A DNA stretch of 64,000 nt, taken from sequence record LR745208.1; one strand, given 5' to 3'. Below, piece by piece: positions 1 through 64,000 of this stretch; within the stretch, counting starts at the first letter, position 1; the number at the start of each line of letters is the position of its first letter. The translations under genes were made by a program, and so were the position numbers. The notes under the pieces were generated by a model. The model was given only the letters and a program-made list of their open reading frames with translations. It had not been told where the DNA came from and ran no database searches.

Positions 1-1167
1 GTTGTGGAATGAGGCATCAGCATAGTAAGCGCCTACTATTGCGGCGCTCGCTGATGCGTAACCTCCAATTGCCATCTGGGTGGCATCATTGTTCTTTGTC
101 ATCAGTCCAGACACAACCATACACCCGTCCACGTACACAGCGGACCCGTTTGCTACGCCACTCTGGTACACAAACGCTACCCAATGCCAACGGTCATCGT
201 TGATATAGTAGTTGCTGGTCCGATGTGTGGTGGTTGCGTAATCGTAGAACCCAAGCACGGGGGTGGCGATGCTGTTCAACGTACAGATAAGCCATGCATT
301 GTCCTTAGCTACTAATCCCCAGAAGGTGGCTGAAGCTGTAAGAGTCTTAGGTATCTTTGTCCAGAATGCTACTGTCCCGTTCGCCGTCTGGAGAGATGCA
401 GCGTTACCAACAGTAATCTTGTCACCGATAGCATTGATCTGCACACTGTATGGGATCTGTACCTTTTGGTGTCTGGCAGAGACAGGTGTATCGAGTGACC
501 ATACTGGGGCAGTAAGAGTGATGTTCTTCGCTCCTGTGCCCGAGTCTGTGACCACGGTCATTGAATTGTTGGGGGTCCAATCGTAACTTGCCAGAATAGT
601 ACCACCAGTGGGGTAGCGGGCGGTCTGGTATTCGGAGAGGGCTTCAGCGGCGGTATACGCCTTACCTGTGGTAATTCTATCAACGACCAAACCGCCGCTG
701 AGTGGGAGTGTGACGCTATTACGCGCCGCGAAGTACATGTTATTAGTCGCGATGCCTGCGGTGCAGTTCTGATTGGACGTGTAAGTGAGCGGTGATGGGG
801 CACCGTTGATGTACAACTTCCCTTGTGATGACGAGACACTTTGATCGATGACGTGTACAAAACGCAACCAGACGCCTATAGGTAGTGGTGCTGTGTAGCC
901 AGAGCAAATCAGTCCTCCGTGAGTCGCATCTGCATGAGCGGCATACAGGGTATTTTGTGCTGCGAAAACCCCACTGCTCAATACGAAAGCGTTAGCAGCA
1001 GAATACAGCCCGCTCGTTTCGTACACGAAACCATCGCCTATACGGAGCTTTACCCACCCGCAGATCGTCACCTGCGTTGCATTCGCGAAGGGTACGGCTG
1101 TGGCCACGCCAGATGTCACACCCTTACAATCAATGGAGTGTGTGATATCTCTAAGTATCTGCCTCAT
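1..1167 (-). CDS. LamG/concanavalin-A-like domain virion protein (two LamG-like domains), truncated at the window edge
   Basis: Not in the ORF track because it runs off the edge. Manual translation from the ATG at 1167 gives MRQILRDITHSIDC...TICGWVK...GVWLRFVHVIDQ...KLYINGA...TVAFWTK...DDRWHWVAFVYQ...AVYVDG with no stop down to base 1; these are typical LamG strand patterns. Confidence 0.8.
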   Translation of the reverse strand, partial: MRQILRDITHSIDCKGVTSGVATAVPFANATQVTICGWVKLRIGDGFVYETSGLYSAANAFVLSSGVFAAQNTLYAAHADATHGGLICSGYTAPLPIGVWLRFVHVIDQSVSSSQGKLYINGAPSPLTYTSNQNCTAGIATNNMYFAARNSVTLPLSGGLVVDRITTGKAYTAAEALSEYQTARYPTGGTILASYDWTPNNSMTVVTDSGTGAKNITLTAPVWSLDTPVSARHQKVQIPYSVQINAIGDKITVGNAASLQTANGTVAFWTKIPKTLTASATFWGLVAKDNAWLICTLNSIATPVLGFYDYATTTHRTSNYYINDDRWHWVAFVYQSGVANGSAVYVDGCMVVSGLMTKNNDATQMAIGGYASASAAIVGAYYADASFHN

Positions 1168-1274
1168 AGCGTCGACCTCCATGCCAGTCCGCCGTAAAAC
1201 GGCTCAGCCGCCCCCGTGAGGCGCAGGAACGCGTCGAGGTTGTCGGCAGCGGGGGGTGCGAAAGTGAAACCCAC
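1164..1274 (-). CDS. 36-aa small protein
   Basis: GTG start overlaps the upstream TAG (TAGTG) and its TGA overlaps the LamG ATG (ATGA). Translation: MGFTFAPPAADNLDAFLRLTGAAEPFYGGLAWRSTL. Confidence 0.5.
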   Translation of the reverse strand: MGFTFAPPAADNLDAFLRLTGAAEPFYGGLAWRSTL

Positions 1275-1564
1275 TATGCCACCGTCATTCCGGCACCCAC
1301 TGCGAGATTCTGACCCAATGCGACCAGGACACGTCGCAGAGCATCCACGTCCTCCTGTGCGATGACACCGTCCGTCACTGCCTTGGTGAGATTGAACTCC
1401 CCACGTAGGCGGTCCAGCACTCGGCCATTGGCCCGCACCGCAAGCACCCTCCCCACATTGAGACTTGGACTGCCGTCAGGGTCAATGGCTACGGCGAAGT
1501 TGATGATGTGCTCTGGGTCCCCGACCACTACTGAAAGAGCACTGCTTGCGATTGGATCAGCCAT
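1274..1564 (-). CDS. hypothetical protein
   Basis: Within ORF 1274..1633; the start was moved to MADPIASS (ATG 1564), which follows a GGAGG Shine-Dalgarno (SD) sequence. Confidence 0.6.
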   Translation of the reverse strand: MADPIASSALSVVVGDPEHIINFAVAIDPDGSPSLNVGRVLAVRANGRVLDRLRGEFNLTKAVTDGVIAQEDVDALRRVLVALGQNLAVGAGMTVA

Positions 1565-1579
1565 GGACTTGCCTCCTGA

Positions 1580-1810
1580 ATTCTTCTTCTTCCCCTTATT
1601 CCAGGGGGTGTTCCCTATATGGGCATCAACCATATGCTGTCTATAGGCAGGATCTTACCATCTCTCCTTACCTAATTCCCGCAACCTCTCTTTAGCTTCC
1701 TCTGTTTGACTTAGCCCCTTGTTCCAGGCCACCTGACCCATGTGGGAGGCACTAGCCTTAGCACGAGTCTCCTCGGGCATGACCCCATACCTTTATTCCA
1801 CCCCCATTAT
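1580..1810 (-). pseudogene. remnant of NUMOD3 DNA-binding repeats from a decayed homing endonuclease
   Basis: Reads MPEETRAKASASHMGQVAWNKGLSQTEEAKERLRELGKERW*DPAYRQHMVDAHIGNTPWNKGKKK, with an in-frame TAA at 1655-1657 and no nuclease domain. Confidence 0.6.
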
Positions 1811-1833
1811 CCCAATAGGTATAGGAGGATAAC

Positions 1834-2340
1834 CTAGAGGGCCACCACAGCCCCATCAGCGGACATTGCCTGCCACTCTACGAAGAACTGGATGACACCA
1901 CTACTTGCACCGGCATCCTTCGTGAACAGAAACTCAATGTCAGTATTGATGGCTCCAGTTTTCTGGGTCATCTCAAACATCGTGGTGGGGACTTGGTTCA
2001 CAGCACCCGCTTCCGTAACCCGACCCGCGTTGGAATTGACCAGTGTCAGGGCCGCAGCCGCTAGGCCCGTCTTCTCAAGCCTAGCCCCCACTGAGGCCGA
2101 ACTGAGTGTGGTGCCCGTGTTCAACGTGATGTCCACCTGGGCAGTTTGGTCATTGAGCCGCCAATAGGCAGCCGTCCATGCCGCATTGAGAACCGTAGTC
2201 ACCACTCCATATAGCTTGAGGATACGAATGCTCCCCGTGATACGGAAGATGGGGGTCACAACGGCACCTGTGGCCGAGAAGGTCTTGGAGTTACTAGTAA
2301 TGATGGTGGCGGTGCCATTGGGCTGGAAAATGTATGACAT
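1834..2340 (-). CDS. putative virion structural protein (beta-rich)
   Basis: 168-aa Ala/Thr/Gly/Val-rich ORF with a GGAG SD, co-oriented with its neighbours. Confidence 0.65.
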   Translation of the reverse strand: MSYIFQPNGTATIITSNSKTFSATGAVVTPIFRITGSIRILKLYGVVTTVLNAAWTAAYWRLNDQTAQVDITLNTGTTLSSASVGARLEKTGLAAAALTLVNSNAGRVTEAGAVNQVPTTMFEMTQKTGAINTDIEFLFTKDAGASSGVIQFFVEWQAMSADGAVVAL

Positions 2341-2413
2341 TCAGGCTCCTGTATGAGGGAGCTGAATAGGGGAGGTAACGGATTCCGAAGAGTCGGAGGG
2401 GAGGAGACGCCAA

Positions 2414-2725
2414 CCGTTGACAACCTATACGCATTTATCCCTCTTGCGAGGTTTAGTGGGTATCGGTTGTTTTGGAGCTATGCGGGTGAGGCGCTTACGC
2501 GCCATACCCCCACAGTAAGCTCCGGGCTCATCGGTTTGAGCTCCTTCTAACAGGGATCTTGGTGATCTGAACCGCGAACGGTGCCTTCCATCCAAGATCG
2601 CTTTCACCGACTTCACTGGGGTTTTTAGGTTGATGTGTTTATCCTCAGAACGTCTGAGCACATTCAACCCCCCAACAAAATCCGCATGACTCTTCCTACC
2701 ACAGCTCTGGCAGACAAATCCGCAA
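2414..2725 (-). mobile_element. TnpB 3' remnant with omega-RNA/right end (IS607-like, internally deleted)
   Basis: Minus frame reads FVCQSCGRKSHADFVGGLNVLRRS (second CxxC plus RuvC-III HAD). It is followed by a structured tail ending TATAGGTTGTCAACGG, the same AACGG terminus as the TnpB element ending at 39855. Confidence 0.6.
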
Positions 2726-2755
2726 CATAGGAGGAATAGGGAGCTAGAGGGTGAA

Positions 2756-3283
2756 TCAGCAGTACTTCAGATGAATAACTGCGTCTCCTGCGGCACCGAC
2801 ACCGTATGTGGCCTCAGAGGTACTGATAGCAAACCCAATTCCCGAGGAAAAATACTGACCATTCATTCCGAAGAAGGAGTCATCGATGACGAGGACACCA
2901 CCCACCGGTACATAAAATGAGAAGATCGGGACCTCTGTGGTTAGGGGGATTGTAGATTTTTGGTGGATCTGGCAATATCTGACCGACCCGGAATTGTTGT
3001 GGCAGTAAACTGCCCCCACCTGACCAGCTGATGCTTTGATTACAGCGGCATTCGAAGTCCCAAAGTTGGTATACACGATCCAGCTGTAAGTGGCCGAAAC
3101 TACTGGCTTCGCCAGGACCCCAATTAAATTATTGGTCGAGTCCTCCCCTGCCAGGGCCGTTCCCATCGTCACATAAGAGTTGCCAACGGCGTCCGATGGC
3201 TGGGGGCCGCCAGTCGCCTCAGCACGTACCGGGGGAACCGCATTGTATATGGTCGTAGGTGAGGATTGGATTTGTGCGCTCAT
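2756..3283 (-). CDS. virion protein; paralog of the C-terminal domain of 4307..5452
   Basis: Shared blocks GEDxTNxL-KPVVS-KASAGQV-FFGxNGxYF-GIxFA. Confidence 0.7.
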   Translation of the reverse strand: MSAQIQSSPTTIYNAVPPVRAEATGGPQPSDAVGNSYVTMGTALAGEDSTNNLIGVLAKPVVSATYSWIVYTNFGTSNAAVIKASAGQVGAVYCHNNSGSVRYCQIHQKSTIPLTTEVPIFSFYVPVGGVLVIDDSFFGMNGQYFSSGIGFAISTSEATYGVGAAGDAVIHLKYC

Positions 3284-4314
3284 GGTTGGTCCTTAACATG
3301 GGCGGGTATAGGAGCATTAGGACCTGTGGAAGCGGGTGTGAATGGGAGGAGCCGCCAGCCCTTGTAGGACGGGCGACTGCCTTTGATAATGCGGTATAGG
3401 CCCTGTTTACTCAACCCATGCTCTTTGGCAAACGCAGCTAGACCCTCAATCCTGGTGTAAATGGTGCCATCCGGAGCTACCAATTGAAAACCATCGTAGA
3501 CATTTACAGGGGAGGACACCCCTAGAAGGTGCCAGCCTTTGTAGGAAGGGTAGCGACCCGACAGCAAAGAGGACAGCCCACTGGGGGTCAAACCGTGTGT
3601 CTTGCAAAAGGCAACCAATCCGACGATATGGGTATAGGTTTCCCCTGTCGGAGAGAGAAGAATACAGTCATAGGTTTTGGGGGTCATGATCTGCTTGGCC
3701 CTGGCCTTGCGGACCCGTTCCCTAGTTGCCATACTGGATTTGGTGCCCTTATTGTGGGCAGGCTTCCCCTTATGGGAGGCACTGATCTTTGCCCTGGTCT
3801 CGGCCGAAGCCTTCTTGCCCTTGTTGGGGCTTGGTTTGCCAACGTGAACCAGCCCACTAAGCCTTTTGGCCTCCTCCGTGTGATGTTTCCCAAACATTGG
3901 GTGATCGACCCCACGGAATCGTCCTATTCTGGCAGCACTCTGCCTGCGTCGGGTCTCCTCAGTGGACTTCCTACCCTCTGTTGATGTCGCACTGCTCTTG
4001 ATATTGAAGCACTCCTTGCCCCCATCAAAATGGGTATCCAACAGAAGTTGCTCAGCTGCCAGCCTATCCTGCCTCCCGGTGTCAACCACCTCTAGCACCT
4101 CAAACAGGAAGGAGTTAGACCCATTCAGAGTGAAGGAATGCTGTAGATGTGGATTACCATGTTTGCCCCGTTCTAGTTCCCGGATGTGGTCCTTGAACCT
4201 TTTGACAAACCGAGCAGCAGACCCATAGTATACCTTCCCATTCGTGATATTCACGATTCGGTAAGTACCTCCAGCCTTGGGCGTCCCTTTGAAATCAGCC
4301 ATCATTTCAAACAT
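3280..4314 (-). CDS. GIY-YIG homing endonuclease with NUMOD3 repeats
   Basis: GGTYRIVNITNGKVYYGSA, catalytic R (KRFKDH), E (LAAEQ) and N (CFNI); NUMOD3 motifs HPMFGKHHTEEAK and SPNKGKKASAETRAKIS; two C-terminal HTH-like repeats. Confidence 0.9.
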   Translation of the reverse strand: MFEMMADFKGTPKAGGTYRIVNITNGKVYYGSAARFVKRFKDHIRELERGKHGNPHLQHSFTLNGSNSFLFEVLEVVDTGRQDRLAAEQLLLDTHFDGGKECFNIKSSATSTEGRKSTEETRRRQSAARIGRFRGVDHPMFGKHHTEEAKRLSGLVHVGKPSPNKGKKASAETRAKISASHKGKPAHNKGTKSSMATRERVRKARAKQIMTPKTYDCILLSPTGETYTHIVGLVAFCKTHGLTPSGLSSLLSGRYPSYKGWHLLGVSSPVNVYDGFQLVAPDGTIYTRIEGLAAFAKEHGLSKQGLYRIIKGSRPSYKGWRLLPFTPASTGPNAPIPAHVKDQP

Positions 4315-5452
4315 ACGCGACGTGAGTGCAGTGATCTGTTACCGTCACCTGAGTGAAGATATTTTCCGTTGAGCTACATGCAAACGCTATCCCCGTAGGA
4401 AAATATTTGCCATTCGCCCCGAAGAACTCTGCCCCAAGAATCACCGTCGCATAAGGAGGCACTTGGATCGTGATGCCTCCTGTAGGAGCAGTCACCCCAG
4501 TTATCGGAACTGTAGCAGTGTTAAATAGCATCATGAACCGGTTGGACCCAGTCAGGTTGTGCATTGCATATGAGAACACCTGACCCGCTGATGCTTTGAC
4601 GGAAAGTGTAGAATTTTGCCCCAGGTTCTGAAACCAACTCCACGAGTGGGTAGTCGAAACCACGGGCTTTTGCATGACACTGAGAAGGTCATTGGTATCA
4701 TCCTCACCGCGAATTCTCGTAGCCAGGGTGGTATTCAGGCTACCCAGGGAGTCTGCCTGGAGGGGGCCAAACTGGGCCTCTGTACGTGGTGTGGGGGCGG
4801 CATTGTAGCCTGCCATTGGCAGTTCGTTACCGAACCCGGTAACAGTGGCACTGGGTGTGGTATAGCCACCCCGCGCTCGATCCCATGTCCCTCCCGGACC
4901 CAGGAGCTTACCCCGTGCCTTTACAACCAGGGCATTAGCTGTGTTGGACACCCCGTCCGACCCAACTGTCTCTACAGCTACATTGTTGTTTGTTGACCCA
5001 TCTGAGATCGCCGTGATGATCGACCCGTTAAGGGATGCTTGTGTGGGTCCTACAACGCCCTCTGTACGTGGTGTGGGGGCGGCATTGTACTGTGCCCGTC
5101 CTGCCTTCTCGAACCCAGACAGATAGACAATGACTTCGTCACCAGCGGCGAAGTTTGCCGACATATCTGACAGGGTCAGGACGTTGGCTGCAAATGACAC
5201 ATTGGTTGTGGGGATGGTATCCACCACTCCTGCGGAGGTTCTACGTAGGATCCGGGCTGCTGCAAACACCTTGCTAGTAAGGGCAGCGTACCAGACGGTG
5301 TCTACAGCTGCCGAAAACGTAATGGTCTTGGCGGCAGCATTGGCCGTGGCGGTGAAGTCCCCACAGGCATTCGAGTAGGTACTAGAAGTACCAGAGGCTA
5401 CTGATAGATTTGGCCAGTAGGTACCATCTGGCAACAGCATGAAATTCGGCAT
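4307..5452 (-). CDS. virion structural/fibre-like protein
   Basis: 381 aa; internal repeat YNAAPTPRTE x2; C-terminal domain paralogous to 2756..3283. Confidence 0.7.
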   Translation of the reverse strand: MPNFMLLPDGTYWPNLSVASGTSSTYSNACGDFTATANAAAKTITFSAAVDTVWYAALTSKVFAAARILRRTSAGVVDTIPTTNVSFAANVLTLSDMSANFAAGDEVIVYLSGFEKAGRAQYNAAPTPRTEGVVGPTQASLNGSIITAISDGSTNNNVAVETVGSDGVSNTANALVVKARGKLLGPGGTWDRARGGYTTPSATVTGFGNELPMAGYNAAPTPRTEAQFGPLQADSLGSLNTTLATRIRGEDDTNDLLSVMQKPVVSTTHSWSWFQNLGQNSTLSVKASAGQVFSYAMHNLTGSNRFMMLFNTATVPITGVTAPTGGITIQVPPYATVILGAEFFGANGKYFPTGIAFACSSTENIFTQVTVTDHCTHVAYV

Positions 5453-5470
5453 GATTGAAACTCTCTCCTC

Positions 5471-6631
5471 TTATTGCTGTTCGCCTTGAACTTGAAACAC
5501 ACCCAGGTCAACGTTGGCCAGGATGGATGAATTGGTGCCGATGAACTCAATCAGGGTGATGGTCAAACCATCCTTATTGAAGTCCACGAAAGTGGCACTT
5601 TCGTACAAGGTACCCACTGTGGCATTGCTCCTAGTAACTGTGCTGGCGTCTGAGAATGTGAACCGGATCCCTGGGGTCACGGTGCTAACCACTGGGGGGA
5701 GCATCCATTCTGTGGGTTGCCATTGAGTATAGGGGGCTGCGGGGGTGTAGGAGATGACCACTGTCACGCTGGTAGCCCCATAGTCCTGTGCAGCAGGGTC
5801 TGTGGACTTCCGCATTTGGGTGGGTGTGGGCTTCTCCACCCGTTTCCACACATAGGTCACTCCGGCCACGGTCTCTACACAGGTATAGGTGGCGGAGTCT
5901 GCCACCACCCAGCACTGGGAGCCTAGATTCAAAGCGGATGCAGCCGGAAGAGCTGCAAAATTGGCCACGGGAGGAAGGGGGGTAATGACCCCCGAGGCTG
6001 CCTGAAGGGCCCCTACACCGATTGTACGCATCGATGGGGTACCAACTAGGCCGTCCTTGTTAGCCACTGCCACCTGGGCATCAGTGATGGTCAACAGCGC
6101 CATCTTCGCTGCCGTTACGGCAAGTAGCCTGATAGTAGGATTTGGGTAAAACCCATCAAGGTCCCCTCCGGCTGGGCCCACTGGGGGTCCCCCTGCCTGG
6201 GTAAAGACCAGCCCTGTGATGTTCACATGAATGGGCTCGGGTACAGAGAGCTTATAGTCCAGGTTTGCATCTGTGCCCTCACTGATTGGCACCTGCATTT
6301 CGGAGGAGACCTCAAAATCCACGTCGGCATCTGAAGACCTAACAAGGACCCACGGGGACACCCCTGCCACCCCTAGACTGGAGACGACATAGACCCCATC
6401 GTCAACTGCACTGACCTGGGCGATCAACAGAAGACGGTCCCCCACAGTCAACGGAATAACTGGCGCCCAACCCGCATCAACCATGGCCTCTGTGAGGACC
6501 ACATTAGCATTGGCCGTAATGACGTTCCCCACCCTAGTTCCAGCAAGGGGGCCTTGTGCGGCTGCCCGACAGGCCAACTTGATGACTGGGATGTGAATGT
6601 CGGAGCGGACCCCGTTGATATAGACCGCCAC
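5471..6631 (-). CDS. tail-fibre-like virion protein
   Basis: LTVGDRLLL-AQ-DDGVYVV-WVLVRSSDAD resembles the head-binding-like N-terminal module of phage fibres; AGGDLDGFYPNPT motif. Confidence 0.6.
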   Translation of the reverse strand: MAVYINGVRSDIHIPVIKLACRAAAQGPLAGTRVGNVITANANVVLTEAMVDAGWAPVIPLTVGDRLLLIAQVSAVDDGVYVVSSLGVAGVSPWVLVRSSDADVDFEVSSEMQVPISEGTDANLDYKLSVPEPIHVNITGLVFTQAGGPPVGPAGGDLDGFYPNPTIRLLAVTAAKMALLTITDAQVAVANKDGLVGTPSMRTIGVGALQAASGVITPLPPVANFAALPAASALNLGSQCWVVADSATYTCVETVAGVTYVWKRVEKPTPTQMRKSTDPAAQDYGATSVTVVISYTPAAPYTQWQPTEWMLPPVVSTVTPGIRFTFSDASTVTRSNATVGTLYESATFVDFNKDGLTITLIEFIGTNSSILANVDLGVFQVQGEQQ

Positions 6632-6633
6632 CT

Positions 6634-7005
6634 TTACGACCTCCAGACCACGGCCAAGGTCAGCCCTACGGTCTCAAGGTTGGTACCCGTCACGGTCATC
6701 CGCATTTTGGTCCTGGACAGCTCGGTCACAGTAATCTCAACCGTGTCCCCTGGAATCAAGATCCCTCCAGGAAGGGCAATTGCGTTGTCCAATGGGGACC
6801 AATCCGTATTCGTAAAGCTGTCCAACCAATAGACCGACAAGTTGGTCAGGTTAGCAGCCCCGGTGTTCTTGACGATGAATGACATCTTGTCATAGGGACT
6901 AATGTCGATACCTGCGGCGGTCAGGAGCTCTGTTGCCCCTACCCCCAGGATGGTCGATGCCCCGTCTCTCAAGATCTGTAGCATTGGCTGTAATACCTCA
7001 ATCAA
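6634..7005 (-). CDS. hypothetical virion protein
   Basis: 123-aa beta-rich ORF tightly packed between co-oriented genes. Confidence 0.55.
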   Translation of the reverse strand: MIEVLQPMLQILRDGASTILGVGATELLTAAGIDISPYDKMSFIVKNTGAANLTNLSVYWLDSFTNTDWSPLDNAIALPGGILIPGDTVEITVTELSRTKMRMTVTGTNLETVGLTLAVVWRS

Positions 7006-7014
7006 GGGGGTCCC

Positions 7015-7027
7015 ATAGGCGGGCTAT
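7015..7027 (-). promoter_or_regulatory. ATAG-N5-CTAT candidate late promoter
   Basis: ATAG GCGGG CTAT, 9 nt upstream of the 7005 start. Confidence 0.5.
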
Positions 7028-7603
7028 CGATGCCTTGACCCACCACCCCCCATATTGACTATGTTGATGGTGGGTCTGATTTCCTTGACCTTACGGGCTA
7101 TTTTTATTGTCGCCCTGTCCACCATGGAGGTTCCCGTGCAAAAACCAGATAATTGAAGGGGGCCAGGAATATGAGGAATTGGGGTTGGGGGGATGGGTAA
7201 GGGGGGGGGGGGGGCCACAGACATACCTGGGAGCTCTTTCCCCAAATTAACCTTCAAAAGACGGCGGCTATATACCTGTCCCCGACCCAATACCCGCCCT
7301 GTACTGGCAACGGATCCTTGGAGGTATCGCAGCACCCACGAAAAAGCCTCAGGAGACCCTCGTCCAATTGAGATCCCCCCCAGTGACTTAATGGACCAAC
7401 TAGCCCCGGCTGCTACGCCATGTCCAGTGAGGGATCCGGCCATATGCCGAGCAACTGGAAAATCCCCTTGTGGAACCATTGAAGAACCCGTACACGTCCC
7501 GGCTATTAACTTTGGCACGGCCAGAGGCTGGGGCCGAGTATGCGGTATTCCCAAGGACATGGTCCAGGATTTTTGCTTCAAGGTAATCAGACTTTGATCC
7601 CAT
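7024..7603 (-). pseudogene. frame-disrupted fibre-like gene (N-terminus in 7400..7603, body in 7024..7581)
   Basis: MGSKSDYLEAKILDHVLGNTAYSAP is a recognisable phage fibre-type N-terminus. Protein-like AGxxxGxS repeats continue only in the other frame after about 7530. Confidence 0.55.
7201..7214 (+). repeat. G14 homopolymer inside coding sequence
   Basis: 14 consecutive G; reads as APPPPL on the minus strand. Confidence 0.95.
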
Positions 7604-7617
7604 GCTTTCCCCCGTCC

Positions 7618-7630
7618 ATAGGCAGCCTAT
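7618..7630 (-). promoter_or_regulatory. ATAG-N5-CTAT candidate late promoter
   Basis: ATAG GCAGC CTAT, upstream of the 7603 start. Confidence 0.5.
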
Positions 7631-7987
7631 TTAGACAAACCGTGCCCTTAGGAAGTCATCTGCCTCAAAAGCATGAACCTGAATGGTGTCCAACGCAAAC
7701 AGGGTATCCCCCGACAGGGGATCAATGGCCCGATACTCAGTATACAGAACCATCCCATCTAGTAGTGTGGGGTCCACAGTCCACCGATACACATATCGGC
7801 CAACTTCAACAGGTACAGCAGCGGACATTGCCAGGGCAGTCAAAATGGCCACTTTGTCACCTGTGGTGCCATCAAACCGAAACACGGAGATGTTGGGGCT
7901 GGTTGGAGCAAATGGGGCCCCAGTCCCGTCCAGGTACAGAATCTGAAAAACGAAAGGTTCGCCGATGTACGCTTCTAGAGAGGCCAT
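7631..7987 (-). CDS. small Ig-like/beta-sandwich virion protein
   Basis: 118 aa, GRYVYRWTV and alternating beta pattern. Confidence 0.55.
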   Translation of the reverse strand: MASLEAYIGEPFVFQILYLDGTGAPFAPTSPNISVFRFDGTTGDKVAILTALAMSAAVPVEVGRYVYRWTVDPTLLDGMVLYTEYRAIDPLSGDTLFALDTIQVHAFEADDFLRARFV

Positions 7988-8015
7988 CCACTAAGGGGAC
8001 TGATAGGTGGACTAA

Positions 8016-9179
8016 CTAGCGGGCCAGATGCCTCTTGGCAACAATTGATGCCAAATGTCTCATTGCTACCTTGGAGGAAGACAATTGTCCCTCAGTATAC
8101 CAATCCCGTAACCTCTCCCCCTCCTTGGGGAGGGGCCTCAATTCCCAGTGCTGCACAAGTCGGGTGTAGATCTTGATGTCCCCCCGGATCTGTTCGAGGG
8201 TACCTTCAACTGCCATGAGGGCATGCTTAAGGTGCTTATCCCAATCCTGGTCCCCCTTGTGGAGTACTTGCTTGCCCCCCCGTGTTTGAACTGTGAGGGT
8301 TTCCAGGTCATCCGCCTTGAGGCTAGCCAGCTTGGCATCGAAGTCTTTTTCGGTTGACTTGAGCCCCTTTTCCAGGTAGTTCTCAGTTCCCTGGATGGAC
8401 AACTCAAATGGTGGATACCTTGTCCCCTCACAACGACCAATGACATACCCATATCGTGGCCTCTTGTAGCCATGCAGGACGATCAGAGGAAGCTGGCTTC
8501 CCGGCTGAATCTTCACATTCTGGAAGCAAACCGAACAGGTCCCGGTGCTATCTCTGGTCCTCTGGGCAGCTGGAACATGTTCCTCCATATTCAAGTAGGC
8601 GTTGACCTTTTCCTTCCAATTGTGCTCGATAAGCCACCGGACTATTTCTGATGGGGACACATCCCTAATACGGACCGAAGTATCAGGAGAGCCCCCCTGG
8701 TCCATAGGCTTGAGCATATCATATGCCCCATCATGGGCACTTGGGAGCACGTCCCCCGAAGCCCCACCTAGGGACACTCGGATCCCAGCTACCCCCACAT
8801 ATGCCTTATACTCAATGACAAACTTGTTTTTGGAGTAGGGAGAGTCAATCCCCTGTGGAGTCCTTATCTCGGTCACATACACTACCCCAAGTTTGGGGTT
8901 GGAAGGAACTGGAGATTGATGCCTCTCCAGGTTCTTAATCACAGCATCCTTCCCAGCATCAGTCTCCGCATAGGCATGTCGGGAATCTATCCCCTGACTC
9001 TGATAGAATGCTGGGGTCGCCCCTACTGTGGGCCCTAAGGATCCCCCAATAGCATTCAACACCGCACTGATCTGTGACATGGTCAAACTCGAAGTAGCCC
9101 CCTTACGAATCTTGAGCATAACCTCCTGTAGCTTCTCAGGAGTCAACGGCTTGGCAGCAATCTTCTGGGTCATGCCCAT
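8016..9179 (-). CDS. hypothetical protein with Cys/His motif
   Basis: 387 aa; GTCSVCF...LHGY...GRCEG; ends SKVAMRHLASIVAKRHLAR. Confidence 0.7.
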   Translation of the reverse strand: MGMTQKIAAKPLTPEKLQEVMLKIRKGATSSLTMSQISAVLNAIGGSLGPTVGATPAFYQSQGIDSRHAYAETDAGKDAVIKNLERHQSPVPSNPKLGVVYVTEIRTPQGIDSPYSKNKFVIEYKAYVGVAGIRVSLGGASGDVLPSAHDGAYDMLKPMDQGGSPDTSVRIRDVSPSEIVRWLIEHNWKEKVNAYLNMEEHVPAAQRTRDSTGTCSVCFQNVKIQPGSQLPLIVLHGYKRPRYGYVIGRCEGTRYPPFELSIQGTENYLEKGLKSTEKDFDAKLASLKADDLETLTVQTRGGKQVLHKGDQDWDKHLKHALMAVEGTLEQIRGDIKIYTRLVQHWELRPLPKEGERLRDWYTEGQLSSSKVAMRHLASIVAKRHLAR

Positions 9180-9188
9180 GGGGCGTGA

Positions 9189-9201
9189 ATAGCAGGACTA
9201 T
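9189..9201 (-). promoter_or_regulatory. ATAG-N5-CTAT candidate late promoter
   Basis: ATAG CAGGA CTAT, 9 nt upstream of the 9179 start. Confidence 0.5.
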
Positions 9202-9350
9202 GTGGCCAAGAATAGACCCCGAGACAAATCAATGGAATTCCCATAGCTTAGCTACGAATTCGGTTGGGTGTCAGATCTCGATCCGGGAACGTTCCCAGGT
9301 GCCCAGCTCGGTGGCTGCCTTCAGGGCACCATGTCATCCGTCTAACCATC

Positions 9351-9728
9351 ATGGAACACGAAATGGCCTTGCTAGAAGCCGACTGGGAAGCTGAGAAGAT
9401 GGTGGCTCACATGGAAGAGGATGAGTGGCGGACCGCTGAATGCCTAGTCCTGGAAGTAGCCGAACGTCTCCAGGCCGGAGCCTTCGGTGCCCTGGTACCA
9501 CGCAGCATCGTGTGTGATATGCTGGTTGCGGCCATCCATGCCATCGATGAAGCTGGCTCCAGGAGCATCCCCAAGGAGGGCCTCCCCGACCCGGAAACCC
9601 ACCTTCTGGAGTACCTCGAAGCAAGGGCCACACACCGGAGGATGCTGGAGGTGACCGCCGTGAACCGGGCCATCCAGACCAGCCGAGTTGAGTTCAATCG
9701 AGTCTTCAAGGGGTGGTGTGATGACTAG
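9351..9728 (+). CDS. hypothetical protein
   Basis: Within ORF 9264..9728; ATG at 9351; helical and acidic; on the opposite strand to the virion block. Confidence 0.5.
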   Translation: MEHEMALLEADWEAEKMVAHMEEDEWRTAECLVLEVAERLQAGAFGALVPRSIVCDMLVAAIHAIDEAGSRSIPKEGLPDPETHLLEYLEARATHRRMLEVTAVNRAIQTSRVEFNRVFKGWCDD

Positions 9729-9927
9729 AGAGGAGCTTGTCGACCTGGGGGCTGCCAGACGCGAACGCAGTACCACCATGAAGTATGAGGCAGCCATCCG
9801 CAAGGCAGCATGTGCATGCTGTTACGTATGTGGACTCCGCATTCCACGGACCAAACCTAAGGCTGTTGTGAGGTGTACTCTCTGTGACCGGGCCTACGCG
9901 AAGCGTCAGCCCGATCCAGAGTGGTAG
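9721..9927 (+). CDS. small Zn-finger protein
   Basis: CCYVCG...CTLCD; overlaps the end of the upstream gene. Confidence 0.5.
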   Translation: MTREELVDLGAARRERSTTMKYEAAIRKAACACCYVCGLRIPRTKPKAVVRCTLCDRAYAKRQPDPEW

Positions 9928-9933
9928 GTGGGA

Positions 9934-11010
9934 TCAGTTTACGACGAGGAAGGCAACCTTGGTTGCCGCTGTGGCAACAGCGTTACCCGTGATCGTGAAG
10001 CTACCTGCACCAGGAACCACTGTCAGAATCTGGGTGAAGGTTGCGTCAACGAACTGGAGGGTGCAGATCACATGTGAAGCCGCTGTTACGAAGCTGTTTG
10101 TCACAACCACGCTTGCTGCCCCAATTGCAACCGAGCACTTGCCCGATGGCTTGTTGATCTCGATTGCTCCAGGAGCGGCCGAGCCGTCAGTGGTGTCCGC
10201 TGTAATTGCACCGTTGAAGAGAACAGTGCCATCCAGACGGGTTGTGCCAGCATCAACCCACACCGAGTAGCTGTTGGTCAGGGTTGCATTTGCCCCCGCC
10301 GCTGGTGCGGCATCCACATACAGAGTCGCTGCATTTGTTACAGTGCTCCCTGCCACGAATGCAATCGTTGGAGCCAGGATCTTCACAAAACGTTGGCTTG
10401 TGATTGCCCCAGTTGCCCACTCAACGGTACGACCAAGGTTGAACAGCACATCAGGCACCTCTGTGGTGGCTGTGTTGGTCGTGTTGGCCGCACCAACTAG
10501 GCTCAGAGCCGTTGGTACTGAACCAGCAACAACTGCTGGTGTCAGAGCCAGACCACCATCGAGACGAGTGTTGCCAGCATCAACCCACAACGCCCAGCTA
10601 TTTGTCAGGGTTGCATTTGCGCCCGCTGCTGGAGCTGCATCCACATACAGTGTTGCAGCTGTCGTAATGGTCGAAGCACCAACGAAGGCGTAGGTTGGAG
10701 CCAGGATCTTGACCGCCCGTTGCGAGGCAACAGCACCAGTGGCGAACTGAACCGTGCGATTCAGCTGGAGGTACACATCGGGGCATTCCACTGTTGCGGT
10801 GTTGGCCGTGTTGGCCGCGCCGGTCAGGTGGAAGGCAATGGGTGTCTGGGCTGCAAGGACGCCTGGGGTCCATGTCTTGTTAGCCGTGACGGTCTGGGCT
10901 GTGTTCAGGGTCATCCCGGGGATGGCACTGGTGTCCGGAGCATCAATTGCTGCTCGGGCGGAGGCGAGGGTGCTGCCGATTGCGGCAATTAGAGCGCGTG
11001 GGGTAGTCAT
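9934..11010 (-). CDS. fibre/decoration protein with a tandem 109-aa duplication
   Basis: The block AANT-PDV-RTV-ATGA-SQR-VKILAPT-AATLYVDAAPAAGANATLTNS-WVDAG-TRLDG occurs twice, with a DNA period of 327 bp. Confidence 0.8.
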   Translation of the reverse strand: MTTPRALIAAIGSTLASARAAIDAPDTSAIPGMTLNTAQTVTANKTWTPGVLAAQTPIAFHLTGAANTANTATVECPDVYLQLNRTVQFATGAVASQRAVKILAPTYAFVGASTITTAATLYVDAAPAAGANATLTNSWALWVDAGNTRLDGGLALTPAVVAGSVPTALSLVGAANTTNTATTEVPDVLFNLGRTVEWATGAITSQRFVKILAPTIAFVAGSTVTNAATLYVDAAPAAGANATLTNSYSVWVDAGTTRLDGTVLFNGAITADTTDGSAAPGAIEINKPSGKCSVAIGAASVVVTNSFVTAASHVICTLQFVDATFTQILTVVPGAGSFTITGNAVATAATKVAFLVVN

Positions 11011-11033
11011 TTTCGTGTTTCCTTTTCAGACCT

Positions 11034-11762
11034 TTAGAGGACGCTTCCCGCGTCGTCATATGCGACGAGGGCTGGGGAAACCGTCCCGAGATACGAGAAG
11101 GTTGTACCAGTGAATCCCGCGAGCTGACCCTGTGCGAGAGAGATGTAGAACGAAGAGTCCATGACAAGGATGTCTGAGTAGGCATCGAAGTCGAAGTTCG
11201 CAGTGTTCCACGCAGGGGCCGATGCCTGGGCAGTGAACACACCACCTGCCTGAACCTGAGTACCCGCTGCAACGGTATAGGTTGCACCCGAGAGGACGCG
11301 CAGAACATCCATCACTGTGCCGGTCGACAGCGAACCACCAAGGGTCGTCAGTTCCGTACCCACACCCACCGAAGCCGCAAGGCTCACATTGATGCTCGCG
11401 AGGGTCAGAGAACCCGCCGCACGCATGATCACAATCAGGGCTGCCGCTGCGGCTGTAGCCTCTGCTGGGGTGAGAGCAACGCCAGCTGCACCAAGCGCCT
11501 GGACGTTAGCCATCAGGTACGCAGCGAGACCGGACTTGGCACCCGTGAAGGTCTTCACGCCACCAACGTCTGTCAGCACTACCGCTGCGGTCACTGGGGC
11601 CGCAACGTAACGTGGACCCTGAGCCGCTGGGCCCTGGGATGGGTTGAACTGTGACCGGTTTGGCCAAAAGTCTGTGACCTGGAGGGTCGAGTTGGGGATG
11701 TCCGCACGGCGGAGGCAGATGAACGGCATTGTCGTAGCTCCTGTAGATATTCTTTGTGCCAC
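11034..11762 (-). CDS. putative virion structural protein
   Basis: 242-aa Ala/Gly/Thr-rich ORF with a GGAG SD. Confidence 0.7.
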   Translation of the reverse strand: MAQRISTGATTMPFICLRRADIPNSTLQVTDFWPNRSQFNPSQGPAAQGPRYVAAPVTAAVVLTDVGGVKTFTGAKSGLAAYLMANVQALGAAGVALTPAEATAAAAALIVIMRAAGSLTLASINVSLAASVGVGTELTTLGGSLSTGTVMDVLRVLSGATYTVAAGTQVQAGGVFTAQASAPAWNTANFDFDAYSDILVMDSSFYISLAQGQLAGFTGTTFSYLGTVSPALVAYDDAGSVL

Positions 11763-11891
11763 ACCGAAGGTGGGGCCAATTGGGCGGAATGTGCTCCGCT
11801 CTCAATTATTAGGGGAGGGGATAAACTAGCAAGCGTGGAAACCCACACAGGTCTCCTGCGTTTAGGGTCTTATATCCCCTTTTAGGTACAA

Positions 11892-12347
11892 ATGAAGCTC
11901 TCAACTTGGGCCAAACAACAAGGCATCACATACAAAACGGCCTATCGAATGTTCCGAAATGGTACCTTGCCCATACGCCATGAGCAATTCCCAACAGGAA
12001 CTATCATTGTCCACCCTGAACAACCCACCATCCAACGAGTGGTGCTCTACGGGAAGGTAGCAAATGCCAGCCAGAAGGCGGACCTGGAAAAGCAACTAGA
12101 TAGGATGAGGGCCTTTGCAGCGACGCAAGGATGGGTGGTATCCGCTGAGGTGACAGACATTGGTAGCCTTCCTGACGGGTGTGGCAGGAATGCCATCAAA
12201 CTACTGGCGGACCCCACTGTGACCCTTATCGTGGTCGAACGGCAAGACCAGCTGGCCCAATTTGGATTCGGATTCACTATGGTGTCAGCAGCCCTATTGG
12301 CTTCTGGGAGACACATCATCGTAATGAACCTATCTATCCGACCTTAG
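11892..12347 (+). CDS. IS607-family TnpA-like serine recombinase derivative, catalytic residues substituted
   Basis: N-terminal MerR-like HTH (MKLSTWAKQQGITYKTAYRMFRNGTLP) followed by a resolvase fold with YGKVA in place of YARVS and DQLAQFG in place of DRLARFG. Confidence 0.85.
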   Translation: MKLSTWAKQQGITYKTAYRMFRNGTLPIRHEQFPTGTIIVHPEQPTIQRVVLYGKVANASQKADLEKQLDRMRAFAATQGWVVSAEVTDIGSLPDGCGRNAIKLLADPTVTLIVVERQDQLAQFGFGFTMVSAALLASGRHIIVMNLSIRP

Positions 12348-13093
12348 GCCGAGTTAACAACGGCAATCCGTACGGTGAACCACGGGTTCCCGTCCGGGCA
12401 TCCAAAAAACAGCTCTGGTATACCAGAACCTGTCATTGATATATCCTTGCCAGGAAGTATTACCGTTGGAGGCATCCCTGGATGGAAGGACACAAACAGG
12501 ACCTTCCCTGGATCCAGGTTCGCGATTGACACCGTGGTGGAGTACCCTGGGACCATGAAGTTCATTGTTCCGGGCATCATCGAGTCAGGAATGGCAGCTG
12601 GCCATGCCCCAAGAGCCATATTGGGTGCCCTACCCGAAACCGTGAATGTAGGCTCTTTGGTCGTGAAGAAATCATATGGGGGCACGATCATGATGGGCCC
12701 CTCTGGTAGGTAAGTGGCAGTTGCTACGTCCCAGATCTGCATTCGTAGGAATAGGGTCTGGTCATCCGTGGGGAGGTAGGGACCTCCAGGAACTGCCGCC
12801 GCCGTTGAGAAGTCATCCGGGTCGAACACCATCCTGGTCAACCCACGACTGGTCTCCTCCACGGCTGGCATTCTGCGACTTCTAATGGAGGGGGATAGGT
12901 AGCTCATCCCAGACAGGACATCGAACATCGGCAGGGTACCTCCCCCGCCTACCCCCGCCACTGCCCCATAGGCATCCACCAGACGGGCTGCCCCGGCCAC
13001 CCGGATCTTTGGGGCAGCATCCATCGGGAACGTCATGTTGATCATGTTTGGCGAACGGTACTGAATGGATGGGATCTCTCGCTGACGTGTCAT
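12344..13093 (-). CDS. hypothetical (probably virion) protein
   Basis: 249-aa ORF preceded by the upstream motif at 13121. Confidence 0.65.
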   Translation of the reverse strand: MTRQREIPSIQYRSPNMINMTFPMDAAPKIRVAGAARLVDAYGAVAGVGGGGTLPMFDVLSGMSYLSPSIRSRRMPAVEETSRGLTRMVFDPDDFSTAAAVPGGPYLPTDDQTLFLRMQIWDVATATYLPEGPIMIVPPYDFFTTKEPTFTVSGRAPNMALGAWPAAIPDSMMPGTMNFMVPGYSTTVSIANLDPGKVLFVSFHPGMPPTVILPGKDISMTGSGIPELFFGCPDGNPWFTVRIAVVNSA

Positions 13094-13136
13094 TATGGCT
13101 GCCTCTATGGATGTCCGCTGATAGGATAGCTAGGGG

Positions 13137-13526
13137 CTATGTGGTCAGCTTAGTCTTCTCTTCGCTGATCTTGGCATCATAGGTGGTAGTTACCTTCCCC
13201 TTGGATTCGGCCAGTTTCTTGGCATCTGACCAGGAGTCCACCCTCTCACCCTCCACATTGGGGGCCAACCTCATGGCTGGATTCCGCTTCCTGTCCTCTT
13301 GCTTCTTGTCCAAGATTCGATTCTTGGCAGCCATCTGCCCATTAATCTTGATAGCCTTCCCGGGCCAATCATCCCCCTTGAGGACGAAGTTGGGAACCGA
13401 GATTTGCTTTTGAGCCGGACCCCCACAGGTCTCGCATGTCTGTGGGTCCCCACAGGAAGCGACTGACAGGGTTAGCTCGAACGTTTCTTCGCAAGCTGGA
13501 CAATTGAAGTCATACCTTGGAGCCAT
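13137..13526 (-). CDS. FmdB-family zinc-ribbon protein
   Basis: MAPRYDFNCPACEETFE...CETCGG. Confidence 0.8.
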   Translation of the reverse strand: MAPRYDFNCPACEETFELTLSVASCGDPQTCETCGGPAQKQISVPNFVLKGDDWPGKAIKINGQMAAKNRILDKKQEDRKRNPAMRLAPNVEGERVDSWSDAKKLAESKGKVTTTYDAKISEEKTKLTT

Positions 13527-13538
13527 GTCACACTATAC

Positions 13539-15104
13539 CTACTTGGAGGCAGGGATGGGTGCCCACTTCGATATCACATCCATGACGGCAACGACGTGTT
13601 TGCAGGTACGCTTCACACCCTCAGGGTCCCTGACCACGGGAACACTCGCCGTCCCCACGGGCTTCCCATAGAGGTACTCCTCTACCTTGGAGTGATGTTC
13701 TGGACCCTGCCACCGAGAGAAGTTGCAGGAGCAGGACAACTCCAGGTCCATCTTTGACAGGCTCCGGATCCCCTTGGCGGATAGGGTTCCCTTGACCCTG
13801 ACAATGTACTTCTCACCCTTGCTGCCTGGGACCTGGAACCGGAACATGAGATTGCCGGGGTCAGAACGTATCAGCTTGGGGACTTTGACCTTGGCCCGAT
13901 CAATCACCCCGGGGTCCAGACCATTGAGGATCTCCGACATCCTGGCCGCCACCCTGATAGCCGCAACCACCCTATCCGCAGAGGCTTCCTTGTTGGCAAA
14001 GTCATGTCCAGAAGGAATAACCTTGGCAGACCCCGGATTGTTGTCTACTTCTCGGATATTATCCATCTCTTCGGATGGGATACGGTCGAAGTGATCCGAG
14101 TCAGGATATTTGAGGATAGGAGAGTATGGGGAGGGAGCCCCTAGGTCCCTGACGCCATCCCCCGGGTCCATGTTGTATCCAGGAGTGAATGTCTCCCTGT
14201 AGAACGTTCCAGCCACTCTTGTAGGGTCTACCTCGTCCTCGAAGTCGGCATCAGCCCACTCAAAAAATGTGTCCAAATCCGTCTCCGAGTCAAACTCCAC
14301 ATCATTCAAAAAGGCAAAGAAGGGCACCTCGCCTAGGCCCAACCCCTCCGATTGGATCACCACATTCTGTTCTTGAACCGCCAACACAACCCCGGACCCG
14401 AAATCCGGATGCCAGAAGGGCAACTCCACAGATGCGGTCTTGTCCCGTTGCTTCTTAGCCCGGTCTGCATTGCTCCGGAACCCACCCGCTGGCAGCCGGT
14501 TGAACTTCTTGCCAATGTCCACGTTGTTCCGCATCTTGCGGACCCTCTTGAACAATGAGTTGGAACGCACCTTGTGGTAATGCTTCTTAGCCCGGGTCTT
14601 GATCTGACCCCGGTGACGGAGGTAATATTTCTGGTGGTACCGCTTTGCTTCCCCCATCTGACGTTTCTGTCTCTTGGAGTAGGTGGGAGGCCTCGTAACC
14701 TCTACAGAATTGGCCTCTCGAACCCCGGCCCCGCTACCATCCCCAGGACTACTATTGTTGTCATCCGTACGGCGAGGAGTAATATTGGTCTTGAATGGGT
14801 GTCCGTAATCCTCCCCAGGTGTACCCGGCGTTCGGACATGAACCTTCTGTCCCTCACCTGACGGGCCAGGGGTGTTATATCCCCAGTTCCCTGGAATGTC
14901 TCTCTCCAGGTTCTCTTTTGTGTCTGTTCGTTGGGGCCTGACGCGACTCCTATCAGACTTGGGGGACTCCCCAGGTGGGTGGCTGATCGAGTCCCCAGAC
15001 GGGGCCTGGATGCCTTTCCCAGGCTTCTCACTCACGAACGTGCGGACACCAGTAAGCTCCTCTACAGGGGCTCGGTAGGCTTCCTTATCGCGTTGGAGGG
15101 CCAT
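13539..15104 (-). CDS. multidomain protein with a basic Arg/Lys tract and a C-terminal SWIM zinc finger
   Basis: LSCSC...CKHVVAV (SWIM CxCx(n)CxH); central KRQKRQ...HRGQIKTRAKKHYHKVR tract. Confidence 0.65.
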   Translation of the reverse strand: MALQRDKEAYRAPVEELTGVRTFVSEKPGKGIQAPSGDSISHPPGESPKSDRSRVRPQRTDTKENLERDIPGNWGYNTPGPSGEGQKVHVRTPGTPGEDYGHPFKTNITPRRTDDNNSSPGDGSGAGVREANSVEVTRPPTYSKRQKRQMGEAKRYHQKYYLRHRGQIKTRAKKHYHKVRSNSLFKRVRKMRNNVDIGKKFNRLPAGGFRSNADRAKKQRDKTASVELPFWHPDFGSGVVLAVQEQNVVIQSEGLGLGEVPFFAFLNDVEFDSETDLDTFFEWADADFEDEVDPTRVAGTFYRETFTPGYNMDPGDGVRDLGAPSPYSPILKYPDSDHFDRIPSEEMDNIREVDNNPGSAKVIPSGHDFANKEASADRVVAAIRVAARMSEILNGLDPGVIDRAKVKVPKLIRSDPGNLMFRFQVPGSKGEKYIVRVKGTLSAKGIRSLSKMDLELSCSCNFSRWQGPEHHSKVEEYLYGKPVGTASVPVVRDPEGVKRTCKHVVAVMDVISKWAPIPASK

Positions 15105-15109
15105 GCCTG

Positions 15110-15676
15110 TTAGATCCCAACATTGGTCTGCACGTATGCGTAACCATTGGATAATGTGCTGGGGGGCAAAGCACAGATCCCAAAATACAGGAACCGCACC
15201 GTAATGGGGGTCCCGTCTGGAAACAGCCCACCCGCATTGACTGCGGGATCCGATTCATCCTGATTGGTCAAGAGACCGTTTTCCGACACATACAAGAACT
15301 GCTGTACTGAGTAGACCAGAGGCACCAATGGGCCCCCCCCATGGCGAGAGGCATAAGTGTATCGCTCATAGGAGGTGGTGGCCAGGAAGTTTCCACCAAA
15401 GTACAGGGACACTGTGCGGCTTCGCACATTTGTCTGTGTGATTGCCGTGTACTGGTCCCCAGACTCATTCGACCCGAAGGGCAGGAACCCACAGTAGGTA
15501 CCGTTGGCAAGATCCACTCCGGGCTCCCCTGTCCCGTCATCCACCCAACGCACAAAAGCTCCCCCCACCCAGCCTCTGGTCGCCAGAGTGGCTGAAATCT
15601 TGATGGGCATCGTGTCCCCCTTGTGGAACAGGACGCAATCCCGATTGTTGTACCCACTGAGGTTTGTGATACTCAT
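15110..15676 (-). CDS. putative capsid-associated protein
   Basis: 188-aa Gly-rich beta ORF with ATGA coupling to the upstream gene. Confidence 0.6.
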   Translation of the reverse strand: MSITNLSGYNNRDCVLFHKGDTMPIKISATLATRGWVGGAFVRWVDDGTGEPGVDLANGTYCGFLPFGSNESGDQYTAITQTNVRSRTVSLYFGGNFLATTSYERYTYASRHGGGPLVPLVYSVQQFLYVSENGLLTNQDESDPAVNAGGLFPDGTPITVRFLYFGICALPPSTLSNGYAYVQTNVGI

Positions 15677-16407
15677 CGAGGGGCCTTAGCCTTTGGCAAG
15701 TCATCCCGGCTCTGGGGAAGCCCCCCGTCTCCGGGTTCATGTGTCATGATGAGATGCCTATTTAGAGTGCTGAAGGTGCCCCCCCCAGGTCCAGCTTTGA
15801 TCTCTGAGGGGGTAGGCGGAGCTTTTCTGGCTTGCTGTGTAGCCTTGGGCACCGAGATGTCCGCATTCTGCATCTCTTGAACTGACTTCCCAGCCGTTCC
15901 TGGCACGTTGGAAAGAGCCTTGGTTTGGGCAAACTCCCGCGTCTCCCGCTTCTTGGGATTGTCAAAAAAGTGGCCCTCAGCACTTGTGGCCCCCGAAGCC
16001 TCCAGGACCCTATGTACGGCCTGAGCCTCAAGGAATCGCTTGGCCACCCGTGATGGCAAAGATTCCTTCGTCCTCTTGTCCGATGAATATGGATGGACTT
16101 TCATGCTCTCGTCCACAACATATCGGTCCTCAATTGGAAGTCTCCCACGCAGGAACTCTTCCCCCATCACCACAAGGGCATAGGCGGTTCGGTCCAGTGC
16201 CCGTTCTACCTCTGTGAGCCTCTCAGGAAACCCAATAATCAGGTCCCCAGCTACTTGCCACAGATGGTCCTTCTTGTCCGATGTTTCCACCAGCTCCAAG
16301 GCCCTATCCAGCATAAGCCGGAGACGATGCATATCAACACGGGCCTGGGTCACCCCCTCAGTGAGTAGGGCCCAGGATGCCTGACTGGAAGCGATCTTGT
16401 GAGACAT
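15673..16407 (-). CDS. hypothetical protein
   Basis: 244 aa; contains PSRVAKRF. Confidence 0.7.
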   Translation of the reverse strand: MSHKIASSQASWALLTEGVTQARVDMHRLRLMLDRALELVETSDKKDHLWQVAGDLIIGFPERLTEVERALDRTAYALVVMGEEFLRGRLPIEDRYVVDESMKVHPYSSDKRTKESLPSRVAKRFLEAQAVHRVLEASGATSAEGHFFDNPKKRETREFAQTKALSNVPGTAGKSVQEMQNADISVPKATQQARKAPPTPSEIKAGPGGGTFSTLNRHLIMTHEPGDGGLPQSRDDLPKAKAPR

Positions 16408-16449
16408 TCATAAGGGAGGCGGGGAAAGGCTAATTAGGGAGTGGAAATC

Positions 16450-17532
16450 TCACCGGGGAGGGAAAGCGAGAGCCTCGTCGATTCCCCTGACAACTGAGGG
16501 GACCTCGTAGCTCTTGATTAGGGCCAAAACATCTGGGCTGTTCCGATATTGGTCCACCGCAATCTTAACCCGTGACTTCCAATGGATCTTCTTGTCCCAC
16601 CGGATCCCAGGGGCAATCTCCAGGCTGTCTCCGTTGATTACCACGTCCTCCACCGAAGTTGGGGCCTTAGCCACTACCTTGACCGCTGCGGCCACTGGCT
16701 TTGCTACCTTAACGACCGGCGTGGCAACAGATGGGGTCGACGCAGCCACCTGCTTCTTGCGCTGGATAGCCAACATTTGTGCATGGGTCGCTGGGTCCAC
16801 AGCATCCAGGATCTCCTCCACCGAATCTGCCGCCGCTGCGACGATCCCCCCCTTAGATGCCAGCAGGTCAGCCTTAGGACCTGCCTGAGGACGGATAACC
16901 TTGGCTGGTGGTGCCAGATGCTCCACTACACCCGTCACGTCCTCTGTGGGCTCTCCAGCGTTCATGCTGGTTGAGCCATCCATGCTGAAACTCGTCTTGG
17001 ATGCCCTCTTGAGCTTTGCCACCGGGGTCCCCTCCGATGATGGGGTCGGGCTGGATGCAGTAACCTTTGGCTTGATCGCCTGACCAACCGTTCGGCCGTC
17101 CCCCTCGGTATCCTTGACCAGGGATGAGTTGAATGTCTTGCCCTTGAGAGTGAGCCCCTCTGAGGTTGTGGTCACTTCCGCAGCCTTCTTGACCGCCCCC
17201 GCCTTGGTGGCTGGGCCCACATAGGTCTCCTCACCCGATACAGTCGTAGGGGATTGCTTGACCTTCGTGGTATCCTGAGCTGGACGTACGGTAATCCCCG
17301 CAGAAACAGGAATGTAGTCCGACACACTGTCCCCTATGGGCACCAACCACCCAGCTTTGATGGTGGAGCGAATCTCTGGATAGGGATGCTCTTGGCCCGA
17401 GACCCGAAGGATCTGACCATCATATTGAACGACCTGCCCCTCGGGGATGTCTACCTGAAGACGCCCCAAATGGAACTTGACATTCGCCCGGAAGTCACGA
17501 AACGTCCCTGCAACTAGATTGATTTCACTCAT
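16450..17532 (-). CDS. hypothetical protein with a low-complexity Ala/Lys/Thr linker
   Basis: 360-aa ORF with a GGAG SD. Confidence 0.7.
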   Translation of the reverse strand: MSEINLVAGTFRDFRANVKFHLGRLQVDIPEGQVVQYDGQILRVSGQEHPYPEIRSTIKAGWLVPIGDSVSDYIPVSAGITVRPAQDTTKVKQSPTTVSGEETYVGPATKAGAVKKAAEVTTTSEGLTLKGKTFNSSLVKDTEGDGRTVGQAIKPKVTASSPTPSSEGTPVAKLKRASKTSFSMDGSTSMNAGEPTEDVTGVVEHLAPPAKVIRPQAGPKADLLASKGGIVAAAADSVEEILDAVDPATHAQMLAIQRKKQVAASTPSVATPVVKVAKPVAAAVKVVAKAPTSVEDVVINGDSLEIAPGIRWDKKIHWKSRVKIAVDQYRNSPDVLALIKSYEVPSVVRGIDEALAFPPR

Positions 17533-17582
17533 CGATGGTTCTCTCCTGATACGGTTGTACTGCTACCATACCAAGGAATTCA

Positions 17583-17879
17583 TCAATTGGGTTTTTCAGA
17601 ACTGGGCTTCTCGGGATCCTGAGGCCCCTCTGCCTCTTCCTCATCCGGGTCCAAAGTGGACAAGTCAATCCCATCCCCTTCGTCCACAGTCTCCACGATA
17701 TCATGGATATAGGCCATTAGGGCCAACCCTGCCCCATGCGTCACTGGCATTGGAGGGGCCGTACCGACGATAGAAATGGTCAACTGCTCCCCTACTGCCA
17801 CAATCGCCAATAGGGTCATGTCCCCGGACACCACCAGTTCCCTGATCTGGTCCAGTCGAGCAAGCATCTCATCTTTCAC
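17583..17879 (-). CDS. hypothetical protein
   Basis: 98 aa, GGAGG SD, acidic tail. Confidence 0.55.
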   Translation of the reverse strand: MKDEMLARLDQIRELVVSGDMTLLAIVAVGEQLTISIVGTAPPMPVTHGAGLALMAYIHDIVETVDEGDGIDLSTLDPDEEEAEGPQDPEKPSSEKPN

Positions 17880-17892
17880 CGGGAGACCTCCT

Positions 17893-18948
17893 TTATAGGC
17901 CTAGGGCCTCGCGGACTACCTCTGGCAACGTCTGCACGTCAAAATCAGGGTCATACGACTTCACATGATGCCACAAATCCTTGGCCTTCTTCACATCATG
18001 GTCCTCAACGATGTACTCCTGCATAAGACCCCCCACCATGTAGTCATATACTGCATTAGAGAGGTAATCCCGTGGTTCCGTGTCCATGCGGGACCAGATC
18101 CGATAAGCATCTGAAAACTTACCTCTCTTCAACAGGCTGAGCACGAGATCAAACCCAGAAGCATCCCCCTCCCTTGCTTCGTCCCCCTTCTTAGCTTCAG
18201 CCTGAAATTGAGTAATCACCTTCTGAAGCTGGGCCACCAACTTGGGAGGCATGACCATGCTGGCAAGCATCCTACGAGGGGCTGCCTCCACCACATTCTT
18301 GCCCGCCATGGTGATCTGTAGACCCGCCCCGGTGACCTTGACCAACCCCTTCTTGGCCAGCCCTTGGATCAAAGGATTCTGGGCACTATAGTCCCCAAGG
18401 TGGTTCCGCTGGAAGTATTCCTTCCGGGCCTTGGGAATCAGGCTGCTCATGATCTGAAGTGCAGTGACCTCTTGCTCCGAGTGGGCATCACCCTCACCTG
18501 CGGGGAGGAGTTTCTGGAGGTTGTCCGGGTGGGCTGCAATGGTTGCGTAAACCGAATGACCCCCCTCTGTGCCAGAGATCACAGCCCCATTAAGAGGAAT
18601 TGGGTATTCCTTTCGGTCCATGTCTACCTGATTCTGTGGAGAGAAAGGATTGGCACCACCCCAAGAGCCATACTCAACCTTGGTACGCCCCGAAGTCAGA
18701 TCCACAACCGCCGTGAACCCCCGCATCCCATCCCCACCAGCCCGCTGGACCCCATAGGTGGTCTTGCCCACAACCATGATGTCCCGCTTCCCATAACCCA
18801 CTTCCTTCAAAGCGCGGATCAATGCCTGGGGCAGGCTCCTGACCTCCATGTACTGGCCAGCAGCCTCCTTGAGGAGGGGGAGGAGATGAGGCCTAAGGCT
18901 TGGATCGGAATGGGCTAGCCGAATGAGCTTGGAACGAAGGGTCGTCAT
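17893..18948 (-). CDS. putative internal head protein carrying the MTTLRSKLIRLAH leader
   Basis: N-terminal MTTLRSKLIRLAHSDPSLRPHLLPLLKEAA is shared with three other proteins in the window. Confidence 0.7.
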   Translation of the reverse strand: MTTLRSKLIRLAHSDPSLRPHLLPLLKEAAGQYMEVRSLPQALIRALKEVGYGKRDIMVVGKTTYGVQRAGGDGMRGFTAVVDLTSGRTKVEYGSWGGANPFSPQNQVDMDRKEYPIPLNGAVISGTEGGHSVYATIAAHPDNLQKLLPAGEGDAHSEQEVTALQIMSSLIPKARKEYFQRNHLGDYSAQNPLIQGLAKKGLVKVTGAGLQITMAGKNVVEAAPRRMLASMVMPPKLVAQLQKVITQFQAEAKKGDEAREGDASGFDLVLSLLKRGKFSDAYRIWSRMDTEPRDYLSNAVYDYMVGGLMQEYIVEDHDVKKAKDLWHHVKSYDPDFDVQTLPEVVREALGL

Positions 18949-19054
18949 ACCAGGGGACCTGGATAGCCCAAATAAAACAGGGCCACAAATGTGGCCCCTG
19001 GCGACGAATCCAATTGAAATGGATGCCCTTCCCTGTTACGGGACGCGCTGCGGG

Positions 19055-19570
19055 CTACTGTGGAGAGGGGATAGGGAAATCAGGGCCCTTCCTGATCCCA
19101 ACCAATAGAGGCTCCAAATCTGGGTGGGCTTGTCTCTGACATTCCTCCGCAAGGTAGGGGTACTTCTCGGCGATTGCCTCAAATATCCTGCCCCGAATCT
19201 CACGGTTGGCTGGCATCATTGACGCCCACCTTCCCGACATTTCCATTAAGGAATCCGTCGTACTTGGTCATACGATGTCGAATGAAGTTCACCTGAATCC
19301 GTTCCAGAAAAGCAGGATCACCACTCAATTTCGCAGGTTGCCAATCATAATTGGCTCGTTCCATGGCCCGGTCTTGGTGAAAGCTATTGTAGCTCTGAAT
19401 GGCCCTCCGAAGCAATTGATCCCGAGTCACCTCCCCCACTCGGATCACAACCACTTGTCTGGCTCCCCCAAGAACTTGATTACCAAAGACTTGGTCCAGC
19501 CCCGCTCAACCAACGAGGAAAAGGTGATGTGAGGCTCTCTGGGAGGCGGGGGCTCCCTACTCTTCTTCAT
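19055..19570 (-). pseudogene. fragmented conserved phage protein (three frames)
   Basis: ERGWTKSLVIKFLGEPDK (frame 1), LLRRAIQSYN...DPAFLERIQVNFIRHRMTKYD...GKVG (frame 2) and EIRGRIFEAIAEKYPYLAEECQRQ (frame 3) look like collinear parts of one protein; breaks at about 19455 and 19210. Confidence 0.55.
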
Positions 19571-19901
19571 CCCCATCTTCCCCGTCCCCATCTTCGTCAA
19601 AACAGGTAAACTTGGACAGGATCTCATCCTGAACCAATCCTGCCAGCCCAGCAACAGGCCCGGTGACACTAATCATGTGACAATCAGCATCAACCTCAAT
19701 CCCAGGACACTCAACCGCGACTGCGGCTACCCGCCTCAACAACTTGGCCGTCCCCTCCAACATCTCCGCATGAGCCAGAAATGCCTCGGAGGGTGTTGTG
19801 GTAATGGTGAGGAAAAAGCCCAAGTCATCCCCCTGCTTGAAGTAGGGGAGCTGAAGCTCATAGGTCTCAATTGTCTTGGGTGGCTTGATCTTGGTTGTCA
19901 T
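19557..19901 (-). CDS. hypothetical protein
   Basis: 114 aa, GGAGG-like SD, acidic C-terminus. Confidence 0.6.
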   Translation of the reverse strand: MTTKIKPPKTIETYELQLPYFKQGDDLGFFLTITTTPSEAFLAHAEMLEGTAKLLRRVAAVAVECPGIEVDADCHMISVTGPVAGLAGLVQDEILSKFTCFDEDGDGEDGDEEE

Positions 19902-19926
19902 GGGGAGGTTACGCCATTTGATCGAG

Positions 19927-20528
19927 TTACCTGACCCAAACTACAAAAGGCGCCCGGACCTGTAGCATAAGGCGAACCTTGGTTCGCCCCCCCACGACTG
20001 GGGCACGAGTTAAGTATTCCCCCCTGGTAGGTACTGGAATTGTAGTCTCCCACCGTCCATCCTTGGTCCGGTACCAACCGAGTGGCCTTTCAATTGCCTC
20101 GTTCCGCCGCTCAATTGAAGTCACCACAAAGGCGCTAGCCAGAATGCCTTCCGCAGTGTGTCCTCGATGGTAACTGGTCATGCCAGGATCCGGCACATCC
20201 TGCCAAATCTGCATGTCCCCAGTGTAGTTTTTGCCCAAATAGGCACACCTCCATTCCCCATTGGGTCTACCGTCCCCGCCCCACAACAAATCACGGAGCA
20301 CCCATCTTGACCGCTTCGCTGCAACTCCTCCCGCCATTGCACAACCCGTTCCCTTCGGGCCGGAGCGAATGACCACAGGGTGAATCCATATTGTTCAATG
20401 TCCCTACGTTTCCGCTCAACTATCCCATCCAGTGTCTCACCAGCATGGGGCCCAACAGGAGACCAGAAACAGATGGCCCCCCCATTGGAAAGTGGCTTTG
20501 CAGCAGGAATCAAAAGGGAGTGGGTCAT
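19927..20528 (-). pseudogene. hypothetical gene with a single frameshift at an A5 run (20228-20232)
   Basis: Starts MTHSLL with an ATGA overlap on the 1229-aa gene. ...GGVPIWAK continues as NYTGDMQIWQD only in the -1 frame. Confidence 0.55.
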
Positions 20529-23500
20529 GAAAACAAATCCAGGACCGAAGAGTCCGGGTCCTCCTGGAGAGTTACACTCTTGGGCACATCCTTGACCTTT
20601 GGGGCCCCATTCTGGCACCCATCACAATATCGGCGGGTGTTGTTCTCGGAATCGTCCCGATAGGTACTGCCACAGCCCCTACATGCCTTGCTCCTGGCCT
20701 TGTCTCGACAGGTGGGGCACCGATTCACCATCTCCCCCTCACCCAGGACAAACCCCTCCTTACACAGAATGCAGGTTCGATTCCCCGTTGTTCGGTCCGC
20801 CCGAAAGTATGACTCATCCTTGGCCTTCCCTGACCGAAACATCTTCTCCCGCCTGCCACACTCTGGAGTACAGAACTTAGAGCAATTCTTGGAGCTGAGG
20901 TCAATGAAATCCTTCCCACAATTCCGGTAGGCACACTGCTTGGTCTTCTGTTGGATTTCCTTCACCTGCTTACATGTAGGGCACTTCGTGAACCTTCCCG
21001 GCGCCTCCGTCTCCCACGGCTTATGGCAGGTCAAGCAAACAAACGTACGCGCCTGACTAACAGGTGTGATCACCCGAACAGCATCCCTCTTCTGCTTGGC
21101 CCTCTCCGCATCCACCCGAAGCTTGCAGATCCTACAACGCCTTCCCTCACGGTCGGGACCCTCTAGAGCTAGGCCACAATCCATGCAGTGGGGTCCAGCA
21201 AGCCTGCAGGGGGCACAATATCCGCCTACCAAGTCACCAGATGGTATGGAACCCCCACACTTTTGACATCTGGATATGACCGGGACAAGTATCCCTTCAG
21301 GGACTCCCCCCTCGGATGGTACCAGCTCTGATGGTACAGGTGGGGCGGGCATGGTGTGTCCCACAGTGGGGATTCCAGTATTGACCCCGGCCCCAATGGA
21401 TACCCAACACAACACCAATTCATGATTGTCTGGTTGGGTAGGAGTTGGCATTGCATATTTAAGGATCTCTCTGGGGTTCCCCAACCCAGCTTGAGCAACC
21501 AGTCGTTTTGTGTCCTCAATGAGAGGGTACTGGACTTTCTCAATAAAGAAGTCGTCCACATTCAACACCAACCAGCCCCCCTGTTTGAGGCCATAAACTG
21601 CCTTCTGAATTACCGGACCCCAGAACCCCTTGAGCCACTTCTCATAGGTAGGGTATCGGACACTGGACTGGGTAGGCTCCGTCCCATAGACTTCCCGGCA
21701 CCAATATGGTGGGGATGTTAGGACCATATCCAAGCTCTGTGGAGTCACATCAAAATCCTCAGCGGGTAGATTGTGGAGTTCCACCTGTGCCCCAATCCCA
21801 TAGGAATTGACCCAGTCCCGTAAATGGTGAAGTCTGGTAAATGTTTCCGACTGTGGCTCACAGGCAATGTATTTGGGCATTGACTTGGACATCGTGGACC
21901 CAAGCAATCTCCCCCCATACCCTGCGCAGGGGTCCCATAAGGTTCCCCCTGGAGGGCAGAACCGATCTACTAGCACCTTTGCTGCTGAGGGACGGAAGTT
22001 ATACACCCCAGATCGCCAATAGAATCTCAGCCTTCCCCTAAGGTTAGCAGCGGTGGGCATGTCCCCCGAGGACAAAATCGAGGCTAATACCTTTCGAAGC
22101 ATACCCTCATCCTGAAACAGGTCCCAAGGACTCATTGTGGAGCCATACGACCGTGCCTTCCAAATATGAGTGGAGAATGCCTGACAGGATGCCTGCCCCA
22201 CTTGTCTTCTCTTTAGACAACCATCCTGAAGGATATGCCTCTCCTCCAAATCCCGGAGAATGTGGAGTTCCTCAGGCCTCGCAACATGATACGGGAATCC
22301 CTGTTTTCTCCAATGGGATTCCAACTCGACAAGCAGCCCTGCCTGATCCGTTTCAGATAGGGATTTCCACATCTGGCACCTATCTTTAACAGCATCCCAG
22401 AAAGATAACTTTTCCGGGGCTCCTTTATCCACTTGTGGAAGCATCCCCATGGGATGATGGTGTCCGGGGAGCTTGTGAAGCATATCCGGAGTCACAAACT
22501 CTCTCACCAACGCAAAGAACTTGTCGGCGGTTGCCGCCCGGATTGTAAGTTGTGGGCAAGAGGAGTCGATGCTACTTGGTTTCAAGTAGGTGTCCAGCCC
22601 AAACCTCTCCCCCACCCACCGCACCACATCCTCAGCTTGGTCCTTGGAGATATCCCCCAGAGCAAATGATGGGTTGTCTCCCAGGTGCCCATCGTCAAAG
22701 TACCAGTAAGCCAGAGATCTAGGTGTCAAAGACCGGATTACATGCTCAGGAAACACCTTCACCCCATCGGGGTAGAACAACTCCCGCATCTCCTTCAGCC
22801 AAACATGTTGAACCGTTAGAAACCCAAACGTAAAGGCTAGGGTACCATTGGGCATCTTCTTTTCCCCGTAGAAGAGGGGAAGGGCGTGGGGGGTCAAAAT
22901 GCTGTGGATCCTCCTAAGGTAGGTGAGCTGGTAATGAGTATGGGTGAGCCTACACTTGCCCCTCTCAGTCACATGAGCATCCCCAAGTAATGTGCCAATT
23001 AGAGTCTCCTTCTGCTCCTCGGTCCACTCCGTATGCTTCGTTGCTCGATCTGACTTCGAGATTGACCTGATTCCCCACCCCAATCTTCGATTGCGTATTG
23101 TTGGTTTCGTCACCCCATACAGTTTTGCAATGGTCCGGTCACCTGCCTGTTGGTATAAGTCTGCCAGGATTACCGGAGTCAACTCCTCTACGGGAAGGCA
23201 CCCAACGGGGGCACCCACCCGATGATGAGCAGACGGAATCCCCCACTTCTTTCGGTGGTAGGCAATTGCCACCCCACTCACCCCATAGAGTGCCCCAATC
23301 TCAATATCCGTTTTGGTGGCATACAAATCCCGGAGAGTTTCTTCAGTTAATCCTCGCCGGGCAGGTGCCCCGTGATTTGTGGGGGATACCTTTGTGACCA
23401 CCCCATACAAACGCTGTGCCTCTATTTGAGTGATAGGGCTGGCGACCACAGATGTGTCTGGCATTCTCCCCAACATACAGGAGGGTACAGCGTTTTGTAA

Positions 23501-24214
23501 TGTGCCTAGGAAATGGTTGGCTTGCTCCGGAAATTGAATGTGTGCCCCACTTGAGTTCTCCTGAAACTGTGGGTACAACCCAAGCTTATGACAAGCCTGA
23601 CTCAACACGTTCATTGTGGACTGATCGGGGCTTTTGTCAACGGAAATTCTCGGATCCCCTGTTAATGTGATGCCTCCCCTATCCAAGAACCACACGGCCA
23701 GAGACATTGGGTCCAACTCCAAGGAGGGAGGCACTACCAATACCCCCGCTGGGTAGAACTGATCGTAGTAGGGTCTCAACTGTGGGCAACCCCGTGTCGC
23801 CATCTGAAAACTACAATATAACCTGCCATTTTTCTTTGACCTGACTTCGTGAACCTCTTGCTTCACATATGGCCCCAGCATTTCCGCCTTCCACCGAATA
23901 TAACCCTCTTCGTTAATGGGATGACGCACCACCAACTTCGCCCCCCCACCCAGGGGGGTCATGTACCCATTTCCGAGCAGGCACCCGATCAATATGCCGT
24001 GTTGCTCAGGGGTTATCGGAGGCAGAACCCCCCCTGCTCGCTCTGCCCTTGTCAAAGTTGGGATTCCCCACCTCTTTCGCAGTTTCCCTACCTGGGGCTG
24101 AGTAAGCCCATACCGATTGGCAATGGCCACCTCGGAAAGACCCTGTGTCACATAGAGATCGGATAGGACATCCGCACTGAGTTGGAGAGGTTGGGGAAGT
24201 GATTCGGTAGTCAT
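20525..24214 (-). CDS. HTH x3 + LAGLIDADG x2 + amino-methyltransferase (SPPY, likely m4C) + Cys-rich Zn-finger fusion
   Basis: LIGCLLGNG/SLAVWFLDRG; LIGTLLGDA/SLAYWYFDDG; WDPCAGYGG (motif I); LTSPPYW (motif IV); more than eight CxxC pairs at the C-terminus. Confidence 0.8.
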   Translation of the reverse strand: MTTESLPQPLQLSADVLSDLYVTQGLSEVAIANRYGLTQPQVGKLRKRWGIPTLTRAERAGGVLPPITPEQHGILIGCLLGNGYMTPLGGGAKLVVRHPINEEGYIRWKAEMLGPYVKQEVHEVRSKKNGRLYCSFQMATRGCPQLRPYYDQFYPAGVLVVPPSLELDPMSLAVWFLDRGGITLTGDPRISVDKSPDQSTMNVLSQACHKLGLYPQFQENSSGAHIQFPEQANHFLGTLQNAVPSCMLGRMPDTSVVASPITQIEAQRLYGVVTKVSPTNHGAPARRGLTEETLRDLYATKTDIEIGALYGVSGVAIAYHRKKWGIPSAHHRVGAPVGCLPVEELTPVILADLYQQAGDRTIAKLYGVTKPTIRNRRLGWGIRSISKSDRATKHTEWTEEQKETLIGTLLGDAHVTERGKCRLTHTHYQLTYLRRIHSILTPHALPLFYGEKKMPNGTLAFTFGFLTVQHVWLKEMRELFYPDGVKVFPEHVIRSLTPRSLAYWYFDDGHLGDNPSFALGDISKDQAEDVVRWVGERFGLDTYLKPSSIDSSCPQLTIRAATADKFFALVREFVTPDMLHKLPGHHHPMGMLPQVDKGAPEKLSFWDAVKDRCQMWKSLSETDQAGLLVELESHWRKQGFPYHVARPEELHILRDLEERHILQDGCLKRRQVGQASCQAFSTHIWKARSYGSTMSPWDLFQDEGMLRKVLASILSSGDMPTAANLRGRLRFYWRSGVYNFRPSAAKVLVDRFCPPGGTLWDPCAGYGGRLLGSTMSKSMPKYIACEPQSETFTRLHHLRDWVNSYGIGAQVELHNLPAEDFDVTPQSLDMVLTSPPYWCREVYGTEPTQSSVRYPTYEKWLKGFWGPVIQKAVYGLKQGGWLVLNVDDFFIEKVQYPLIEDTKRLVAQAGLGNPREILKYAMPTPTQPDNHELVLCWVSIGAGVNTGIPTVGHTMPAPPVPSELVPSEGGVPEGILVPVISRCQKCGGSIPSGDLVGGYCAPCRLAGPHCMDCGLALEGPDREGRRCRICKLRVDAERAKQKRDAVRVITPVSQARTFVCLTCHKPWETEAPGRFTKCPTCKQVKEIQQKTKQCAYRNCGKDFIDLSSKNCSKFCTPECGRREKMFRSGKAKDESYFRADRTTGNRTCILCKEGFVLGEGEMVNRCPTCRDKARSKACRGCGSTYRDDSENNTRRYCDGCQNGAPKVKDVPKSVTLQEDPDSSVLDLFS

Positions 24215-24344
24215 ATATCATGTTACCCACAAACTGTGCACGACTGGCACAAATCGACAGGGAACCTACGATTTATACCCCAAGGGTGTATGACTGGATT
24301 TAGGCCCCAGCCCACCGAAGGCCAAGGAACAATAGGAAAGAGAT

Positions 24345-24412
24345 AAATGAGCGAAGGGCTCGAATCTCTTTCGAGACCCAAGCCCCTCAACTGGTTGAAA
24401 CCGTTGCAGTTT
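24345..24412 (-). terminator. hairpins downstream of the major capsid gene (probable terminator)
   Basis: GAAAC-N7-GTTTC and GGGCT...TCTC-GAAA-GAGA...AGCCC, followed by a T/C-rich run. Confidence 0.5.
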
Positions 24413-24417
24413 CTAGA

Positions 24418-25293
24418 TCAGCGAGTGATCGTGAGGCGGGTCAGACCACGGGGGTTGTAAGCTCCGATACCTAGGTTTTCAAACACCGAGAATCCGATGG
24501 TGCGTGCCTTGGGATCGTCTGCTGACAAAACTGTCAATTCCGTGCGTACGGGAATACGTCCAAACATTTCGGGCTCACAGGTACAATAGATTGTACCTGC
24601 TGGCACGAGACGTGAGGTGATGACCTGAGCGCCCCAGAGTGTCGCCTGGAGACCAGTCTTGAGCAGGGTTGCCTGAGACTCGATATCCAGAATGTCGCGG
24701 CCGAACTTACGGACGTCCGCGTAGTCACGCGCGTTCATGAACACGCGGGCAACCCGAAGGTCGTGGCGTTCAATGAGCGAGAATGCGTCGGCGAGGACCG
24801 CACCATTGACTGGTGCAACCACGGGCACGTCAGGGTTCGTCCCGCCAGGAAGCGAGTCGAAGCCGTTGACTGCAATGGCGTCCATGACTGCGAAGACGCG
24901 TTCGTCTTCTGCGGCCTGGATCATCGCGCGGGCCAGATCCTGGGCGCGCTCGATCAGATCGAAACGACGCTCCTTGATCTGGGTCAGAGGAATCTCGGGG
25001 TTCGATGCAATCTCGAACAGCGGGAAGATTACCCTGCGTGGCTTGGTGATTGCGAGAATGTTCTCACCCTCTTCACCGACCACGTATGCGGTCACATCCG
25101 GGTCCTTGTCATAGATGGGCAGTGCCCCATCTGGCAGTTGCTCCACGAGGAAGGTCTTGCGACCAACGCTCATGTAGTCACGGCGTGTGCGGAGGGGCTG
25201 CGTCATCGACGCGGCGAGCTTGTTACGGCCAGCGGCGGTCTTGATGTAGTCCGAAATGATCTTCTGCTTGAGTGCGTTGTCTACGGTTGTCAT
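24418..25293 (-). CDS. major capsid protein, HK97/encapsulin-like fold
   Basis: 291 aa with highly biased codons; E-loop-like VVGEEGE...RRVIFPLFEIASNPEIPL; spine helix DLIERAQDLARAMIQAAEDERVF; A-domain RVFMNARDY...LWGAQVITSRLVP; located downstream of the protease and scaffold. Confidence 0.85.
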   Translation of the reverse strand: MTTVDNALKQKIISDYIKTAAGRNKLAASMTQPLRTRRDYMSVGRKTFLVEQLPDGALPIYDKDPDVTAYVVGEEGENILAITKPRRVIFPLFEIASNPEIPLTQIKERRFDLIERAQDLARAMIQAAEDERVFAVMDAIAVNGFDSLPGGTNPDVPVVAPVNGAVLADAFSLIERHDLRVARVFMNARDYADVRKFGRDILDIESQATLLKTGLQATLWGAQVITSRLVPAGTIYCTCEPEMFGRIPVRTELTVLSADDPKARTIGFSVFENLGIGAYNPRGLTRLTITR

Positions 25294-25304
25294 TGGAGTT
25301 CTCC

Positions 25305-25991
25305 TCAGATCCTCTGGTCAAAGACGATTTCAGACATCGCCGAATCAGGTGCGACCTTGAGGATACCAATGGTCGTTGCCGCAACGGCACCGGCATTGAT
25401 GCTCTCTAGCGTGTTGAAACCACCGCCGACGTCGACGATGATCCAAGCTGCGCCGTTCCACACGTACGTTGGCATGAGCCAGCCGTTTTGTGATGCTGCG
25501 AGCTTCAGACCCGCGAGGTATGTGAGTGCGGTACCCGCCGCAACACCACCCGTGGTGACGAGGAGCTGGGTCTCATAGAGACGGCTGCCGTACGTGCCCA
25601 TGGCGCTGACATAGGGACCCTTGCCAGACGCCGCCGCTGGAAGGTTCTCGTAAGCATTGCCCGAGGCGTTGTTGATGAACATACCCACTGGGAGGATATG
25701 GGTCGCAGCTACTGGAGCTACGAGACCTGCCGCAAGGTGCGGTCCGCCAACGGAGTTGTTACCTGCGTCTGGGCGCGCAAACGCCACAGAGCCAGAGAGC
25801 ACACCGAGAACTTCGGTAAGTGCGCCGGGCGAGGTAGATACTGTTCCGACTGTCGATACGATTGGCGGATTGGTCTGCGTGAAAGCATCGGCCGAGAGAA
25901 CGCTGATGGTGTTACGAACACCAACATGCAGAATCCTCAGTGCCGAAGAACTCTCCGTAAAACCACCGCTCGCCTGTCCAAGCAAAGCCAT
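25305..25991 (-). CDS. capsid decoration/cement protein
   Basis: Lies immediately upstream of the MCP; Gly/Ala-rich beta protein (PVGMFINNA...GKGPYV...IGILKVAP); AGGAG SD. Confidence 0.65.
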   Translation of the reverse strand: MALLGQASGGFTESSSALRILHVGVRNTISVLSADAFTQTNPPIVSTVGTVSTSPGALTEVLGVLSGSVAFARPDAGNNSVGGPHLAAGLVAPVAATHILPVGMFINNASGNAYENLPAAASGKGPYVSAMGTYGSRLYETQLLVTTGGVAAGTALTYLAGLKLAASQNGWLMPTYVWNGAAWIIVDVGGGFNTLESINAGAVAATTIGILKVAPDSAMSEIVFDQRI

Positions 25992-26105
25992 TTGAAGGCT
26001 CCTGTCTTTGCTCCCTGTTTTCAGGGGAGGGTCTGGTCATACATCCCTGTCTCTAGTCAGCACCATGCTGAAGTCCAGACAGGAATTGGGAATCTTGGTT
26101 CCCTA
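25992..26105 (-). promoter_or_regulatory. structured leader with an alternative anti-SD pairing
   Basis: mRNA UCCUGUCU (26077-26084) can pair with AGACAGG at 26046-26052 or with AGACAGGA overlapping the SD (26000-26007); further hairpins at 26011-26029 and 26088-26103. Confidence 0.45.
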
Positions 26106-26170
26106 ACTAAGACGGTGGGTATTGGAAAGAAAACGGTGAGAAAAGAAAATGGGGTGTCGATTTGCTGGAC

Positions 26171-26575
26171 CTAGCCCTGTGCTTTGACCCACTTGTCCAA
26201 CTTAGCCAACCCATCCTGTGGGTCCTTGAACTTGGTTTTGCGCATCTTCTCGGTCTTGTGGCTTGTCACAATCTGTAGGGTCATGTCACTGAAGTGAAAT
26301 ATGAACTTTGCATGCTTGGAGTTTTCCAGGATTCCATTGGCCCATGAGTCCCTGGGCTCAAACCCCAGGACCCCAGATACAGAGGGCTGATCGCCAAGCT
26401 TGCTAACCGATGCCTTGACTACTGGTAGCTTGACTTTCGATTCAATCAGGTCCTTGAGAGTTTCTGCATCCTTCTTGATGTCATCCCCTGCTTCCTTGAG
26501 TAGTGGGAGCAACTGGGGCCGGAGAGCCGGGTTCTCATGTGCTAGGCGGATGAGTTTGGAACGCAGGGTGGTCAT
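26171..26575 (-). CDS. putative internal head protein carrying the MTTLRSKLIRLAH leader
   Basis: MTTLRSKLIRLAHENPALRPQLLPLLKEAG. Confidence 0.7.
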   Translation of the reverse strand: MTTLRSKLIRLAHENPALRPQLLPLLKEAGDDIKKDAETLKDLIESKVKLPVVKASVSKLGDQPSVSGVLGFEPRDSWANGILENSKHAKFIFHFSDMTLQIVTSHKTEKMRKTKFKDPQDGLAKLDKWVKAQG

Positions 26576-26705
26576 GTGTGAAAAGCTCCTGAGGGGGAGA
26601 GGCTATAAACCAGATAAAGCTGAAGCCACCCGTGGTTCCCCCCGGATGGCTTCGTAACCTTTCCTACTCAATGGCAGGGAGGCTAGCTACTCTACCGCGC
26701 GTTGA

Positions 26706-27974
26706 TCAGCCGAATGCCTTGGAGATGTCTGGAGCCGATTCCCAGAGCTTCGACAGGTCGCTCACTTCAGACGAGGAGGCAACCTTGGCCACTTGGCCCA
26801 GGGTCTTCACGCCATTCGATGGGCTACGGGGCTGTGGGCGAAGAGCTGATGCCTTCTTGGCTTCCTTGGGCTCCTCTTCCTTGACTTCCTCTTCCTCGTC
26901 TGCCTTCTTCTCTTCCTTCTCGGCCTTTTCAGCCTTCTCGTCATTGATCTTCTGAAGTGCTGGGGGAAGCTCGCCTGCTGCCTTGGAACCGTAGATCGCA
27001 GACATGTCATCGTCCGACATCCCGTCATCCGAGTCCATGAACCCCATTGGGTCCTCCGCGTCGTCCATCAGCACGTCATCGGCAACCACTGGAGCCTCTT
27101 CCTCAGCGAGCATCGATGCAAGCATCGCCTCTTCCTCGGGGTCTAGCTCTCCAGCAAAGTAGCCTGGATCGTTCTGACCGGCCTTCTTCTTGCCCTCTTC
27201 CTTGTCGGCCTCTGGCTCATCGCCATCGGGCTCATCCTCGCCAGCCTTCTTGCCCTCTTCCTTGTCGGCCTCTGGCTTCTCGTCCTTCTTGGCCTCTTCC
27301 TCTTCGGCCTTCTTTGCCCAGAACGCTGCCTGCTTGGCCCAATAGGCTGCCTTCTTGGCTGCCTTGTCGTCTTCCTTGGGCTCTTCAGCCTCTGGCTCCT
27401 CTTCCGACTTCTTGGCCTCCTTCTTGGGCTCCTCAGCCTTTGGCTCTTCCTTGGGCTCCTCTTCCGACTTCTTGGCTTCCTTCTTGGCATCTTCCTTGGG
27501 CTCTTCAGCCTTTGGCTCTTCCTTCTCTTCTGTCTCCGCTAGGCGACGAAGAGCTGCCTGAATCTGGCGATCCGTCAGGTTCATGAGATCAAGTGCCTGA
27601 TCCTCAAGTGCGGTTGGGCTGGCCTTCCTGCCAAGCATTGCGGACGCAATGCGAATGCACTGTGCAGCCTTTGCTTCCAGGGCTGCACGAAGCTGGCGGG
27701 ACGCCTGCTTGCCTGCCCCACCTGGGAAGTAGTGCGCGGGGTCAGTAGCTGGGTGCCCCTGGGGCTCCGAGGTACCTGGAAGGGCTGGAGCCGCCCCATT
27801 TGGGTATGGGCCTGCCTTGGGGTCTTCTGCCCAAGCCGATGTATCACCATTCTCGTAGGCATCCGCCTCGGGATCTGGATACGCAGCTGGGTGAACACTT
27901 GGCTCCTGATAGCCTGGGGTTGCTGGGGGTGCTGATGCACCGCGGGAATTCCATGTGAGTCGGCGTCGAGACAT
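26706..27974 (-). CDS. capsid scaffold protein
   Basis: Very Glu/Lys/Ala-rich, with EEPK and EPEADKEEGKK repeats; lies between the protease and the capsid genes. Confidence 0.75.
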   Translation of the reverse strand: MSRRRLTWNSRGASAPPATPGYQEPSVHPAAYPDPEADAYENGDTSAWAEDPKAGPYPNGAAPALPGTSEPQGHPATDPAHYFPGGAGKQASRQLRAALEAKAAQCIRIASAMLGRKASPTALEDQALDLMNLTDRQIQAALRRLAETEEKEEPKAEEPKEDAKKEAKKSEEEPKEEPKAEEPKKEAKKSEEEPEAEEPKEDDKAAKKAAYWAKQAAFWAKKAEEEEAKKDEKPEADKEEGKKAGEDEPDGDEPEADKEEGKKKAGQNDPGYFAGELDPEEEAMLASMLAEEEAPVVADDVLMDDAEDPMGFMDSDDGMSDDDMSAIYGSKAAGELPPALQKINDEKAEKAEKEEKKADEEEEVKEEEPKEAKKASALRPQPRSPSNGVKTLGQVAKVASSSEVSDLSKLWESAPDISKAFG

Positions 27975-27988
27975 TGCTTTTACTCCGG

Positions 27989-29413
27989 TTATTTTTCTCG
28001 GCTTGACGCCGACTTGTGAGCAGAAAGAAGGGATGCCAGACGGATTAGCGTTCTGGCTTCCGATGAGTTGGGTTTCCTACCCAACAGCTCCCCACACTTG
28101 TGGAGGAAGCCGTCAAGGCCACCTGACAAACTGGTTGCCTCAATTTGTAGTGCCACTCTATAGACAGAACGTGGAACAAAAATGCCAAGTTCGTGATTTA
28201 GGGTAGCCACCCGGTCAATAACCTCAGCGTCTTGCTTGGAGGTACTGACGATTTCCCTCAGGGCAGCCATGTACATTCTCGAACTGGCCTGCTTGACAAG
28301 GGTGTCGTTGAGGGCAGCCGAGGATTCCGGGATACTCTTGGCGGGAGGGGAAACCTTATCCCTCAACCGCTTACGAACGTTGTCTAGGATGGAATTGGTA
28401 ACCTCATCCTCCAAGTCCTGGAAGGGGGAGGCTGGTTCTTTGGGTTCGACTGGGACATCTTCTGGAGGTGCCTCCATATCCATCTCGTCGGCTACCACAA
28501 ATGATGACTTGATTGGGGTCTGGTGAGCCGCCTTCAAGTAGGCATCCGAGGGGATCTCTCTAGCAGGCAGGGAAATGACATCATGGATCCTACGGGCCGT
28601 CTTGCCCTTATCATTCTTATCCAGGGTCACGATGTTTCGAGCAACGGCTCCCTTGAAGGCTGGTACCTCTACCCAAGAGGCTTCGATGAAGGTAACACCT
28701 CCCTTGTCAAGTGAGGTATCCCCACAAAGCTCCGCTGTACGATGGCGATGTCCCTGCTCATCATAAAAAGTGTTACCTTTCATATACTTAATGCAGTCGC
28801 ACATTTCTGTCTCGTCCGCGGCCCAATGCCCGCATTTTGTGCACGAGCTTCCGTCGATGCTGCAACCCATGGATAACGTTGACATTTTCCCGGATTCAAT
28901 GTCCTTAATGAGCTCTGTATGCTTCCGATTGGTAGCCACAAGAATGTCAATGTAGATGCTTGGCCCAATGTCTCTAGCAACAGCATCTAGGATGCGCCCC
29001 TTCGAGTGTTCTTCCATTTGACAGTGCTCCAGGAAATTGTGAGCACCAATGAACGTAGGGTACGATGCCAGGAGAACTGGACGAGACCAGCTATCCAAAT
29101 TTGAGTTTATGAATTGGTCACACTCAGGTTTGATCCTGAAGGATGACGTCTTGCGGACAACCTTCTTCCCCTCAAAGGTGCCGGATCCAGTCTTCACTCC
29201 GGGGACCGGGTAAGTATCCACCGAGGATACAATTGTGCAATGTGCCAAGGCAAACTTGGAGGGATCGAAATCCTCATGCAAAATCTTGGATGCTTGGGTA
29301 ACCAAACTCCGATCAAGCCTAGACTGTCCACCGGCAATACGGATATTGTCCCAGCCCCCATCATTAAGGCGGGTAGGGGTGCCCTGAGCATAGGCGTATT
29401 TCATCATAGGCAT
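27989..29413 (-). CDS. prohead maturation protease
   Basis: NSNLDSW...FIGAHNFLEH...GRILDAV...LSMGC...FIEASWVEVPAFKGA resembles assemblin/HK97-type proteases; CTKC...CDC Zn motif; gene position upstream of the scaffold. Confidence 0.7.
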   Translation of the reverse strand: MPMMKYAYAQGTPTRLNDGGWDNIRIAGGQSRLDRSLVTQASKILHEDFDPSKFALAHCTIVSSVDTYPVPGVKTGSGTFEGKKVVRKTSSFRIKPECDQFINSNLDSWSRPVLLASYPTFIGAHNFLEHCQMEEHSKGRILDAVARDIGPSIYIDILVATNRKHTELIKDIESGKMSTLSMGCSIDGSSCTKCGHWAADETEMCDCIKYMKGNTFYDEQGHRHRTAELCGDTSLDKGGVTFIEASWVEVPAFKGAVARNIVTLDKNDKGKTARRIHDVISLPAREIPSDAYLKAAHQTPIKSSFVVADEMDMEAPPEDVPVEPKEPASPFQDLEDEVTNSILDNVRKRLRDKVSPPAKSIPESSAALNDTLVKQASSRMYMAALREIVSTSKQDAEVIDRVATLNHELGIFVPRSVYRVALQIEATSLSGGLDGFLHKCGELLGRKPNSSEARTLIRLASLLSAHKSASSREK

Positions 29414-29415
29414 GG

Positions 29416-30081
29416 CTAGTATGCCGTCTTCTTTCCATCCCGTGCCTTGATCCTGGCCTCTGCATCCTTCTTGGCGTCCCTCTCATTAGGCCAGAACTGA
29501 ATGTTCTTACCATGATGGATAAGCCTCACGGTGTTTTCCAGATCGACAATCAGGTCTATATCCTGTAGGTGAGGACCGTCATTCGGCTGTGGGTCAATCA
29601 CAGCCCACACATTGGCCATAGCCCCCGCTGCGGTCTTCAGGTCACACCGCACGGCCGTCTTGTCGGACTTACTTTCATCTGAAATGGCTTCCCTGAAGTT
29701 CTTCAGGAGCCGTGCGTGGTCCTTTTCCCAGAATGCTAGCTCACTCTTGGCGGATTCCACCTGAGGATGCTCCGACATAGGAATGTACTTCTTGACTACA
29801 GGCGAAAACACCTGGACAACATGGAGTGTGGCGCCATCAACAGACTCCTGAGGCTGGGTCCGCGGAGGGTTACTTAGAAGCAACTGGAGTTGCTTCTTCA
29901 GGCCAACATCTTTGACAATCTTCAACTCTTGGGAAGCGGTCTTCTCCAGAGCATCCGATAGGAGGTCGCACCGTTGGGCGAAGTCCATGGCGACCTTCTC
30001 AGAGATCCCAAGGGATTCGTGATTCTCCTGGAAGAGAGAGGCAATGTTATCCAAACTGGCTGTGATGGTGCGGAGGTTCAT
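29416..30081 (-). CDS. head-associated protein, paralog of 31540..32118
   Basis: Shared TAxLDNxAxLFQxxHxSLGIxxKVAMDFAxRCDLLSD. Confidence 0.7.
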   Translation of the reverse strand: MNLRTITASLDNIASLFQENHESLGISEKVAMDFAQRCDLLSDALEKTASQELKIVKDVGLKKQLQLLLSNPPRTQPQESVDGATLHVVQVFSPVVKKYIPMSEHPQVESAKSELAFWEKDHARLLKNFREAISDESKSDKTAVRCDLKTAAGAMANVWAVIDPQPNDGPHLQDIDLIVDLENTVRLIHHGKNIQFWPNERDAKKDAEARIKARDGKKTAY

Positions 30082-30104
30082 GGGGTCCTATGTTGGGACT
30101 GCCT

Positions 30105-30117
30105 ATAGGCAGGCTAG
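30105..30117 (-). promoter_or_regulatory. ATAG-N5-CTAG candidate late promoter
   Basis: Upstream of the 30081 start (head operon). Confidence 0.45.
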
Positions 30118-30947
30118 TCCCCCTCCTGAAGGGCAAACAGTGTGTCAGCTAGGTCTGGGTCGTCCGCAGCCCGGAGGAACAGGTCTAGGTACTTCTTCGT
30201 TTGATAGGCGGCTGCCTTCATTTCCTTCTCAGGGATCAGACCGAATCCCATTCGTTGGTTATAGGCACGACGAGATTCAGACATATGTCGTTTAGCCTCC
30301 TCAGAAGCTTTCATCCCACGGCGAGCCTCGGATATTTTCCTCCGATTCTCCTCTGTTCTGGGTTGCTTGTGTTTGGTAACAACTCCCTGTGCCCTACGTC
30401 CCTCAAACAAGGTTATCCTCGATCCCGATATTTTTCTCTTAGACTCCTCAGTGTGGCCCTTGCCCAGATGGGATACCCGACTTTTCTCTTTAGCCTCCTC
30501 AGTACAAGGAGGTCCTTTCCTTCCAGTAAGGGTCTTTGACACCTTTAGCCGGGTATCAAGAGGCAGGGGCTTTCCTCGTCTCAGTACTGCAAGCTTTTCC
30601 CGGGTCTCCTTTGAAACCTCACAGGAACCGTCCGGATTGACTTTTCTCAGGTTGTAGCCATGGTCCCTGTCGTGTGCTTGATACAGGTCACAGTAATGGC
30701 CCTCTCGCCTGGAAAGATCCTTACTATCGGCCACCATCTCCAGGATTTCAAACCCGAAAGCCTTTTCTCCATACCTTACCCAAGCGGATTGGAGGTGGAA
30801 ATTGTAATGATATCCACCATTTAGGCTCTCTCTGTGATGTTTCCATCGAAACGGGATGTCTTTGGATTGACCCACATAGGTCTTACCAGAATCCTTGTGG
30901 AAGATCCGATAAATTCCCTGAATTGGGTTCTTGCTACCCCTACTCAC
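30114..30947 (-). CDS. GIY-YIG homing endonuclease with NUMOD3 repeats
   Basis: QGIYRIFHKDSGKTYVGQS, RWKHH, GYN; repeated SEETREK-like motifs; GTG start at 30947 inferred. Confidence 0.85.
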   Translation of the reverse strand: MSRGSKNPIQGIYRIFHKDSGKTYVGQSKDIPFRWKHHRESLNGGYHYNFHLQSAWVRYGEKAFGFEILEMVADSKDLSRREGHYCDLYQAHDRDHGYNLRKVNPDGSCEVSKETREKLAVLRRGKPLPLDTRLKVSKTLTGRKGPPCTEEAKEKSRVSHLGKGHTEESKRKISGSRITLFEGRRAQGVVTKHKQPRTEENRRKISEARRGMKASEEAKRHMSESRRAYNQRMGFGLIPEKEMKAAAYQTKKYLDLFLRAADDPDLADTLFALQEGD

Positions 30948-30951
30948 AGGC

Positions 30952-31533
30952 TCACACCACCAAATCACAATCACGTATCAAAAAAAGACAGCTTGGGCAG
31001 ACCCATAGTTTCACGGATTTCCCCTGTTCCCTCTTATATGAGACTCTTCTTAGCAGATTTTCCTCACATCTGGGACAGCAGAAATCTCCGGTCTCAATCT
31101 CTTCCCGGGTAGGCTTGTACTGCCTGTCCTTGGATGCCCAATAGACAGCCTGCTTGATATAGGCTGAAGCCACCCTATGGGCCTTGTCCCGAATCCCGGG
31201 CCCTCCAGATACAGATACGGTTCCTGCCCCCCCTGGCACATTCGTAATGGCAATGTCTATGGCTGCCTCCTCATTCTTTTCGTGACTGATCACCAGTTCT
31301 TCTACTGGGTACCTAGCAGTCCCGTAGGGGAAAACCAAATCTACCATGCCGATGGCTGGCCAGACCGCTACAACAGTTCCCCCATTGGCGTCACTTCCTC
31401 CGATGATGGGGAATGCACAGTCACCAATGTGGAAAGCCGTAGCCCGGCCTTGATAATCAACGAAGCTCTTCTTACGAGTAGTCACTGTGGAAAACCCTTC
31501 TATGGCCCGATGGGATCCACCAAGGCCACCCAC
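30952..31533 (-). CDS. SH3-like + zinc-ribbon protein
   Basis: GTVVAVWPAIGMVDLVF; CPRC...CPSC; the true start may be about 16 codons downstream. Confidence 0.65.
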   Translation of the reverse strand: MGGLGGSHRAIEGFSTVTTRKKSFVDYQGRATAFHIGDCAFPIIGGSDANGGTVVAVWPAIGMVDLVFPYGTARYPVEELVISHEKNEEAAIDIAITNVPGGAGTVSVSGGPGIRDKAHRVASAYIKQAVYWASKDRQYKPTREEIETGDFCCPRCEENLLRRVSYKREQGKSVKLWVCPSCLFLIRDCDLVV

Positions 31534-31539
31534 CAGAGA

Positions 31540-32118
31540 CTACTTGTCTGAGAACAGGCCAAACAGCTCGGAGGCCTTCTTGGCTGCTTCGACTGACTCG
31601 TCCTCTTCGGTCTCGTCCTCATCGGCCTTCTTGGCAGCTTCCTTCTTCTCTTCTGGCTTGTCTTCCTTCTTGTCAGCCTTCTCGGCCTTCTCATCGTTGA
31701 TCTTCTGCAACGCTGGAGGAAGCTCGCCTGCTGCCTTCAGGAAGGCCTTTGCCGCCTCAACCACCGAAGCCAGCTTAGGGTCGGCAACATGACTTGTTGC
31801 ATTACCCGCGAGCTCGCCACCCTCTTGCTTGTCCGACAGTGCGTGGAAACGCTCCTGTGTGAACTCGCCTGCCATGAAGGGGTTGTTTGGGTCCGAGACG
31901 GCTGGTCCTGGGACTTCCTCACCGATCACAGATGGGTCAAAACCCGCCTTCTTGCCGATTGAGTCCGAAAGCAGGTCACACCGATAGGCGAAGTCCATCG
32001 CCACCTTGGTCGGAATACCAAGGCTCTTGTGGTGATTCTGGAACAGATCCGCAAGGTTGTCGAGGTTTGCTGTTACGCGGCGGGCACCGTTCTTGGTTGC
32101 CATTTTCTTTGTGGTCAT
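31540..32118 (-). CDS. head-associated protein with a scaffold-like acidic tail
   Basis: Paralog domain shared with 29416..30081; KAAGELPPALQKINDEKAEKA identical to a segment of the scaffold. Confidence 0.7.
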   Translation of the reverse strand: MTTKKMATKNGARRVTANLDNLADLFQNHHKSLGIPTKVAMDFAYRCDLLSDSIGKKAGFDPSVIGEEVPGPAVSDPNNPFMAGEFTQERFHALSDKQEGGELAGNATSHVADPKLASVVEAAKAFLKAAGELPPALQKINDEKAEKADKKEDKPEEKKEAAKKADEDETEEDESVEAAKKASELFGLFSDK

Positions 32119-32200
32119 TGTGAATCCTTGATTGGTCGAGATGCCAAATGGTGAGATACAACCCACCGTGTACACAATAGGTGTGGGTGGGATAGGGAAA

Positions 32201-33709
32201 CTAATCGAGGAACCGGTCCTGCCACCTGGAAGCTACCGTGGCGGGAAGTGCCTCCAGGTAGGTCGTGGCGACCTTATCCGGGTCCGGAGGTGGTTCCTTG
32301 GTCTCATTTGGGTCTATGTCGATCCGCTTCTTCCGCAAGTCATCTCGGGGGGGCTTCAGCTTTGGGCTTGGTTTGACTAACTCCCCAATGGCATCATCCT
32401 CCCGCTCTGCGGGAGTCTTGGTGGCTTGCTTGAGAGACTTGATGACTGTTCCGTCCTTTTGGTACGCCTCAGAAAGTCCAGGAACAAGATACGAGTCCCC
32501 CAACATTTTGGGGGTATGACCAACGATTTCTGAAACAGTTTCAAGGACTTCCTTAAACTCCTTCTTCAGGAGTTCCTCTCGTTCCTTCTTATCCTTTGGC
32601 AGGCTGGGCCCTTTGGACCTCTTGGCCTTGAGGGCCTTGCACATTTCGTCATTGGCCCGGTAGCCACGGATATCCTTGGCAGTCACGTCAAACTTCTTCA
32701 GGTAGGCGTTGACATCCTCTGCTGTGACTGTGGTGTCACCATCTTCCAGTAACCTGTCCCCACCCTTTTTCCCCTCCAGAAGGGGTTTCATGGCTGCCAC
32801 AATGGATGCGTCATCCACAGTTTTCTCGTGGTCTACACCTGATTTGCCGGTGTAGGTGATGGTGGCAGTATTGCCCTTGATGGAAATGTGCGATTTTTCC
32901 CATCCAGTGACGCCATAATGGCCATCTTCTGCACTACCAGAATTTCCAACACGTTCCAGCGTGTGGTCCATGAGGGCCACCGCTAGGGCGACCATCTTCT
33001 TATGGGGGTCCTTGCTCTTCATGTCCTTCTTGACACAAGACCTCAGGTCTCCGATGCCCTTCCGTAGCTTCTCTACCTGGGTGGCCTTTTCCTTGTCCCG
33101 GTTGGCCAGTTGCTTCTCACTGTAGACATAGACCGTAGCCTCATCCCCGTCTTTGGTCTTGACCTTCTTCTTCTCTTGATACTTGGCGGCCACATTCCTG
33201 GCCGAGGGAGCATCTATTGGGTGGGCTGCCACGGTAATCAGATGAGGGAAGCATGCCTTGCCCTGTGACTCCACGGCGTCTACAAACGACCTCAAGTGCT
33301 GCATCCGGTCCTCCCAGATGGAAACCCCGCGAATCGTCGGGTACTCCCTTAACAGCTCGTTAATAGCCTTGATCTTGTACTCCTCAGTAGGACCACCAGA
33401 AGACATGTAGATATGGTGGAACTTGATTCCTGCCTGAGCCAGCAGCTCCTTTATCCGAAGGGAGAACCCGGCCTTCCGTCGACCGGTAACTAACACAGAG
33501 ATCACATCCGGGTTCTCGAATGCCTCCTTGGCCTTCTCCACCACCGAGACATTCCACCAGCCCCTCCCAGGCTTATCTGGCACGAAGGGAGGGTAGAGGG
33601 ACTTGGAGCTAGTCCACCACTGGGCGGGATCTTCCCCCTGTGGTGGCTCAGGACTGAGGAACAGGGTCCCATCGAAGTCAAAGAAGGCCAGCGTTATTGG
33701 GGCTGACAT
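32201..33709 (-). CDS. HAD phosphatase (Swiss-Army-knife RNA-repair-like) fused to DNA topoisomerase IB
   Basis: FFDFDGTLF, VTGR, K, IWEDR (HAD motifs I-IV); ERVGN, TGKSG, AKDIRGY, VGHT, DSYL (TopIB R-K-R-H-Y pentad). Confidence 0.85.
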   Translation of the reverse strand: MSAPITLAFFDFDGTLFLSPEPPQGEDPAQWWTSSKSLYPPFVPDKPGRGWWNVSVVEKAKEAFENPDVISVLVTGRRKAGFSLRIKELLAQAGIKFHHIYMSSGGPTEEYKIKAINELLREYPTIRGVSIWEDRMQHLRSFVDAVESQGKACFPHLITVAAHPIDAPSARNVAAKYQEKKKVKTKDGDEATVYVYSEKQLANRDKEKATQVEKLRKGIGDLRSCVKKDMKSKDPHKKMVALAVALMDHTLERVGNSGSAEDGHYGVTGWEKSHISIKGNTATITYTGKSGVDHEKTVDDASIVAAMKPLLEGKKGGDRLLEDGDTTVTAEDVNAYLKKFDVTAKDIRGYRANDEMCKALKAKRSKGPSLPKDKKEREELLKKEFKEVLETVSEIVGHTPKMLGDSYLVPGLSEAYQKDGTVIKSLKQATKTPAEREDDAIGELVKPSPKLKPPRDDLRKKRIDIDPNETKEPPPDPDKVATTYLEALPATVASRWQDRFLD

Positions 33710-33713
33710 TGGT

Positions 33714-34118
33714 TTAGCCACCACCACAAATGTGGTATGCTCGACGGTGGTACCGCTCCGCCATGCTGGCCAGTCGTGACTCCTCTGTCATTTCGCGGAG
33801 ATCAAAACACTCCCCAGCCATGTCTTTACGGATCTCCCGCAGATCCTGTGCAATCTCCAGAGGGTCCTCTTCATCAATCCACCGGCTCTGTAAGTCCCTG
33901 ACCACATCTGCCTTGCCCTCAATGATGTCCAGCCACTTGCCCCCCGTATCCAGGGACATGGCCTCCTCGAATAAGGCTTCAATGGTAAGGAAATGCTTCC
34001 GAATGCAGTCCGAGCACCTTTTGCGCTCATTGTTGAGGTGATCCTCTAACAGGGCTGACTGCTTGCAGATTTCCCTCAGGTTATAGAGAGGATGCATAAT
34101 TGGGAGGAGATCCGGCAT
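33714..34118 (-). CDS. conserved Cys/His helical protein
   Basis: LYNLREICKQSALLEDHL...RCSDCIRKHFLTIEALFEEA. Confidence 0.7.
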   Translation of the reverse strand: MPDLLPIMHPLYNLREICKQSALLEDHLNNERKRCSDCIRKHFLTIEALFEEAMSLDTGGKWLDIIEGKADVVRDLQSRWIDEEDPLEIAQDLREIRKDMAGECFDLREMTEESRLASMAERYHRRAYHICGGG

Positions 34119-34171
34119 ACTACCAGAGGGGAGGGAATAGGACGATTAGGTCCCTGGATACCGGATCCAAC

Positions 34172-35866
34172 CTAAAATCTACCCTCTTCTTCTTTCTTGG
34201 GGGTGTACTTGACCCCAAGTGTGGTTGCAATTTTCTGGACTGCGTCGCTGTTCTCAGCCAGAGATTGGCCCAAAGCCCCGTAGAGGGCCCGAAGGATCTC
34301 ATTGAAGCTGGAGTCATTCAGGGTGAACAGATCTCGCTTGAGCTTCTCGGCTGTGGTGTGTGGGTCCAGGTTCAAAAGTTCCAGGATGACATCAATATCC
34401 AGGGAGCCCTTGTTGTACAGGTTGAACAGAGCATCGAAGGTGTCCGCATTGTCCCGAAGGGCAAGTCTGGTGAAGGACATGGTTGGGCAGATGACCACTT
34501 CATTCTCGTCATCATCCAACTCAATGAACCCCATTCGGCGACACATTGGCTCCAGGATGTTCTGTTCCACAAAATCCTGAAGCACCTCCCTCAGGAGCAT
34601 GTACCGGGTATTGATGACCTCCAAGTTAATTCGGTCACCCGAGTAGCTGGACTCCCCAGACAGGAGAGACTCCGTCACCCCCAGGCCTGCGTACATTTGC
34701 CTGTCGGTCATTTCGTATTCCGACGAGAGTTCCAGCAACCGTCCCTGGCTGCCCATCTCCTCCCAATGAACCTCAAAATTCGTGACTATAGAGTAGTCTG
34801 GATCCTGGAGGGCCAACTCGACCTGATCCCTCAGGGCGTCCACGTCTGTGGATGACCCATCCTCCACCCACACAAGGCGGATAGGGGTCATATGCCTATC
34901 GGAGATCATACTCTGACTCTGGCGTAACTTATCGCGATACACGAGCACTCGGAGGCATCTCTCCAGAATGGAGTGCCCACGGGGCTCATACTGTGACTTC
35001 TTGCGTGCCAAGTAGGACACGAAGCTACCCGCATTGGGGTCCGTGTTCAGAGGGATGTTGCTCCCACCACGAATGGCATTCACGACACCCTCTGGCATGG
35101 ACTTGACGATCCTGGCTGCCTGCTCGTCTCCCCCGTCCGCCTTCTGGACAATGTCCCGGGTCTTGCTGTCTGGAATGAGCTCTATGAGCTTTTCATCCGT
35201 AAATGGGAAGCTCTCCATGTGAATTTGCTCCGGAGGCAGAACCCGAATGGCTGTCCATCCCTTGTAATTCTTCCGGAGCCACTTTTCCATACGGGCATTG
35301 GCGTCCTCCCGACGCACACTCTGTTCTACGGGATTGCCATCCTCATCAAGCACCCTATGTAGCTCGTGTGTGACACTCTCGGGCATGTCCGGGGAGGCGT
35401 CCTCACAGAAGATGTTAACCTCTCCCAGGAGGTTGTAGTCATGGACAACCTCAATGAGACGGTGCAAAAACCCTATCTTCTTGGACCATCTAGTACAGAA
35501 GTCCAAGGACCTCTTAGCCAACTCCTGATTTTTGGCCTTAGGCATCCCGAGTCTAACCTTGGAAAGTGGCAGCTCAGTATGGAGATCAATTGCCTGTCCT
35601 ACGAAGGGGTCGGTCTCATAGAAGAATCGGAAATAATTGCGCTTTTCGTCTTGAGACTGTGGTAGCTCCAGGAAGTCAGTGGATAGCTCTGGCGAGTAGA
35701 AGTTCCCCGCCGTAGACCCGCTGGAGGAACCCGTGCTGGGGAAGGCTACCTTCGAAATCATCGCATGCTTGCGGACCTTGGAGGGCAGGCCCACCTGTAC
35801 CGAGCGAGATTTCTTGGGGGGAAGCCTCTTTACTTCCTTAGCACCCTCATTTTTTGTATCAGCCAT
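34172..35866 (-). CDS. portal protein
   Basis: 564 aa; FFYETDPFVGQAIDLHTELPLS, YNLLGE, PRGHSILERCLRVL...KLRQSQ pattern; position in the packaging module. Confidence 0.8.
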   Translation of the reverse strand: MADTKNEGAKEVKRLPPKKSRSVQVGLPSKVRKHAMISKVAFPSTGSSSGSTAGNFYSPELSTDFLELPQSQDEKRNYFRFFYETDPFVGQAIDLHTELPLSKVRLGMPKAKNQELAKRSLDFCTRWSKKIGFLHRLIEVVHDYNLLGEVNIFCEDASPDMPESVTHELHRVLDEDGNPVEQSVRREDANARMEKWLRKNYKGWTAIRVLPPEQIHMESFPFTDEKLIELIPDSKTRDIVQKADGGDEQAARIVKSMPEGVVNAIRGGSNIPLNTDPNAGSFVSYLARKKSQYEPRGHSILERCLRVLVYRDKLRQSQSMISDRHMTPIRLVWVEDGSSTDVDALRDQVELALQDPDYSIVTNFEVHWEEMGSQGRLLELSSEYEMTDRQMYAGLGVTESLLSGESSYSGDRINLEVINTRYMLLREVLQDFVEQNILEPMCRRMGFIELDDDENEVVICPTMSFTRLALRDNADTFDALFNLYNKGSLDIDVILELLNLDPHTTAEKLKRDLFTLNDSSFNEILRALYGALGQSLAENSDAVQKIATTLGVKYTPKKEEEGRF

Positions 35867-36195
35867 TAGCTGTCACCGTCATCCTCACTACTGTCTACAG
35901 AGGCAGCAATAGGCAGGTTCTGGACTGGGGGCGTTACAGCCCTTGGAGTCACAGGTGATTCCAACTCAGGCTCCCCTCCCAGGACTCTTATCCTACGTAC
36001 AGAAGAGATAGCATCCAGGATCTTCCCCAGGTCCCTACGGGTAGCCCGCGTCCGCCTCTGTTGCAGGATATCCTCCTGCCTATTTGGCTCACAAAGCTTC
36101 ACACAAGCGAGAACCAATCTCTCTGCGGCCATCATTTTCTCTGCAATCTGGCGATCAAGTGGATTGCTCGATTGGGATGCTCGAAACCTGCCCAT
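35866..36195 (-). CDS. hypothetical protein
   Basis: Within ORF 35866..36285; probable start MGRFRAS at 36195; its stop overlaps the portal ATG. Confidence 0.55.
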   Translation of the reverse strand: MGRFRASQSSNPLDRQIAEKMMAAERLVLACVKLCEPNRQEDILQQRRTRATRRDLGKILDAISSVRRIRVLGGEPELESPVTPRAVTPPVQNLPIAASVDSSEDDGDS

Positions 36196-36284
36196 AGCCC
36201 ACTCTACCGGGCATTTCCCCTGTTTGCACCATGGGATGCAACTGTGGGTTGAAATATTCTGTCTATAGCATTGCATTACATACA

Positions 36285-36440
36285 ATGCGAAAGATTCCCA
36301 CTGCCTTCACGCTCGACCAACTCCTTATTGACTGGCTCAAGGCTGAGTCAATAAGGAGGGATATCACGATGTCCAAAATTGTCCGTGAACTGCTGATCCG
36401 TGAGATGGCTGCCCAACAGCCCCCGAAGGTACCCACCTAA
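36285..36440 (+). CDS. ribbon-helix-helix (CopG-like) protein upstream of TnpB
   Basis: MRKIPTAFTLDQLLIDWLKAESIRRDITMSKIVRELL; its stop lies 1 nt before the tnpB ATG. Confidence 0.7.
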   Translation: MRKIPTAFTLDQLLIDWLKAESIRRDITMSKIVRELLIREMAAQQPPKVPT

Positions 36441-36441
36441 C

Positions 36442-37683
36442 ATGGTATTGCGAGCCTATAAGGTGGAATTGGACCCCAACGACCGGCAACGGACGGACTT
36501 CCTCCGTCACTCCGGGGCCGTTCGGTTCATCTACAATTGGGGCCTCGCCACAATCAAACAGGACTACGAAACCAAGAAGGCCCAGACCCCTCCGGGTGAG
36601 AAGGTCAAAAATACCATATGTCCCCTGGACCTGAGTGCCAAGTTGCCTACCATGAAGGCCGGAGGCTTCCCTTGGTTGAAAAATGTTACAGCCCAATCCC
36701 TTCAACAGGCACTCCATCACTTAGATGCCGCCTACCAGGGGTTCTTCCGTCGAGTGAAGGCAGGTAAGACCCCAGGCTACCCACACTTCAAGAAACGGGG
36801 GGTGTCACGCAATTCTTTTCAGTTCCCACAAAATGTGGTGGTGACCAATACCCATGTCAAGCTCCCAAAGATCGGTCAAGTGCGGTTGGCCCGGCACGGC
36901 TATATCCCCACAGACCTAACCCCCAAGACCACCACAATCAGTGAACGAGCGGGTAGGTGGTTCGTGACAGTCCTGATGGAGGTTGGGGAACTCCCGAAGG
37001 TGGTTCCGACTGGTGGGGTGTTGGGGATCGATTTGGGGATCAAGACGTTAGTGGTCCTGTCGGAAGGGACCGTTTACGAGAACCCCAAGCACCTTGAACG
37101 AACCCAACGAAAACTAACACATTTACAACGGAAACTGGCCCGCCAGCAGAAAGGTTCCAACAGAAGGGCAAGGACCAAGGCAAGAATTGCCAAGGTCCAC
37201 GCCAGGATTGCAAATCAACGGGCAGACAGCATCCACAAGATGACCAGTGAGATCGTGAAAACCAAACGACCCACTGCGATTGTCATTGAGGACCTGAATG
37301 TCTCTGGAATGACCAAGAACCACAGTCTAGCTAGGTCGGTATCGTCAGCTTCTTTTGGGGAAATCCGACGACAACTCACCTACAAGACTGAGTGGTATGG
37401 GGTCCAGTTGGTGGTGGCAGACAGGTTCTTCCCATCCAGTAAGACCTGCTCTAAGTGTGGTGCAGTGAAGGACAAATTGTCCCTGGGGGATAGGACCTTC
37501 GTATGCGAGTCCTGTGGGCACACCCAAGATAGAGACTTGAATGCGTCCATGAACCTTCGTTCGTGGGGTGTAGCTTTTCTGGCCGGGGGAACCCCGGCAA
37601 CTGCTCGTGGAGGGGATGTAAGACCTGAAGCAATTCAGGCAAACTCCGTTGAAACGAGAACTGACCTGAGGATTGCCTCGTGA
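36442..37683 (+). CDS. tnpB: RNA-guided endonuclease TnpB (IS200/IS605 family)
   Basis: HTH AYKVELDPN; RuvC GIDLG, IEDL, DRDLNA; CSKC...CESC; all catalytic residues present. Confidence 0.95.
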   Translation: MVLRAYKVELDPNDRQRTDFLRHSGAVRFIYNWGLATIKQDYETKKAQTPPGEKVKNTICPLDLSAKLPTMKAGGFPWLKNVTAQSLQQALHHLDAAYQGFFRRVKAGKTPGYPHFKKRGVSRNSFQFPQNVVVTNTHVKLPKIGQVRLARHGYIPTDLTPKTTTISERAGRWFVTVLMEVGELPKVVPTGGVLGIDLGIKTLVVLSEGTVYENPKHLERTQRKLTHLQRKLARQQKGSNRRARTKARIAKVHARIANQRADSIHKMTSEIVKTKRPTAIVIEDLNVSGMTKNHSLARSVSSASFGEIRRQLTYKTEWYGVQLVVADRFFPSSKTCSKCGAVKDKLSLGDRTFVCESCGHTQDRDLNASMNLRSWGVAFLAGGTPATARGGDVRPEAIQANSVETRTDLRIAS

Positions 37684-37693
37684 GTGTCAGGGT

Positions 37694-37960
37694 TCACCGC
37701 CAATCTGATGCCTTAGGCAAGTAGCCCTTCTTGAAGGCCACCTTAATGACATTCTTCAGGATCCCAATATCCGTAGATGACCCCAGAAACAGCCTCTCCC
37801 AAGACCCCCCAGCCTTCAGGAACACCTGACAAATGCGAGCATACGACTCAGGGGTGTGCTCAATCTTAGACCCATAGGTAGATGTCAACAACTTCTTGAG
37901 GAAGCGGTAATCAGCCCGACTGGGCTTCAGTGGATCCAATTTGGCGGCCTTGAGTGTCAA
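37694..37960 (-). CDS. hypothetical protein
   Basis: 88 aa, coupled to the terminase stop; its TGA lies inside the TTCAC end of the TnpB element. Confidence 0.6.
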   Translation of the reverse strand: MTLKAAKLDPLKPSRADYRFLKKLLTSTYGSKIEHTPESYARICQVFLKAGGSWERLFLGSSTDIGILKNVIKVAFKKGYLPKASDWR

Positions 37961-39849
37961 TGGAATCGCCTACCTCCCGCTACCCTGCTTCTACCCCCGC
38001 CCCCAGACCGGCCCCTAGGGACCTGTCTGGATTCGTGGGACCCGCTCTGTAGTAACTTCTGCCGTGCTGTCACCCTGGTGTAACCGGGGAGGGCCCCTGC
38101 CCCCAGCGTTCTCTGGGTGGCAATGTATCCCATCTTGGACAGTCTATTGGATGCCAACCAAACCATTCGGATCAGGGCATCAGACATATCGTCATGTTTT
38201 CCCTCAATATTGGGGGCCTCTACGGTCGTGATAAACTTGGAATGGTACTCTGCCTGAAGCTCCAGAAGTTCCAAAATGTATGGGCAGTGCTCAGCCCCCG
38301 CCGCAATAGGGTAGTCATACAGGACTACCCGCTTGTCCCACATCATGTCCTTGAAGTTATGGAACATCTGAGAGACCAAGTTCTTGGGCATAGCTGTGGC
38401 CTTCATCTGCGCCAACCCACGTTTCTTGAGGGCTTGCTCGAAGGGTATGCCCGCCCACTGGTCAAACATGCCTTCCTGAAGGGCAAATCTCTTCGATAGA
38501 TCTAGAACCCAGTCCGCCACGTCATCGAACTCTAGGCGTTCCTTATCAACATACTTCCCCTCGCCAGCCTTCATCTGGTCTATTAGATCCACAATGACAC
38601 GATTCTCCTCATTCAGGTGTCCTATGGCGATGGCAGTGCCGTCTCCTACCAGACCCAAGTCGAGCCCAAGGAAGTAGGTCCTTCTAGGTATCCCGCGTTG
38701 CTGAGGCTGAATCGCCTTATCAATGCAAGACTCCAGATCTTCTCGACGCTCAATCCAGCCCCGAGTACGATCTGAGAACTCACCTCCGTATTCAGTGAAG
38801 AAGACGGCCTGATCCTTAAGATAATGCTTCTCAAGCTCTTGTGCAGGAATTGTGGGGTTGACCTCCCATGTGGGGGCCTGAATACAGAGCATGTTCTTAG
38901 CAACGGAGTTGCCCCCCATGCCCATCTGGAACATTTTGTAGAAAAGCCCTTGCTTACCGAGTGGGGAGCTAATCAGCACAATTCTCCCCTCCACATCACC
39001 AATGGGGATCTTTTTGTCCATTGGATCTTTTGGAGAGTAGGCCGACGTCGAGGGGGTCACTGCCTTATAGACGCTGTCTGCGGACGACTGCCCCTTATCC
39101 GTGAAGTGGGCCACCTCGTCCAAAATGACCACAATGTTACCCGGACCTCGGAGCCCCTTTGCAATACAGGACCGAAATGTCACCTTGAGGGTGGCCTTAG
39201 CGGTTGGGTCATTCGCATAAGCCCCGTAACGTTCGATGTCCTTGGGGGTCTGGAATCTGGCATAGGATTGTGTGTTGTTGGCCGTGTATGGCGCAAAAAA
39301 GGAGCATGCCCTAAAATGGCCTGACACCTCTTGATAGAGTAGCCCAGCCTGATCTTTGTCCGTTGCAATGGCAATCAGTTGAATGTTGTTCGAGGCTGGC
39401 AAGCCATAGAATCCCTGAGGGTCCCCCTTACTGATAAGCTTGTATGTCTCATAGGACGTGATGCATGCGGCCAGGAGACTTTTTCCCGACCTTCGTCCAA
39501 CGCTAAGGATCATCTCCCGACGCTCTTGGCCGGGCACTACCTCCTTGATATTGGACCGACCTTCCGAGAAGAGGTATTCCAGATAGCTCTTCTCGGTCAT
39601 TTGCCGGGGGTTTTGACGTCTCCAATCCGTGACCGTAAACTCCTCTGTGTCATCCAGTGGAATTCCATAGTGGGCCTTGAGGATGATCTTCTGCACTGGA
39701 AAAAGGGCCATGTTGATACCCCACGGGGCCTCAACAAACTCAATGATGTTGGCAACCGGCTTGACCACATTTGTAGCCACTGCCCTAGCACCAGAGAGGG
39801 CTATGTCTCCTAGTCCGGGGCCACCAGAGTTTGTCCCTTTCGTTGCCAC
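37957..39849 (-). CDS. terL: terminase large subunit
   Basis: Walker A GRRSGKS, Walker B VILDE, ISSP coupling motif, nuclease GLDLG...D and HDDMSDA; GTG start at 39849 inferred. Confidence 0.92.
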   Translation of the reverse strand: MATKGTNSGGPGLGDIALSGARAVATNVVKPVANIIEFVEAPWGINMALFPVQKIILKAHYGIPLDDTEEFTVTDWRRQNPRQMTEKSYLEYLFSEGRSNIKEVVPGQERREMILSVGRRSGKSLLAACITSYETYKLISKGDPQGFYGLPASNNIQLIAIATDKDQAGLLYQEVSGHFRACSFFAPYTANNTQSYARFQTPKDIERYGAYANDPTAKATLKVTFRSCIAKGLRGPGNIVVILDEVAHFTDKGQSSADSVYKAVTPSTSAYSPKDPMDKKIPIGDVEGRIVLISSPLGKQGLFYKMFQMGMGGNSVAKNMLCIQAPTWEVNPTIPAQELEKHYLKDQAVFFTEYGGEFSDRTRGWIERREDLESCIDKAIQPQQRGIPRRTYFLGLDLGLVGDGTAIAIGHLNEENRVIVDLIDQMKAGEGKYVDKERLEFDDVADWVLDLSKRFALQEGMFDQWAGIPFEQALKKRGLAQMKATAMPKNLVSQMFHNFKDMMWDKRVVLYDYPIAAGAEHCPYILELLELQAEYHSKFITTVEAPNIEGKHDDMSDALIRMVWLASNRLSKMGYIATQRTLGAGALPGYTRVTARQKLLQSGSHESRQVPRGRSGGGGRSRVAGGRRFH

Positions 39850-39850
39850 G

Positions 39851-41152
39851 CTATCCGTTATCCAAAACTGACCCATCTATCCCCGATTGGGAGTCAATGG
39901 TGTTTGGTGCTTGCCCAACCAGAAGTTTCGTTGTGTCATTCAGACCACAACCAGAGCTTCCAGGACAGCAAGCTGACACCGCGTAACTCGCGGCCAGTTT
40001 CTTTAGGTTAATCGCCGCGTTCAGGTCTCTATCGATTGTGAGCCCACACTCGGAGCACCTGAACGTTCGATCCGATAAGGTCAAATCATCCTTGACTGCC
40101 CCACACTTGGAGCAGGTCTTACTCGACGGGAAGAACCGATCTGCCCTAATGAGTTGTCCGCCCGACCTGCCTACCTTGTAGGTCAGCTGTCGGTGAAACT
40201 CTCCCAACCCAGCGTCAGCCATTGCTTTGCTTAGCTTCCGGTTCTTCATCATTCCTGAGATATTGAGGGACTCAATCACAATGGTTGACGCCTGCTTGGT
40301 TATCGCAGAGGTAGCCTTGTGGATCGTGTCCTTCCTGATATTGCTGACTCGATAATGCTGCCTTGCTAACTTGACAGCCGCCTTCTTCCTGTTGTTGGAC
40401 CCTTTTCTCTTACGGGACACTGACTTGTTGAGTTGACGGAGCTTCTTCTCAGTCGCCCTAAGAGCCTTTGGGTTCTCAAATACCTCCCCGTCACTCGTCA
40501 CCGCTAGGTGGGAGATACCCACGTCCACCCCAATGACATGATGGGGAAGTGGCTTGAGAGCTGGTTGGTCCATCTCGACCTGAACTGAAACAAACCACCT
40601 ACCCGCCTTCTCGGAGACCGTGGCCTTGAGGATCCTGACGCCACTGGTTGGAAGATAGTTGGACTCCTTCAGTCGAATGGTTCCTAAGTTGGGGAGTTGT
40701 ATCGATGTTTCCTGGACACTAATGGTTCCAGTCAGGGTGAAGCTCCCGATTCCCCTCTTGCGGGACTTGAACTTGGGGAATCCTTTCTTCTTAGCCCCCT
40801 CTCGGCATCGTTGGAAGAAGTTGGACATAGCCTTGTCGAGATTTCGTAGGGCCTCTTGAGGGGCACATTTGGATACCTCATACAGCCAAGGAACCCCGCC
40901 TTCCTCAACAGGCAACTTCTTGAGTTCATTCAACTCTCGGTGAAGGTCAATGGCTGATAATCTCTTCCCAGTGTTCCAGTAGAACTCCGTCTTCCGGGCC
41001 AGTCCCCAATTGTAAGCCCACCTACCGGCCCCAGTTGATTGGACAAGGAGACTCCGCTCCTTGTCATTAGGGTTCAGCTCGGTTTTGAACGACCGAACTA
41101 CCTTCCCAGGGGGACTCTGGTACTTGACTTTCTTTTTCTTCCCAGACGTCAT
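39851..41152 (-). CDS. tnpB: RNA-guided endonuclease TnpB (IS607-type)
   Basis: SFKTELNPN; GVDVG, IESL, DRDLNA; CSKC...CSEC; intact. Confidence 0.95.
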   Translation of the reverse strand: MTSGKKKKVKYQSPPGKVVRSFKTELNPNDKERSLLVQSTGAGRWAYNWGLARKTEFYWNTGKRLSAIDLHRELNELKKLPVEEGGVPWLYEVSKCAPQEALRNLDKAMSNFFQRCREGAKKKGFPKFKSRKRGIGSFTLTGTISVQETSIQLPNLGTIRLKESNYLPTSGVRILKATVSEKAGRWFVSVQVEMDQPALKPLPHHVIGVDVGISHLAVTSDGEVFENPKALRATEKKLRQLNKSVSRKRKGSNNRKKAAVKLARQHYRVSNIRKDTIHKATSAITKQASTIVIESLNISGMMKNRKLSKAMADAGLGEFHRQLTYKVGRSGGQLIRADRFFPSSKTCSKCGAVKDDLTLSDRTFRCSECGLTIDRDLNAAINLKKLAASYAVSACCPGSSGCGLNDTTKLLVGQAPNTIDSQSGIDGSVLDNG

Positions 41153-41205
41153 TCGAAATGGCCTTTCAGATCCATTTCCGCTAGGTTTTGGCAGCTCATC
41201 CCTGT
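39855..41205 (-). mobile_element. solo IS607-like TnpB element between the candidate terS and terL
   Basis: Right end GGGTCAGTTTTGGATAACGG; flanked by GGATAGC at 39850-39856 and 41206-41212. Confidence 0.7.
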
Positions 41206-41206
41206 G

Positions 41207-41998
41207 CTATCCCTTCTTCATCCTAGACTTGGCTTCGTTCTTCCACTCATCCTTGAGTAGCTTGGCAAACTCTGAGAACGTCCCATCTATCTGTTCCTGA
41301 CGTACCCCAGCGGCCTCCATGGCTCTGGCAAAGGTCTCTGAGATGAACTGGAATAGCACCCCAAAAGCCACTCCCTCAATATCAATGATTTGGCTGTCCA
41401 ACTGTTCCCGACGTTTGATCCAAGTATCCCCTAGGGACTTCAGGGCACCCACCCGACGCATAGACAGATGAGAACTCTCCCGACCATCCCGTTCAGCTTC
41501 CATCCGCTCGAATCTCAGGGAAGCAGCCTCCTCAGCAATGGCTAGCACCACCTGATTAAGCACATCTGAGGACTCTGGGTTAATCCTAACTGCTTGGGCA
41601 ATTGGGTCATTCCTGCCCATAGCAGTCTTAAGCTTTAGCAGGTCCCCAACGATTGGGGTCCTGGCGGGTTTCACATCGTCCATGGTCAACTCAGAGTCTG
41701 GGTCCTCCTCCCCATCCTCGGTGGATACCATTTTGGGCTGGGCTCTGGGAGACCCTGCCTTTGGCGGCCTTCCCCCTACCCCCTTGGCAAACACAGGCAT
41801 TTTTGTTGACTCACTGAGGGACAGGGTATCTGTAGACAGAACATCATCCAAATCCCGCCAACGCGTGATCCCCTTCTGGTCCACCACCCTGATCCTACGG
41901 GACCCCTCAGGGACCACATATCCGGCCAGCTTCCTGACCGCATCAGCTGTGGAAAGTACTAGCTCTTTGGAAACATCCTCACTAAAATCGTCCGGCAT
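41207..41998 (-). CDS. candidate terminase small subunit
   Basis: Helical protein that would directly abut terL once the TnpB element is removed; positional call only. Confidence 0.5.
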   Translation of the reverse strand: MPDDFSEDVSKELVLSTADAVRKLAGYVVPEGSRRIRVVDQKGITRWRDLDDVLSTDTLSLSESTKMPVFAKGVGGRPPKAGSPRAQPKMVSTEDGEEDPDSELTMDDVKPARTPIVGDLLKLKTAMGRNDPIAQAVRINPESSDVLNQVVLAIAEEAASLRFERMEAERDGRESSHLSMRRVGALKSLGDTWIKRREQLDSQIIDIEGVAFGVLFQFISETFARAMEAAGVRQEQIDGTFSEFAKLLKDEWKNEAKSRMKKG

Positions 41999-42026
41999 AA
42001 CTACACTGTACCAATTAGCCCAACTC

Positions 42027-42650
42027 TTACGGCAGGATTGTTGGGGGTGCCTGAGTCTTCACGGCCTTGAAGATGAAAAAAGTCTGACGCTGATTTGCGG
42101 TCCCTGTGAGAACCACACCCCCCGGCCCCAGCACCCGAAACATGGTCCCCCCCAGCAGCACAGCCATGTCGTTGCTGGCCTTCACTGGAATAGTTTCATC
42201 TGGCCTAGAAGAGTTAATGTATACAGTATCAGCTATGGCAACTGCGGATACCCGATCCAGAGTATTCAGATATGTCGCCAGCTCGGTGGCGACAGTTCCC
42301 ACTGGACCCCCTCCCGAGCCTATACCCACACCAAAGCTCTCCGAAGCAACGGGGTATTGGGTGAAACACTGGACCTCTTCCTTGAAATAGAAAGGCCCAG
42401 GTGGGGTCACCGCAGGGTCCCAATACAAGGCACTGAGTACCTGGATGGCCACCGTATAGTGTGTTGCATCCACCACTGGCTGTGCCTGGATGGGTCCCCC
42501 AATACGGGCCGTACCATTGGGTAGGACCACCTGCTGAAGCTCGAATCCCGTCCGAAGCTTCACAGGATTCCCGCCAATGACACTGGGGTCCCCTGAGGCA
42601 GCAAGGTTAGCAACCAGAATCTTGAACTTCGGGGGTGTGGAGATGGGCAT
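42027..42650 (-). CDS. putative virion structural protein
   Basis: 207-aa beta-rich ORF in the late block. Confidence 0.6.
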   Translation of the reverse strand: MPISTPPKFKILVANLAASGDPSVIGGNPVKLRTGFELQQVVLPNGTARIGGPIQAQPVVDATHYTVAIQVLSALYWDPAVTPPGPFYFKEEVQCFTQYPVASESFGVGIGSGGGPVGTVATELATYLNTLDRVSAVAIADTVYINSSRPDETIPVKASNDMAVLLGGTMFRVLGPGGVVLTGTANQRQTFFIFKAVKTQAPPTILP

Positions 42651-42654
42651 GGGA

Positions 42655-44499
42655 CTAGTCCTCGTCGTCTGGGATGGTCATGCCGTCGTCGAACAGAATC
42701 CCAGCCAAATGGTCATTGGGCAGGCTGTCATAGTCGAAGGTGTCCAAGTTGTCGTTCTGAAGGTCGAAGTCATCCTCATACCCGCGTGCAAACATGGCCG
42801 CTGTACGCTCTGAGTCGTCCGCATTGGCCAGTCGGATGGCTTCCTTCTGGTAGGCCCCTGGGTTTTCAGCAGGGGTCTCACTGACAAGAGTCTTTGCATA
42901 CTTCTGGCACTTACCGGACACATTGCACGAGCAGCTCTCGCACCGGGCCATCTTGAGTAGTGACTTGAGTTGATTTGCCCGATGAATCAAGGCCCCTTTT
43001 TCACATCCAGCCGTCCCTGTTGTCGAGGCATAGACACTGGCATCCACATAGAGATGGCCTGCAAGGCCCTCATGCTTCTTGCGTATCTGGACCAGTTGGC
43101 CAGATGCCGCTTCGAGCTCGGACTTAGCAAACCTGGACCGGAGCATCACGTCCAGGTCATCCCCCGCCACACCCTCATTCATCTGTATGGAGGCGTACTT
43201 GACTACCTGCTGGGATGCCCGATCGAGAACCTCTACCTGAGCAGCTGCTTTCGTGGCGGTTACCCGTGCCTTGAACACAGGTCCGGTGTAATCTTTGGCA
43301 GCCACATACTGTGGGATCTCAATGTGGTTCACAATGCGATCATGGGCTAGATGGACCATCTCCTTAGGTGGTATTCCGCTGGACAAAAGCTTGTCAGCAT
43401 CCTCAGAGGATAGTTTGCCTGCCTTCACAAGGGAGGCAACCACACCCCTGGCCTTATCCACTGAGGCCTGACGGAGAAGGTCCTCCTGTGTCTTTGCCCA
43501 GCTGGCATCCTTGGTGGCCTGTGGTAGTGGGCTCTTAACCCCAACCCCTGGGCCCTCATAAGTGGACTTCCTGGTACTAGGGACATCGGACAATAGAGCT
43601 GCCAAAAGGGCTTTCTTAGGATCCCCCGAAGCCAGCCTACGCCCGGAGACTTCCAGCCGTGGGCGATACAACTCCAGGGCAGTCCCCCATGGAATCTCAG
43701 TGACCACCTGTTTGCCAAGGAAGTTATCATAGGCAGCCAGTTTTGACCCGGGCTTGGTGAGCCAGTAAGCCGCGGAGGCACACTTCTTCTTGATGATCGA
43801 ATCCCACTTGCCTGTGAGAAGGCCAGGAAAAGCCGAGTCCCGCAAGTAAAGCTGCCCGACAATCCCGTGCTCCGCACGGACAGAGTGGATAGCCGAGGCA
43901 AACTTCAGCCCCTGTGGGCTATCGAAATCCTGGCTTCGCAGATGGGTTGACACGTCCTGAACAATATTGTCAAGGGACTCCCCAAAAGCCGACCGGCGCA
44001 TTGCCGAAGCAATCAACCCCAAAAATTGGTCCCCAGGCAAGTGGGCGGTTTCCGACTTTGGCTGAGGTGGAACTACCACATTGGGGACCAAGTTCACCCC
44101 ATCCGTTCGACGACTAATCCCCCACGCCTCAGGAAGACCCTTGATTACCGAGTCCTTAGGGGAAACAGGAAGGCGGTCTGGATCCTGCTCCGCCGTTTCC
44201 AGCCAGGATAGATCCGTCAGGTATGCCGCTTCCCTCACCATGGAAGAGATGTCCCCAAGATTGTACTCCTCACTGTCATTCAACGTCACATCCCCTGCAA
44301 ACTTATTAGGGCCTTCCGTAAGGACCCCCTCTGGTAGGTGGGACAGCCCACTCTGGGACCTGGGCAAATCTGGGTCTGGATCCTTCCTATTGGTAAGGAC
44401 ACCCTCCCCATATTCCTCTGAGAAGTCAAACCCGTCCAACATGTAGTTGCTGCCCAGCATTGGCTCATAGCCGCCATCTGGCATTTTTGAACTGGTCAT
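42655..44499 (-). CDS. large hypothetical (head-associated) protein with a C-terminal Cys cluster
   Basis: 614 aa; CESCSCNVSGKCQKY; acidic ends. Confidence 0.7.
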   Translation of the reverse strand: MTSSKMPDGGYEPMLGSNYMLDGFDFSEEYGEGVLTNRKDPDPDLPRSQSGLSHLPEGVLTEGPNKFAGDVTLNDSEEYNLGDISSMVREAAYLTDLSWLETAEQDPDRLPVSPKDSVIKGLPEAWGISRRTDGVNLVPNVVVPPQPKSETAHLPGDQFLGLIASAMRRSAFGESLDNIVQDVSTHLRSQDFDSPQGLKFASAIHSVRAEHGIVGQLYLRDSAFPGLLTGKWDSIIKKKCASAAYWLTKPGSKLAAYDNFLGKQVVTEIPWGTALELYRPRLEVSGRRLASGDPKKALLAALLSDVPSTRKSTYEGPGVGVKSPLPQATKDASWAKTQEDLLRQASVDKARGVVASLVKAGKLSSEDADKLLSSGIPPKEMVHLAHDRIVNHIEIPQYVAAKDYTGPVFKARVTATKAAAQVEVLDRASQQVVKYASIQMNEGVAGDDLDVMLRSRFAKSELEAASGQLVQIRKKHEGLAGHLYVDASVYASTTGTAGCEKGALIHRANQLKSLLKMARCESCSCNVSGKCQKYAKTLVSETPAENPGAYQKEAIRLANADDSERTAAMFARGYEDDFDLQNDNLDTFDYDSLPNDHLAGILFDDGMTIPDDED

Positions 44500-45143
44500 T
44501 TTGACTCCTGACGATAGTGGTTCAATAGGCTAATCATAGCCATTTTCACGGATCGGATGGAATTCTCGTTATCTTCGTCCATCTCGTCTTCCTGCTCCTC
44601 GGCCCACCCTTCCGGGTCTTCCTTGATTGCCAAGGCGTCATCCACGATCTGTTCCACTTCTTGCTTCTCCTCTGGGGTTTCCTGACGCGAAACGGCTGCC
44701 CAATGGGGTGCTCGAATCTCATCATATAGGGTGTCGCTGAGGGCTGAAAGGGCCTCAATAAGGTTCATGTAGGCACGGCGCATTTCTGCGATCTTTTGGA
44801 TGTACCCCTTCCCCCCAAGTGCCCCGTCAGGAGAGATCTCCGCGGACTTGAGTTTTGTGAACACCGCATAAGCTGCCATTGAGTGGCCGAGGGCGGCGTT
44901 GGTGGACCTCAGCACCTTTGCCAAAGGCTTGGTATTCCTGGGATCAAAAGCGAAGTCTGGGGTGAGTTTCCGCTCCTGTGGGCCAGAGTCATTCCAGGCC
45001 CATTGGCTGGCGTCATTGGACTTGTCCTTAATGAACCGAACTTCACCGGCTGTCAGCATTCGACCCGCTACCCGGGATGGTGACGCCTCCGTGATCTGAG
45101 CAAACACAACCTGGGCAATAGCCTTGGGATCTGGGGGGGTCAT
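44496..45143 (-). CDS. hypothetical protein
   Basis: ATG at 45143 inferred; SPSRVAGRM; acidic C-terminus. Confidence 0.65.
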   Translation of the reverse strand: MTPPDPKAIAQVVFAQITEASPSRVAGRMLTAGEVRFIKDKSNDASQWAWNDSGPQERKLTPDFAFDPRNTKPLAKVLRSTNAALGHSMAAYAVFTKLKSAEISPDGALGGKGYIQKIAEMRRAYMNLIEALSALSDTLYDEIRAPHWAAVSRQETPEEKQEVEQIVDDALAIKEDPEGWAEEQEDEMDEDNENSIRSVKMAMISLLNHYRQESK

Positions 45144-45147
45144 CTCG

Positions 45148-45672
45148 TTATACCTTGAGGGGGCTGCCAGTGTCATTGAAGAGTCTCTCGATCACGAAGT
45201 CCCCGTCCACTTTCCGTAGCGACCACAAATCTTTGGTAGCCTTATGGACCAGCTCGTCCTCGCTCCCGCACCTCAAAAAGTCATCCAAATCCCCAAGGGA
45301 TGATACAACCCTACGGTAACTGGAGGATCTACGGGTTGATGTGGGGGCGGGAGTCAGGTGTTCCCGCCGGGTACCCGTAAGGCGCCCATTGTCCCACTTA
45401 ACAAAAACCACACCCTCATGGGTCGTGGTATCCCCCATTGCCGTTCGGACCATCACCACTGTGCCTATCACCCCACGCTCGGGAGGATCAGGATAAGCAA
45501 GCAAAGAAGACAGTTTTCCATCGAAGGTCACCCGGATACCCGAGGGCACAACGTCTGGAAGTAGTTGATTTCCCAGGACAACTTGTCGAACAGATGTGTT
45601 CTTGCTATGAGACAAGTACTCATCCAGGGAGTTCGTGGTATAGAATCCGTCGGTTTCCCAAAATTCAGCCAT
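45148..45672 (-). CDS. SH3-like hypothetical protein
   Basis: GTVVMV...VFVKWDNG; C-terminal LVHKATKDLWSL...IERLF. Confidence 0.65.
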   Translation of the reverse strand: MAEFWETDGFYTTNSLDEYLSHSKNTSVRQVVLGNQLLPDVVPSGIRVTFDGKLSSLLAYPDPPERGVIGTVVMVRTAMGDTTTHEGVVFVKWDNGRLTGTRREHLTPAPTSTRRSSSYRRVVSSLGDLDDFLRCGSEDELVHKATKDLWSLRKVDGDFVIERLFNDTGSPLKV

Positions 45673-45716
45673 GGTGCCTGATAGGGCAGGCTAATAGGGT
45701 TTCAATTCAGGCTGGG

Positions 45717-46901
45717 CTAGGATGTGACGGTCCAGGACACGGTTGTGGTCTCAGGGGCTGAGAACTCCACCGTGAATCCCGTAGCCAACTTATTGGACAC
45801 CTTGGACGTGGTATAGACCAGGGTTTCCAGGGATACAGCATAGTTAGCATTTGGTCTTGGTGCCCCAAACACCACAGCTTCAGATGCGGAACCCACGAAC
45901 CCCACGGTCCCAACAGTCTGTTCCTCCGAGAGGGTTCCTGCCCCGGCCAGGGTGCCCCGAGAAGACGTCTTGAAGGTCGCTGTGGTAGTTCCGTTGAGGG
46001 TAACATTCCCCACGGCGGAACCAACCACTGTAAGGGTCCTGTTCCCATTCATGGTAAGGGTGCCCACCGCACTGCACCCCTTGATTGACAAGGAACCTGC
46101 CCCAGATAGGGTTGACAAAGTATTCCCGGCCGAGTCACAGCCAACAATAGAGTAGGCGGATCCTGAGACCGATGGGATAGTGCCAGCCGAGCTGTAGTCC
46201 ATCTGGACCAGAGGCATCCCGCCCCCCCTCACTGACACACTGGCACACTGAGCCACCCGTAGGGAAGCGGTGGCTGGTACCCCATCCGACCTACAATCCT
46301 GGAGAATTATGGTGTTGACCGCATTGGCATAGACAGTATAGCCCCCCACCCCTGTAGGACGGATGTCACATGCATCGAGGATGATGCCATCTGTGCCTAC
46401 GGTGGACCCGGCCCCACCCACCAGCGAGACACAGGCCAAACTGTCTTCCGTCTGAACGATGACCATCCCCTTCAGGGTAAGGGATGTGGGAAATGACGCC
46501 ACAGCATCCTGCACGACAATGGTTGCCGCAGCGGCACTGTTCTGTAGCACCACACGACCAAGTCCCAGGATGGTAATACCAGCCTTCTCAATTGTGACGT
46601 TTTCCGTGTATACCCCCGGAAACATTAGGATAACATAGGGATTGGTCAAACTTGAGGACACAGGGACGGCATCCACTGCACTTTGCAGTGTTGTATACTT
46701 CGCCCCTGTCCCGGCCCTACCCACCACCAGGACACCAGTCACCGTTCCCAGACCGGCCAACTCCGAGAGCAACAGCCCACCCGGCACCAGCACATCCTTA
46801 AAACGCATTGCTCCTGTAGAGGACAAGCGATCAATAGTCAGGGTCTGACCCGATCCGGGCTCAATCTGGAGAATGTCGGTTTTGAAGGAAGCCTGAGTCA
46901 T
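45717..46901 (-). CDS. pectin-lyase-like beta-helix tailspike/fibre
   Basis: AKYTTLQSAVDA...VILMFPGVYTENVTI followed by beta-helix-like repeats and a short C-terminal lectin-like domain. Confidence 0.7.
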   Translation of the reverse strand: MTQASFKTDILQIEPGSGQTLTIDRLSSTGAMRFKDVLVPGGLLLSELAGLGTVTGVLVVGRAGTGAKYTTLQSAVDAVPVSSSLTNPYVILMFPGVYTENVTIEKAGITILGLGRVVLQNSAAAATIVVQDAVASFPTSLTLKGMVIVQTEDSLACVSLVGGAGSTVGTDGIILDACDIRPTGVGGYTVYANAVNTIILQDCRSDGVPATASLRVAQCASVSVRGGGMPLVQMDYSSAGTIPSVSGSAYSIVGCDSAGNTLSTLSGAGSLSIKGCSAVGTLTMNGNRTLTVVGSAVGNVTLNGTTTATFKTSSRGTLAGAGTLSEEQTVGTVGFVGSASEAVVFGAPRPNANYAVSLETLVYTTSKVSNKLATGFTVEFSAPETTTVSWTVTS

Positions 46902-46910
46902 TTCGACCTC

Positions 46911-47339
46911 TTACGCGAACACGTCATACCCAATGGTGCCCGTATATGTGATGCCCACATCCACAGTAAACCCCGAGATTGTTTTGGAAATCACCCGCAC
47001 GGGAACGAAGTCCACCGTTGAGAACACCACCCTATAGGTGGTTCCTGCAAATGGGGTGACGAAAGTCACTGGCTTCGATGCCTCCGCCACGAAAGAAAGT
47101 TGCCCATTCACAGCACTGGTTTGAGCCACGAGATTCTCCACTTGATCGATTGCGGTCTGGATGTCATCGGTGACCGACTGGGGTACAGATGTCTGGGAAT
47201 CAATAATCCTGCCCTGAGGAGACTGAATATTCTTGACCGAGAGTCCCCCGGTTTGGTCCATTGAAACCGTGAAATAGTAATAGGTTCCAGAGGATCCAGA
47301 CCGATAGGTGAAGTCAGAGAGGGTTCGTTGAAGGGCCAT
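46911..47339 (-). CDS. small fibre-associated protein
   Basis: C-terminus VTFVTPFAGTTYRVVFS...KTISGFTV resembles the end of 45717..46901. Confidence 0.6.
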   Translation of the reverse strand: MALQRTLSDFTYRSGSSGTYYYFTVSMDQTGGLSVKNIQSPQGRIIDSQTSVPQSVTDDIQTAIDQVENLVAQTSAVNGQLSFVAEASKPVTFVTPFAGTTYRVVFSTVDFVPVRVISKTISGFTVDVGITYTGTIGYDVFA

Positions 47340-47343
47340 TGGT

Positions 47344-47655
47344 TCACCAGATAAAGTCGGTCTCTAGACCCGTTGACTCAACCCACTTGGCAAACTTTCG
47401 CAGCCCCTCAGCATCCGAAGACCACACCTCAATGGAATCCCCATGCTCCTGCACCCCGAGGTCTGCAATGTGAGTGGTGGTTGCGATCTTTGCCGTACCA
47501 TCCCTCCAGGACCGGATCAAGGAAGCAAACTTCCGGCAATCCATGGATGTGGTGAACCCCATGAGAGAAAATCGGTACTCCCCTTTAGACATGTCCACCA
47601 GCCAACGTCCAGCGACGGACTTGGCCATGACGATCCTAATATTAGATGCTTCCAA
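47344..47655 (-). CDS. hypothetical protein
   Basis: 103 aa; perfect ATAG-N5-CTAT motif upstream. Confidence 0.6.
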   Translation of the reverse strand: MEASNIRIVMAKSVAGRWLVDMSKGEYRFSLMGFTTSMDCRKFASLIRSWRDGTAKIATTTHIADLGVQEHGDSIEVWSSDAEGLRKFAKWVESTGLETDFIW

Positions 47656-47685
47656 GATATTGAGTTCCTTATCACTCCCGGGATG

Positions 47686-47698
47686 ATAGGCTAGCTAT
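47686..47698 (-). promoter_or_regulatory. ATAG-N5-CTAT candidate late promoter
   Basis: ATAG GCTAG CTAT at the start of the virion gene block. Confidence 0.5.
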
Positions 47699-48272
47699 CT
47701 AAGACAAAACCAGATCGTACCTTGGGGAAGGGTCGCTGGACTTCCCTAAGGAGGTTCAGGTTCAAGGATACAAAACTGAAGATCTCCCCATAGAACTGCA
47801 TGGAGGCACTACGATTCATCTTCGCAATGGACCGGACGAACCGGTGACGCACCAGCCCCTGAGATACACCCAACCGCTTAGCGGACTCCGATTGGCAAGT
47901 CGTTTCATACATGTAGACCATGATATCAATATCCAACGGGTCCGTGAAGAACTCCCTCAGGTCCTGACGCAGAACCATCAGGTCCAGCTTAGGAACCTCC
48001 AAAAGGTACTTGACTCGCTGGATGGCCCTTTGGAGACGGTAACATACTGTGGGCTGGGACACCCCAAATATAGCTGCAATATCCGTTTGTTTGATGTGTT
48101 GGAAGAAATATAGGTCAACGAAATCAGCTTCAATGGGCGGGATGCGTTCGAGAATTTCTCGAACCTTTTCCATCAAAACCAGATCCTCTTCGTCTGGATC
48201 TGTAAAAATCGTCCCAAAAGACGAGATCAGGTCATCCGACGAGACCTTTGCAAGCCAGTTCAAATCGTTCAT
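47691..48272 (-). CDS. double sigma-70 region-4-like HTH protein
   Basis: KQTDIAAIFGVSQPTVCYRL and CQSESAKRLGVSQGLVRHRF; ATGA-coupled to the NusG-like gene. Confidence 0.7.
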   Translation of the reverse strand: MNDLNWLAKVSSDDLISSFGTIFTDPDEEDLVLMEKVREILERIPPIEADFVDLYFFQHIKQTDIAAIFGVSQPTVCYRLQRAIQRVKYLLEVPKLDLMVLRQDLREFFTDPLDIDIMVYMYETTCQSESAKRLGVSQGLVRHRFVRSIAKMNRSASMQFYGEIFSFVSLNLNLLREVQRPFPKVRSGFVLDS

Positions 48273-48892
48273 TGCCGCCCCCATGGAACCGTCTCGTCAA
48301 TATCGTCAATGGAAACCTCATCAATGGCAGACATGTTGTCCCCATATGTATGATGGTCTCCGTCCACCTCCACCAATGAGCGAGGGACAATCGTGATCGT
48401 GTCTATGGACCGAAGGGCAATTCGAATGGCCACCCGGTCATCAAACACATCAACTACACGTCCCTCCATGTGGGAGTAGTTCCCACCTATGATCCTGACC
48501 AAGGACCCTATCTCGATGTCCGAGCACAGGATTTCCTGAAGCTTGCGGCGCATCTCAGTGATCTTGGTGTCAGGGATGGTTTGAAGAACTCGAAGCCCGC
48601 GTGGACCGGAGATAGAAAATACCTTAGCCACCAGGGAATGCCGCTCCAACGCAAAATATCGCGTCTCGGGAAGCCCACTGGCTACAAAAGCATATCCCTC
48701 AATGAGTCTTACGGAAACAGTACGGCCACCTTTTGTGTAGGTGGCATAGGGAATGAAAACAGGAAACCCATCCTCCACCCCCAAGTCACGTCGTAGCCCT
48801 TGAGACAGTTTGCCGTCAATCGCCTTCAGCTCCCCCATCCGGGAAAGCTCCAGGGTCACCCAGGTTATCTGATCCCTCGTGTCCAATGTCAA
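48269..48892 (-). CDS. NusG/RfaH-like transcription elongation factor
   Basis: NGN-like LIEGYAFV; KOW GSLVRIIGGNYSHMEGRVVDV. Confidence 0.8.
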   Translation of the reverse strand: MTLDTRDQITWVTLELSRMGELKAIDGKLSQGLRRDLGVEDGFPVFIPYATYTKGGRTVSVRLIEGYAFVASGLPETRYFALERHSLVAKVFSISGPRGLRVLQTIPDTKITEMRRKLQEILCSDIEIGSLVRIIGGNYSHMEGRVVDVFDDRVAIRIALRSIDTITIVPRSLVEVDGDHHTYGDNMSAIDEVSIDDIDETVPWGRQ

Positions 48893-50702
48893 CGACCTTT
48901 GAGGCTTGTAGCTCCGATACGCGAAGCTTGACGAGACTGAAAAGCTCTAAAGGTTTAAGTCCGACTGGTTTCAAGCCACTTCCCAGTTGGGAAGAATGAA
49001 CTACGGGTGAGGGAAGATCAGCCTTGATTGCTCTTGGGTGAACAAACACGCCATCGATGAGTTGTGGTTTCCCATCCTGCACTTTGACATTACCATCGAT
49101 ATTGGACTTTGTGGTAGCAATTCTGGGAATATCGATAGGACGTTGAACCCCCCTATGAAGTTGGGCCAAATCGCACAATAGCATTGATGCTGTCGGCCTC
49201 CCCGGTCTGGACGCCAACTTGTCAGCATAATCCAGCAGCTCATCCCCCAGAGCCCGTCCCTCCTCTACCAGCCGCTGATTGATATAGGATGGGATAGGCA
49301 GAGGACCCAACGTGGACCGGTACACCAGCAATGACAGGTCCACCAACTTCTCGTACACCGTAATGGGGGACATGGCCTTCAGGACTGTTTCAGCCTTGGC
49401 CACCGCTGAAGGCAAATCCCGCTTGACATCCAATAGGAGTGCCAGCAACTCATTCATGAAATCAAGGTGCAAGTACTGGGATACATTGGGAATGTTCACA
49501 GCCCCCAACATAGAGACACCTTCCACAGCCTTCAGGCTGTCTCGGATATGGCACTCCGTGATCTCCCCAATGAGCCTAAGGGCCTCCATGTCATACTCGA
49601 TTGCCTCACTCTGGCAGATCTGGGCAAGTCTCTCGGCCACCTGTTCCGGGACTACTGGCTTAACAATGAATGCCGGAGCACACCGGCTCAGGATAGTATT
49701 TCGCATCTTCTCGGGCTCAGTGGTGCAGAAGATGCAGACCAAGAGCTTGTCCTGAGTGCCGGGATAATTGTCCTCCAGGGGCTTCAGGAGAGCATCCAGG
49801 GCGTCCGCAGAGAGACGGTGACAGTTCGATACCAGGATAGACCCTGGGGCCCCATCCGATGTCACGAAAAAATTGTGGGTACCTCCCACGGTCACATCAT
49901 AGACCATAGTGGGAATAGACTCCACTCTCAGGACCAGCCGGGCATCCCCCTTTCCCACATGTGTTGCAAGGTAGGTGTAGGCTGGGAGTCCATGGGGGTC
50001 TGGTGGATGCCCACGGAATCCTCCTAGCGAGGGGTCCGGCTCCACAAGCGTGTCATCCGCCACAAGGTCGCCCGCTTCCACCCAACCCCTGTTACTGGTG
50101 TAGAACCGGTGATTTGATGTGACGGTAAGGGTCACTCCAGTACTGAAAGTCAATGTAAGAGTGTCTCGCACCCCCTGAGAAAACCATCCTTCTAGGGGTG
50201 CCCATACGGTCCTATCCGTCGCCAGATCCTGGGAAAGCACATACCCCTGGTACCTGGATTCAACAAGGGTCCGAATGGACACCGGCCCCTCCGTGGTGAC
50301 AAGCTGGGCATCCTCAGTGAAGCACTCGTCAAAAAGGTATAGCTTCCGCTTCCCCGAGAAGGTGCTATACTGGATCTCCTCCACGATCTTACGGATGCTG
50401 TCTTTTCCGCTGTTAGTGGCCGCATCAATCTCGAAGAAGTCAGTCGAGGAGCCATTCTCTAGGAGTGACTTGCAGGAGGCACACTGGTCACAGGGGGCAC
50501 CATCAACGGGCTGGCCACACAGAAGTGCCCTGGCCAGGATCCTTCCGAGGGTCGTTTTACCCGACCCAAATGGGCCCGACAACAGGTAGGATTGATGGAA
50601 CCCGGCCCCAGACTTCACGTATTGCTGGAGGATCTGGATGGTGCTCTTCTGTCCCAGCACATCAGCATAGGTCCTGGGGCGAAATTTCGTGTCTAAAGAC
50701 AT
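48816..50702 (-). CDS. dnaX: DNA polymerase III gamma/tau-like clamp loader with a mini-intein
   Basis: KFRPRTYADVLGQ, GPFGSGKTT, C4 Zn module, EIDAA, LFDE-[intein]-CHRLS, TILSRC. Confidence 0.9.
   Translation of the reverse strand: MSLDTKFRPRTYADVLGQKSTIQILQQYVKSGAGFHQSYLLSGPFGSGKTTLGRILARALLCGQPVDGAPCDQCASCKSLLENGSSTDFFEIDAATNSGKDSIRKIVEEIQYSTFSGKRKLYLFDECFTEDAQLVTTEGPVSIRTLVESRYQGYVLSQDLATDRTVWAPLEGWFSQGVRDTLTLTFSTGVTLTVTSNHRFYTSNRGWVEAGDLVADDTLVEPDPSLGGFRGHPPDPHGLPAYTYLATHVGKGDARLVLRVESIPTMVYDVTVGGTHNFFVTSDGAPGSILVSNCHRLSADALDALLKPLEDNYPGTQDKLLVCIFCTTEPEKMRNTILSRCAPAFIVKPVVPEQVAERLAQICQSEAIEYDMEALRLIGEITECHIRDSLKAVEGVSMLGAVNIPNVSQYLHLDFMNELLALLLDVKRDLPSAVAKAETVLKAMSPITVYEKLVDLSLLVYRSTLGPLPIPSYINQRLVEEGRALGDELLDYADKLASRPGRPTASMLLCDLAQLHRGVQRPIDIPRIATTKSNIDGNVKVQDGKPQLIDGVFVHPRAIKADLPSPVVHSSQLGSGLKPVGLKPLELFSLVKLRVSELQASKVVDIGHEGSDNLGDPGAFPDGGAEGD
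49824..50324 (-). mobile_element. mini-intein (167 aa) in Walker B of DnaX
   Basis: Begins CFTEDA; block B VTSNHRF; ends VYDVTV...HNF...LVSN followed by Cys+1; no endonuclease domain. Confidence 0.9.
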
Positions 50703-50732
50703 GTGGGTATTACTCTTTTGAGTGCCAATAGA

Positions 50733-51110
50733 TCAAGTGACATACTGGTCCCCCTGGAGTCTCCAGGTTCCAAATTCCCCAGGACCAATGGTGTAGTAGA
50801 CTCTCGTGACCCCTTTCTTAATCAGGGCCTGAGTGCAATTAGGGCATGGCCGGGCCATTCGCCAACCCCCGTCCGCCCCTACCCGTACCACGAACACAGT
50901 CTTTCCATGCCCCAGCTTCCGGAGCATGCGAATCTCTGCATGAGTTTCTGGGGAAGGCTGTGTGGTATAGGAATTGTGTCCATGGACCAGGACACCATCA
51001 TGCCGAATACCTGTACAGGCCAGGAAGTAGTTGTACTTAGGGGTGGAATGGCCGTTTTTCCTGCCTAGAGCAATCTTGGCAGTAGACGTGAGAATGGCGT
51101 GGGGATTCAT
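50733..51110 (-). CDS. zinc-dependent nucleotide/nucleic-acid deaminase
   Basis: HAE...ARPCPNC. Confidence 0.85.
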   Translation of the reverse strand: MNPHAILTSTAKIALGRKNGHSTPKYNYFLACTGIRHDGVLVHGHNSYTTQPSPETHAEIRMLRKLGHGKTVFVVRVGADGGWRMARPCPNCTQALIKKGVTRVYYTIGPGEFGTWRLQGDQYVT

Positions 51111-51152
51111 GTCAATCCACGTGAGAACTAGGCACAACCACTAGTTCTTAGG

Positions 51153-51656
51153 CTAGTAGGAGAGGGGAAGAGGCAGAAAACTGGGATCCTCCCGTACTTC
51201 CTGGATCATCAGACCCCAGTCGGTATTGTGTCCTGCGGCCAGCCCATAGACGAATCCAGGGCGTTCCTCTGACACAATTCTGGTCAATGTGCGGATCACA
51301 TTGACTGTGGTTTCCCACTCACTGGAACCCTCTTGACATTGAGACTGGAAGAGACGGGCTTCGGCTGTACGGAGTTTGATCTCCATAAACAGACCCCTCT
51401 CTGTATACTCCTCCAACTGGTCCACCTGAGCAACTCGATCCCTCAGTGCCCCGATTGCCTGTTGCAGGCCTGCCATGTCCCCACGAAAGTCATACCCCTC
51501 AGGGTAAGTCTGAAGAACAGACTGACTTCTATGCCCCTGCCGATCATGACCCATTGTTGTCAGCAAGGAATCAATTCGAGAGAGAAGGGTCTCCACGTCG
51601 TGGCGAATTGCCAGCAACGTGGGGACTGTGCCACTACGAGACTTGTTGGAAGCCAT
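51153..51656 (-). CDS. hypothetical coiled-coil protein
   Basis: 167-aa ORF. Confidence 0.55.
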   Translation of the reverse strand: MASNKSRSGTVPTLLAIRHDVETLLSRIDSLLTTMGHDRQGHRSQSVLQTYPEGYDFRGDMAGLQQAIGALRDRVAQVDQLEEYTERGLFMEIKLRTAEARLFQSQCQEGSSEWETTVNVIRTLTRIVSEERPGFVYGLAAGHNTDWGLMIQEVREDPSFLPLPLSY

Positions 51657-51694
51657 ATGGTATTATTCAACCCACCCCACATGGGGTCGTTGGC

Positions 51695-51919
51695 TTATCG
51701 ATTTGTAGTCGTGAGGGAAGCCACAATCTCCTGACAAAGAGACGGAATCAGCCTCGACAGATCGGCCGTGAAGCCAGCTGTGAGACGACGAATCATCTCA
51801 TCATTGGCCCTGGCACTCTCGGTGCCCCCTCGGCGGGCCAGATTCTGCAATCGAGCGGTTGACATCTTGCGGTAGTTCTGAGTCGAATTTCGTGCTGCCA
51901 TTTGGTGATTTGTCCTCAT
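51695..51919 (-). CDS. hypothetical protein
   Basis: 74-aa ORF. Confidence 0.45.
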   Translation of the reverse strand: MRTNHQMAARNSTQNYRKMSTARLQNLARRGGTESARANDEMIRRLTAGFTADLSRLIPSLCQEIVASLTTTNR

Positions 51920-51999
51920 CTTGGGTTCTGTTTGGTAGAACCGGTATGAGGACCTTACACACCCAACTCCAGAAGGCAGACTGAAATCGTTCAGGTTGG

Positions 52000-52284
52000 C
52001 TACTTAGATTCTGGAGGGGTCAAGTTACCATCAACTTTGATCTTCTCGGCGGCCACAAACTCAAACTCAAGAGGCTCGCACCAAGACTCAAACATGGCGA
52101 TATACATGGGACTTATCCAAATGATGAACTCCAACGGCTGGCTCCCCTGAGAGCCGCGTTTGGAGCTAGATACCTTGGCACCAACTCGTGTAATGGCCCG
52201 AACGAAACGGACCATATCAGGTACGGTTGGGAGGATGAGGACCCTAAATGCGGTCATCCCGGCAGTAGAAATTACCTTGGCCAT
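52000..52284 (-). CDS. hypothetical protein
   Basis: 94-aa ORF. Confidence 0.5.
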   Translation of the reverse strand: MAKVISTAGMTAFRVLILPTVPDMVRFVRAITRVGAKVSSSKRGSQGSQPLEFIIWISPMYIAMFESWCEPLEFEFVAAEKIKVDGNLTPPESK

Positions 52285-52320
52285 GGTCTACAGGTGGGTC
52301 CCGATAGGAACTCAACCAAC

Positions 52321-52689
52321 CTAGGCCAAACCAATTGTTGGAGCCCGCCAGACCCGATACTCCAGGACGTGAGATAGGATGACCTGCTTCAAGTAGGAGC
52401 ACCCCTCTGCAAACCCTTCGGACTGCCCAAGCATGGCCTGCTGGACCACAGGATCCTTTATGGTATCCACAGTATCCAGCAGTTCCTTGGAAATCCTGGA
52501 AAATGTGGCATCCAGATCCATCAGGGGGACCCCCCTCCCAATATTCAACATCACGTCAAGGAGGGCTTGTGCCCTAGCCCCATAACGTGAGTTGTGTGGG
52601 CTCAGGTTGGACATCTCCAGGGCCATCTGGTATTCCAATTCGAGCGCAGCAAGGGCGGCAACTGTCATGTGGTTAGAAGGGGTCATCAT
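52321..52689 (-). CDS. hypothetical protein
   Basis: 122-aa helical ORF. Confidence 0.55.
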   Translation of the reverse strand: MMTPSNHMTVAALAALELEYQMALEMSNLSPHNSRYGARAQALLDVMLNIGRGVPLMDLDATFSRISKELLDTVDTIKDPVVQQAMLGQSEGFAEGCSYLKQVILSHVLEYRVWRAPTIGLA

Positions 52690-52694
52690 TTCAA

Positions 52695-53507
52695 TTACTC
52701 CACCAATGTCCTGACTCTGGCATACAAATCAGCGGGCAACCTCGTCCGCAGGGCCTCTTGGATACCCTTGGGGCTGTGCCGCGCTGAGAAATGGGTGAAT
52801 AGCAACTCCTTGTTCTGAAACAAGTGTGCCCGCTCCACTACGTCATCCAGGTGCATATGACCCCTGGACCGAGCTTCCTTAGCGTTCAGGGTATCATCCA
52901 CGAAGGAGACCTCCATGACCAGCAAATCAGCGGTATACAGTTCCGGGTTTCGATCCAAACCCTCCACTGTGGTGTCTCCCGTGAAAGCCACTCGAAGCAC
53001 CTCCACCTCCTCGGAGACCCCAACCCCACGCTTGCGTAGGGCAATGATCTCCTCGTTGGTATGGCCCTGAAACTCCAACTTGAGCTTCGTTCTCTTGTGG
53101 TAGACCTTGTAACCATAACATGGCACCCGGTGTACCATCTCAATTGGCACTGCAACCAACCCTCCCTTGAGTGGGTACCTCTCCCCAACCGTGCAAGGAA
53201 TCACGTTGGCTCGCATGGCCCCCCGGTCCAACTTCCCCATGGCGTCCAACATTCCCAACACATCCTGCCAGATCACAACAGGCACGAAGTATGTTGGGGC
53301 TGGCAACCCCCGCCCAGCCCGCCGAGCCGCATGGTAGGCCAGCGCACCGATGTGGTCCATATGGCCATGGGTTATCAGAATTGTGGGGATATGAACCGCA
53401 AATTCAGGGCATCTTCCAATGTCGAAGGCGAAATCGGGAAACGCGATGCAGGTCTCCACCCCCGCCACCGATACCGCTGTCACAGGAAATGTCAGATCTA
53501 GTTTCAT
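52695..53507 (-). CDS. RNase Z-like metallo-beta-lactamase
   Basis: SVAGVET...DIG, THGHMDH, HRVPCYGY, AFTGDT, ME, HFSARH; ATGA-coupled start at 53507. Confidence 0.85.
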   Translation of the reverse strand: MKLDLTFPVTAVSVAGVETCIAFPDFAFDIGRCPEFAVHIPTILITHGHMDHIGALAYHAARRAGRGLPAPTYFVPVVIWQDVLGMLDAMGKLDRGAMRANVIPCTVGERYPLKGGLVAVPIEMVHRVPCYGYKVYHKRTKLKLEFQGHTNEEIIALRKRGVGVSEEVEVLRVAFTGDTTVEGLDRNPELYTADLLVMEVSFVDDTLNAKEARSRGHMHLDDVVERAHLFQNKELLFTHFSARHSPKGIQEALRTRLPADLYARVRTLVE

Positions 53508-54256
53508 CGTTGTGGACCCAGCATCAAGGCATGGAAGTGTTCCCGGCCACACTTGACCTCGAAGGTCACATCATTCGGGTGGAGTCGGTAGATTCGGTAT
53601 CTGGCCACCGGCAGTCCCAAGGATTCCTCCAGCCACGCCTTGGTGCGAGCAACAGCACCCCGCCTGCTGGGGACGATGTCCCCATTGGGGGCTGGCACGG
53701 TGACCCGGGCTGCAATTGTGATCCCAGCCAGATAGGTCGTTCCCGGCATGGGGGACTCCGGGTCCATCTGAACCACATCCCCCACATAAACCTTACAGCC
53801 TCGGAGGGTGCCACCATTTACCTGTAGTGGTTCATATACATGACCCGACGTGTAGTCAGGGTTGTCTCCCGCCAGAGTTTCGAGGTAGGCAGTCACCAGC
53901 CCCTTACGCCCTCGCACGGTACCGATCAGGGCATCCACCACATCCTCCGTGGTGATTGCTGCCCCCGTCCGCTCATCTCGAACCCCATCCGCTGCCAGTT
54001 GGTCAACAAGGCTCCCAGTGAACTCCCTGTTCTTCATGTTTTCTTCGAGGATACACAACGAACGCCTCACCGCATTTCGATAGCTGATTCCCGCGAGGAC
54101 TAGGGCATCCACCTGATGGTTTCCACGGCGAACACCTCGCTGTACCTCCCCCGCCAGGGTGTGTAATAGGCGAACAAAACGAGGTGACTTCCCCATAGAA
54201 TCCACCAGATCCACGAGATGTGTGGCCAGCTTGGTCGAATAGGCGTTGGTCAACAT
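53504..54256 (-). CDS. hypothetical protein
   Basis: Within ORF 53504..54421; start MLTNAY at 54256 after an AGAGGA SD. Confidence 0.6.
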   Translation of the reverse strand: MLTNAYSTKLATHLVDLVDSMGKSPRFVRLLHTLAGEVQRGVRRGNHQVDALVLAGISYRNAVRRSLCILEENMKNREFTGSLVDQLAADGVRDERTGAAITTEDVVDALIGTVRGRKGLVTAYLETLAGDNPDYTSGHVYEPLQVNGGTLRGCKVYVGDVVQMDPESPMPGTTYLAGITIAARVTVPAPNGDIVPSRRGAVARTKAWLEESLGLPVARYRIYRLHPNDVTFEVKCGREHFHALMLGPQR

Positions 54257-54335
54257 GGTGTTCCTCTCTACACCCATCGGCATGAGAAACAACAATTTTA
54301 CCAAAATCGTCCGAGTGGGACAAAATGCCCCGTGG

Positions 54336-54602
54336 CTAGGCTGGCTCCCGAACTCTGTCCTGGATTGCCGCTCGGATTGCATGTAGTCCCCAAAACACCG
54401 CCATCCCAGCCCACAGAGCACAGATTCTCTTGTCTGTCGACACCACAGCGAGCATCATGGCAACCATCGTCACTATGGTGTCCCCGAGAAACCTCCAGGA
54501 CATGGCAATATTTCGGACGGCATGTATTGCTTGGCTGACCCCGGCATCTTTGTTGGGGTCTCGGATGGCATATACTTTTTGGGTGGGGGTAGGTTGTATC
54601 AC
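54336..54602 (-). CDS. small two-TM membrane protein
   Basis: Two hydrophobic segments. Confidence 0.55.
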   Translation of the reverse strand: MIQPTPTQKVYAIRDPNKDAGVSQAIHAVRNIAMSWRFLGDTIVTMVAMMLAVVSTDKRICALWAGMAVFWGLHAIRAAIQDRVREPA

Positions 54603-54666
54603 ACCTAGGATGACCTAGAGGCGGGTAAGCGGGAAACGAGTAGCCCAATGAGGGGCATTGGGGGGA

Positions 54667-55155
54667 TTATTCAGACTGGGTACCTATTGCGGCCTCAACA
54701 TCTAGGCCAACACTTTCACTTGGCTTACCATCCTCCGACTCCTCGGGGGTGGGGCGCCAATTCCCGTGCCGCTTGAGTTCCCCCCAGTAGAAGGAAACCT
54801 CAGGGGAAGCAAGGCTGCACTTGACATCACCGTCATCTGTCTCCGTGACATTGCAGGCACAGAGGAGGTGGTCAACCAGTGCCGACCGTTGGTCATTCGA
54901 TAGGGTCAGCCACTCGTCATTGGCGATCTCAAGGACGTACTTGTACTCACTCTTCCCGAGAATCTTGAACAGTGGACCAGCCTTGCGGGTCTTCCCCAGT
55001 ACCTTCTGGCCACCTGACTTGCTGGCCTTCCCCCGGAAGATCACCGCAATCTCCTTGTCCACCAGAGCAAGGTTTGGGTGGTTGTTCGAGATATGGAACT
55101 GAACCAGCTCCATTACCTCACTGCCAGCTTCCCAGATATCACTTCCCTTTGCCAC
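54667..55155 (-). CDS. phage metallopeptidase-like protein (degenerate HExxH)
   Basis: GKTRKA...YVLEIANDEW...SALVDHLLCAC. Confidence 0.55.
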   Translation of the reverse strand: MAKGSDIWEAGSEVMELVQFHISNNHPNLALVDKEIAVIFRGKASKSGGQKVLGKTRKAGPLFKILGKSEYKYVLEIANDEWLTLSNDQRSALVDHLLCACNVTETDDGDVKCSLASPEVSFYWGELKRHGNWRPTPEESEDGKPSESVGLDVEAAIGTQSE

Positions 55156-55406
55156 TAGACACCTTCCTTCTTGATGATGCCCATTTCCAGGGCCTGCTTG
55201 AGTATGTTGTAGGTCTCGATCTCCCGCTCCGTTCGGCTCTTTCGACCCAGAGCCCGTCGATACTTCTTGGGCACCAATCTCCGGATCAGTGCCCTAAACT
55301 CTGCTCGTCGGACCTGACGAGACTTCCTAGTCGCTGGGACCACGACCGGATCAACTTCTGTCTGTTCCACCATTTGTGTCTCTCGTTTCGTTTCAAGCAC
55401 TCCCAA
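55155..55406 (-). CDS. small basic protein
   Basis: Arg/Lys-rich, 83 aa. Confidence 0.5.
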   Translation of the reverse strand: MGVLETKRETQMVEQTEVDPVVVPATRKSRQVRRAEFRALIRRLVPKKYRRALGRKSRTEREIETYNILKQALEMGIIKKEGV

Positions 55407-55420
55407 TTGGGAGGAAATAG

Positions 55421-56161
55421 TTACCTGTTGAACACTTCTCTTACTCTCTTCAGGCCCCCCTTGTCCCAGACAACTCCGGGGTCCTTACCTGAATACCGAA
55501 AATCCAGAGCCTTGACCCCCACCCGTTGAAGCAACCCAATAGCCCCCAGACGTGGTTTACCAGTCTGCTCATCCACCCATCCATGGATAGCCTTACGTCC
55601 CGTAGCGTCGTTGTCATAGACCATGTACACCCGGTTCGTACAGAATCGAGCCAGGAACCCAATTGTAGGTTTATCCAACCCCGCTCGGATCGTAGCTATT
55701 ACTGCATCCCCCTTTGGGATCACCCAATGCAAAGCACACAAATCGAACAGACCCTCCACAATCCAGATGGACCCACCTGCCCACATCTTCTCGGCCGCCT
55801 GCGGGGCATTGATCATCACGGCATTCCATCGAGACTCGGGAACCAAAAACTCCGTGATCCTCTTCTCAAACCTGGACCGGAACTCCACCCCAAGCAGTCT
55901 ACCAGAAGGGGCAATCAAAGGAATGGCCACCATCCTATCCAATCTATCTCCATGGGACCCATACCGTTTTGTGAACTGCTCACTTGGGCATGCAGTAGAA
56001 GCTGGGACCCATTCCTTGATCCCTAGCTGACCAATCAGTGTCGTGCTGGCCCCCCTCCCCAGAAGGTGCCCCTCACACTCCTCCGAGAGCCCCAGGGTAC
56101 TCAGGTGCTCCCCCAACCACATTGCAATGGCCGAACTCATACTGTCGTAGGTTGCCCCCAA
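55421..56161 (-). CDS. DnaG-like primase TOPRIM domain protein (no Zn-binding domain)
   Basis: IWIVEGLFD, VYDNDATG. Confidence 0.8.
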   Translation of the reverse strand: MGATYDSMSSAIAMWLGEHLSTLGLSEECEGHLLGRGASTTLIGQLGIKEWVPASTACPSEQFTKRYGSHGDRLDRMVAIPLIAPSGRLLGVEFRSRFEKRITEFLVPESRWNAVMINAPQAAEKMWAGGSIWIVEGLFDLCALHWVIPKGDAVIATIRAGLDKPTIGFLARFCTNRVYMVYDNDATGRKAIHGWVDEQTGKPRLGAIGLLQRVGVKALDFRYSGKDPGVVWDKGGLKRVREVFNR

Positions 56162-56679
56162 CTCCCTAGTATTGCCAGCCCCCGCACGTCATGTATCACA
56201 AAAGCATAAGACTCCCCAAAAACCCTCACAATGCCAAATGGGGGGTCCTGTGGGACCAAAATACCAGCATAAGAGGGAACCCATTTGGCTCTTACCAGAG
56301 TTACCCCATCGGGCAACTCAATTAGGTTCCCACCAGTCAGGCCCACCACCAACTCTAAATCTCCTGCCACCCCCCTAATTACCCTCAAATAATGAAGAGC
56401 ATCCAGAAGCCCTCCCTGGTCAAACAAAAAGCCATTCCCCAATCCTTCCCGACCTGCAATCTTCTGAACAATGGCTGGGAACAAATCCTCAAACCGAGCC
56501 CCATCCTGACGGACGGCTGCTCGAACAAAGGGTTCCTGTGTTCCCATGGCCTTCTCAACCCACAGGAGACTTTTAGTTGCAGTCACTAGGTATGGGTTGG
56601 ATGTTGAAGACACAGGTGTCTCAATATATAGAGGGGTGCCCTTGACCCCAGGCATCTGAACAACAGGAAGGAAGGACAT
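56137..56679 (-). CDS. hypothetical protein
   Basis: 180-aa ORF. Confidence 0.55.
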   Translation of the reverse strand: MSFLPVVQMPGVKGTPLYIETPVSSTSNPYLVTATKSLLWVEKAMGTQEPFVRAAVRQDGARFEDLFPAIVQKIAGREGLGNGFLFDQGGLLDALHYLRVIRGVAGDLELVVGLTGGNLIELPDGVTLVRAKWVPSYAGILVPQDPPFGIVRVFGESYAFVIHDVRGLAILGSWGQPTTV

Positions 56680-56682
56680 GGC

Positions 56683-57189
56683 TTACAGTGTGATGTGCCA
56701 CGAAGTCGTGTGGACATACACAGGATGTGGATTGGTGTAGGGCAACAAGCCCGGGATTGTGTATGAAACGGTCAGGAAGCCCGGGTCTACCATGGTGGTG
56801 GGCTCGGACTCCTCCAGATCTTCCAGGTGACTCTCTCCCAGCACCCACATGAGAGCTGAGATATCGGGATACCTGATTGCAATCTCCGCAATGGTAGAGG
56901 TAATAAGGAACCTCTTGAAGTCCTCTTTCACACCCTCTCGGGTATTACCACAATCGAAGTCTGGGCACCCAGCCGCCTTGACCAGACCCCCATGTGCCTC
57001 ATCACAAGTCACAAATGAGCCATCCCCCGCTGCCAATCGACAGAACCTAATATCCCCATTCGGGGTATTGAGGATCGCATTGTTGACACAGCACTCGGGT
57101 CTCTGGGAGAGTGAGTCCCTCAGGGCCTTCTTCAGGTGCCTGAACTGCACCTGCTTCAGCTTATGTCGCACTTGCCCTTCGGTTCTCAC
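56683..57189 (-). CDS. hypothetical Cys-containing protein
   Basis: 168 aa, GTGA-coupled to the upstream gene. Confidence 0.6.
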   Translation of the reverse strand: MRTEGQVRHKLKQVQFRHLKKALRDSLSQRPECCVNNAILNTPNGDIRFCRLAAGDGSFVTCDEAHGGLVKAAGCPDFDCGNTREGVKEDFKRFLITSTIAEIAIRYPDISALMWVLGESHLEDLEESEPTTMVDPGFLTVSYTIPGLLPYTNPHPVYVHTTSWHITL

Positions 57190-58106
57190 AGGTGCTCCTC
57201 GACAATCCTTACCACGACCTTAGGGTCCAACTTGGAGCCAGTGAGCCTAGGGCTTCCCCCAATAGTGTTGCTCCCACCCCACTGATCTACAGTACCCCCC
57301 TCGGCGTCATTCAACGCCACAAGGATGCGGGTCATGTTGAATGGGACAAAAGGGGACATCCTCCCTATTGAGTATGTCCAGGCCCCATCCTGCCTGGGCC
57401 TGACCGCCACGAATGCTTTACAGCCATGAGCAAACAAGGCTGTTCTGGCATGTGTTCCCGTCTCCTGAACCATCATCCAGCCCTTGCCTGAATGAAGGAT
57501 GTCATACCTCAGGTCCAGGTCCACAGAGCCCCCACTACCCGTCACATGACGCAGAATCCGATGTTCCACATCCGTGATGACCCCCACGTAGGCGGACGTC
57601 TCCCGTCGGTCCAGCTGTCCGGAGAGACGAAACCTCCGGTATGGCTCGAACACCCAGGCCAGCTCCCGTAGCACGGGAAGATCCGCCGGGTAGGGATATG
57701 CACCAGCGGTGGTGTCCAGGGCGTCCTCCATGGAGACCAGCCGATTCAGGATGGGGTTCATCACGGCCCCCGCAAGGCTAGCATGGTTCAGCAGAAACCA
57801 GGAAGTACAGACATCCTCATCACAATCATTCACCCAGACATGAGCATGAGGGCCATGCTCATTCCGGAACGTGTCGAACAAACCTTGCCGAATGGCCATT
57901 AGAACCTGACCACAGGTCGCCCGTGTGGACAGCCGATCTACCTCCGTGTGGTGGTCAAAATTGGCATAGGGACCGACCCCTGAGAACCTGGGGCCTACCC
58001 CGAGGTAGCCATCCAGACAAATGGAGTACGGAGGCTTCTGCTCACAGAAGCCTGCCCAGGTTGTTGCATGGTCACCCAGATCGACGTGTAGTGAAATATT
58101 CTTCAC
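57186..58106 (-). CDS. DHH-like phosphoesterase-type protein
   Basis: CLDG, NFDHH, NDCDED motifs; C-terminal WGGS...GGSPR. Confidence 0.5.
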   Translation of the reverse strand: MKNISLHVDLGDHATTWAGFCEQKPPYSICLDGYLGVGPRFSGVGPYANFDHHTEVDRLSTRATCGQVLMAIRQGLFDTFRNEHGPHAHVWVNDCDEDVCTSWFLLNHASLAGAVMNPILNRLVSMEDALDTTAGAYPYPADLPVLRELAWVFEPYRRFRLSGQLDRRETSAYVGVITDVEHRILRHVTGSGGSVDLDLRYDILHSGKGWMMVQETGTHARTALFAHGCKAFVAVRPRQDGAWTYSIGRMSPFVPFNMTRILVALNDAEGGTVDQWGGSNTIGGSPRLTGSKLDPKVVVRIVEEHL

Positions 58107-58113
58107 TACTGGG

Positions 58114-59250
58114 TTACACCTTTTGTGGTGGACACAGTGTCTTCTTGATCCGACCCATGACTGTCTCCACTTCGGAAACCCTCAGGTGGTAATCCTGGGC
58201 CATCTGAGCCTTGGTTTTCCCAGCCAGTAGGCCCTCAAAGATCTCTACTCCACGACTTGGCCCCCGCTTCCGCAGGACTTCCCGAAAATGGTCTACGTCA
58301 GACCTTCTCACCAGGACATCCTCGGCGGTGATATCTGAAGGGCTAGAGAAGTCAACCACACCAAAACCCTTCCCTCCCAAAGTACCAGAAACATGCTCCC
58401 TCACAGGTTCCTCTGCATGGATAGGGATCCAGGAATCTCCCAGCTCCAGCTCCCGGTGGGTCTTGGCTCCGGTGAGGGTACGCATGGCAGCATCCGTACC
58501 CCAACCACGAATTTCCGTGCAAGCCCTCTGGTAAGACCAAATCTTGAGGACTGATGCTTGCACATCGTTCCCCTGCCGCAGGTGTTCCCCCAGGGTATCC
58601 TTGGCAATCCACCCGGCCATGATGGCTTGGATATGATCCTCAATATTGTCCCGAGTTCGGGAATTGCTCATTTTCTTGCCTAGGTGCTGAGTCAGGGTTG
58701 GATATACCCATGCCCAGTTTTCCCTAATCCAAGCTCCGGTCAGGTTCTCTCCTCGCCGAAGCGATGGCAGAGGCTTCCGAAACTTCACCTTTTGGGAAGG
58801 GTACCAAATAGAGGCATGAGCAAGCGGGTTGATGGCCCTTGTCCCCCCCAGCAACTCCAGGGTGGTCTCCCCCTGAAGAGCTAGAAGTGCCCTTGCCAAT
58901 GGGTTGATGGCGTCCACTCCACCGAGCAGGTCCAGTAGTACCTCCTGGGTCGGATCCAATACCACTGATACTTCCAGGGTGTGTCCTATCACCTGCTGAA
59001 CTGGTGGAGGCACATCCAATACCGAAGGCTGGGAAACCCCCCAACCAGTGACAATTCTGGCAAGTGGATTTGTAGCCTCAGGTCCACCAAGCAGAGTCAT
59101 GGCTCCCTCCATCTGGAGAGCCAGAACCTCTCGCATGAGGGGGTTGATCGCATCTACCCCACCCAGCAAATCCAGGGTGATGTAGGAAGCATCAAGAGCA
59201 ACAAGTTCAACTGGCCGAACATCCCCGGCGAGGTTAGTTGAGGAAATCAC
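58114..59250 (-). CDS. protein with N-terminal LLGGxxAxNPL repeats and a C-terminal sigma-like HTH
   Basis: Four repeats; KTKAQMAQDYHLRVSEVETVMGRIKK. Confidence 0.6.
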   Translation of the reverse strand: MISSTNLAGDVRPVELVALDASYITLDLLGGVDAINPLMREVLALQMEGAMTLLGGPEATNPLARIVTGWGVSQPSVLDVPPPVQQVIGHTLEVSVVLDPTQEVLLDLLGGVDAINPLARALLALQGETTLELLGGTRAINPLAHASIWYPSQKVKFRKPLPSLRRGENLTGAWIRENWAWVYPTLTQHLGKKMSNSRTRDNIEDHIQAIMAGWIAKDTLGEHLRQGNDVQASVLKIWSYQRACTEIRGWGTDAAMRTLTGAKTHRELELGDSWIPIHAEEPVREHVSGTLGGKGFGVVDFSSPSDITAEDVLVRRSDVDHFREVLRKRGPSRGVEIFEGLLAGKTKAQMAQDYHLRVSEVETVMGRIKKTLCPPQKV

Positions 59251-59501
59251 TTGGCTTTTCTCCTGTCCCTGGGGTCTCAGACCCTTGGGTTTTTTCTATT
59301 CCAGAGACACCATACCGACGAAGTTGGCAAGAGACAAGAAAAATCGTAACCAGTGGGATATCCGATGTTTTCTTCCGTGGCCATGGCCAAATAGGATGCC
59401 CCAAGAAGTTTCTAGAAGTCCCCTACACCATCTCCGGGCGGTTAGGATGTGAAATCAACTGGTGGACGATATTCCGGCTCTAGGCACACCCCGTTAGACC
59501 C

Positions 59502-61268
59502 ATGACTCAACACACCGCCCGCCAAGTCGTAGCATCTCTCCCAACCGGGATCAACCTCCAACACCTTGACGTGATGGCCCGCGCCCAATTCATGGAAGGT
59601 CTGCTGGGGGCTCCTCCCTTCTCGATCTCCGGAAAAGCTCACAGTAATGCCCAGTTGCGACAAGTAATTGGGAAGATGATGCTACGAATTGATCCAGAGA
59701 CGGATGCTACCACCAGCCCATGGGTTTCCATGGAGAGCCTGGGGCTGTATCGGACCGCCTGGGTCGCCGCCTCCAAGGCTGTAGCCAAGATGGGTCTCGA
59801 AGCGGAGGATGTTCTCCTGGCAGACATGGTCAAGGGAATTGGTCTTGCCAAAAATGGAAGCAAAACTGCGGATCTCACTCTCCAGAATGAGGTAGGTGAA
59901 GCTCTTGCTGAGACCAGTCACATTGGTAGCATCTTCTATGAAGTAGGCAAGCTCCTTCGGGCCAAGAAGAAGATGGTTCTATCGGGTGAAGTTGCCCTTG
60001 CTGAGATCCTCAACAAAATTGGCATGGCCGCTCGTCGTGAAGCAATGGACATTGGCCGCACCCTCATGCGCCGTCGCGTAATGGAGATGGAAAACATTGA
60101 GGAAATAGGTAAAGAAACCCTTGGGGATGCCGATGACATCAACGCCCCCGAGTGGGAGCAGATCATCTCTCAGGTCATGGGTAACCCGGCACACCCGGCG
60201 GCCCAAGAGTTTCTCTCTTGGTTGGTTGAACAAGCCAAGCGGATGTCTAGCCCTGTAGTGGTGGAATACTTTGAGTCTCTAGCTAGAGGGGAAGACCTTG
60301 GCTGGGGAATGGACTCGGTGATTGCTGCCCGTGTAGGAGTGAATCAGACCCACCTTTCCAATGGGCGCAAGAAGTTCATTGGGGAGATATCCAAAATCCT
60401 AACCACCCAAGGTGATGATCGGTTCCCGGAGGTTGTCAATATGATGTCGGACGCATCCTTCCTTTCTGACTTGTACCGTGGCAAAATTCATGGCCGCATG
60501 GCTCGACTCAAGAAAGCTGCTGCTGAGAAGTCCCTGCGAGGTAGGGTCATCCGTCTTGCCCATGAGAACCCAGCCCTTCGACCCCACCTCCTCCCTCTCC
60601 TCAAGCAAGCGGGGGATGTAATCCCCTTCCCAGGAACCTGGAGGGGCACTCCTGGAAGCAACCCAAACTTGGTGGAGCTACCCCGTAGCCCAATGTCTAT
60701 TGGGGAGACACTTGAAAACACCAAGGTTCGCGCACAGATGTTTGCCAATACTCTTCGGGTCACGGACCTGACCGATGCAGGTAAGCGTGGCAAAAGGGTT
60801 TCCCAATTCGCCCTCTATGACCTGGACCGAGCCAAGGTCAATCAGGAAACTGCCAGCATCTTCCAGAACCTAGTGGAAGCGACCGTTGGTGGCCATGCCA
60901 CATTCAGCACCCTCCTGCAAATGGCCAAGACTGTAGCGAACGAACAAGATGCCCTGGCCCCCAAGCTAGAGGTTTCTGCCCTTCGTGGTGTCGATGTGGC
61001 ACCAGCAGGAGTCAAGGCACTTAGAATTCAAGGGCAGTTTGTCTCAATCCGAGCAGAGCATGATGACTTCTCGGTAGAAGACACCCACGACCAGAACAAC
61101 CTGTCCACCTGCATACCAGCCATCAAAGGTGGCAAGAAGGACATCCCAGTCTTCTATCGCTGGGTCCAAGACAACCAGAGCCAGATCAAGTCCATGACCT
61201 TCCAAGAAGTCGTGGGAGCCATGCGAGGTCTTGGAATCAAATATCACCAGTACTGTGCAATGGACTGA
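59502..61268 (+). CDS. HTH/sigma-like N-terminal region fused to an internal leader motif and a C-terminal domain
   Basis: DSVIAARVGVNQTHLSNGRKK; SLRGRVIRLAHENPALRPHLLPLLKQAG at 60531-60614. Confidence 0.7.
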   Translation: MTQHTARQVVASLPTGINLQHLDVMARAQFMEGLLGAPPFSISGKAHSNAQLRQVIGKMMLRIDPETDATTSPWVSMESLGLYRTAWVAASKAVAKMGLEAEDVLLADMVKGIGLAKNGSKTADLTLQNEVGEALAETSHIGSIFYEVGKLLRAKKKMVLSGEVALAEILNKIGMAARREAMDIGRTLMRRRVMEMENIEEIGKETLGDADDINAPEWEQIISQVMGNPAHPAAQEFLSWLVEQAKRMSSPVVVEYFESLARGEDLGWGMDSVIAARVGVNQTHLSNGRKKFIGEISKILTTQGDDRFPEVVNMMSDASFLSDLYRGKIHGRMARLKKAAAEKSLRGRVIRLAHENPALRPHLLPLLKQAGDVIPFPGTWRGTPGSNPNLVELPRSPMSIGETLENTKVRAQMFANTLRVTDLTDAGKRGKRVSQFALYDLDRAKVNQETASIFQNLVEATVGGHATFSTLLQMAKTVANEQDALAPKLEVSALRGVDVAPAGVKALRIQGQFVSIRAEHDDFSVEDTHDQNNLSTCIPAIKGGKKDIPVFYRWVQDNQSQIKSMTFQEVVGAMRGLGIKYHQYCAMD

Positions 61269-61278
61269 TGAGATACCA

Positions 61279-61653
61279 ATGACAACTCTGCGGTCCAAAC
61301 TCATCCATCTAGCCCAAGAGAACCCGGCTCTCCGGCCCCAGTTGCTCCCCCTGCTCAAGGAGGCGGCACCCACTAAGGGGGTGGATGTGGCCAAGGCCAT
61401 TGAGCTTGGGGCCCTAGCAGAGAGCTATCTTAATGCCCTCCAGGCAGCACAGAAGAAGCTGAGTGTGGGACGTGACTTCTACCGTGCCTTGGAGGCATTC
61501 AAGCTCCCAGGGATGCAATCCTCTAGTAGCCCATTCTACAGCGTGGCCCTGGTCAAGGATGGTAAGCCAGAAGATGTTGGGGATGTAGATGGGTCACTGG
61601 TTAAGATGATTCACACGCTCGAACTGGCTGTGAAAGAGCTCCAGAAGGTCTGA
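61279..61653 (+). CDS. putative internal head protein carrying the MTTLRSKLIHLAQ leader
   Basis: MTTLRSKLIHLAQENPALRPQLLPLLKEAA. Confidence 0.7.
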   Translation: MTTLRSKLIHLAQENPALRPQLLPLLKEAAPTKGVDVAKAIELGALAESYLNALQAAQKKLSVGRDFYRALEAFKLPGMQSSSSPFYSVALVKDGKPEDVGDVDGSLVKMIHTLELAVKELQKV

Positions 61654-61680
61654 ACCTCCCCCTGCCTTGTAAAGTGTCCC

Positions 61681-62490
61681 ATGACCTACATCAGGTGCAT
61701 GGACGCCCTAGACTTCATCCAGTCCCTCCCCAACAACTCAGTCGACCTGCTCCTCACAGACCCTCCCTTCTATGGAATTGTTGGGGATGCTTGGGACAAC
61801 CAGTGGACGGATGAGAAGCAGTTTGCCAGATGGCTGTCCGACATCCTTCTAGCAGGCTTGCCCAAGCTCTCCACCACAGGATCCCTTGTGTTCTTTGGGG
61901 GGTTAGGTAAGCACAAGTCCCACCCCCTGTTCAGGATCATCACAGCACTGGAAGACGGTGGGTTCACGTACAGAAATTGGATAACTTGGCGGAAACGAAG
62001 AGCATTCGGCAAGAGCCATGATTATCTCTTTCTTAGGGAAGAAATTCTTTGGCTCTCCAAGTCCGCCGAACGTACCCAAGTCACATTTCACAAACCGTAC
62101 CTGGACACCAAGAGGGGCTATGCTGGATTTGACGCCAAGTACCCAGCACACAGCGAGTTCAAGCGTGTAGGGAACGTCTTCCTCGACATCGAGGATCTTG
62201 AGTATGAAACGGTGATAGAAGACATCACTGAGCTGTTCCGTCCACAGAGGTCATGCCAAAAACCCTCCAAGCTCATGGAGAGGCTTGTTGCCACCCACTC
62301 CAACAAGGGGGACATGATCGTAGATCCCTTCTCTGGCTTCGGTTCTACAGGCATTGCAGCCGTGAAGTTGGGTCGGAGGTTCCTGGGGTCGGAAGCCATT
62401 GAGGCAGATGCCCAGAGGGCTAACCAGCGAGTCATAGATGCCCTTCCTGTCGAAGAAGAGGGAACTGTCCTTGACCTACTAGAGGGATGA
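61681..62490 (+). CDS. DNA amino-methyltransferase, beta class (N6-A/N4-C)
   Basis: LLTDPPF (motif IV) precedes VDPFSGFGST (motif I); CQKP. Confidence 0.9.
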   Translation: MTYIRCMDALDFIQSLPNNSVDLLLTDPPFYGIVGDAWDNQWTDEKQFARWLSDILLAGLPKLSTTGSLVFFGGLGKHKSHPLFRIITALEDGGFTYRNWITWRKRRAFGKSHDYLFLREEILWLSKSAERTQVTFHKPYLDTKRGYAGFDAKYPAHSEFKRVGNVFLDIEDLEYETVIEDITELFRPQRSCQKPSKLMERLVATHSNKGDMIVDPFSGFGSTGIAAVKLGRRFLGSEAIEADAQRANQRVIDALPVEEEGTVLDLLEG

Positions 62491-62588
62491 ATCTGCCTGC
62501 CTCTACAGGGCCTTCTCTGAAGGTGTTCTGTGGGCCGATAGCATAAATTCCAGAAAGACGAGCTTTTCCCTATCGCTCAAGTAGAGAT

Positions 62589-62966
62589 ATGGGCAACCTC
62601 GGGGAGCCAATTACACCTACAAGTACGCCAACTTCTGGTACACAACCCCAACCATATCAGGGTGATATGGATTTCCTGGAAGATTGCTGCCAATGGTTGA
62701 ATGTTGTGGATGGGATCCTAACCGCACAGGCTTTAACCAAAAGCCCCCATGTCCTTGAGATCAATCTGTTCATGAGTCGGCTTTGGACCGCTTCCCCGGC
62801 CCTCTATGGGGTTGCCAAGTTTTGGATTTTCTGGCTTGGTCTCCGAATCCTCCATCGATCCACCTGTAAAGAGCCAGCTAAAGTACGTCGCCATATACTA
62901 CTTGCCATAGGTGTGACCTTCATGACCATCAACATATGGCATGCCTACATCTACCGACTCATGTAG
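62589..62966 (+). CDS. DUF5658-like membrane protein
   Basis: LNVVDGILT...EINLFM...hydrophobic helices; the start may be 62667. Confidence 0.6.
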   Translation: MGNLGEPITPTSTPTSGTQPQPYQGDMDFLEDCCQWLNVVDGILTAQALTKSPHVLEINLFMSRLWTASPALYGVAKFWIFWLGLRILHRSTCKEPAKVRRHILLAIGVTFMTINIWHAYIYRLM

Positions 62967-63231
62967 GAAGGGAATCGACTGGCTCAGGTCGAATTTCAGG
63001 TCAGGCTACCCAGTTCCGTTGGTATGGGTTCCTAGGTGCAATTTGTGTCTGAGTGACTTCCCTACCAGTCTTGTGAGCCTCTTCGGTATCCCCGAAGTTT
63101 CCACAGGGGATCTGGTGCATGGAAACCTATGGTTTCAACCCATAGTCTCCCAGTGGGGTCATCGTAGTAATACGAGTGGAACAGGAGCCAAACTCCAACA
63201 AGCCGCCACATCAGAGCAGAGTTGGTACAGT

Positions 63232-63368
63232 CTGATCTCTCCAAGGGGAGAGTGGATTGAAACAAGTCTGTCACTGTCAAAGGGAACAAGAAACACAGCC
63301 CGGCGATCCTACCCGGTAGGATCAACCAGTAAGTCAGTGACTCTCCCCATGGGAGAGTGGATTGAAAC
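63232..63368 (+). CRISPR. two type I-C-like repeats separated by 73 nt (mini-array or repeat mimics)
   Basis: 63232-63263 CTGATCTCTCCAAGGGGAGAGTGGATTGAAAC and 63337-63368 GTGACTCTCCCCATGGGAGAGTGGATTGAAAC; identical 3' 18 nt, CTCTCC/GGAGAG stem; no cas genes in the window. Confidence 0.7.
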
Positions 63369-63677
63369 ATCTGAGGACCCATTCCACATCGTTGAGACTC
63401 CAGAGATGTATGTCTATGGAGTAGATGTAGGTAATGTCTACTGTAAGGATCCTTCTGGATCCGTAGTATTAAGTCCTGGGTTCAATAGTGGTAGAAATAC
63501 ATCTGATACCTCAGAACGACCCTTTTAGGGAGGGTCACCACCCAAGGGAATGAGGGACAAACTCACCCCTAGTAGATCCGTCTACTGAAGTAAATCACTA
63601 ACGAAATAGAGTAGTTAGTGAGAACAAGACAGAAGAAAACGTCAAGGTGAAGACCTTAGACGTAAGGGGGATCTCTT

Positions 63678-63705
63678 GTCCATTGCCGCCTACGGCAACT
63701 GAAAC
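63678..63705 (+). CRISPR. solitary type I-F-like repeat unit
   Basis: GTCCATTGCCGCCTACGGCAACTGAAAC, 28 nt, TTGCCG/CGGCAA stem; resembles the I-F consensus GTTCACTGCCGTATAGGCAGCTAAGAAA. Confidence 0.5.
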
Positions 63706-63782
63706 TCCTATTGAGACCTCAATACACATGGATGCAGTAGCCTACCAGTTGTCTAGTTTCAGTTCTCATCTCAAGTACAGCC

Positions 63783-63818
63783 AATTGGGGTCTTGGAGAA
63801 TTTTCCAAGACCCCAATT
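63783..63818. repeat. perfect 15-bp inverted repeat
   Basis: AATTGGGGTCTTGGA-GAATTT-TCCAAGACCCCAATT. Confidence 0.9.
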
Positions 63819-64000
63819 CTTTGAGGAACCTACTAAATGGCTAGCTCCTACCAAGGTCAGTCGAGGATCAACTTCAAGAGACTGGTCACTGACTGTTGGG
63901 GACTCCTGAAGGGAAGTTCATATATGGTCTTCCCAGGAACCAAGAAGTCTCATCCCTCACAGGTGGTACTAGTACAGCCCACCAATATGACACCGGGATG

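What the first reader, a model, noticed from the sequence alone, without database searches (positions are those of the whole stretch)
11892..12347. IS607 TnpA with every catalytic residue replaced but the ORF and HTH intact: possible domesticated DNA-binding regulator
Seen: YGKVA instead of YARVS (Arg and nucleophile Ser lost) and ERQDQLAQFG instead of ExxDRLARFG (both Arg lost), while the MerR-like HTH, the fold and the reading frame are preserved; there is no tnpB downstream. Known: serine recombinases need this Ser and these Arg residues. Inferred: four targeted losses without any stop or frameshift look like selection for binding without cutting, for example repression of IS607/TnpB elements (two IS607-type ends are in this window) or of phage genes. 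This would parallel the domestication of TnpB into TldR repressors.
Basis: partly seen in the sequence, partly recalled or inferred. Interest (0 to 1): 0.65.

Follow-up and report, generated by a model that had tools for sequence, protein, structure and literature searches.

The report
Dead, truncated IS607 transposase in jumbo phage
A 485 kb groundwater phage carries the leftover of an IS607 insertion whose transposase can no longer cut DNA but has kept its DNA-binding domain intact under selection, so it probably survives as a DNA-binding protein, and similar dead versions recur in other IS607 elements.

Summary
ORF 11892-12347 (+) encodes a 151-aa IS607 TnpA derivative. R55K, S57A (the nucleophile), R98G, R118Q, R120Q and R123Q replace near-invariant residues. 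No tnpB follows.

It is a lineage-specific insertion. Six diverged relatives of this jumbo phage have the two flanking genes adjacent with no such gene, and five partial relative genomes have no IS607 TnpA at all.

Uniform decay is rejected. None of 16 conserved winged-helix positions changed, against 11 of 31 conserved catalytic-domain positions (p=0.0085). The branch is lengthened about 4-fold in the catalytic domain only. There are no stops or frameshifts (joint neutral probability 0.001 or less).

The exhaustive search also found about ten other, independently arisen, dead and helix-E-less TnpA forms. All four whose context I read sit upstream of an intact tnpB.

Best reading (about 0.5): a non-catalytic DNA-binding remnant acting as a repressor or inhibitor at IS607-type ends. 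Main rival (about 0.35): a functionless relic. No target site, expression or long-term conservation in this phage could be shown.

The parts
11892..12347 (+). ORF of 151 aa: an IS607 TnpA derivative that is catalytically dead and lacks helix E
11892..12032 (+). Residues 1-47: winged-helix (MerR-like) DNA-binding domain; all 16 family-conserved positions are retained
   Evidence: H3-10, H14-22, strands 29-32 and 38-41; pLDDT 88-93
12033..12326 (+). Residues 48-145: serine-recombinase alpha/beta core, strands beta1 to beta4, with the active site replaced
   Evidence: 6dgb, 3lhk and 6dgc rank first, rmsd 2.2-2.6 A
12054..12062 (+). Codons 55-57, AAG GTA GCA = K-V-A in place of R-V-S; the Arg and the nucleophile Ser are lost
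12183..12185 (+). Codon 98, GGC = Gly in place of the conserved Arg of the SG.N..R motif
12240..12260 (+). Codons 117-123, R-Q-D-Q-L-A-Q in place of H-R-D-R-L-A-R; three Arg and the His are replaced
12264..12275 (+). Tandem GGATTC GGATTC, an in-frame 6-nt duplication that adds two residues (FGFG) at the start of helix D, which is part of the core dimer interface in IS1535 TnpA
   Evidence: PMC6188088 places F126 at the interface
12327..12347 (+). The last six codons and the stop. The protein ends 7 residues after beta4, in the linker that normally leads to helix E. The TAG overlaps the TAA of the convergent gene on the minus strand
11809..11817 (+). GGGGAGGGG, the candidate left junction of the IS607 insertion, 74 bp upstream of the ATG. 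It is G-rich and TAM-like, and intact relatives have a G-run at -55 to -70
   Evidence: PMC6188088 and PMC13565253 describe GG termini and a G-rich 5' flank. This is an inference
11818..11891 (+). Presumed left-end remnant. It contains an 8-bp inverted repeat (11816-11823 and 11873-11880) and two TTTAGG copies 20 bp apart. No phased 9-bp repeat family was detected
11034..11762 (-). Flanking phage gene p242; in relatives it lies directly next to p249
12344..13093 (-). Flanking phage gene p249. Its C-terminus is conserved in relatives that lack the insertion, so the sequence beyond the ORF's stop is phage backbone
39851..41152 (-). Solo TnpB, shown as context only. It is 56% identical to the TnpB partner of the nearest intact IS607 and keeps the RuvC motifs. 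It is a possible former partner or present target, but this is not shown
36400..37683 (+). Second solo TnpB, shown as context only

Best explanation
An IS607 element once inserted between two structural-module genes of this jumbo phage, just downstream of a G-run. What remains is the left end and the first 80% of tnpA. Helix E, tnpB and the right end are gone. The encoded 151-aa protein keeps the N-terminal winged-helix DNA-binding domain and the alpha/beta core up to beta4, but it has lost the nucleophile Ser and every active-site Arg. It therefore cannot cut or rejoin DNA (shown). The DNA-binding domain and the reading frame have stayed under purifying selection while the active site eroded (shown statistically). 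From this I infer that the protein is still made and still binds DNA. It would most likely bind as a dimer through core helices B and D, at the short repeated motifs of IS607-type ends and promoters. It is the natural counterpart of the engineered IS1535 TnpA delta(147-193). That mutant still binds transposon ends but cannot assemble the paired-end complex. The likeliest role is a repressor or competitive inhibitor. It could repress its own left-end promoter, or block related IS607 or TnpB elements that enter or reside in the phage. The step from 'binds DNA' to 'represses or inhibits' is inference only. The same conversion, dead active site plus loss of helix E, has happened independently in several other IS607 lineages. 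In those lineages the short protein stays translationally coupled to an intact tnpB.
For: Identity and loss of catalysis. Fold retained to beta4, mean pLDDT 81, with IS607 TnpA catalytic domains as the top structural matches. Lineage-specific insertion: in six relatives p249 and p242 lie 85-170 bp apart with no tnpA. The nearest full-length relatives are canonical tnpA+tnpB IS607 elements in phage-like contigs. Selection: 0 of 16 conserved HTH positions changed against 11 of 31 catalytic positions, Fisher p=0.0085, and 9 departures at columns conserved at 90% or more against a maximum of 4 in 112 relatives. The catalytic-domain branch is 0.554 against a median of 0.134, while the HTH branch of 0.124 is ordinary. 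Identity to the nearest active relative is 78% in the HTH against 59% in the catalytic domain, which exceeds 99.9% of active pairs of similar catalytic identity. The neutral simulation gives a joint P of 0.001 or less. Several replaced codons need 2-3 nucleotide changes, so the erosion is old. All seven DNA copies examined keep the frame, whereas a truly decaying relative (L031, L033) is frameshifted. Biochemical precedent: helix-E-deleted IS1535 TnpA binds ends as complex 1 but fails to form paired-end complexes, and the core dimer forms through helices B and D (PMC6188088). Recurrence: the dead and short states are associated, odds ratio 9.6, p=1.4e-5, and 11 of 15 truncated dead forms end within 10 residues of beta4, p=2e-4. 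P0234, P0142, P0199 and P0137 all sit upstream of tnpB, two of them with 4-nt overlaps. The sisters P0234 and P0142 share the truncation and are 82% identical in the HTH against 39% in the core.
Against: The gene is found in only one near-identical phage population, so long-term retention in this phage is not shown. There is no expression evidence: no RNA run was listed, and there is no sigma-70-like promoter on the plus strand. The gene lies antisense inside a long minus-strand operon. No repeated binding motif could be defined upstream, and no sequence is shared with the TnpB loci. The FG duplication sits at the dimer interface and may weaken dimerisation. The one variant copy (L020) differs by a cluster of 9 substitutions in codons 22-41. 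That shows recombination with another tnpA homologue, so repeated gene conversion, not selection on the protein, could keep the HTH part looking conserved. The selection signal may also date from an earlier life inside a dead-tnpA plus tnpB element. In the other dead lineages, ORF maintenance could serve translational coupling to tnpB, and only about half of them show the HTH-versus-core asymmetry. dN/dS could not be estimated because dS is saturated.
Confidence: 0.5

Rival explanations
1. It is a functionless relic. One deletion removed helix E, tnpB and the right end. The remnant ORF is now drifting and will eventually be lost. Its apparent constraint is inherited from an earlier stage, or is maintained by gene conversion from active tnpA copies.
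For: The gene is restricted to one phage population and absent from all diverged relatives. No tnpB is adjacent, unlike all four other dead forms I examined. The stop codon is borrowed from the phage backbone at the junction. A recombination patch in L020 shows that conversion does occur in the HTH region. There is no promoter, expression evidence or target site. Most other dead forms are singletons on short contigs.
Against: Neutral decay of the whole gene is rejected, with a joint P of 0.001 or less. The catalytic core also keeps its structural residues and an open frame despite 9-11 hits at conserved positions and multi-nucleotide codon changes. A real decaying copy in the same clade shows a frameshift. 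The truncation falls exactly at the domain boundary, as in ten other independent cases.
Confidence: 0.35
2. It is domesticated for phage gene regulation. The winged-helix protein binds phage DNA, for example the p249/p242 junction or other late-gene regions, and controls structural-gene expression independently of IS607 or TnpB elements.
For: The gene sits inside the structural module at a junction that is variable among relatives. A promoter-like site on the minus strand (11832 to 11805) faces p242 within the presumed left-end remnant. An independent 53-aa ORF consisting only of the TnpA HTH is packed among structural and terminase genes of another phage (L009).
Against: There is no conservation in related phages, which regulate the same genes without it. 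The promoter match is at the level expected by chance (1 found, 1.1 expected). No binding site is known.
Confidence: 0.1
3. It is still an active recombinase that uses a shifted nucleophile (Ser60 of NAS) or non-canonical residues.
For: A Ser is present three residues after the canonical position. Some named IS607 transposases have RVAS instead of RVSS (P0030, P0036, P0047).
Against: All of R55, R98, R118, R120 and R123 are replaced, helix E is absent, and there is no right end. Helix-E-deleted IS1535 TnpA cannot form the paired-end complex. Ser60 lies in helix A at the position of the family's Asp.
Confidence: 0.02

Closest known systems
IS607-family TnpA serine transposase (IS607, IS1535, ISC1926; NCBIfam NF033518; structures 6dgb and 6dgc)
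   Same: N-terminal winged-helix domain, short linker, and resolvase-type alpha/beta core. It is 57-63% identical to intact phage-borne IS607 TnpA proteins.
   Different: It has no nucleophile Ser, no active-site Arg, no helix E, no tnpB and no right end. It scores below the family's curated cut-off.
Engineered IS1535 TnpA delta(147-193) (Chen et al. 2018, eLife, PMC6188088)
   Same: It ends at the same structural point, just after beta4. That mutant still binds transposon ends (complex 1) but is defective in paired-end complex assembly.
   Different: The engineered protein keeps its active site. The natural one also has an FG duplication at the helix-D interface. No binding data exist for it.
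Truncated or inactive transposase derivatives that inhibit transposition (Tn5 Inh, IS1 InsA, P-element KP repressor; from general knowledge, not tested here)
   Same: The end-binding domain is retained without catalysis, and the expected action is competition for ends or poisoning of oligomers.
   Different: Those act on a co-resident active transposase of the same element. No active IS607 TnpA is present in this phage record.
TldR (nuclease-dead TnpB repressors) and Arc repressors of IS605 elements (bioRxiv 10.64898/2026.09.24.754181; review PMC13565253)
   Same: A transposon-derived or transposon-borne DNA-binding protein is kept for regulation, not catalysis. Both occur in the TnpB transposon world and often in phages.
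   Different: TldR derives from TnpB and is RNA-guided. Arc is a separate ribbon-helix-helix gene. Here the transposase itself is the inactivated protein. TldR and Arc have demonstrated targets and conserved contexts, and this protein has neither.

Membership tests
IS607-family TnpA serine transposase | N-terminal MerR-like winged-helix DNA-binding domain | tested here: met
   Alignment A1. All 16 conserved positions are kept. The AF2 model shows a helix-helix-hairpin at residues 3-41 with pLDDT 88-93.
IS607-family TnpA serine transposase | Serine-recombinase catalytic core fold | tested here: met
   phmmer to 6dgb gives E 2e-12. Foldseek top matches are 3lhk, 6dgb and 6dgc at E about 1e-7 and rmsd 2.2-2.6 A.
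IS607-family TnpA serine transposase | Nucleophile Ser in the Y-x-R-x-S motif | tested here: not met
   The motif reads YGKVA. Ser is present in 114 of 120 relatives.
IS607-family TnpA serine transposase | Active-site arginines (Y-x-R, SG.N..R and E-H-R-D-R-L-x-R motifs) | tested here: not met
   R55K, R98G, R118Q, R120Q and R123Q.
IS607-family TnpA serine transposase | C-terminal helix E region, needed for cooperative end binding and synapsis | tested here: not met
   The HMM match stops at model position 153 of 187. The alignment and the model both end 7 residues after beta4.
IS607-family TnpA serine transposase | Reaches the curated family score cut-off | tested here: not met
   NF033518 scores 93 bits against a 110 cut-off. 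Pfam Resolvase scores 20.1 against 23.3.
IS607 element | tnpB immediately downstream of tnpA, followed by a right end | tested here: not met
   A convergent phage gene abuts the stop. There is no TnpB or TnpA remnant nearby.
IS607 element | Left end with a GG terminus after a G-rich flank, and phased subterminal direct repeats | tested here: inconclusive
   GGGGAGGGG lies at -74, as in relatives. No phased repeat family was detected, and the region does not align to the left ends of relatives.
Domesticated (exapted) transposase-derived regulator | Catalytic residues lost while the binding domain is under purifying selection | tested here: met
   The caveat is possible gene conversion.
Domesticated (exapted) transposase-derived regulator | Stable, syntenic conservation across diverged host genomes | tested here: not met
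   The gene is absent at the junction in six relatives and absent from five partial relative records. All copies are near-identical.
Domesticated (exapted) transposase-derived regulator | Defined DNA target and a regulatory effect | not testable with these tools
   This needs EMSA, ChIP or reporter assays. The motif searches gave nothing usable.
Transposition-inhibitor derivative of a transposase | An active transposase of the same family is present for it to act on | tested here: not met
   It is the only NF033518 match in the 485 kb record. Targets would have to come from co-infecting elements or the host.

The most novel reading that the evidence does not exclude
IS607 TnpA has repeatedly been converted into a non-catalytic, helix-E-less, winged-helix DNA-binding protein. 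This protein controls TnpB and omega-RNA expression or blocks transposition, making it a TnpA-side counterpart of TldR and Arc. In this jumbo phage the converted protein has outlived its own tnpB and acts in trans on the phage's solo TnpB elements or on incoming IS607 copies.
Probability: 0.2. Interest if true: 0.75.

Novelty: new variant of a known kind. Interest (0 to 1): 0.52.

Why it matters
TnpB-bearing transposons are under intense study as ancestors of Cas12 and as genome editors, and their regulation is only now being worked out (Arc, TldR). A transposase that has lost catalysis and its synapsis helix, but keeps its end-binding domain, would be a new regulatory layer if it is functional. 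It is found here alone and elsewhere coupled to intact tnpB. Such a protein could explain how TnpB elements persist after losing autonomous mobility, especially in phages. It would also give a natural, compact protein that recognises IS607 ends. If it is only a relic, it still documents a preferred decay route of IS607 elements: loss of helix E at the domain boundary, followed by erosion of the active site.

Tried and rejected
- Stop-codon recoding. The HMM match reads through the TAG to model position 167. However, all three stops are used in the window, and the post-stop sequence is the antisense of the conserved C-terminus of p249. Rejected.
- dN/dS between the window and the 98% copy. The 10 differences include 9 clustered in codons 22-41, a recombination patch, so the ratio is not informative.
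- dN/dS against intact relatives. dS is saturated.
- Alignment of the upstream DNA to the relatives' intergenic spacers and to the left ends of intact IS607 elements. No usable homology.
- Search for phased direct repeats upstream. None found, only an 8-bp inverted repeat.
- Rfam on the whole window. No match.
- Shared sequence between the tnpA-like locus and the TnpB loci. None.
- Cryptic TnpA remnants elsewhere in the window or next to the record's other TnpB loci. None.
- GC3 of the gene is 0.556, against a phage mean of 0.609 with sd 0.036. Not informative.
- Expression. No listed run holds the stretch as RNA.
- P0122 and P0123, which looked like truncated alleles, are only alternative gene-caller starts on identical DNA.
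- A single clade of dead TnpA proteins, suggested by the shared VVER signature, is not supported. The dead forms are scattered over the tree.
- Housekeeping. No alternative genetic code was named, the window has no N stretches, and I took none of the contigs for human DNA.

Full report
**What is there.** The window is part of a 485,040-bp linear virus record, CheckV 92% complete, from a groundwater metagenome. Nearly all long ORFs lie on the minus strand. ORF 11892..12347 is one of the few on the plus strand. It sits between two minus-strand genes of unknown function in a structural-looking module: p242 (11034..11762) and p249 (12344..13093). Its TAG stop (12345-12347) overlaps the TAA of p249 (12346-12344).

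**Identity.** The 151-aa product matches the NCBIfam IS607 transposase model at E 1.6e-26. The score is only 93 bits against a curated cut-off of 110, and the match covers only model positions 2-153 of 187. It also matches PHROG 6620 'transposase' and the catalytic domains of IS1535 and ISC1926 TnpA (6dgb at E 2e-12, and 6dgc). An AlphaFold2 model built on a 20-sequence alignment has mean pLDDT 81. It shows an N-terminal winged helix (helices 3-10 and 14-22, hairpin 29-41) and a resolvase-type alpha/beta core that ends with strand beta4 at residues 141-144. Foldseek places IS607-type TnpA catalytic domains first, at rmsd 2.2-2.6 A.

I compared the protein with 120 relatives from the word search. 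It reads K at 55 (R in 117), A at 57 (S in 114), G at 98 (R in 116), Q at 118 (R or K in 113), Q at 120 (R in 114) and Q at 123 (R in 108). It also has G93L, N95D and H117R. The protein stops 7 residues after beta4. Several replaced codons need two or three nucleotide changes: GGG to CTT, TCA to AAT, GAC to AGC, CAT to CGG, and CGA to GGC. The erosion is therefore not recent. No tnpB follows, and there is no cryptic TnpA or TnpB remnant nearby. All three stop codons are in ordinary use. The in-frame stretch beyond the TAG is the antisense of p249's conserved C-terminus. Read-through and recoding are therefore excluded.

**Origin.** The nearest full-length relatives are 57-63% identical, and the two whose context I read (P0002, P0004) are canonical IS607 elements. 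They have tnpA overlapping tnpB and sit in phage-like contigs that carry thymidine kinase, a DNA methylase and DNA polymerase A.

Six diverged relatives of this jumbo phage have p249 at 56-70% identity to the window's copy. In all six, p249 and p242 are adjacent, 85-170 bp apart, with nothing between them. A seventh has a 3-kb insertion of fibre-like genes at the same junction. None of five relative records (29-59% complete) has any IS607 TnpA match. The gene is thus a lineage-specific insertion at a variable junction.

A G-run (GGGGAGGGG, 11809-11817) lies 74 bp upstream of the ATG. Intact relatives have a G-run 55-70 bp upstream. The literature says IS607 elements end in GG and insert downstream of G-rich, TAM-like sequence. 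This is a plausible left junction, by inference. The right junction is at or just left of 12344. It follows that helix E, tnpB and the right end were deleted, or never arrived.

**Is it decaying or maintained?** All other copies I could fetch belong to the same phage. The exact protein is on record on 15 contigs. Six DNA copies from several samples are identical over the gene and its immediate flanks. One 820-bp contig (L020) differs at 10 positions, 9 of them within codons 22-41 (5 synonymous codon changes, 3 non-synonymous). That is a recombination patch, not steady divergence. Orthologue-based dN/dS is therefore impossible, and dS against intact relatives is saturated.

Four indirect tests all point the same way:
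- **Conserved positions.** In columns conserved at 80% or more among 112 full-length relatives, the query changes 0 of 16 in the winged-helix domain and 11 of 31 in the catalytic domain (Fisher p=0.0085). At the 90% level it has 9 departures, against a maximum of 4 in any relative.
- **Branch lengths.** On a fixed ML topology its terminal branch is 0.124 for the HTH domain (rank 23 of 40, median 0.140). For the catalytic domain it is 0.554 (rank 1, median 0.134).
- **Identity asymmetry.** Identity to the nearest active relative is 78% in the HTH and 59% in the core. That asymmetry exceeds 99.9% of active pairs of similar core identity.
- **Neutral simulation.** I mutated an intact relative's gene at random. 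No number of substitutions gives more than 0.001 joint probability of no stop, 0 of 12 HTH markers hit, and at least 9 of 25 catalytic markers hit.

By contrast, a relative in the same clade that really is decaying (L031, L033) has a frameshift right after the RV of the active-site motif. Whole-gene neutral decay is therefore rejected.

Two caveats remain. First, the L020 patch shows that gene conversion from other tnpA genes reaches the HTH-coding part, and conversion could mimic constraint. Second, the constraint may have acted before the element reached its present state.

**A wider pattern.** My claim of restriction rests on an absence of relatives, so I ran the exhaustive search of 1.84 billion representatives. 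Beyond the query's own cluster, the best hits are 49-50% identical. Among the 150 best, 33 of the 215 alignable sequences (pooled with the first search) have two or more key active-site positions altered. Eleven of those also end within 10 residues after beta4.

Dead and short are strongly associated (odds ratio 9.6, p=1.4e-5). Of the 15 dead forms truncated anywhere after beta4, 11 end within the first 10 residues, p=2e-4 against a uniform expectation. They are scattered over the tree. The query groups with the active P0002-P0015 clade, not with other dead forms, so these are independent events.

I read four contexts, and all four have a tnpB downstream. P0234 and P0142 are sister proteins from different 50% clusters, in phage-like contigs from three samples each, and each overlaps tnpB by 4 nt. 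P0199 lies in a Ktedonobacterales MAG and has an extra 209-aa ORF before tnpB. P0137 is followed by a TnpB-like ORF. P0234 and P0142 share the truncation and are 82% identical in the HTH but 39% in the core.

Not all dead forms show that asymmetry: five are at or above the 96th percentile and five are unremarkable. Most are singletons on short contigs. I take this as evidence for a preferred and sometimes long-lived state, not as proof of a functional family.

**Mechanism.** Chen et al. 2018 (PMC6188088) showed four relevant things:
- The N-terminal domain of IS607-family TnpA binds 9-bp motifs repeated in helical phase inside the ends.
- The catalytic cores dimerise through helices B and D, independently of helix E.
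- Helix E is needed for cooperative filament and paired-end complex formation.
- IS1535 TnpA delta(147-193), which ends after beta4, still forms the simple end-bound complex 1 but not paired-end complexes.

The window protein is the natural equivalent of that mutant, with the active site removed as well. The most economical reading is a dimeric end-binding protein that can occupy IS607-type motifs without synapsis or cleavage. That would make it a repressor of a left-end promoter, or a competitive inhibitor of related transposases. This is inferred.

I could not define a motif, and no sequence is shared between its upstream region and the TnpB loci. The phage has six TnpB-like matches. Two full-length solo genes lie in the window. 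One of them (39851-41152) is 56% identical to the TnpB partner of the nearest intact IS607 and keeps the RuvC motifs. It may be the former partner or a present target, but nothing shows this.

Positions 2414-2440 are the edge of a 306-nt repeat (2413-2718). The repeat is 84-90% identical to the 3' parts of three 485-495-aa TnpB-like genes elsewhere in the phage. Its minus-strand frame is open and includes the zinc-ribbon and HAD motif. Positions 39855-39880 and 41160-41205 are simply the two ends of the solo tnpB. None of these could be tied to TnpA binding.

**Literature.** Full-text searches found no description of catalytically dead or helix-E-less IS607 TnpA proteins. The TnpB census notes only occasional extra HTH proteins in one serine-recombinase-associated branch. 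The nearest concepts are TldR and the Arc repressor of IS605 elements.

**Verdict.** Loss of catalysis is certain. The origin as a lineage-specific IS607 insertion is well supported. Selection for a non-catalytic DNA-binding protein is supported by several indirect tests, but it is not demonstrated in this phage. The specific role of repressor or inhibitor is inference. The gene is a new variant of a known kind, of moderate interest, and the recurrence of the same conversion next to intact tnpB genes elsewhere raises that interest somewhat.

Noticed in passing
window 2413-2718: A 306-nt repeat, 84-90% identical to the 3' parts of three 485-495-aa TnpB-like genes elsewhere in the same phage (L004/L005, L006, L007). 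Its minus-strand frame is open for about 97 codons and includes CQSCG...HAD. It sits in a 415-bp gap that has no full gene. It could be a TnpB 3' remnant or a stand-alone guide-RNA module.
   Followed up: partly
window 36400-37683 (+) and 39851-41152 (-): Two solo TnpB genes, 44% identical to each other, with no tnpA next to either. The second is 56% identical to the TnpB of the nearest intact IS607 (L021) and keeps the RuvC motifs GVDVG, IESLN and DRDLNAA. Four more TnpB-like matches lie elsewhere in the 485 kb record.
   Followed up: partly
L086:4001-5706, L090:264-1954, L084:4001-6494, L092:158-1488: Other IS607 lineages carry catalytically dead, helix-E-less TnpA proteins (140-154 aa) directly upstream of intact tnpB. 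Two of them have 4-nt overlaps with tnpB. This state is recurrent and arose independently several times.
   Followed up: partly
L009:6001-6162: A 53-aa ORF consisting only of the IS607 TnpA winged-helix domain, 59% identical to residues 1-44 of the query. It is tightly packed between a 920-aa fibre-like gene and genes of 216 and 546 aa in an AT-rich phage contig.
   Followed up: no
L020:122-577 compared with window 11955-12012: The only variant copy differs by 9 substitutions clustered in codons 22-41, the wing of the winged helix. Five codon changes are synonymous and three are not. This looks like a gene-conversion patch from another tnpA homologue.
   Followed up: partly
window 20525-24214 (-): A 1229-aa ORF with two LAGLIDADG stretches (aa 403-548), a weak N6/N4 methylase match and a CGNR zinc finger. 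It may be a gene invaded by an intein or a homing endonuclease.
   Followed up: no
window 48816-50702 (-): A clamp-loader-like AAA+ protein (DNA_pol3_delta2) interrupted by a HINT/intein splicing domain at about aa 153-280.
   Followed up: no
L012:6754-9821: A related jumbo phage has a 3-kb insertion of three fibre-like genes (115, 312 and 540 aa) at the same p249/p242 junction. This junction is therefore a variable spot.
   Followed up: partly
L031:1942-2320 and L033:1457-1892: Intact-looking IS607 left ends with a sigma-70-like promoter, but the tnpA is frameshifted just after YARV. This is a truly decaying copy in the same clade and is useful as a contrast.
   Followed up: partly
P0030, P0036, P0047: Several full-length proteins, some named IS607 transposase by NCBI, read YARVAS instead of YARVSS. 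The Ser is shifted by one position while all the Arg residues are intact. Whether these proteins are active is unknown.
   Followed up: no
window 11832-11805 (-): A promoter-like site (TTGCTA, 16 nt spacer, AATAAT) inside the presumed left-end remnant, facing the p242 start. The count is what chance would give (1 found, 1.1 expected).
   Followed up: no

What the first reader, a model, noticed from the sequence alone, without database searches (positions are those of the whole stretch)
17893..61368. A 30-aa peptide module shared by four unrelated proteins: candidate capsid-targeting signal
Seen: MTTLRSKLIRLAHSDPSLRPHLLPLLKEAA (18859-18948), MTTLRSKLIRLAHENPALRPQLLPLLKEAG (26486-26575), MTTLRSKLIHLAQENPALRPQLLPLLKEAA (61279-61368) and, internally, SLRGRVIRLAHENPALRPHLLPLLKQAG (60531-60614). 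The sequences after the module are unrelated, and the genes lie on both strands up to 42 kb apart; one is in the scaffold/capsid operon. Known: T4 internal proteins share an N-terminal capsid-targeting sequence that the prohead protease removes. Inferred: a longer, portable helical address tag for loading cargo into the head, possibly usable for protein delivery.
Basis: partly seen in the sequence, partly recalled or inferred. Interest (0 to 1): 0.78.

Follow-up and report, generated by a model that had tools for sequence, protein, structure and literature searches.

The report
Portable 28-residue tag in huge phages
A 28-residue two-helix peptide is attached to eleven otherwise unrelated proteins of this 485-kb groundwater phage and to thousands of proteins of related uncultured phages; it looks like a previously undescribed address or docking tag, possibly for loading cargo into the capsid, though that role is unproven.

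Summary
The window is part of LR745208.1, a complete 485,034-bp groundwater phage genome. The whole genome has 11, ten directly after the start Met and one internal. The remainders of the 11 proteins are unrelated to each other.

A profile of the module finds 2,655 protein clusters in metagenomes and 43 loci in about 20 large viral contigs. It finds nothing in plasmids or cultured phages, and one 1.3-kb contig among 185,579 prokaryotic species genomes. There is no match in Pfam, the PDB or the searched literature.

Selection acts on the peptide, not the DNA. AlphaFold predicts a helix-turn-helix hairpin next to disordered linkers.

The tag is not restricted to N-termini: it also occurs internally and at C-termini, with up to five copies found per protein. 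The residue expected at a T4-type cleavage site is poorly conserved. The scaffold-like protein lacks the tag. Module genes are not enriched near head genes.

Cargo domains do resemble effectors thought to travel with injected DNA: ART-PolyVal, RelA/SpoT, 2H phosphoesterase, pentapeptide repeats and GNAT.

Best reading, at confidence 0.4: a position-independent docking peptide that tethers diverse effectors to one conserved partner, most plausibly inside the procapsid.

The parts
18859..18948 (-). Module copy 1, MTTLRSKLIRLAHSDPSLRPHLLPLLKEAA, residues 1-30 of the 351-aa protein
   Evidence: AlphaFold predicts helices at residues 4-14 and 16-29 with pLDDT 71-90.
17893..18948 (-). 351-aa module protein. 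The cargo is a conserved ~190-aa alpha/beta domain (aa 35-230) plus a helical C-terminal part.
   Evidence: The cargo domain has 36 homologous clusters. Some are stand-alone 196-aa proteins without the module. In others the module sits 5-12 residues upstream, at the N-terminus or inside longer proteins. There is only a weak resemblance to the MotA activation domain.
26486..26575 (-). Module copy 2, MTTLRSKLIRLAHENPALRPQLLPLLKEAG, residues 1-30 of the 134-aa protein
26171..26575 (-). 134-aa module protein encoded between the scaffold-like gene and the capsid genes. Its cargo domain belongs to phrog_3308, of unknown function.
   Evidence: The cargo alone has ~30%-identical homologues without the module in Synechococcus myoviruses. 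This gene is absent from the same position in relative L027.
60531..60614 (+). Module copy 3, SLRGRVIRLAHENPALRPHLLPLLKQAG, internal, residues 344-371 of the 588-aa protein
59502..61268 (+). 588-aa protein with the layout N-domain, module, C-domain
   Evidence: The N-domain occurs elsewhere as a 332-aa protein ending in a C-terminal module (P0199). The C-domain occurs elsewhere directly behind a module (P0146, P0078, P0194, P0197) or without one (P0195, P0196, P0198).
61279..61368 (+). Module copy 4, MTTLRSKLIHLAQENPALRPQLLPLLKEAA, residues 1-30 of the 124-aa protein
61279..61653 (+). 124-aa module protein. It starts 11 nt after the stop of the 588-aa gene. The cargo has no family match.
27989..29413 (-). 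Context: prohead (head maturation) protease, 474 aa. It is a candidate processing enzyme or partner.
   Evidence: phrog_18299, E = 1.9e-10. No Pfam or PDB sequence match. Its C-terminal tail ARTLIRLASLL resembles module helix 1 only at chance level.
26706..27974 (-). Context: K/E-rich scaffold-like protein, 422 aa, without a module
   Evidence: It shares a conserved C-terminal tail with relative L027.
24418..25293 (-). Context: major capsid protein, 291 aa, HK97-type. It is a candidate partner.
   Evidence: phrog_2522, E = 2e-47. Pfam Phage_capsid scores 21.7 bits, below the 24.2 cut-off.
34172..35866 (-). Context: portal protein, 564 aa. It is a candidate partner.
   Evidence: phrog_16240, E = 1e-33

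Best explanation
The module is an autonomous docking peptide of about 28 residues (consensus SLRSKLIRLAHENPELRPHLLPLLKEAA). It folds as a basic, amphipathic helix-turn-helix hairpin on a flexible linker. It tethers many unrelated effector or cargo domains to one conserved partner encoded by, or shared among, a clade of huge uncultured phages.

The most likely partner is an internal component of the assembling procapsid: the capsid inner surface, the portal or the core. Tagged proteins would then be packaged and delivered into the next cell with the DNA. Proteins with several copies would bind with higher avidity or act as internal scaffolds.

Shown here: the module is portable, works in any position, is selected at the protein level, is confined to viruses, has a hairpin prediction, and carries cargo domains of the effector type. 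Inferred: that it binds a partner at all, which partner, and capsid loading. Cleavage by the prohead protease is possible but is not required by this model.
For: There are eleven copies in one genome on otherwise unrelated proteins.

A profile finds 2,655 clusters at E <= 1e-3 in 1.84 billion representative proteins. It also finds 43 loci in about 20 viral contigs of 55-485 kb, often as runs of adjacent tagged genes: L038 has five, L055 four, and L057 six genes carrying ten copies.

The family is restricted to viruses. One hit appeared in 185,579 species genomes, none in plasmids, and none in other deposited phages.

Nine positions are at least 86% conserved, including five hydrophobic ones, which is too many for a free 28-residue hairpin to bury on its own.

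Synonymous sites have diverged, so selection is on the peptide.

The same cargo domains occur with and without the tag, and the tag can be at either end.

AlphaFold predicts helices 4-14 and 16-29 in front of a confident cargo domain. In a three-module protein the linkers have pLDDT below 50.

Copies within a genome are more alike than copies between genomes (71% against 65%; 0 of 500 permutations reached this), as expected if all copies track one partner.

Tagged cargo domains include ART-PolyVal, RelA_SpoT, 2H-SAK, pentapeptide repeats, DUF5710, DUF2958, DUF7007, LPD1 and GNAT. ART, RelA/SpoT and 2H phosphoesterase domains are among those that PMC5512222 describes in proteins predicted to be packaged in the head or transferred with the DNA.

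Some tagged genes lie beside head genes. In the window one lies between the scaffold-like gene and the capsid gene. In L027 three lie 1.6-4.3 kb downstream of the capsid gene. In L044 one lies 208 bp after the portal gene. In L057 a cluster lies about 6 kb upstream of the large terminase gene.
Against: No direct evidence places any tagged protein in a virion.

Proximity to head genes is not above chance. In this genome 2 of 11 genes are near the head cluster against about 0.8 expected (my calculation). Among viral loci the rate is roughly 3 distinct contexts in about 35.

Seven of the 11 genes lie among nucleotide-metabolism and replication genes: dNMP kinase, DNA methyltransferase, helicase and RNA ligase.

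The scaffold-like protein does not use the tag.

The 134-aa gene is missing from the head operon of relative L027.

The head genes inspected have GGAG-type ribosome-binding sites. Most tagged genes instead carry a CTAT motif at -18 that they share with free-standing HNH endonuclease genes, so co-expression with the head genes is unproven.

The effector-type domains could equally act in the cytoplasm.
Confidence: 0.4

Rival explanations
1. A docking tag for a hub in the infected cell's cytoplasm rather than the capsid. The module would recruit effectors to a conserved phage-encoded or host machine or compartment, such as the replication or transcription apparatus, a chaperone, or a phage-built compartment.
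For: Position independence and multiple copies fit a general short docking motif. Most tagged genes in this genome lie among DNA-metabolism genes. Their upstream signals differ from those of the head genes. One cargo weakly resembles the MotA activation domain, which binds sigma factor. Another fusion partner is a Dps-like DNA-binding domain.
Against: No candidate hub was identified. The jumbo-phage review says that import into the known phage nucleus does not use terminal signals (PMC13282480). The cargo domains are those typical of proteins delivered with DNA.
Confidence: 0.25
2. A self-associating 'sticker'. Modules would bind one another, so that multi-copy K/E-rich proteins with disordered spacers act as scaffolds and single-copy proteins act as clients. 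Together they would form a multi-effector complex, a condensate or an inner-body-like core.
For: The layout is sticker-and-spacer: 1-5 copies separated by charged linkers of low predicted order. The median K+E+D content is 27%. Domains that carry the tag at opposite ends elsewhere are fused through it here. Copies within a genome are more alike than copies between genomes.
Against: AlphaFold gives no confident packing between modules in a three-module protein (pTM 0.29, module pLDDT about 50), although this test is weak. This genome has only single-copy proteins and no multi-copy scaffold.
Confidence: 0.15
3. One reading: a T4-type N-terminal capsid-targeting sequence that the prohead protease removes.
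For: Ten of 11 copies in this genome, 69 of 86 tagged proteins in the fetched loci, and 29 of 32 single-copy representatives are N-terminal. The consensus ends in L-K-E-A, which fits an L-x-E cleavage rule known from T4 (my own knowledge, not tested here). A prohead protease gene lies about 1.4 kb upstream, separated by the scaffold-like gene.
Against: There are 142 internal and 43 C-terminal copies among the best 150 proteins. Glu at that position is present in only 43% of copies. C-terminal copies end 2-4 residues after LLPLL. The protease has no detectable sequence relationship to characterised proteases, so its specificity is unknown.
Confidence: 0.1
4. A nucleic-acid-binding or purely structural element. 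Examples would be a basic hairpin that rides on DNA, a solitary unit of the leucine-rich-repeat-variant (LRV) or HEAT type that caps a solenoid, or a neutral joint that persists because it promotes recombination between genes.
For: The module carries three to four conserved basic residues. It gives sub-threshold matches to LRV_2 and DUF6193. Fusions appear to have arisen at the module.
Against: There is no significant match to any DNA-binding family or solved structure. The LRV scores of 13-16 bits are well below the 27-bit cut-off. True LRV arrays in P0119 and P0098 are separate from the module. Strong amino-acid conservation with diverged synonymous sites argues against a DNA-level role only.
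Confidence: 0.07

Closest known systems
Capsid-targeting sequence of phage T4 internal proteins (IPI-III, Alt)
   Same: Both are short peptides shared by unrelated proteins of one phage. The T4 peptide loads them into the prohead for injection with the DNA. Alt is an ADP-ribosyltransferase (PMC5512222), and ART-type domains are among the cargos tagged here.
   Different: From my own knowledge, the T4 signal is about 10-20 residues, strictly N-terminal and cut off at an L/I-x-E site. The present module is 28 residues, forms a two-helix hairpin, and also occurs internally, at C-termini and in up to 5 copies. It has no conserved cleavage residue.
Encapsulation peptides of bacterial microcompartments and cargo-loading peptides of encapsulins
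   Same: All are short helical tags on flexible linkers, placed at either terminus of unrelated enzymes, that dock cargo to the inside of a protein shell. Encapsulin shells share the HK97 fold with this phage's capsid protein. These statements about the known systems come from my own knowledge.
   Different: Those tags are shorter single helices or extended peptides, belong to cellular systems, and show no sequence similarity to this module. No shell binding has been shown here.
C-terminal helix-turn-helix coat-binding domain of the phage P22 scaffolding protein
   Same: It is a basic helix-turn-helix hairpin of about 30 residues that binds the coat protein and can carry foreign cargo into procapsids (my own knowledge). 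The predicted shape here is the same.
   Different: In P22 it belongs to the scaffold itself. Here the scaffold-like protein lacks the module and has a different conserved tail.
Polyvalent proteins and MuF-linked effectors of phages and conjugative elements (Iyer et al. 2017, PMC5512222)
   Same: The effector domain repertoire overlaps (ART, RelA/SpoT, 2H phosphoesterase, LPD), and that paper predicts these proteins are delivered with the invading DNA.
   Different: Polyvalent proteins join many domains in one giant chain, and MuF is a full domain. Here many separate small genes each carry the same 28-residue tag, and no MuF or DarA/B domain was detected in the tagged proteins.
Leucine-rich repeat variant (LRV) and HEAT-like repeats
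   Same: Both have a helix-turn-helix unit with an (L/V)R..(L/V)(I/A)..NP...L..LL pattern. The module gives weak Pfam hits to LRV_2.
   Different: The scores are below threshold. LRV units form tandem arrays, whereas the module is solitary and separated by long disordered linkers.

Membership tests
T4-type capsid-targeting sequence | Located only at the N-terminus of the precursor | tested here: not met
   119 N-terminal, 142 internal and 43 C-terminal copies in the 150 best proteins. One internal copy is in the window.
T4-type capsid-targeting sequence | Ends in a conserved prohead-protease cleavage site (L/I-x-E in T4) | tested here: not met
   Glu at the L-K-E position is present in 43% of 259 copies. 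C-terminal copies end before it.
T4-type capsid-targeting sequence | Tagged proteins are present in virions and the tag is removed | not testable with these tools
   The phage is uncultured, and no cultured phage carries the module.
Shell-docking peptides (encapsulin or microcompartment type) | Short helical peptide on a flexible linker, at either terminus of unrelated cargo | tested here: met
Shell-docking peptides (encapsulin or microcompartment type) | Binds the inner face of the shell protein | not testable with these tools
   No complex prediction or binding assay is available here.
P22-type scaffold coat-binding helix-turn-helix | Basic two-helix hairpin of about 30 residues | tested here: met
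   Helices 4-14 and 16-29. R5, R/K10, R19 and K27 are conserved.
P22-type scaffold coat-binding helix-turn-helix | Forms the C-terminus of the scaffolding protein | tested here: not met
   The scaffold-like 422-aa protein has no module and has a different conserved tail.
Pfam LRV / LRV_2 repeats | Score above the family's gathering threshold, and tandem arrays | tested here: not met
   13-16.5 bits against a cut-off of 27. The copies are solitary. True LRV arrays in P0119 and P0098 are distinct from the module.
Polyvalent / DNA-escorting effector proteins (PMC5512222) | Effector domains such as ART, RelA/SpoT, 2H phosphoesterase and LPD | tested here: met
   ART-PolyVal 3.9e-12, 2H-SAK 8e-17, pentapeptide 1e-22, DUF5710 3e-18, and weak RelA_SpoT and LPD1, among 84 tagged proteins. 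None of these was found in the four window proteins themselves.
Polyvalent / DNA-escorting effector proteins (PMC5512222) | Linkage to packaging determinants (MuF, portal fusion, late-gene context) | tested here: inconclusive
   No MuF domain was found. Some clusters lie beside the terminase, portal or capsid genes, but not more often than chance.
Known DNA-binding helix-turn-helix domains | Significant match to a DNA-binding family or structure | tested here: not met
   No Pfam hit to the module. The best PDB sequence hits have E of 0.5 or worse over 12-14 residues.

The most novel reading that the evidence does not exclude
A clade of huge phages uses one universal address label of 28 residues that works in any position. 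With it the phages assemble an exchangeable payload of dozens of effectors per genome (ADP-ribosyltransferases, alarmone synthetases, acetyltransferases, DNA mimics) and inject it with the DNA. The same label also serves as the joint at which cargo genes recombine. This would be a modular protein-delivery system with no described counterpart in cultured phages.
Probability: 0.3. Interest if true: 0.85.

Novelty: new variant of a known kind. Interest (0 to 1): 0.72.

Why it matters
If the tag is a loading or docking signal, it marks in one step which of the hundreds of unknown genes in these huge phage genomes form a functional set. In this genome that set has eleven members, and across relatives it has thousands. 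It would show that a whole phage clade solved cargo selection with a single portable peptide, and it would define a large new protein-motif family absent from Pfam and the PDB. It also offers a simple experimental handle, one peptide used as bait, for finding the partner in phages that cannot be cultured. Even if the partner is not the capsid, a virus-only, multivalent, position-independent motif under strong selection is a new piece of huge-phage cell biology.

Tried and rejected
- **Simple DNA repeat or recent duplication:** rejected. Nucleotide identity is 72%, and third positions at identical residues match 50% of the time.
- **Shared 5' RNA element:** rejected. Internal and C-terminal copies exist, and the conservation is at codon level.
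- **Extension of homology upstream of the ATG:** there is only a short CTAT motif at -18/-19. It is a genome-wide signal shared with HNH endonuclease genes, not part of the module.
- **Additional divergent copies in this genome:** a 259-sequence HMM found none, including in the scaffold-like protein and the protease.
- **Protease tail ARTLIRLASLL as a half-module:** the LIRLA word is expected about 1.2 times by chance and was seen twice outside modules, so this is not significant.
- **Homology between multi-copy K/E-rich proteins and this phage's scaffold, capsid or portal proteins:** none apart from one marginal low-complexity hit.
- **Function of the window cargos:** Pfam and PHROGs gave nothing for any of the 11 except phrog_3308.
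- **Structure search with the 351-aa model:** it gave no significant PDB hit and one unnamed viral hit.
- **Three-module protein fold as a test of self-association:** low confidence and uninformative.
- **Literature search for module strings:** nothing found.
- **Cultured phages and plasmids:** none carry it.
- **Original genome paper's annotation:** it calls the three module genes checked 'hypothetical protein'.

Full report
**Observation.**
Two are on the minus strand (18859-18948 and 26486-26575) and two on the plus strand (61279-61368 and 60531-60614). A fuzzy six-frame search finds only these four in the window. They belong to four ORFs:
- 17893-18948(-), 351 aa
- 26171-26575(-), 134 aa
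- 59502-61268(+), 588 aa, with the module at residues 344-371
- 61279-61653(+), 124 aa

**Source genome.**
The window is identical to LR745208.1 positions 372001-436000. This is a 485,034-bp uncultured phage. The supplement of Al-Shayeb et al. 2020 (PMC7162821) lists it as GWB1_PHAGE_COMPLETE_CIR-CU-CL_55_23, a curated complete genome from Rifle groundwater. Spirochaetes are its commonest best-hit phylum, at 10% of genes. The three module genes I checked in that annotation are called 'hypothetical protein'.

**Extent in this genome.**
I fetched the rest of the genome and scanned all six frames with an HMM of the module. There are 11 copies, with E from 1e-12 to 1e-21, and nothing else below E = 0.1. 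A broader 259-sequence HMM gave the same 11. Ten copies begin 1-4 residues after the initiator Met. With the module masked, the 11 proteins are unrelated (best BLASTP E = 0.09).

None of the 11 has a Pfam or PHROG match, except that the cargo of the 134-aa protein belongs to phrog_3308, of unknown function.

Copies are 80% identical in amino acids but 72% in nucleotides. At identical residues the third codon base matches only 50% of the time, and Leu and Arg columns use four to five codons. Selection is therefore on the peptide. This is not a DNA repeat, a recent duplication or an RNA element.

**Extent elsewhere.**
| Collection searched | Result |
|---|---|
| 1.84 billion representative proteins | 2,655 clusters at E <= 1e-3; 262 at E <= 1e-10 |
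| IMG/VR viral contigs | 43 loci in about 20 contigs of 55-485 kb, several per contig |
| 185,579 prokaryotic species genomes | one hit, on a 1.3-kb MAG contig |
| PLSDB plasmids | none |
| 50,697 deposited phage records | only this genome |

The module has no Pfam family and no solved-structure relative. Its characteristic strings appear in no searched paper. It gives only sub-threshold hits to LRV_2 and DUF6193 (13-16 bits against a 27-bit cut-off).

The contigs that carry it share close large-terminase, portal and capsid proteins with this phage. For example, the L057 terminase matches at E = 1.5e-250. So this is a clade-wide property of a group of huge uncultured phages.

**Anatomy.**
The consensus is SLRSKLIRLAHENPELRPHLLPLLKEAA. 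In 259 copies the following residues (numbered as in MTTLRSKL...) are 86-100% conserved: L4, R5, I9, L11, A12, P16, R19, L23 and P24.

Read directly, the module is two 14-residue half-units with the same spacing: LRxxLIxLA...NPx and LRxxLLPLL.

AlphaFold2, using a 36-sequence alignment of the 351-aa protein, predicts helices 4-14 and 16-29 (pLDDT 71-90). A confidently folded cargo domain follows (residues 32-222, pLDDT mostly above 90). In a three-module protein (L054) each module is again a helix pair, the linkers have pLDDT below 50, and the overall pTM is 0.29. The picture is beads on a disordered string, with no confident packing between modules.

**Position and copy number.**
Among the 150 best metagenomic proteins there are 1-5 copies per protein. 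Of 304 copies, 119 are N-terminal, 142 internal and 43 C-terminal. C-terminal copies end 2-4 residues after LLPLL. Single-copy proteins are mostly N-terminally tagged: 29 of 32 representatives and 69 of 86 distinct proteins from the fetched loci. Multi-copy proteins are rich in K, E and D (median 27%).

**Portability.**
The ~190-aa cargo domain of the 351-aa protein occurs in three forms:
- stand-alone 196-aa proteins without a tag
- proteins with the tag directly at the N-terminus
- longer proteins with the tag 5-12 residues upstream of the domain

The 588-aa protein is a fusion. Its N-domain exists elsewhere as a 332-aa protein that ends in a C-terminal tag. Its C-domain exists elsewhere directly behind a tag, or without one. 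The cargo of the 134-aa protein has untagged relatives in Synechococcus myoviruses.

Tagged genes often form runs: four in L055, five in L038, and six genes with ten copies in L057. Copies within a genome resemble each other more than copies between genomes (71% against 65%; 0 of 500 label permutations reached this). Given the diverged synonymous sites, this fits co-adaptation to one shared partner better than gene conversion does.

**What the cargo is.**
The four window cargos remain unknown. The model of the 351-aa protein has no significant PDB match. It shows only a weak, local resemblance to the MotA activation domain.

Across 84 tagged proteins from related loci, Pfam finds the following:
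- ART-PolyVal (3.9e-12)
- DUF2958 (5e-19)
- DUF5710 (3e-18)
- 2H-SAK phosphoesterase (8e-17)
- pentapeptide repeats (1e-22)
- DUF7007 (1e-15)
- weak RelA_SpoT and LPD1

Among 114 representatives there are also RelA_SpoT, WGR, TFIIS_M and LRV, and P0001 has a GNAT domain. Iyer et al. 2017 (PMC5512222) describe ART, RelA/SpoT and 2H phosphoesterase domains in 'polyvalent' effectors predicted to be packaged in phage heads or transferred with conjugative DNA. T4 Alt is the prototype.

**Context.**
In the window the minus-strand head cluster reads as follows:

| Coordinates | Gene |
|---|---|
| 37957-39876 | large terminase |
| 34172-35866 | portal |
| 27989-29413 | prohead protease |
| 26706-27974 | K/E-rich scaffold-like protein |
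| 26171-26575 | tagged 134-aa gene |
| 25305-25991 | 228-aa protein |
| 24418-25293 | major capsid protein |

Tagged genes also lie just after the capsid gene in L027, 208 bp after the portal gene in L044, and about 6 kb before the terminase gene in L057.

This is not more than chance. In this genome 2 of 11 tagged genes lie within about 10 kb of the head cluster, against about 0.8 expected (my calculation from the coordinates). The others sit among dNMP kinase, DHH phosphoesterase, DNA methyltransferase, helicase, RNA ligase and homing-endonuclease genes, often in the opposite orientation to their neighbours. The 134-aa gene is absent from the head operon of L027. The scaffold-like protein lacks the tag and keeps its own conserved C-terminal tail.

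Six of the ten N-terminally tagged genes have CTAT at -18 or -19 and no Shine-Dalgarno sequence. Genome-wide this is a positional peak (12 genes at -18 against a background of about 1.5). Most of the other carriers that have a family match are free-standing HNH endonuclease genes. The head genes inspected have GGAG-type ribosome-binding sites instead. Tagged genes therefore look like independently transcribed cassettes whose timing is unknown.

**Interpretation.**
The data establish a virus-restricted, portable, position-independent peptide of about 28 residues under strong protein-level selection. Its many conserved hydrophobic positions cannot be buried in a lone hairpin, so it almost certainly binds something.

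My best-supported mechanism is a docking tag that tethers diverse effectors to one conserved partner. The most plausible partner is an internal procapsid component, which would give packaging and co-injection (confidence 0.4). The argument rests on three things:
- the effector-type cargo repertoire
- the precedents of the T4 targeting sequence, the P22 scaffold hairpin, and encapsulin and microcompartment tags
- the recurrent, though not enriched, head-gene neighbourhoods

Four rivals remain:
- a cytoplasmic hub (0.25)
- a self-associating sticker in scaffold-and-client assemblies (0.15)
- the strict T4-type cleavable N-terminal signal (0.10)
- a nucleic-acid-binding, structural-cap or recombination-joint role (0.07)

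The strict T4 model fails two of its defining features here, exclusive N-terminal position and a conserved cleavage residue.

**Novelty.**
I found no Pfam family, solved structure or paper that describes this module. The 2026 jumbo-phage review mentions no shared terminal tag, and it states that phage-nucleus import does not use terminal signals (PMC13282480). I class the module as a new variant of a known kind, the portable targeting or docking peptide. It differs from known examples in length, hairpin shape, position independence, multivalency and sheer spread.

Noticed in passing
genome-wide; in the window upstream of 18948(-), 44499(-) and 62589(+): CTAT at 18-19 nt upstream of the ATG is a positional peak (12 genes at -18, against a background of about 1.5 per position). 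It precedes 6 of the 10 N-terminally tagged genes, and several of the other carriers are free-standing HNH endonuclease genes. These genes lack a Shine-Dalgarno sequence, whereas the head genes inspected have GGAG. It is probably a promoter or start-site motif of independently transcribed cassettes.
   Followed up: partly
window 20525-24214 (-): A 1,229-aa ORF next to the capsid gene combines LAGLIDADG_2 (1.7e-38), a CGNR zinc finger and a weak N6_N4 DNA methylase match. It may be a methyltransferase invaded by a homing endonuclease or intein.
   Followed up: no
window 32201-33727 (-) and 30114-30974 (-): Between the portal and protease genes lies a 508-aa protein with a HAD_SAK_1 domain and a eukaryotic-type topoisomerase IB catalytic core (2e-26). 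A GIY-YIG/NUMOD3 homing endonuclease lies beside it.
   Followed up: no
window 34172-35866 (-); L044:1503-4793; L057:23942-25343: The portal protein is 564 aa here but about 1,100 aa in relatives. In L057 the long form carries a LAGLIDADG_3 hit, which suggests an intein that this genome lacks.
   Followed up: no
window 26706-27974 (-): The scaffold-like K/E-rich protein shares a conserved C-terminal tail (ALRPQPR..KTLG.VAK...LSKLWESAPD) with the L027 relative. This tail is probably its own capsid-binding end and is distinct from the module.
   Followed up: partly
window 27989-28060 (-), C-terminus of the protease: The protease ends in ARTLIRLASLLSAHK, which resembles module helix 1, and the L027 relative has VLVRMAKLLAL. 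The LIRLA word occurs twice outside modules against about 1.2 expected, so the resemblance is not significant.
   Followed up: yes
P0002, P0007, L043, P0010, P0016, P0165, P0172, P0176, P0179: Other short motifs recur next to the module in related proteins: CEKLPEGxMRxNC (10 of 150 proteins), YQDYVxRKK just after the module, and KLPxGWTxxSVxKFW, which in P0179 occurs in a protein annotated with DUF2958. This suggests a wider vocabulary of short motifs in these proteins.
   Followed up: no
LR745208.1 19465-20316 (-) and 480715-481200 (-), outside the window: Two untagged genes of this genome have homologues elsewhere that carry the module. One is 65% identical to a tagged protein in L038. The other is a Dps-like DNA-binding protein, which in P0163 is fused through a module to the cargo domain of the 351-aa protein.
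   Followed up: partly
LR745208.1 8-36 kb, outside the window: Three tagged genes (at 14.5, 20.3 and 30.9 kb) lie on the minus strand inside a long run of small plus-strand genes that includes dNMP kinase, DHH phosphoesterase and DNA methyltransferase. They look like counter-oriented inserts.
   Followed up: partly

What the first reader, a model, noticed from the sequence alone, without database searches (positions are those of the whole stretch)
20525..24214. 1229-aa HTH-LAGLIDADG(dead)-HTH-HTH-LAGLIDADG(intact)-methyltransferase-Zn-finger fusion directly downstream of the capsid gene
Seen: three DLY...YG...WGI HTH repeats. The first LAGLIDADG domain has GNG and DRG in place of the catalytic acids; the second retains GDA and DDG. 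Then follow DPCAGYGG/SPPY methyltransferase motifs and a long CxxC array. Known: SPPY typifies N4-cytosine methyltransferases, and LAGLIDADG domains recognise long sites. Inferred: either a self-protecting homing endonuclease (nuclease plus methyltransferase in one chain, like type IIG restriction enzymes) or a methyltransferase steered to long sites by LAGLIDADG readers. I found no intein splice junctions around the LAGLIDADG domains.
Basis: partly seen in the sequence, partly recalled or inferred. Interest (0 to 1): 0.68.

Follow-up and report, generated by a model that had tools for sequence, protein, structure and literature searches.

The report
LAGLIDADG nuclease–DNA methyltransferase fusion beside capsid gene
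A huge groundwater phage carries, right after its capsid gene, one real 1229-residue gene that joins a dead and an intact I-SceI-like homing nuclease to a DNA methyltransferase and zinc fingers; it belongs to a previously undescribed family that always sits at this site and may act as a one-chain cut-and-protect (restriction-modification-like) selfish module.

Summary
The 1229-aa ORF is real. It assembles identically in several groundwater runs, and a 40%-identical phage protein (P0005) has the same architecture.

It has two parts:
- Unit 1 is an HTH-LAGLIDADG unit whose two catalytic acids are replaced (GNG, DRG).
- The "type A" core has two HTHs, an I-SceI-like LAGLIDADG domain with both catalytic Asp intact, a helical domain, a class-I SAM methyltransferase and a CxxC/CGNR zinc array. 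The methyltransferase is related to N6/N4 DNA methylases (PF01555) but has motif I before TSPPY.

At least 70 type A proteins exist in huge phages. In all 31 type A loci from IMG/VR, and all five looked up by exact protein, the gene lies 110-420 nt downstream of an unusually conserved capsid gene. That site is a hotspot that can be empty or hold free-standing, tandem or methyltransferase-fused LAGLIDADG genes. Methyltransferase relatives without LAGLIDADG mostly lie elsewhere. Unit 1 comes from a different hotspot lineage, so it is a fusion and not an internal duplication.

No intein, intron or chimera was found. My best reading, at about 0.45, is a bifunctional homing nuclease plus DNA methyltransferase with restriction-modification-like logic. 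A reader-only methyltransferase and a methyltransferase carried as cargo remain open. Activity, target and methylated base are untested.

The parts
20525..24214 (-). Whole 1229-aa ORF (P0001): HTH, dead LAGLIDADG, HTH, HTH, intact LAGLIDADG, helical domain, methyltransferase, Zn array
   Evidence: Assembled identically in contigs of several runs, with no alternative joints.
24047..24175 (-). HTH1 (residues 14-56), part of unit 1
   Evidence: Repeat seen. Aligns with the N-terminal HTH of the other hotspot LAGLIDADG ORFs. phrog_12058 E 2.8e-13.
23519..23995 (-). LAGLIDADG domain 1 (residues 74-232), with both catalytic acids lost: LLGNG at 23966-23980 and FLDRGG at 23672-23689
   Evidence: PF03161 66.9 bits. 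The only unit of 19 with N and R at these positions. No PDB sequence match.
23237..23344 (-). HTH2 (residues 291-326); the conserved type A core begins here
23069..23176 (-). HTH3 (residues 347-382)
   Evidence: HTH_23 weak match at 351-376. Conserved in family alignment A2.
22463..23017 (-). LAGLIDADG domain 2 (residues 400-584), I-SceI-like, with catalytic Asp intact: LLGDA at 22976-22990 and YFDDGH at 22685-22702
   Evidence: PF03161 74.5 bits. I-SceI by phmmer E 2.7e-14, with LGDA and DDG aligned. Foldseek I-SceI TM 0.74, rmsd 2.3-2.7 A. The Asp residues are near-invariant in the family.
22010..22402 (-). Helical domain before the methyltransferase (residues 605-735), conserved and of unknown role (a possible target-recognition or docking domain)
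   Evidence: AF2 pLDDT above 95, all-helical. Conserved GFP...RPEE...QVGQ..C motifs.
21380..22009 (-). Class-I SAM methyltransferase core (residues 736-945): motif X/I NFRP...DPCAGYGG (motif I at 21911-21934), then motif IV TSPPY (21704-21718)
   Evidence: AF2 pLDDT 92. Rossmann methyltransferase fold, Z 15-18. PF01555 21.9 bits, below the cut-off. Family profile against 2zie E 6.5e-12 and against DNA cytosine-N4 methyltransferases E 0.01. Relatives pass the PF01555 cut-off.
20615..21268 (-). Zinc-ribbon array (residues 983-1200): 10 CxxC pairs and a CGNR-type finger (20840-20941)
   Evidence: Cys columns invariant in A2. Model pLDDT 60-90.
24352..24389 (-). Terminator-like hairpin (17 pairs) between the capsid gene and the ORF
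   Evidence: Equivalent hairpins follow the capsid stop codon in the related loci.
24418..25293 (-). Major capsid protein gene (291 aa); its stop codon is the left border of the variable island
   Evidence: phrog_2522 E 2e-47. 89-94% aa identity in 80 IMG/VR loci. Nucleotide homology stops at its stop codon.
17533..24417 (-). Variable island between the capsid gene and the next conserved backbone gene. It holds this ORF plus three small or unknown ORFs (19927-20376, 19557-19901, 17893-18948).
   Evidence: In L072 the same two backbone genes are only 200 nt apart.
16450..17532 (-). First conserved backbone gene downstream (cluster c2, 360 aa); right border of the island
   Evidence: matches c2 in 18 loci. 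It is followed by c1 (15673-16407) and c3 (13539-15104).

Best explanation
The ORF is a genuine single gene of a 485-kb groundwater phage. It fuses two elements that colonise the same insertion hotspot immediately downstream of the capsid gene.

The C-terminal roughly 940 residues are a conserved "type A" protein. It contains two HTHs, an I-SceI-like monomeric LAGLIDADG endonuclease with an intact active site, a helical domain, a permuted PF01555-type amino-DNA methyltransferase (TSPPY, leaning towards N4-cytosine) and a zinc-ribbon/CGNR DNA-binding array. The N-terminal 285 residues are a catalytically dead HTH-LAGLIDADG unit from another lineage of hotspot homing-endonuclease genes. It is now either an extra DNA-binding module or a decaying passenger.

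Proposed working (inferred, not shown):
1. The intact LAGLIDADG domain cuts a long site at or near the junction downstream of the capsid gene in related genomes that lack the element. This would happen during co-infection.
2. Repair from the element-bearing genome copies the gene in, or the competitor is simply damaged.
3. The fused methyltransferase marks the carrier's own DNA, so that packaged and replicating copies are spared.
This would be a one-chain module with restriction-modification-like self/non-self logic, built on a homing nuclease.

Shown: the architecture, the intact motifs, the family, the fixed position and the hotspot polymorphism. Inferred: cleavage, the target, the methylated base, and any link between methylation and protection.
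For: The gene is real. Contigs from several runs cover it with no differences or joints, and P0005 has the same architecture at 40% identity in other samples.

The nuclease looks active. It matches I-SceI with both catalytic Asp aligned and shares its fold at TM 0.74. LLGD[GA] and WYFDDG are kept in about 70 relatives. The LAGLIDADG domain is as conserved as the methyltransferase core, 0.63 against 0.65.

The methyltransferase motifs are invariant and the fold is confident. Its sequence kin are DNA methylases:
- The family profile matches 2zie at E 6.5e-12 and DNA cytosine-N4 methyltransferases at E 0.01.
- Relatives pass the PF01555 cut-off.
- A 49%-identical relative is named site-specific DNA-methyltransferase, and many relatives are fused to ParB-like or HTH DNA-binding modules.

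The site shows the marks of a mobile-element hotspot.
- All 31 type A loci and almost all LAGLIDADG+MT_B loci lie 134-420 nt after the capsid gene. Of 22 LAGLIDADG-free methyltransferase relatives, 18 have no capsid gene nearby.
- The site may be empty, or may hold free-standing, tandem or fused LAGLIDADG ORFs.
- L033 and L036 have 99.8% identical flanks and differ by a clean 1.1-kb LAGLIDADG insertion 16 nt after the capsid stop codon.
- Type A needs at least 6 gains or losses for 9 occurrences on the capsid-gene tree.

Unit 1 is nearest to other hotspot LAGLIDADG genes (38-40% identity) and only 29% identical to unit 2.

The genome already has at least 5 ordinary PF01555 methylases and a Dam-like one, so this methyltransferase is not needed for general methylation.

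Target methylation can block LAGLIDADG meganucleases (PMC3827243).
Against: No activity, target or methylated base has been tested.

Type A divergence tracks the phage backbone. Spearman correlation is 0.75 with the neighbouring scaffold-like gene, and mean identity is 50% against 55%. The gene is therefore mostly inherited vertically, which is equally what a domesticated, non-mobile gene would show.

No near-identical pair of genomes with and without type A was found; the clean indel concerns a free-standing LAGLIDADG ORF.

No block of capsid-gene sequence separates carriers from non-carriers. One synonymous site was 9/9 against 0/28 in the first sample but only about 21/31 in the larger one.

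The methyltransferase itself is below the PF01555 cut-off, and its nearest solved folds are tRNA m2G methyltransferases.

Fusion of this methyltransferase family to non-nuclease DNA binders (ParB-like, HTH, Zn) suggests a simple targeting role could suffice.
Confidence: 0.45

Rival explanations
1. Reader-only model. The protein is a DNA methyltransferase, and its HTH, LAGLIDADG and zinc modules serve only to bind long or specific DNA sites. Neither LAGLIDADG domain cuts. The position next to the capsid gene is historical, from an ancient homing-endonuclease insertion that was domesticated.
For: This methyltransferase family is repeatedly fused to DNA binders without nuclease function: ParB-like, DUF3102, and HTH plus Zn fingers. 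Unit 1 is plainly dead yet kept in frame. Type A co-diverges with the backbone. Precedent from my own knowledge, not tested here: WhiA is a LAGLIDADG scaffold turned DNA binder.
Against: Both catalytic Asp of domain 2 are kept in about 70 relatives spanning 37-57% identity. The one unit that has lost them (unit 1) shows that loss does happen when constraint lapses. LAGLIDADG-bearing forms of two different methyltransferase lineages, as well as methyltransferase-free LAGLIDADG ORFs, share one site. This points to site-specific insertion driven by the nuclease.
Confidence: 0.2
2. Cargo model. The LAGLIDADG part is an active homing endonuclease. The methyltransferase/Zn part is an independent anti-restriction (host-defence evasion) enzyme that hitch-hikes or pays for the element's persistence. 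Methylation has nothing to do with the nuclease's own target.
For: Same evidence for nuclease and methyltransferase integrity as in the best explanation. Huge phages of this clade carry many orphan methyltransferase paralogues: 3-7 copies in G002 and G005, and at least 6 methylases in this genome. This fits a general anti-restriction role. Modules are shuffled freely among MT_A, MT_B, Zn and LAGLIDADG.
Against: The covalent fusion has been kept for a long time, with a confident compact model (pTM 0.73 over 944 residues). That is more than hitch-hiking requires. The genome already has ample methylases. No data distinguish this model from the self-protection version.
Confidence: 0.2
3. Virion-delivered protector. 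Because it is encoded in the head module, the protein is packaged and injected with the DNA, in the manner of P1 DarB (from my own knowledge). It would bind and methylate incoming DNA to evade host restriction.
For: The position directly after the capsid gene is invariant. The protein has many DNA-binding modules.
Against: A terminator-like hairpin separates it from the capsid gene. Many close relatives lack the gene altogether. No head-targeting signal or structural-protein similarity was found. The site also holds plain homing-endonuclease genes.
Confidence: 0.05
4. RNA methyltransferase. The catalytic domain methylates tRNA or rRNA (m2G-like), not DNA.
For: The nearest solved folds are Trm11, TrmN and Trm14 (Z 17-18). 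JGI named one relative Trm11.
Against: The Z-scores barely exceed those of generic Rossmann methyltransferases (14-16). No THUMP domain or other Pfam family matches the N-terminal part; the model there is all-helical. Sequence profiles match DNA methylases. The fusion partners are DNA binders.
Confidence: 0.04
5. Artefact, or intein-containing host protein. The ORF would be an assembly chimera, or the LAGLIDADG parts would be inteins spliced out of an HTH-methyltransferase protein.
For: None found. Inteins do occur in a nearby head-module gene of related phages.
Against: Contigs from several runs and studies are identical and show no alternative joints. The architecture is conserved in P0005 and in 70 type A proteins. 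No HINT or intein family matched at E<=1. The domains are of the I-SceI type that introns and free-standing genes encode.
Confidence: 0.01

Closest known systems
I-SceI / I-WcaI (monomeric LAGLIDADG_2 homing endonucleases)
   Same: Domain 2 aligns over the whole enzyme (E 2.7e-14, about 25% identity). Both catalytic Asp are in place and the fold matches (TM 0.74).
   Different: I-SceI is an intron-encoded 235-aa enzyme. Here the domain is free-standing (no intron), is preceded by two HTHs, and is covalently joined to a methyltransferase and a Zn array. Cleavage is untested.
Free-standing homing endonuclease genes of T-even phages (Seg and Mob proteins; "intronless homing"), cited from my own knowledge
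   Same: A gene inserted between conserved genes. It shows presence/absence and replacement polymorphism at one intergenic site next to a highly conserved gene.
   Different: Those enzymes are GIY-YIG or HNH and carry no methyltransferase. Type A here is long-lived and co-diverges with its phage.
Type IIG / IIC restriction-modification enzymes (such as MmeI and BpuSI), cited from my own knowledge
   Same: Nuclease and DNA methyltransferase in one polypeptide.
   Different: Those enzymes use a PD-(D/E)XK nuclease, a gamma-class N6-adenine methyltransferase (NPPY) and a target-recognition domain reading short sites. This protein has a LAGLIDADG nuclease, a TSPPY methyltransferase and HTH/Zn readers. 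It is not a member.
PF01555 N6/N4 DNA methylases, including phage ParB-like-methyltransferase fusions
   Same: Motifs X/I and IV-VI are recognisably of this family. Stand-alone and ParB-fused relatives share 30-37% identity over 70-85% of the domain.
   Different: The motif order is I then IV, which is circularly permuted relative to the beta class. The query itself scores below the Pfam cut-off. The N-terminal partner is a LAGLIDADG nuclease instead of ParB.
WhiA (degenerate LAGLIDADG scaffold plus HTH, a transcription factor), cited from my own knowledge
   Same: Unit 1 is a LAGLIDADG scaffold without catalytic acids, joined to an HTH.
   Different: No WhiA Pfam family matched. The HTH is N-terminal. 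Unit 1's nearest kin are intact hotspot endonuclease genes.

Membership tests
LAGLIDADG_2 / I-SceI-type homing endonuclease (domain 2) | Pfam PF03161 score above the curated cut-off, covering both LAGLIDADG motifs in one chain | tested here: met
   74.5 bits against a cut-off of 25, profile positions 2-153 of 168
LAGLIDADG_2 / I-SceI-type homing endonuclease (domain 2) | Acidic catalytic residue at the end of each LAGLIDADG motif | tested here: met
   LLGDA and YFDDGH align with LGDA and MDDG of I-SceI. Near-invariant in the family.
LAGLIDADG_2 / I-SceI-type homing endonuclease (domain 2) | Pseudo-dimeric alpha-beta-beta-alpha-beta-beta-alpha fold | tested here: met
   Foldseek: I-SceI TM 0.74-0.75, rmsd 2.3-2.7 A over 204 columns. 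Model pLDDT above 90.
LAGLIDADG_2 / I-SceI-type homing endonuclease (domain 2) | Site-specific double-strand cleavage of a long target | not testable with these tools
   Needs an enzyme assay
LAGLIDADG_2 homing endonuclease (domain 1) | Catalytic acids at the end of both motifs | tested here: not met
   GNG and DRG. The only one of 19 aligned units with these replacements. The fold family is still recognised (66.9 bits).
Free-standing (mobile) homing endonuclease gene | Presence/absence polymorphism at a fixed site between otherwise near-identical genomes | tested here: inconclusive
   Met for the site and for a free-standing LAGLIDADG ORF (L033 and L036). For type A there is only a patchy distribution on the capsid tree, and its divergence tracks the backbone.
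Free-standing (mobile) homing endonuclease gene | Constant insertion site next to a conserved target gene | tested here: met
   All 31 type A loci from IMG/VR and 5 of 5 looked up by exact protein lie 110-420 nt after the capsid gene
Intein | HINT splicing domain flanking the endonuclease; host protein continuous after excision | tested here: not met
   No HINT, Intein_splicing or LAGLIDADG_3 match at E<=1. The domain is of the I-SceI type.
Group I intron-encoded endonuclease or maturase | ORF embedded in a group I intron | tested here: not met
   No Rfam family at gathering score in the 64-kb window. The ORF starts after the capsid stop codon and a terminator-like hairpin.
PF01555 N6/N4 DNA methylase (beta class) | Pfam score above the curated cut-off | tested here: not met
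   The query scores 20.3-21.9 bits against 26.7. Relatives pass: P0003 66.6, P0069 71.8, L021 41.9, paralogues 28-33.5. The family profile matches 2zie at E 6.5e-12.
PF01555 N6/N4 DNA methylase (beta class) | Motif order IV...X-I (beta permutation) | tested here: not met
   Motif I (761-768) precedes motif IV (833-837). The domain is a permuted relative.
PF01555 N6/N4 DNA methylase (beta class) | SAM-binding FxGxG-type motif I and (S/D)PP(Y/F) motif IV on a Rossmann-like fold | tested here: met
   D, P, C, G, GG of motif I and all of TSPPY are invariant columns. AF2 pLDDT 92, class-I methyltransferase fold, Z 15-18.
N4-cytosine DNA methyltransferase | Transfers methyl to N4 of cytosine (SPPY/F is typical but not exclusive) | not testable with these tools
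   TSPPY is present in all relatives. The match to solved DNA cytosine-N4 methyltransferases is weak (E 0.01). A methylome is needed.
Type IIG/IIC restriction-modification enzyme | PD-(D/E)XK nuclease plus gamma-class N6A methyltransferase (NPPY) plus target-recognition domain in one chain | tested here: not met
   The nuclease is LAGLIDADG and motif IV is TSPPY. PADLOC gives only weak MTase_II matches and homing-endonuclease models.
Trm11/TrmN m2G RNA methyltransferase | THUMP RNA-binding domain plus DPPY methyltransferase; family-level sequence match | tested here: not met
   The similarity is in fold only (Z 17-18, 13-16% identity). No THUMP or PF01170 match. The N-terminal domain is all-helical.
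zf-CGNR zinc finger | Pfam PF11706 above the cut-off | tested here: met
   28.9 bits against 24, residues 1092-1125

The most novel reading that the evidence does not exclude
Type A proteins are the first restriction-modification-like enzymes built on a LAGLIDADG nuclease. A single chain cuts a long site in unmethylated genomes of competing related phages at the capsid-gene junction and methylates the same site (probably m4C) in its own genome. Methylation, rather than target-site divergence, would provide homing immunity, which would explain how the element persists next to a capsid gene too constrained to mutate.
Probability: 0.3. Interest if true: 0.8.

Novelty: new variant of a known kind. 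Interest (0 to 1): 0.6.

Why it matters
Homing endonucleases normally avoid cutting their own genome because insertion or sequence drift destroys the target. Restriction enzymes do it by methylation. No natural enzyme is known, to my knowledge or in the four literature searches run here, that joins a LAGLIDADG nuclease to a DNA methyltransferase.

If both halves are active and act on the same site, this family would bridge the two worlds. It would give a natural rare-cutting nuclease with a matched protecting methylase, which could be useful as a tool. It would also show how selfish nucleases shape competition between huge phages.

Even on the conservative reading, the locus documents a contested insertion hotspot next to an unusually conserved capsid gene, and module shuffling among LAGLIDADG, methyltransferase and zinc-finger parts.

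Tried and rejected
1. Plus-strand reading of the given coordinates gives only stops. The gene is on the minus strand.
2. Intein: no HINT families matched. Rejected.
3. Group I intron or maturase: no Rfam hit in the window. Rejected.
4. Assembly chimera: contigs of four runs laid on 20300-25400 show no differences or joints. X9 and X10, from other studies, are fragmented by low depth but identical. Rejected.
5. Internal tandem duplication of the HTH-LAGLIDADG unit: unit 1 is 29% identical to unit 2 but 38-40% identical to other hotspot genes. Rejected in favour of a fusion of two lineages.
6. Multi-copy element within the genome: there is only one copy of this methyltransferase and only these two LAGLIDADG domains in 485 kb.
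7. Naming the methyltransferase substrate from structure: the Foldseek and VIA-align lists are generic Rossmann methyltransferases headed by tRNA m2G enzymes. This was not decisive.
8. NCBIfam gave nothing for any domain. Pfam and PADLOC gave nothing for the neighbouring ORFs.
9. Search for a target or immunity signature in the capsid gene: no 21-nt block separates carriers from empty sites. One synonymous site (Thr251 ACG) was 9/9 against 0/28, but phylogenetically independent pairs were too few (p 0.06-0.25). My first attempt at that test used the wrong alignment column and gave no information; one search is the corrected run. In the larger sample only about 21 of 31 carriers have the G. This is an enrichment only, not a determinant.
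10. Rapid horizontal spread of type A: rejected as the main pattern, because identity tracks the backbone.
11. Literature: four searches found no description of a LAGLIDADG-methyltransferase fusion. This is absence in the held library only.
12. The costly whole-library protein search and the complex prediction were not used. The word search and family scans had already settled the questions they could answer.

Full report
**What is there.** The coordinates hold one ATG-to-stop ORF of 1229 codons on the minus strand; the plus strand is full of stops. The window is 100% identical to a 485-kb "uncultured phage" record, LR745208.1. The gene immediately upstream, 24418-25293 (-), is a major head protein (phrog_2522, E 2e-47). 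A 203-nt spacer with a 17-bp terminator-like hairpin (24389-24352) separates the two genes.

**Domains.**
- Three HTH repeats of the DLY...YG...WGI kind lie at residues 19-51, 296-326 and 352-382.
- Two complete LAGLIDADG_2 domains score 66.9 and 74.5 bits against a cut-off of 25.
- A methyltransferase region carries DPCAGYGG (761-768) and TSPPY (833-837).
- Ten CxxC pairs and a CGNR-type finger occupy residues 983-1200.

Domain 2 matches I-SceI by sequence (E 2.7e-14), and its LGDA and DDG motifs align with those of I-SceI. It also matches by predicted fold (TM 0.74, rmsd 2.3-2.7 A). Domain 1 has N and R at the two catalytic positions. Among 19 aligned LAGLIDADG units from this locus family it is the only one that does.

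**The gene is not an artefact, an intein or an intron ORF.**
- Contigs from groundwater and soil runs of several studies cover the ORF and its junction with the capsid gene with no differences and no alternative joints. Some of these samples may be the source of the record.
- P0005, a 1230-aa protein from different samples, shares the full architecture at 40% identity.
- No HINT or intein family matches at E<=1.
- No Rfam family reaches its gathering score anywhere in the window.

**A conserved family.** The word search returned 73 clusters. Most are proteins of 815-935 aa that cover the query from about residue 286 onward. Their architecture is HTH, HTH, LAGLIDADG, helical domain, methyltransferase, Zn array, and I call them "type A". 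LLGD[GA], WYFDDG, DPCAG[YW]GG and SPPY are almost invariant among them. The LAGLIDADG domain is as conserved as the methyltransferase core, with mean major-residue frequency 0.63 against 0.65. An AF2 model of residues 286-1229 is confident for a multidomain chain (pLDDT 87, pTM 0.73). Only the linker at model residues 658-688 and the last residues are disordered.

**The N-terminal unit is a second element fused on.** Residues 1-285 are 38-40% identical to LAGLIDADG genes found at the same locus in other phages (L018, L065) and 34% identical to the N-terminus of P0005. They are only 29% identical to the query's own unit 2. The 1229-aa protein is therefore an in-frame fusion of two homing-endonuclease lineages, and the upstream one has lost its active site. 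In P0005 the equivalent unit is still intact.

**The methyltransferase.**
- An AF2 model of residues 591-960 (pLDDT 92) shows an N-terminal helical domain followed by a class-I SAM methyltransferase fold.
- Structure searches return generic Rossmann methyltransferases headed by the tRNA m2G enzymes Trm11, TrmN and Trm14 (Z 17-18 against 14-16 for the rest). I do not consider this decisive.
- Sequence evidence points to DNA methylases of the PF01555 kind. The query itself is sub-threshold (21.9 against 26.7 bits). The family profile, however, matches the solved PF01555-type putative modification methylase 2zie at E 6.5e-12, and solved DNA cytosine-N4 methyltransferases at E 0.01.
- Relatives exceed the Pfam cut-off.
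- A 49%-identical relative is named site-specific DNA-methyltransferase. Many 30-37%-identical stand-alone relatives are fused to ParB-like, DUF3102 or HTH modules.
- Motif I precedes motif IV, so the domain is circularly permuted relative to the beta class.
- TSPPY is kept in all relatives examined. This leans towards N4-cytosine, on established knowledge of motif IV, but it does not prove it.
- The phage also encodes at least five ordinary PF01555 methylases and a Dam-like enzyme, so this methyltransferase is not its only one.

**The locus is a hotspot.** The 291-aa capsid protein is 89-94% identical in the 80 best IMG/VR loci, out of 490 relatives. Neighbouring genes are only 40-67% identical. 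Nucleotide similarity ends at the capsid stop codon, and each phage has its own hairpin just after it. Between the capsid gene and the next conserved genes (c2, c1 and c3; in the window 16450-17532, 15673-16407 and 13539-15104) the content varies widely:
- nothing (L072, where c2 starts 200 nt after the capsid gene);
- free-standing HTH-LAGLIDADG-HTH ORFs of 300-330 aa;
- two or three LAGLIDADG ORFs in tandem;
- LAGLIDADG fused to a second methyltransferase lineage ("type B", about 650 aa);
- a Zn-X-methyltransferase protein without LAGLIDADG (784 aa);
- type A;
- unrelated ORFs.

L033 and L036 have flanks 99.8% identical and differ by a clean 1.1-kb LAGLIDADG ORF inserted 16 nt after the capsid stop codon. 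On a capsid-gene nucleotide tree, type A needs at least six gains or losses for nine occurrences.

**Position is tied to the LAGLIDADG part.** All 31 type A loci recovered from IMG/VR have the capsid gene directly upstream, with a gap of 149-418 nt. So do the five type A proteins looked up by exact sequence, including the most divergent (37% identity). Nearly all type B loci show the same arrangement. In contrast, 18 of 22 methyltransferase relatives without LAGLIDADG have no capsid gene within 2.5 kb. This is what a site-specific nuclease that directs or maintains insertion at this junction would produce.

**Evidence for caution.** Pairwise identity of type A tracks the backbone. Spearman correlation is 0.75 with the scaffold-like gene and 0.74 with the capsid gene, and mean identity is 50% against 55%. 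Type A is therefore an old resident that mostly co-diverges with its phage. That fits homing among close kin, but it fits a domesticated gene equally well. I found no near-identical genome pair with and without type A.

I also found no capsid-gene block that separates carriers from non-carriers. One synonymous site looked perfect (9/9 against 0/28) in the first sample, but it fell to about 21/31 in a larger one and never reached significance in independent contrasts.

**Mechanism.** I rank the candidate mechanisms as follows.

| Model | Probability |
|---|---|
| Bifunctional homing nuclease plus DNA methyltransferase with restriction-modification-like logic | 0.45 |
| Methyltransferase that uses the LAGLIDADG, HTH and Zn modules only as readers | 0.2 |
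| Active homing-endonuclease gene carrying an unrelated anti-restriction methyltransferase as cargo | 0.2 |
| Virion-delivered protector | 0.05 |
| RNA methyltransferase | 0.04 |
| Artefact or intein | 0.01 |

In the favoured model, the intact I-SceI-like domain cuts element-free relatives at or near this junction, and the methyltransferase marks the carrier's DNA. Target methylation can block LAGLIDADG enzymes, as reported for engineered meganucleases (PMC3827243). Cleavage, the target site, the methylated base and the link between them are all inferences.

**Comparison with what is known.** The parts belong to known families: I-SceI-type LAGLIDADG, PF01555-related methyltransferase and the CGNR finger. 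The whole works most like a free-standing homing-endonuclease gene and, functionally, like a single-chain restriction-modification enzyme. It fails the defining features of type IIG enzymes, because its nuclease and methyltransferase are of other classes. Four full-text searches found no description of a natural LAGLIDADG-methyltransferase fusion; this is absence in the held library only. I rate it a new variant of a known kind, with interest 0.6.

Noticed in passing
window 24418-25293 (-); loci L009-L088: The 291-aa major capsid protein is 89-94% identical across 80 huge-phage contigs (140-618 kb; 490 relatives in IMG/VR). Adjacent genes are only 40-67% identical. The constraint is unusually strong, with many synonymous changes.
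   Followed up: partly
L033:6871-7991 compared with L036:6871-6927: A clean 1.1-kb insertion polymorphism of a free-standing HTH-LAGLIDADG-HTH ORF lies 16 nt after the capsid stop codon, in flanks that are 99.8% identical. The 13-nt string TCGCTGATCGCTG occurs at the capsid stop codon and again at the end of the insert. A second 1.7-kb indel lies further downstream (L033 10422-12147).
   Followed up: partly
P0003 and P0037 (1560 aa), P0069 (982 aa); L098:4001-8683: Longer relatives carry two methyltransferase domains (MT_A and MT_B). Between them are the Zn array and about 350 residues with no Pfam match. By eye these residues have PD-(D/E)XK-like D...D/E-x-K patterns. If so, this would be a second nuclease type in the same chain.
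   Followed up: no
G005:C1:268581-295006 (L091, L092, L094, L096); G002 (L090, L093, L095): Related huge phages carry three to seven paralogous methyltransferases of about 400 aa from the same permuted TSPPY family. Six of them cluster within 12 kb in G005.
   Followed up: partly
L035:10083-11384; also cluster c7 in L057 and L075: A PAPS-reductase/DUF3440 gene, a kind linked to DNA modification, follows the tandem LAGLIDADG ORFs in the same hotspot.
   Followed up: no
L004:1-2501 and L098:1-1061: In related phages a large head-module gene (906-1104 aa) three genes upstream of the capsid gene carries HINT/intein domains. Inteins therefore do occur in this module, although not in the ORF studied.
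   Followed up: no
G001 (the 485-kb genome): C1:201257-202996, 277243-281462, 421453-433155, 105251-106021: The phage encodes at least five canonical PF01555 methylases and one Dam-like methylase, but no C5-cytosine methylase (PF00145).
   Followed up: partly
window 17893-20376 (-): Three further ORFs in the variable island (149, 114 and 351 aa) have no Pfam, PHROG or PADLOC match. The 149-aa and 114-aa ORFs match nothing downstream of the capsid gene in the compared loci; the 351-aa ORF has only short, weak matches there.
   Followed up: partly
L099:4001-8879: One LAGLIDADG-methyltransferase relative (P0162, 630 aa) lies at a different locus. The gene just upstream encodes a 190-aa product rather than the ~291-aa capsid protein. 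A second, 702-aa HTH-LAGLIDADG protein lies two genes downstream.
   Followed up: no
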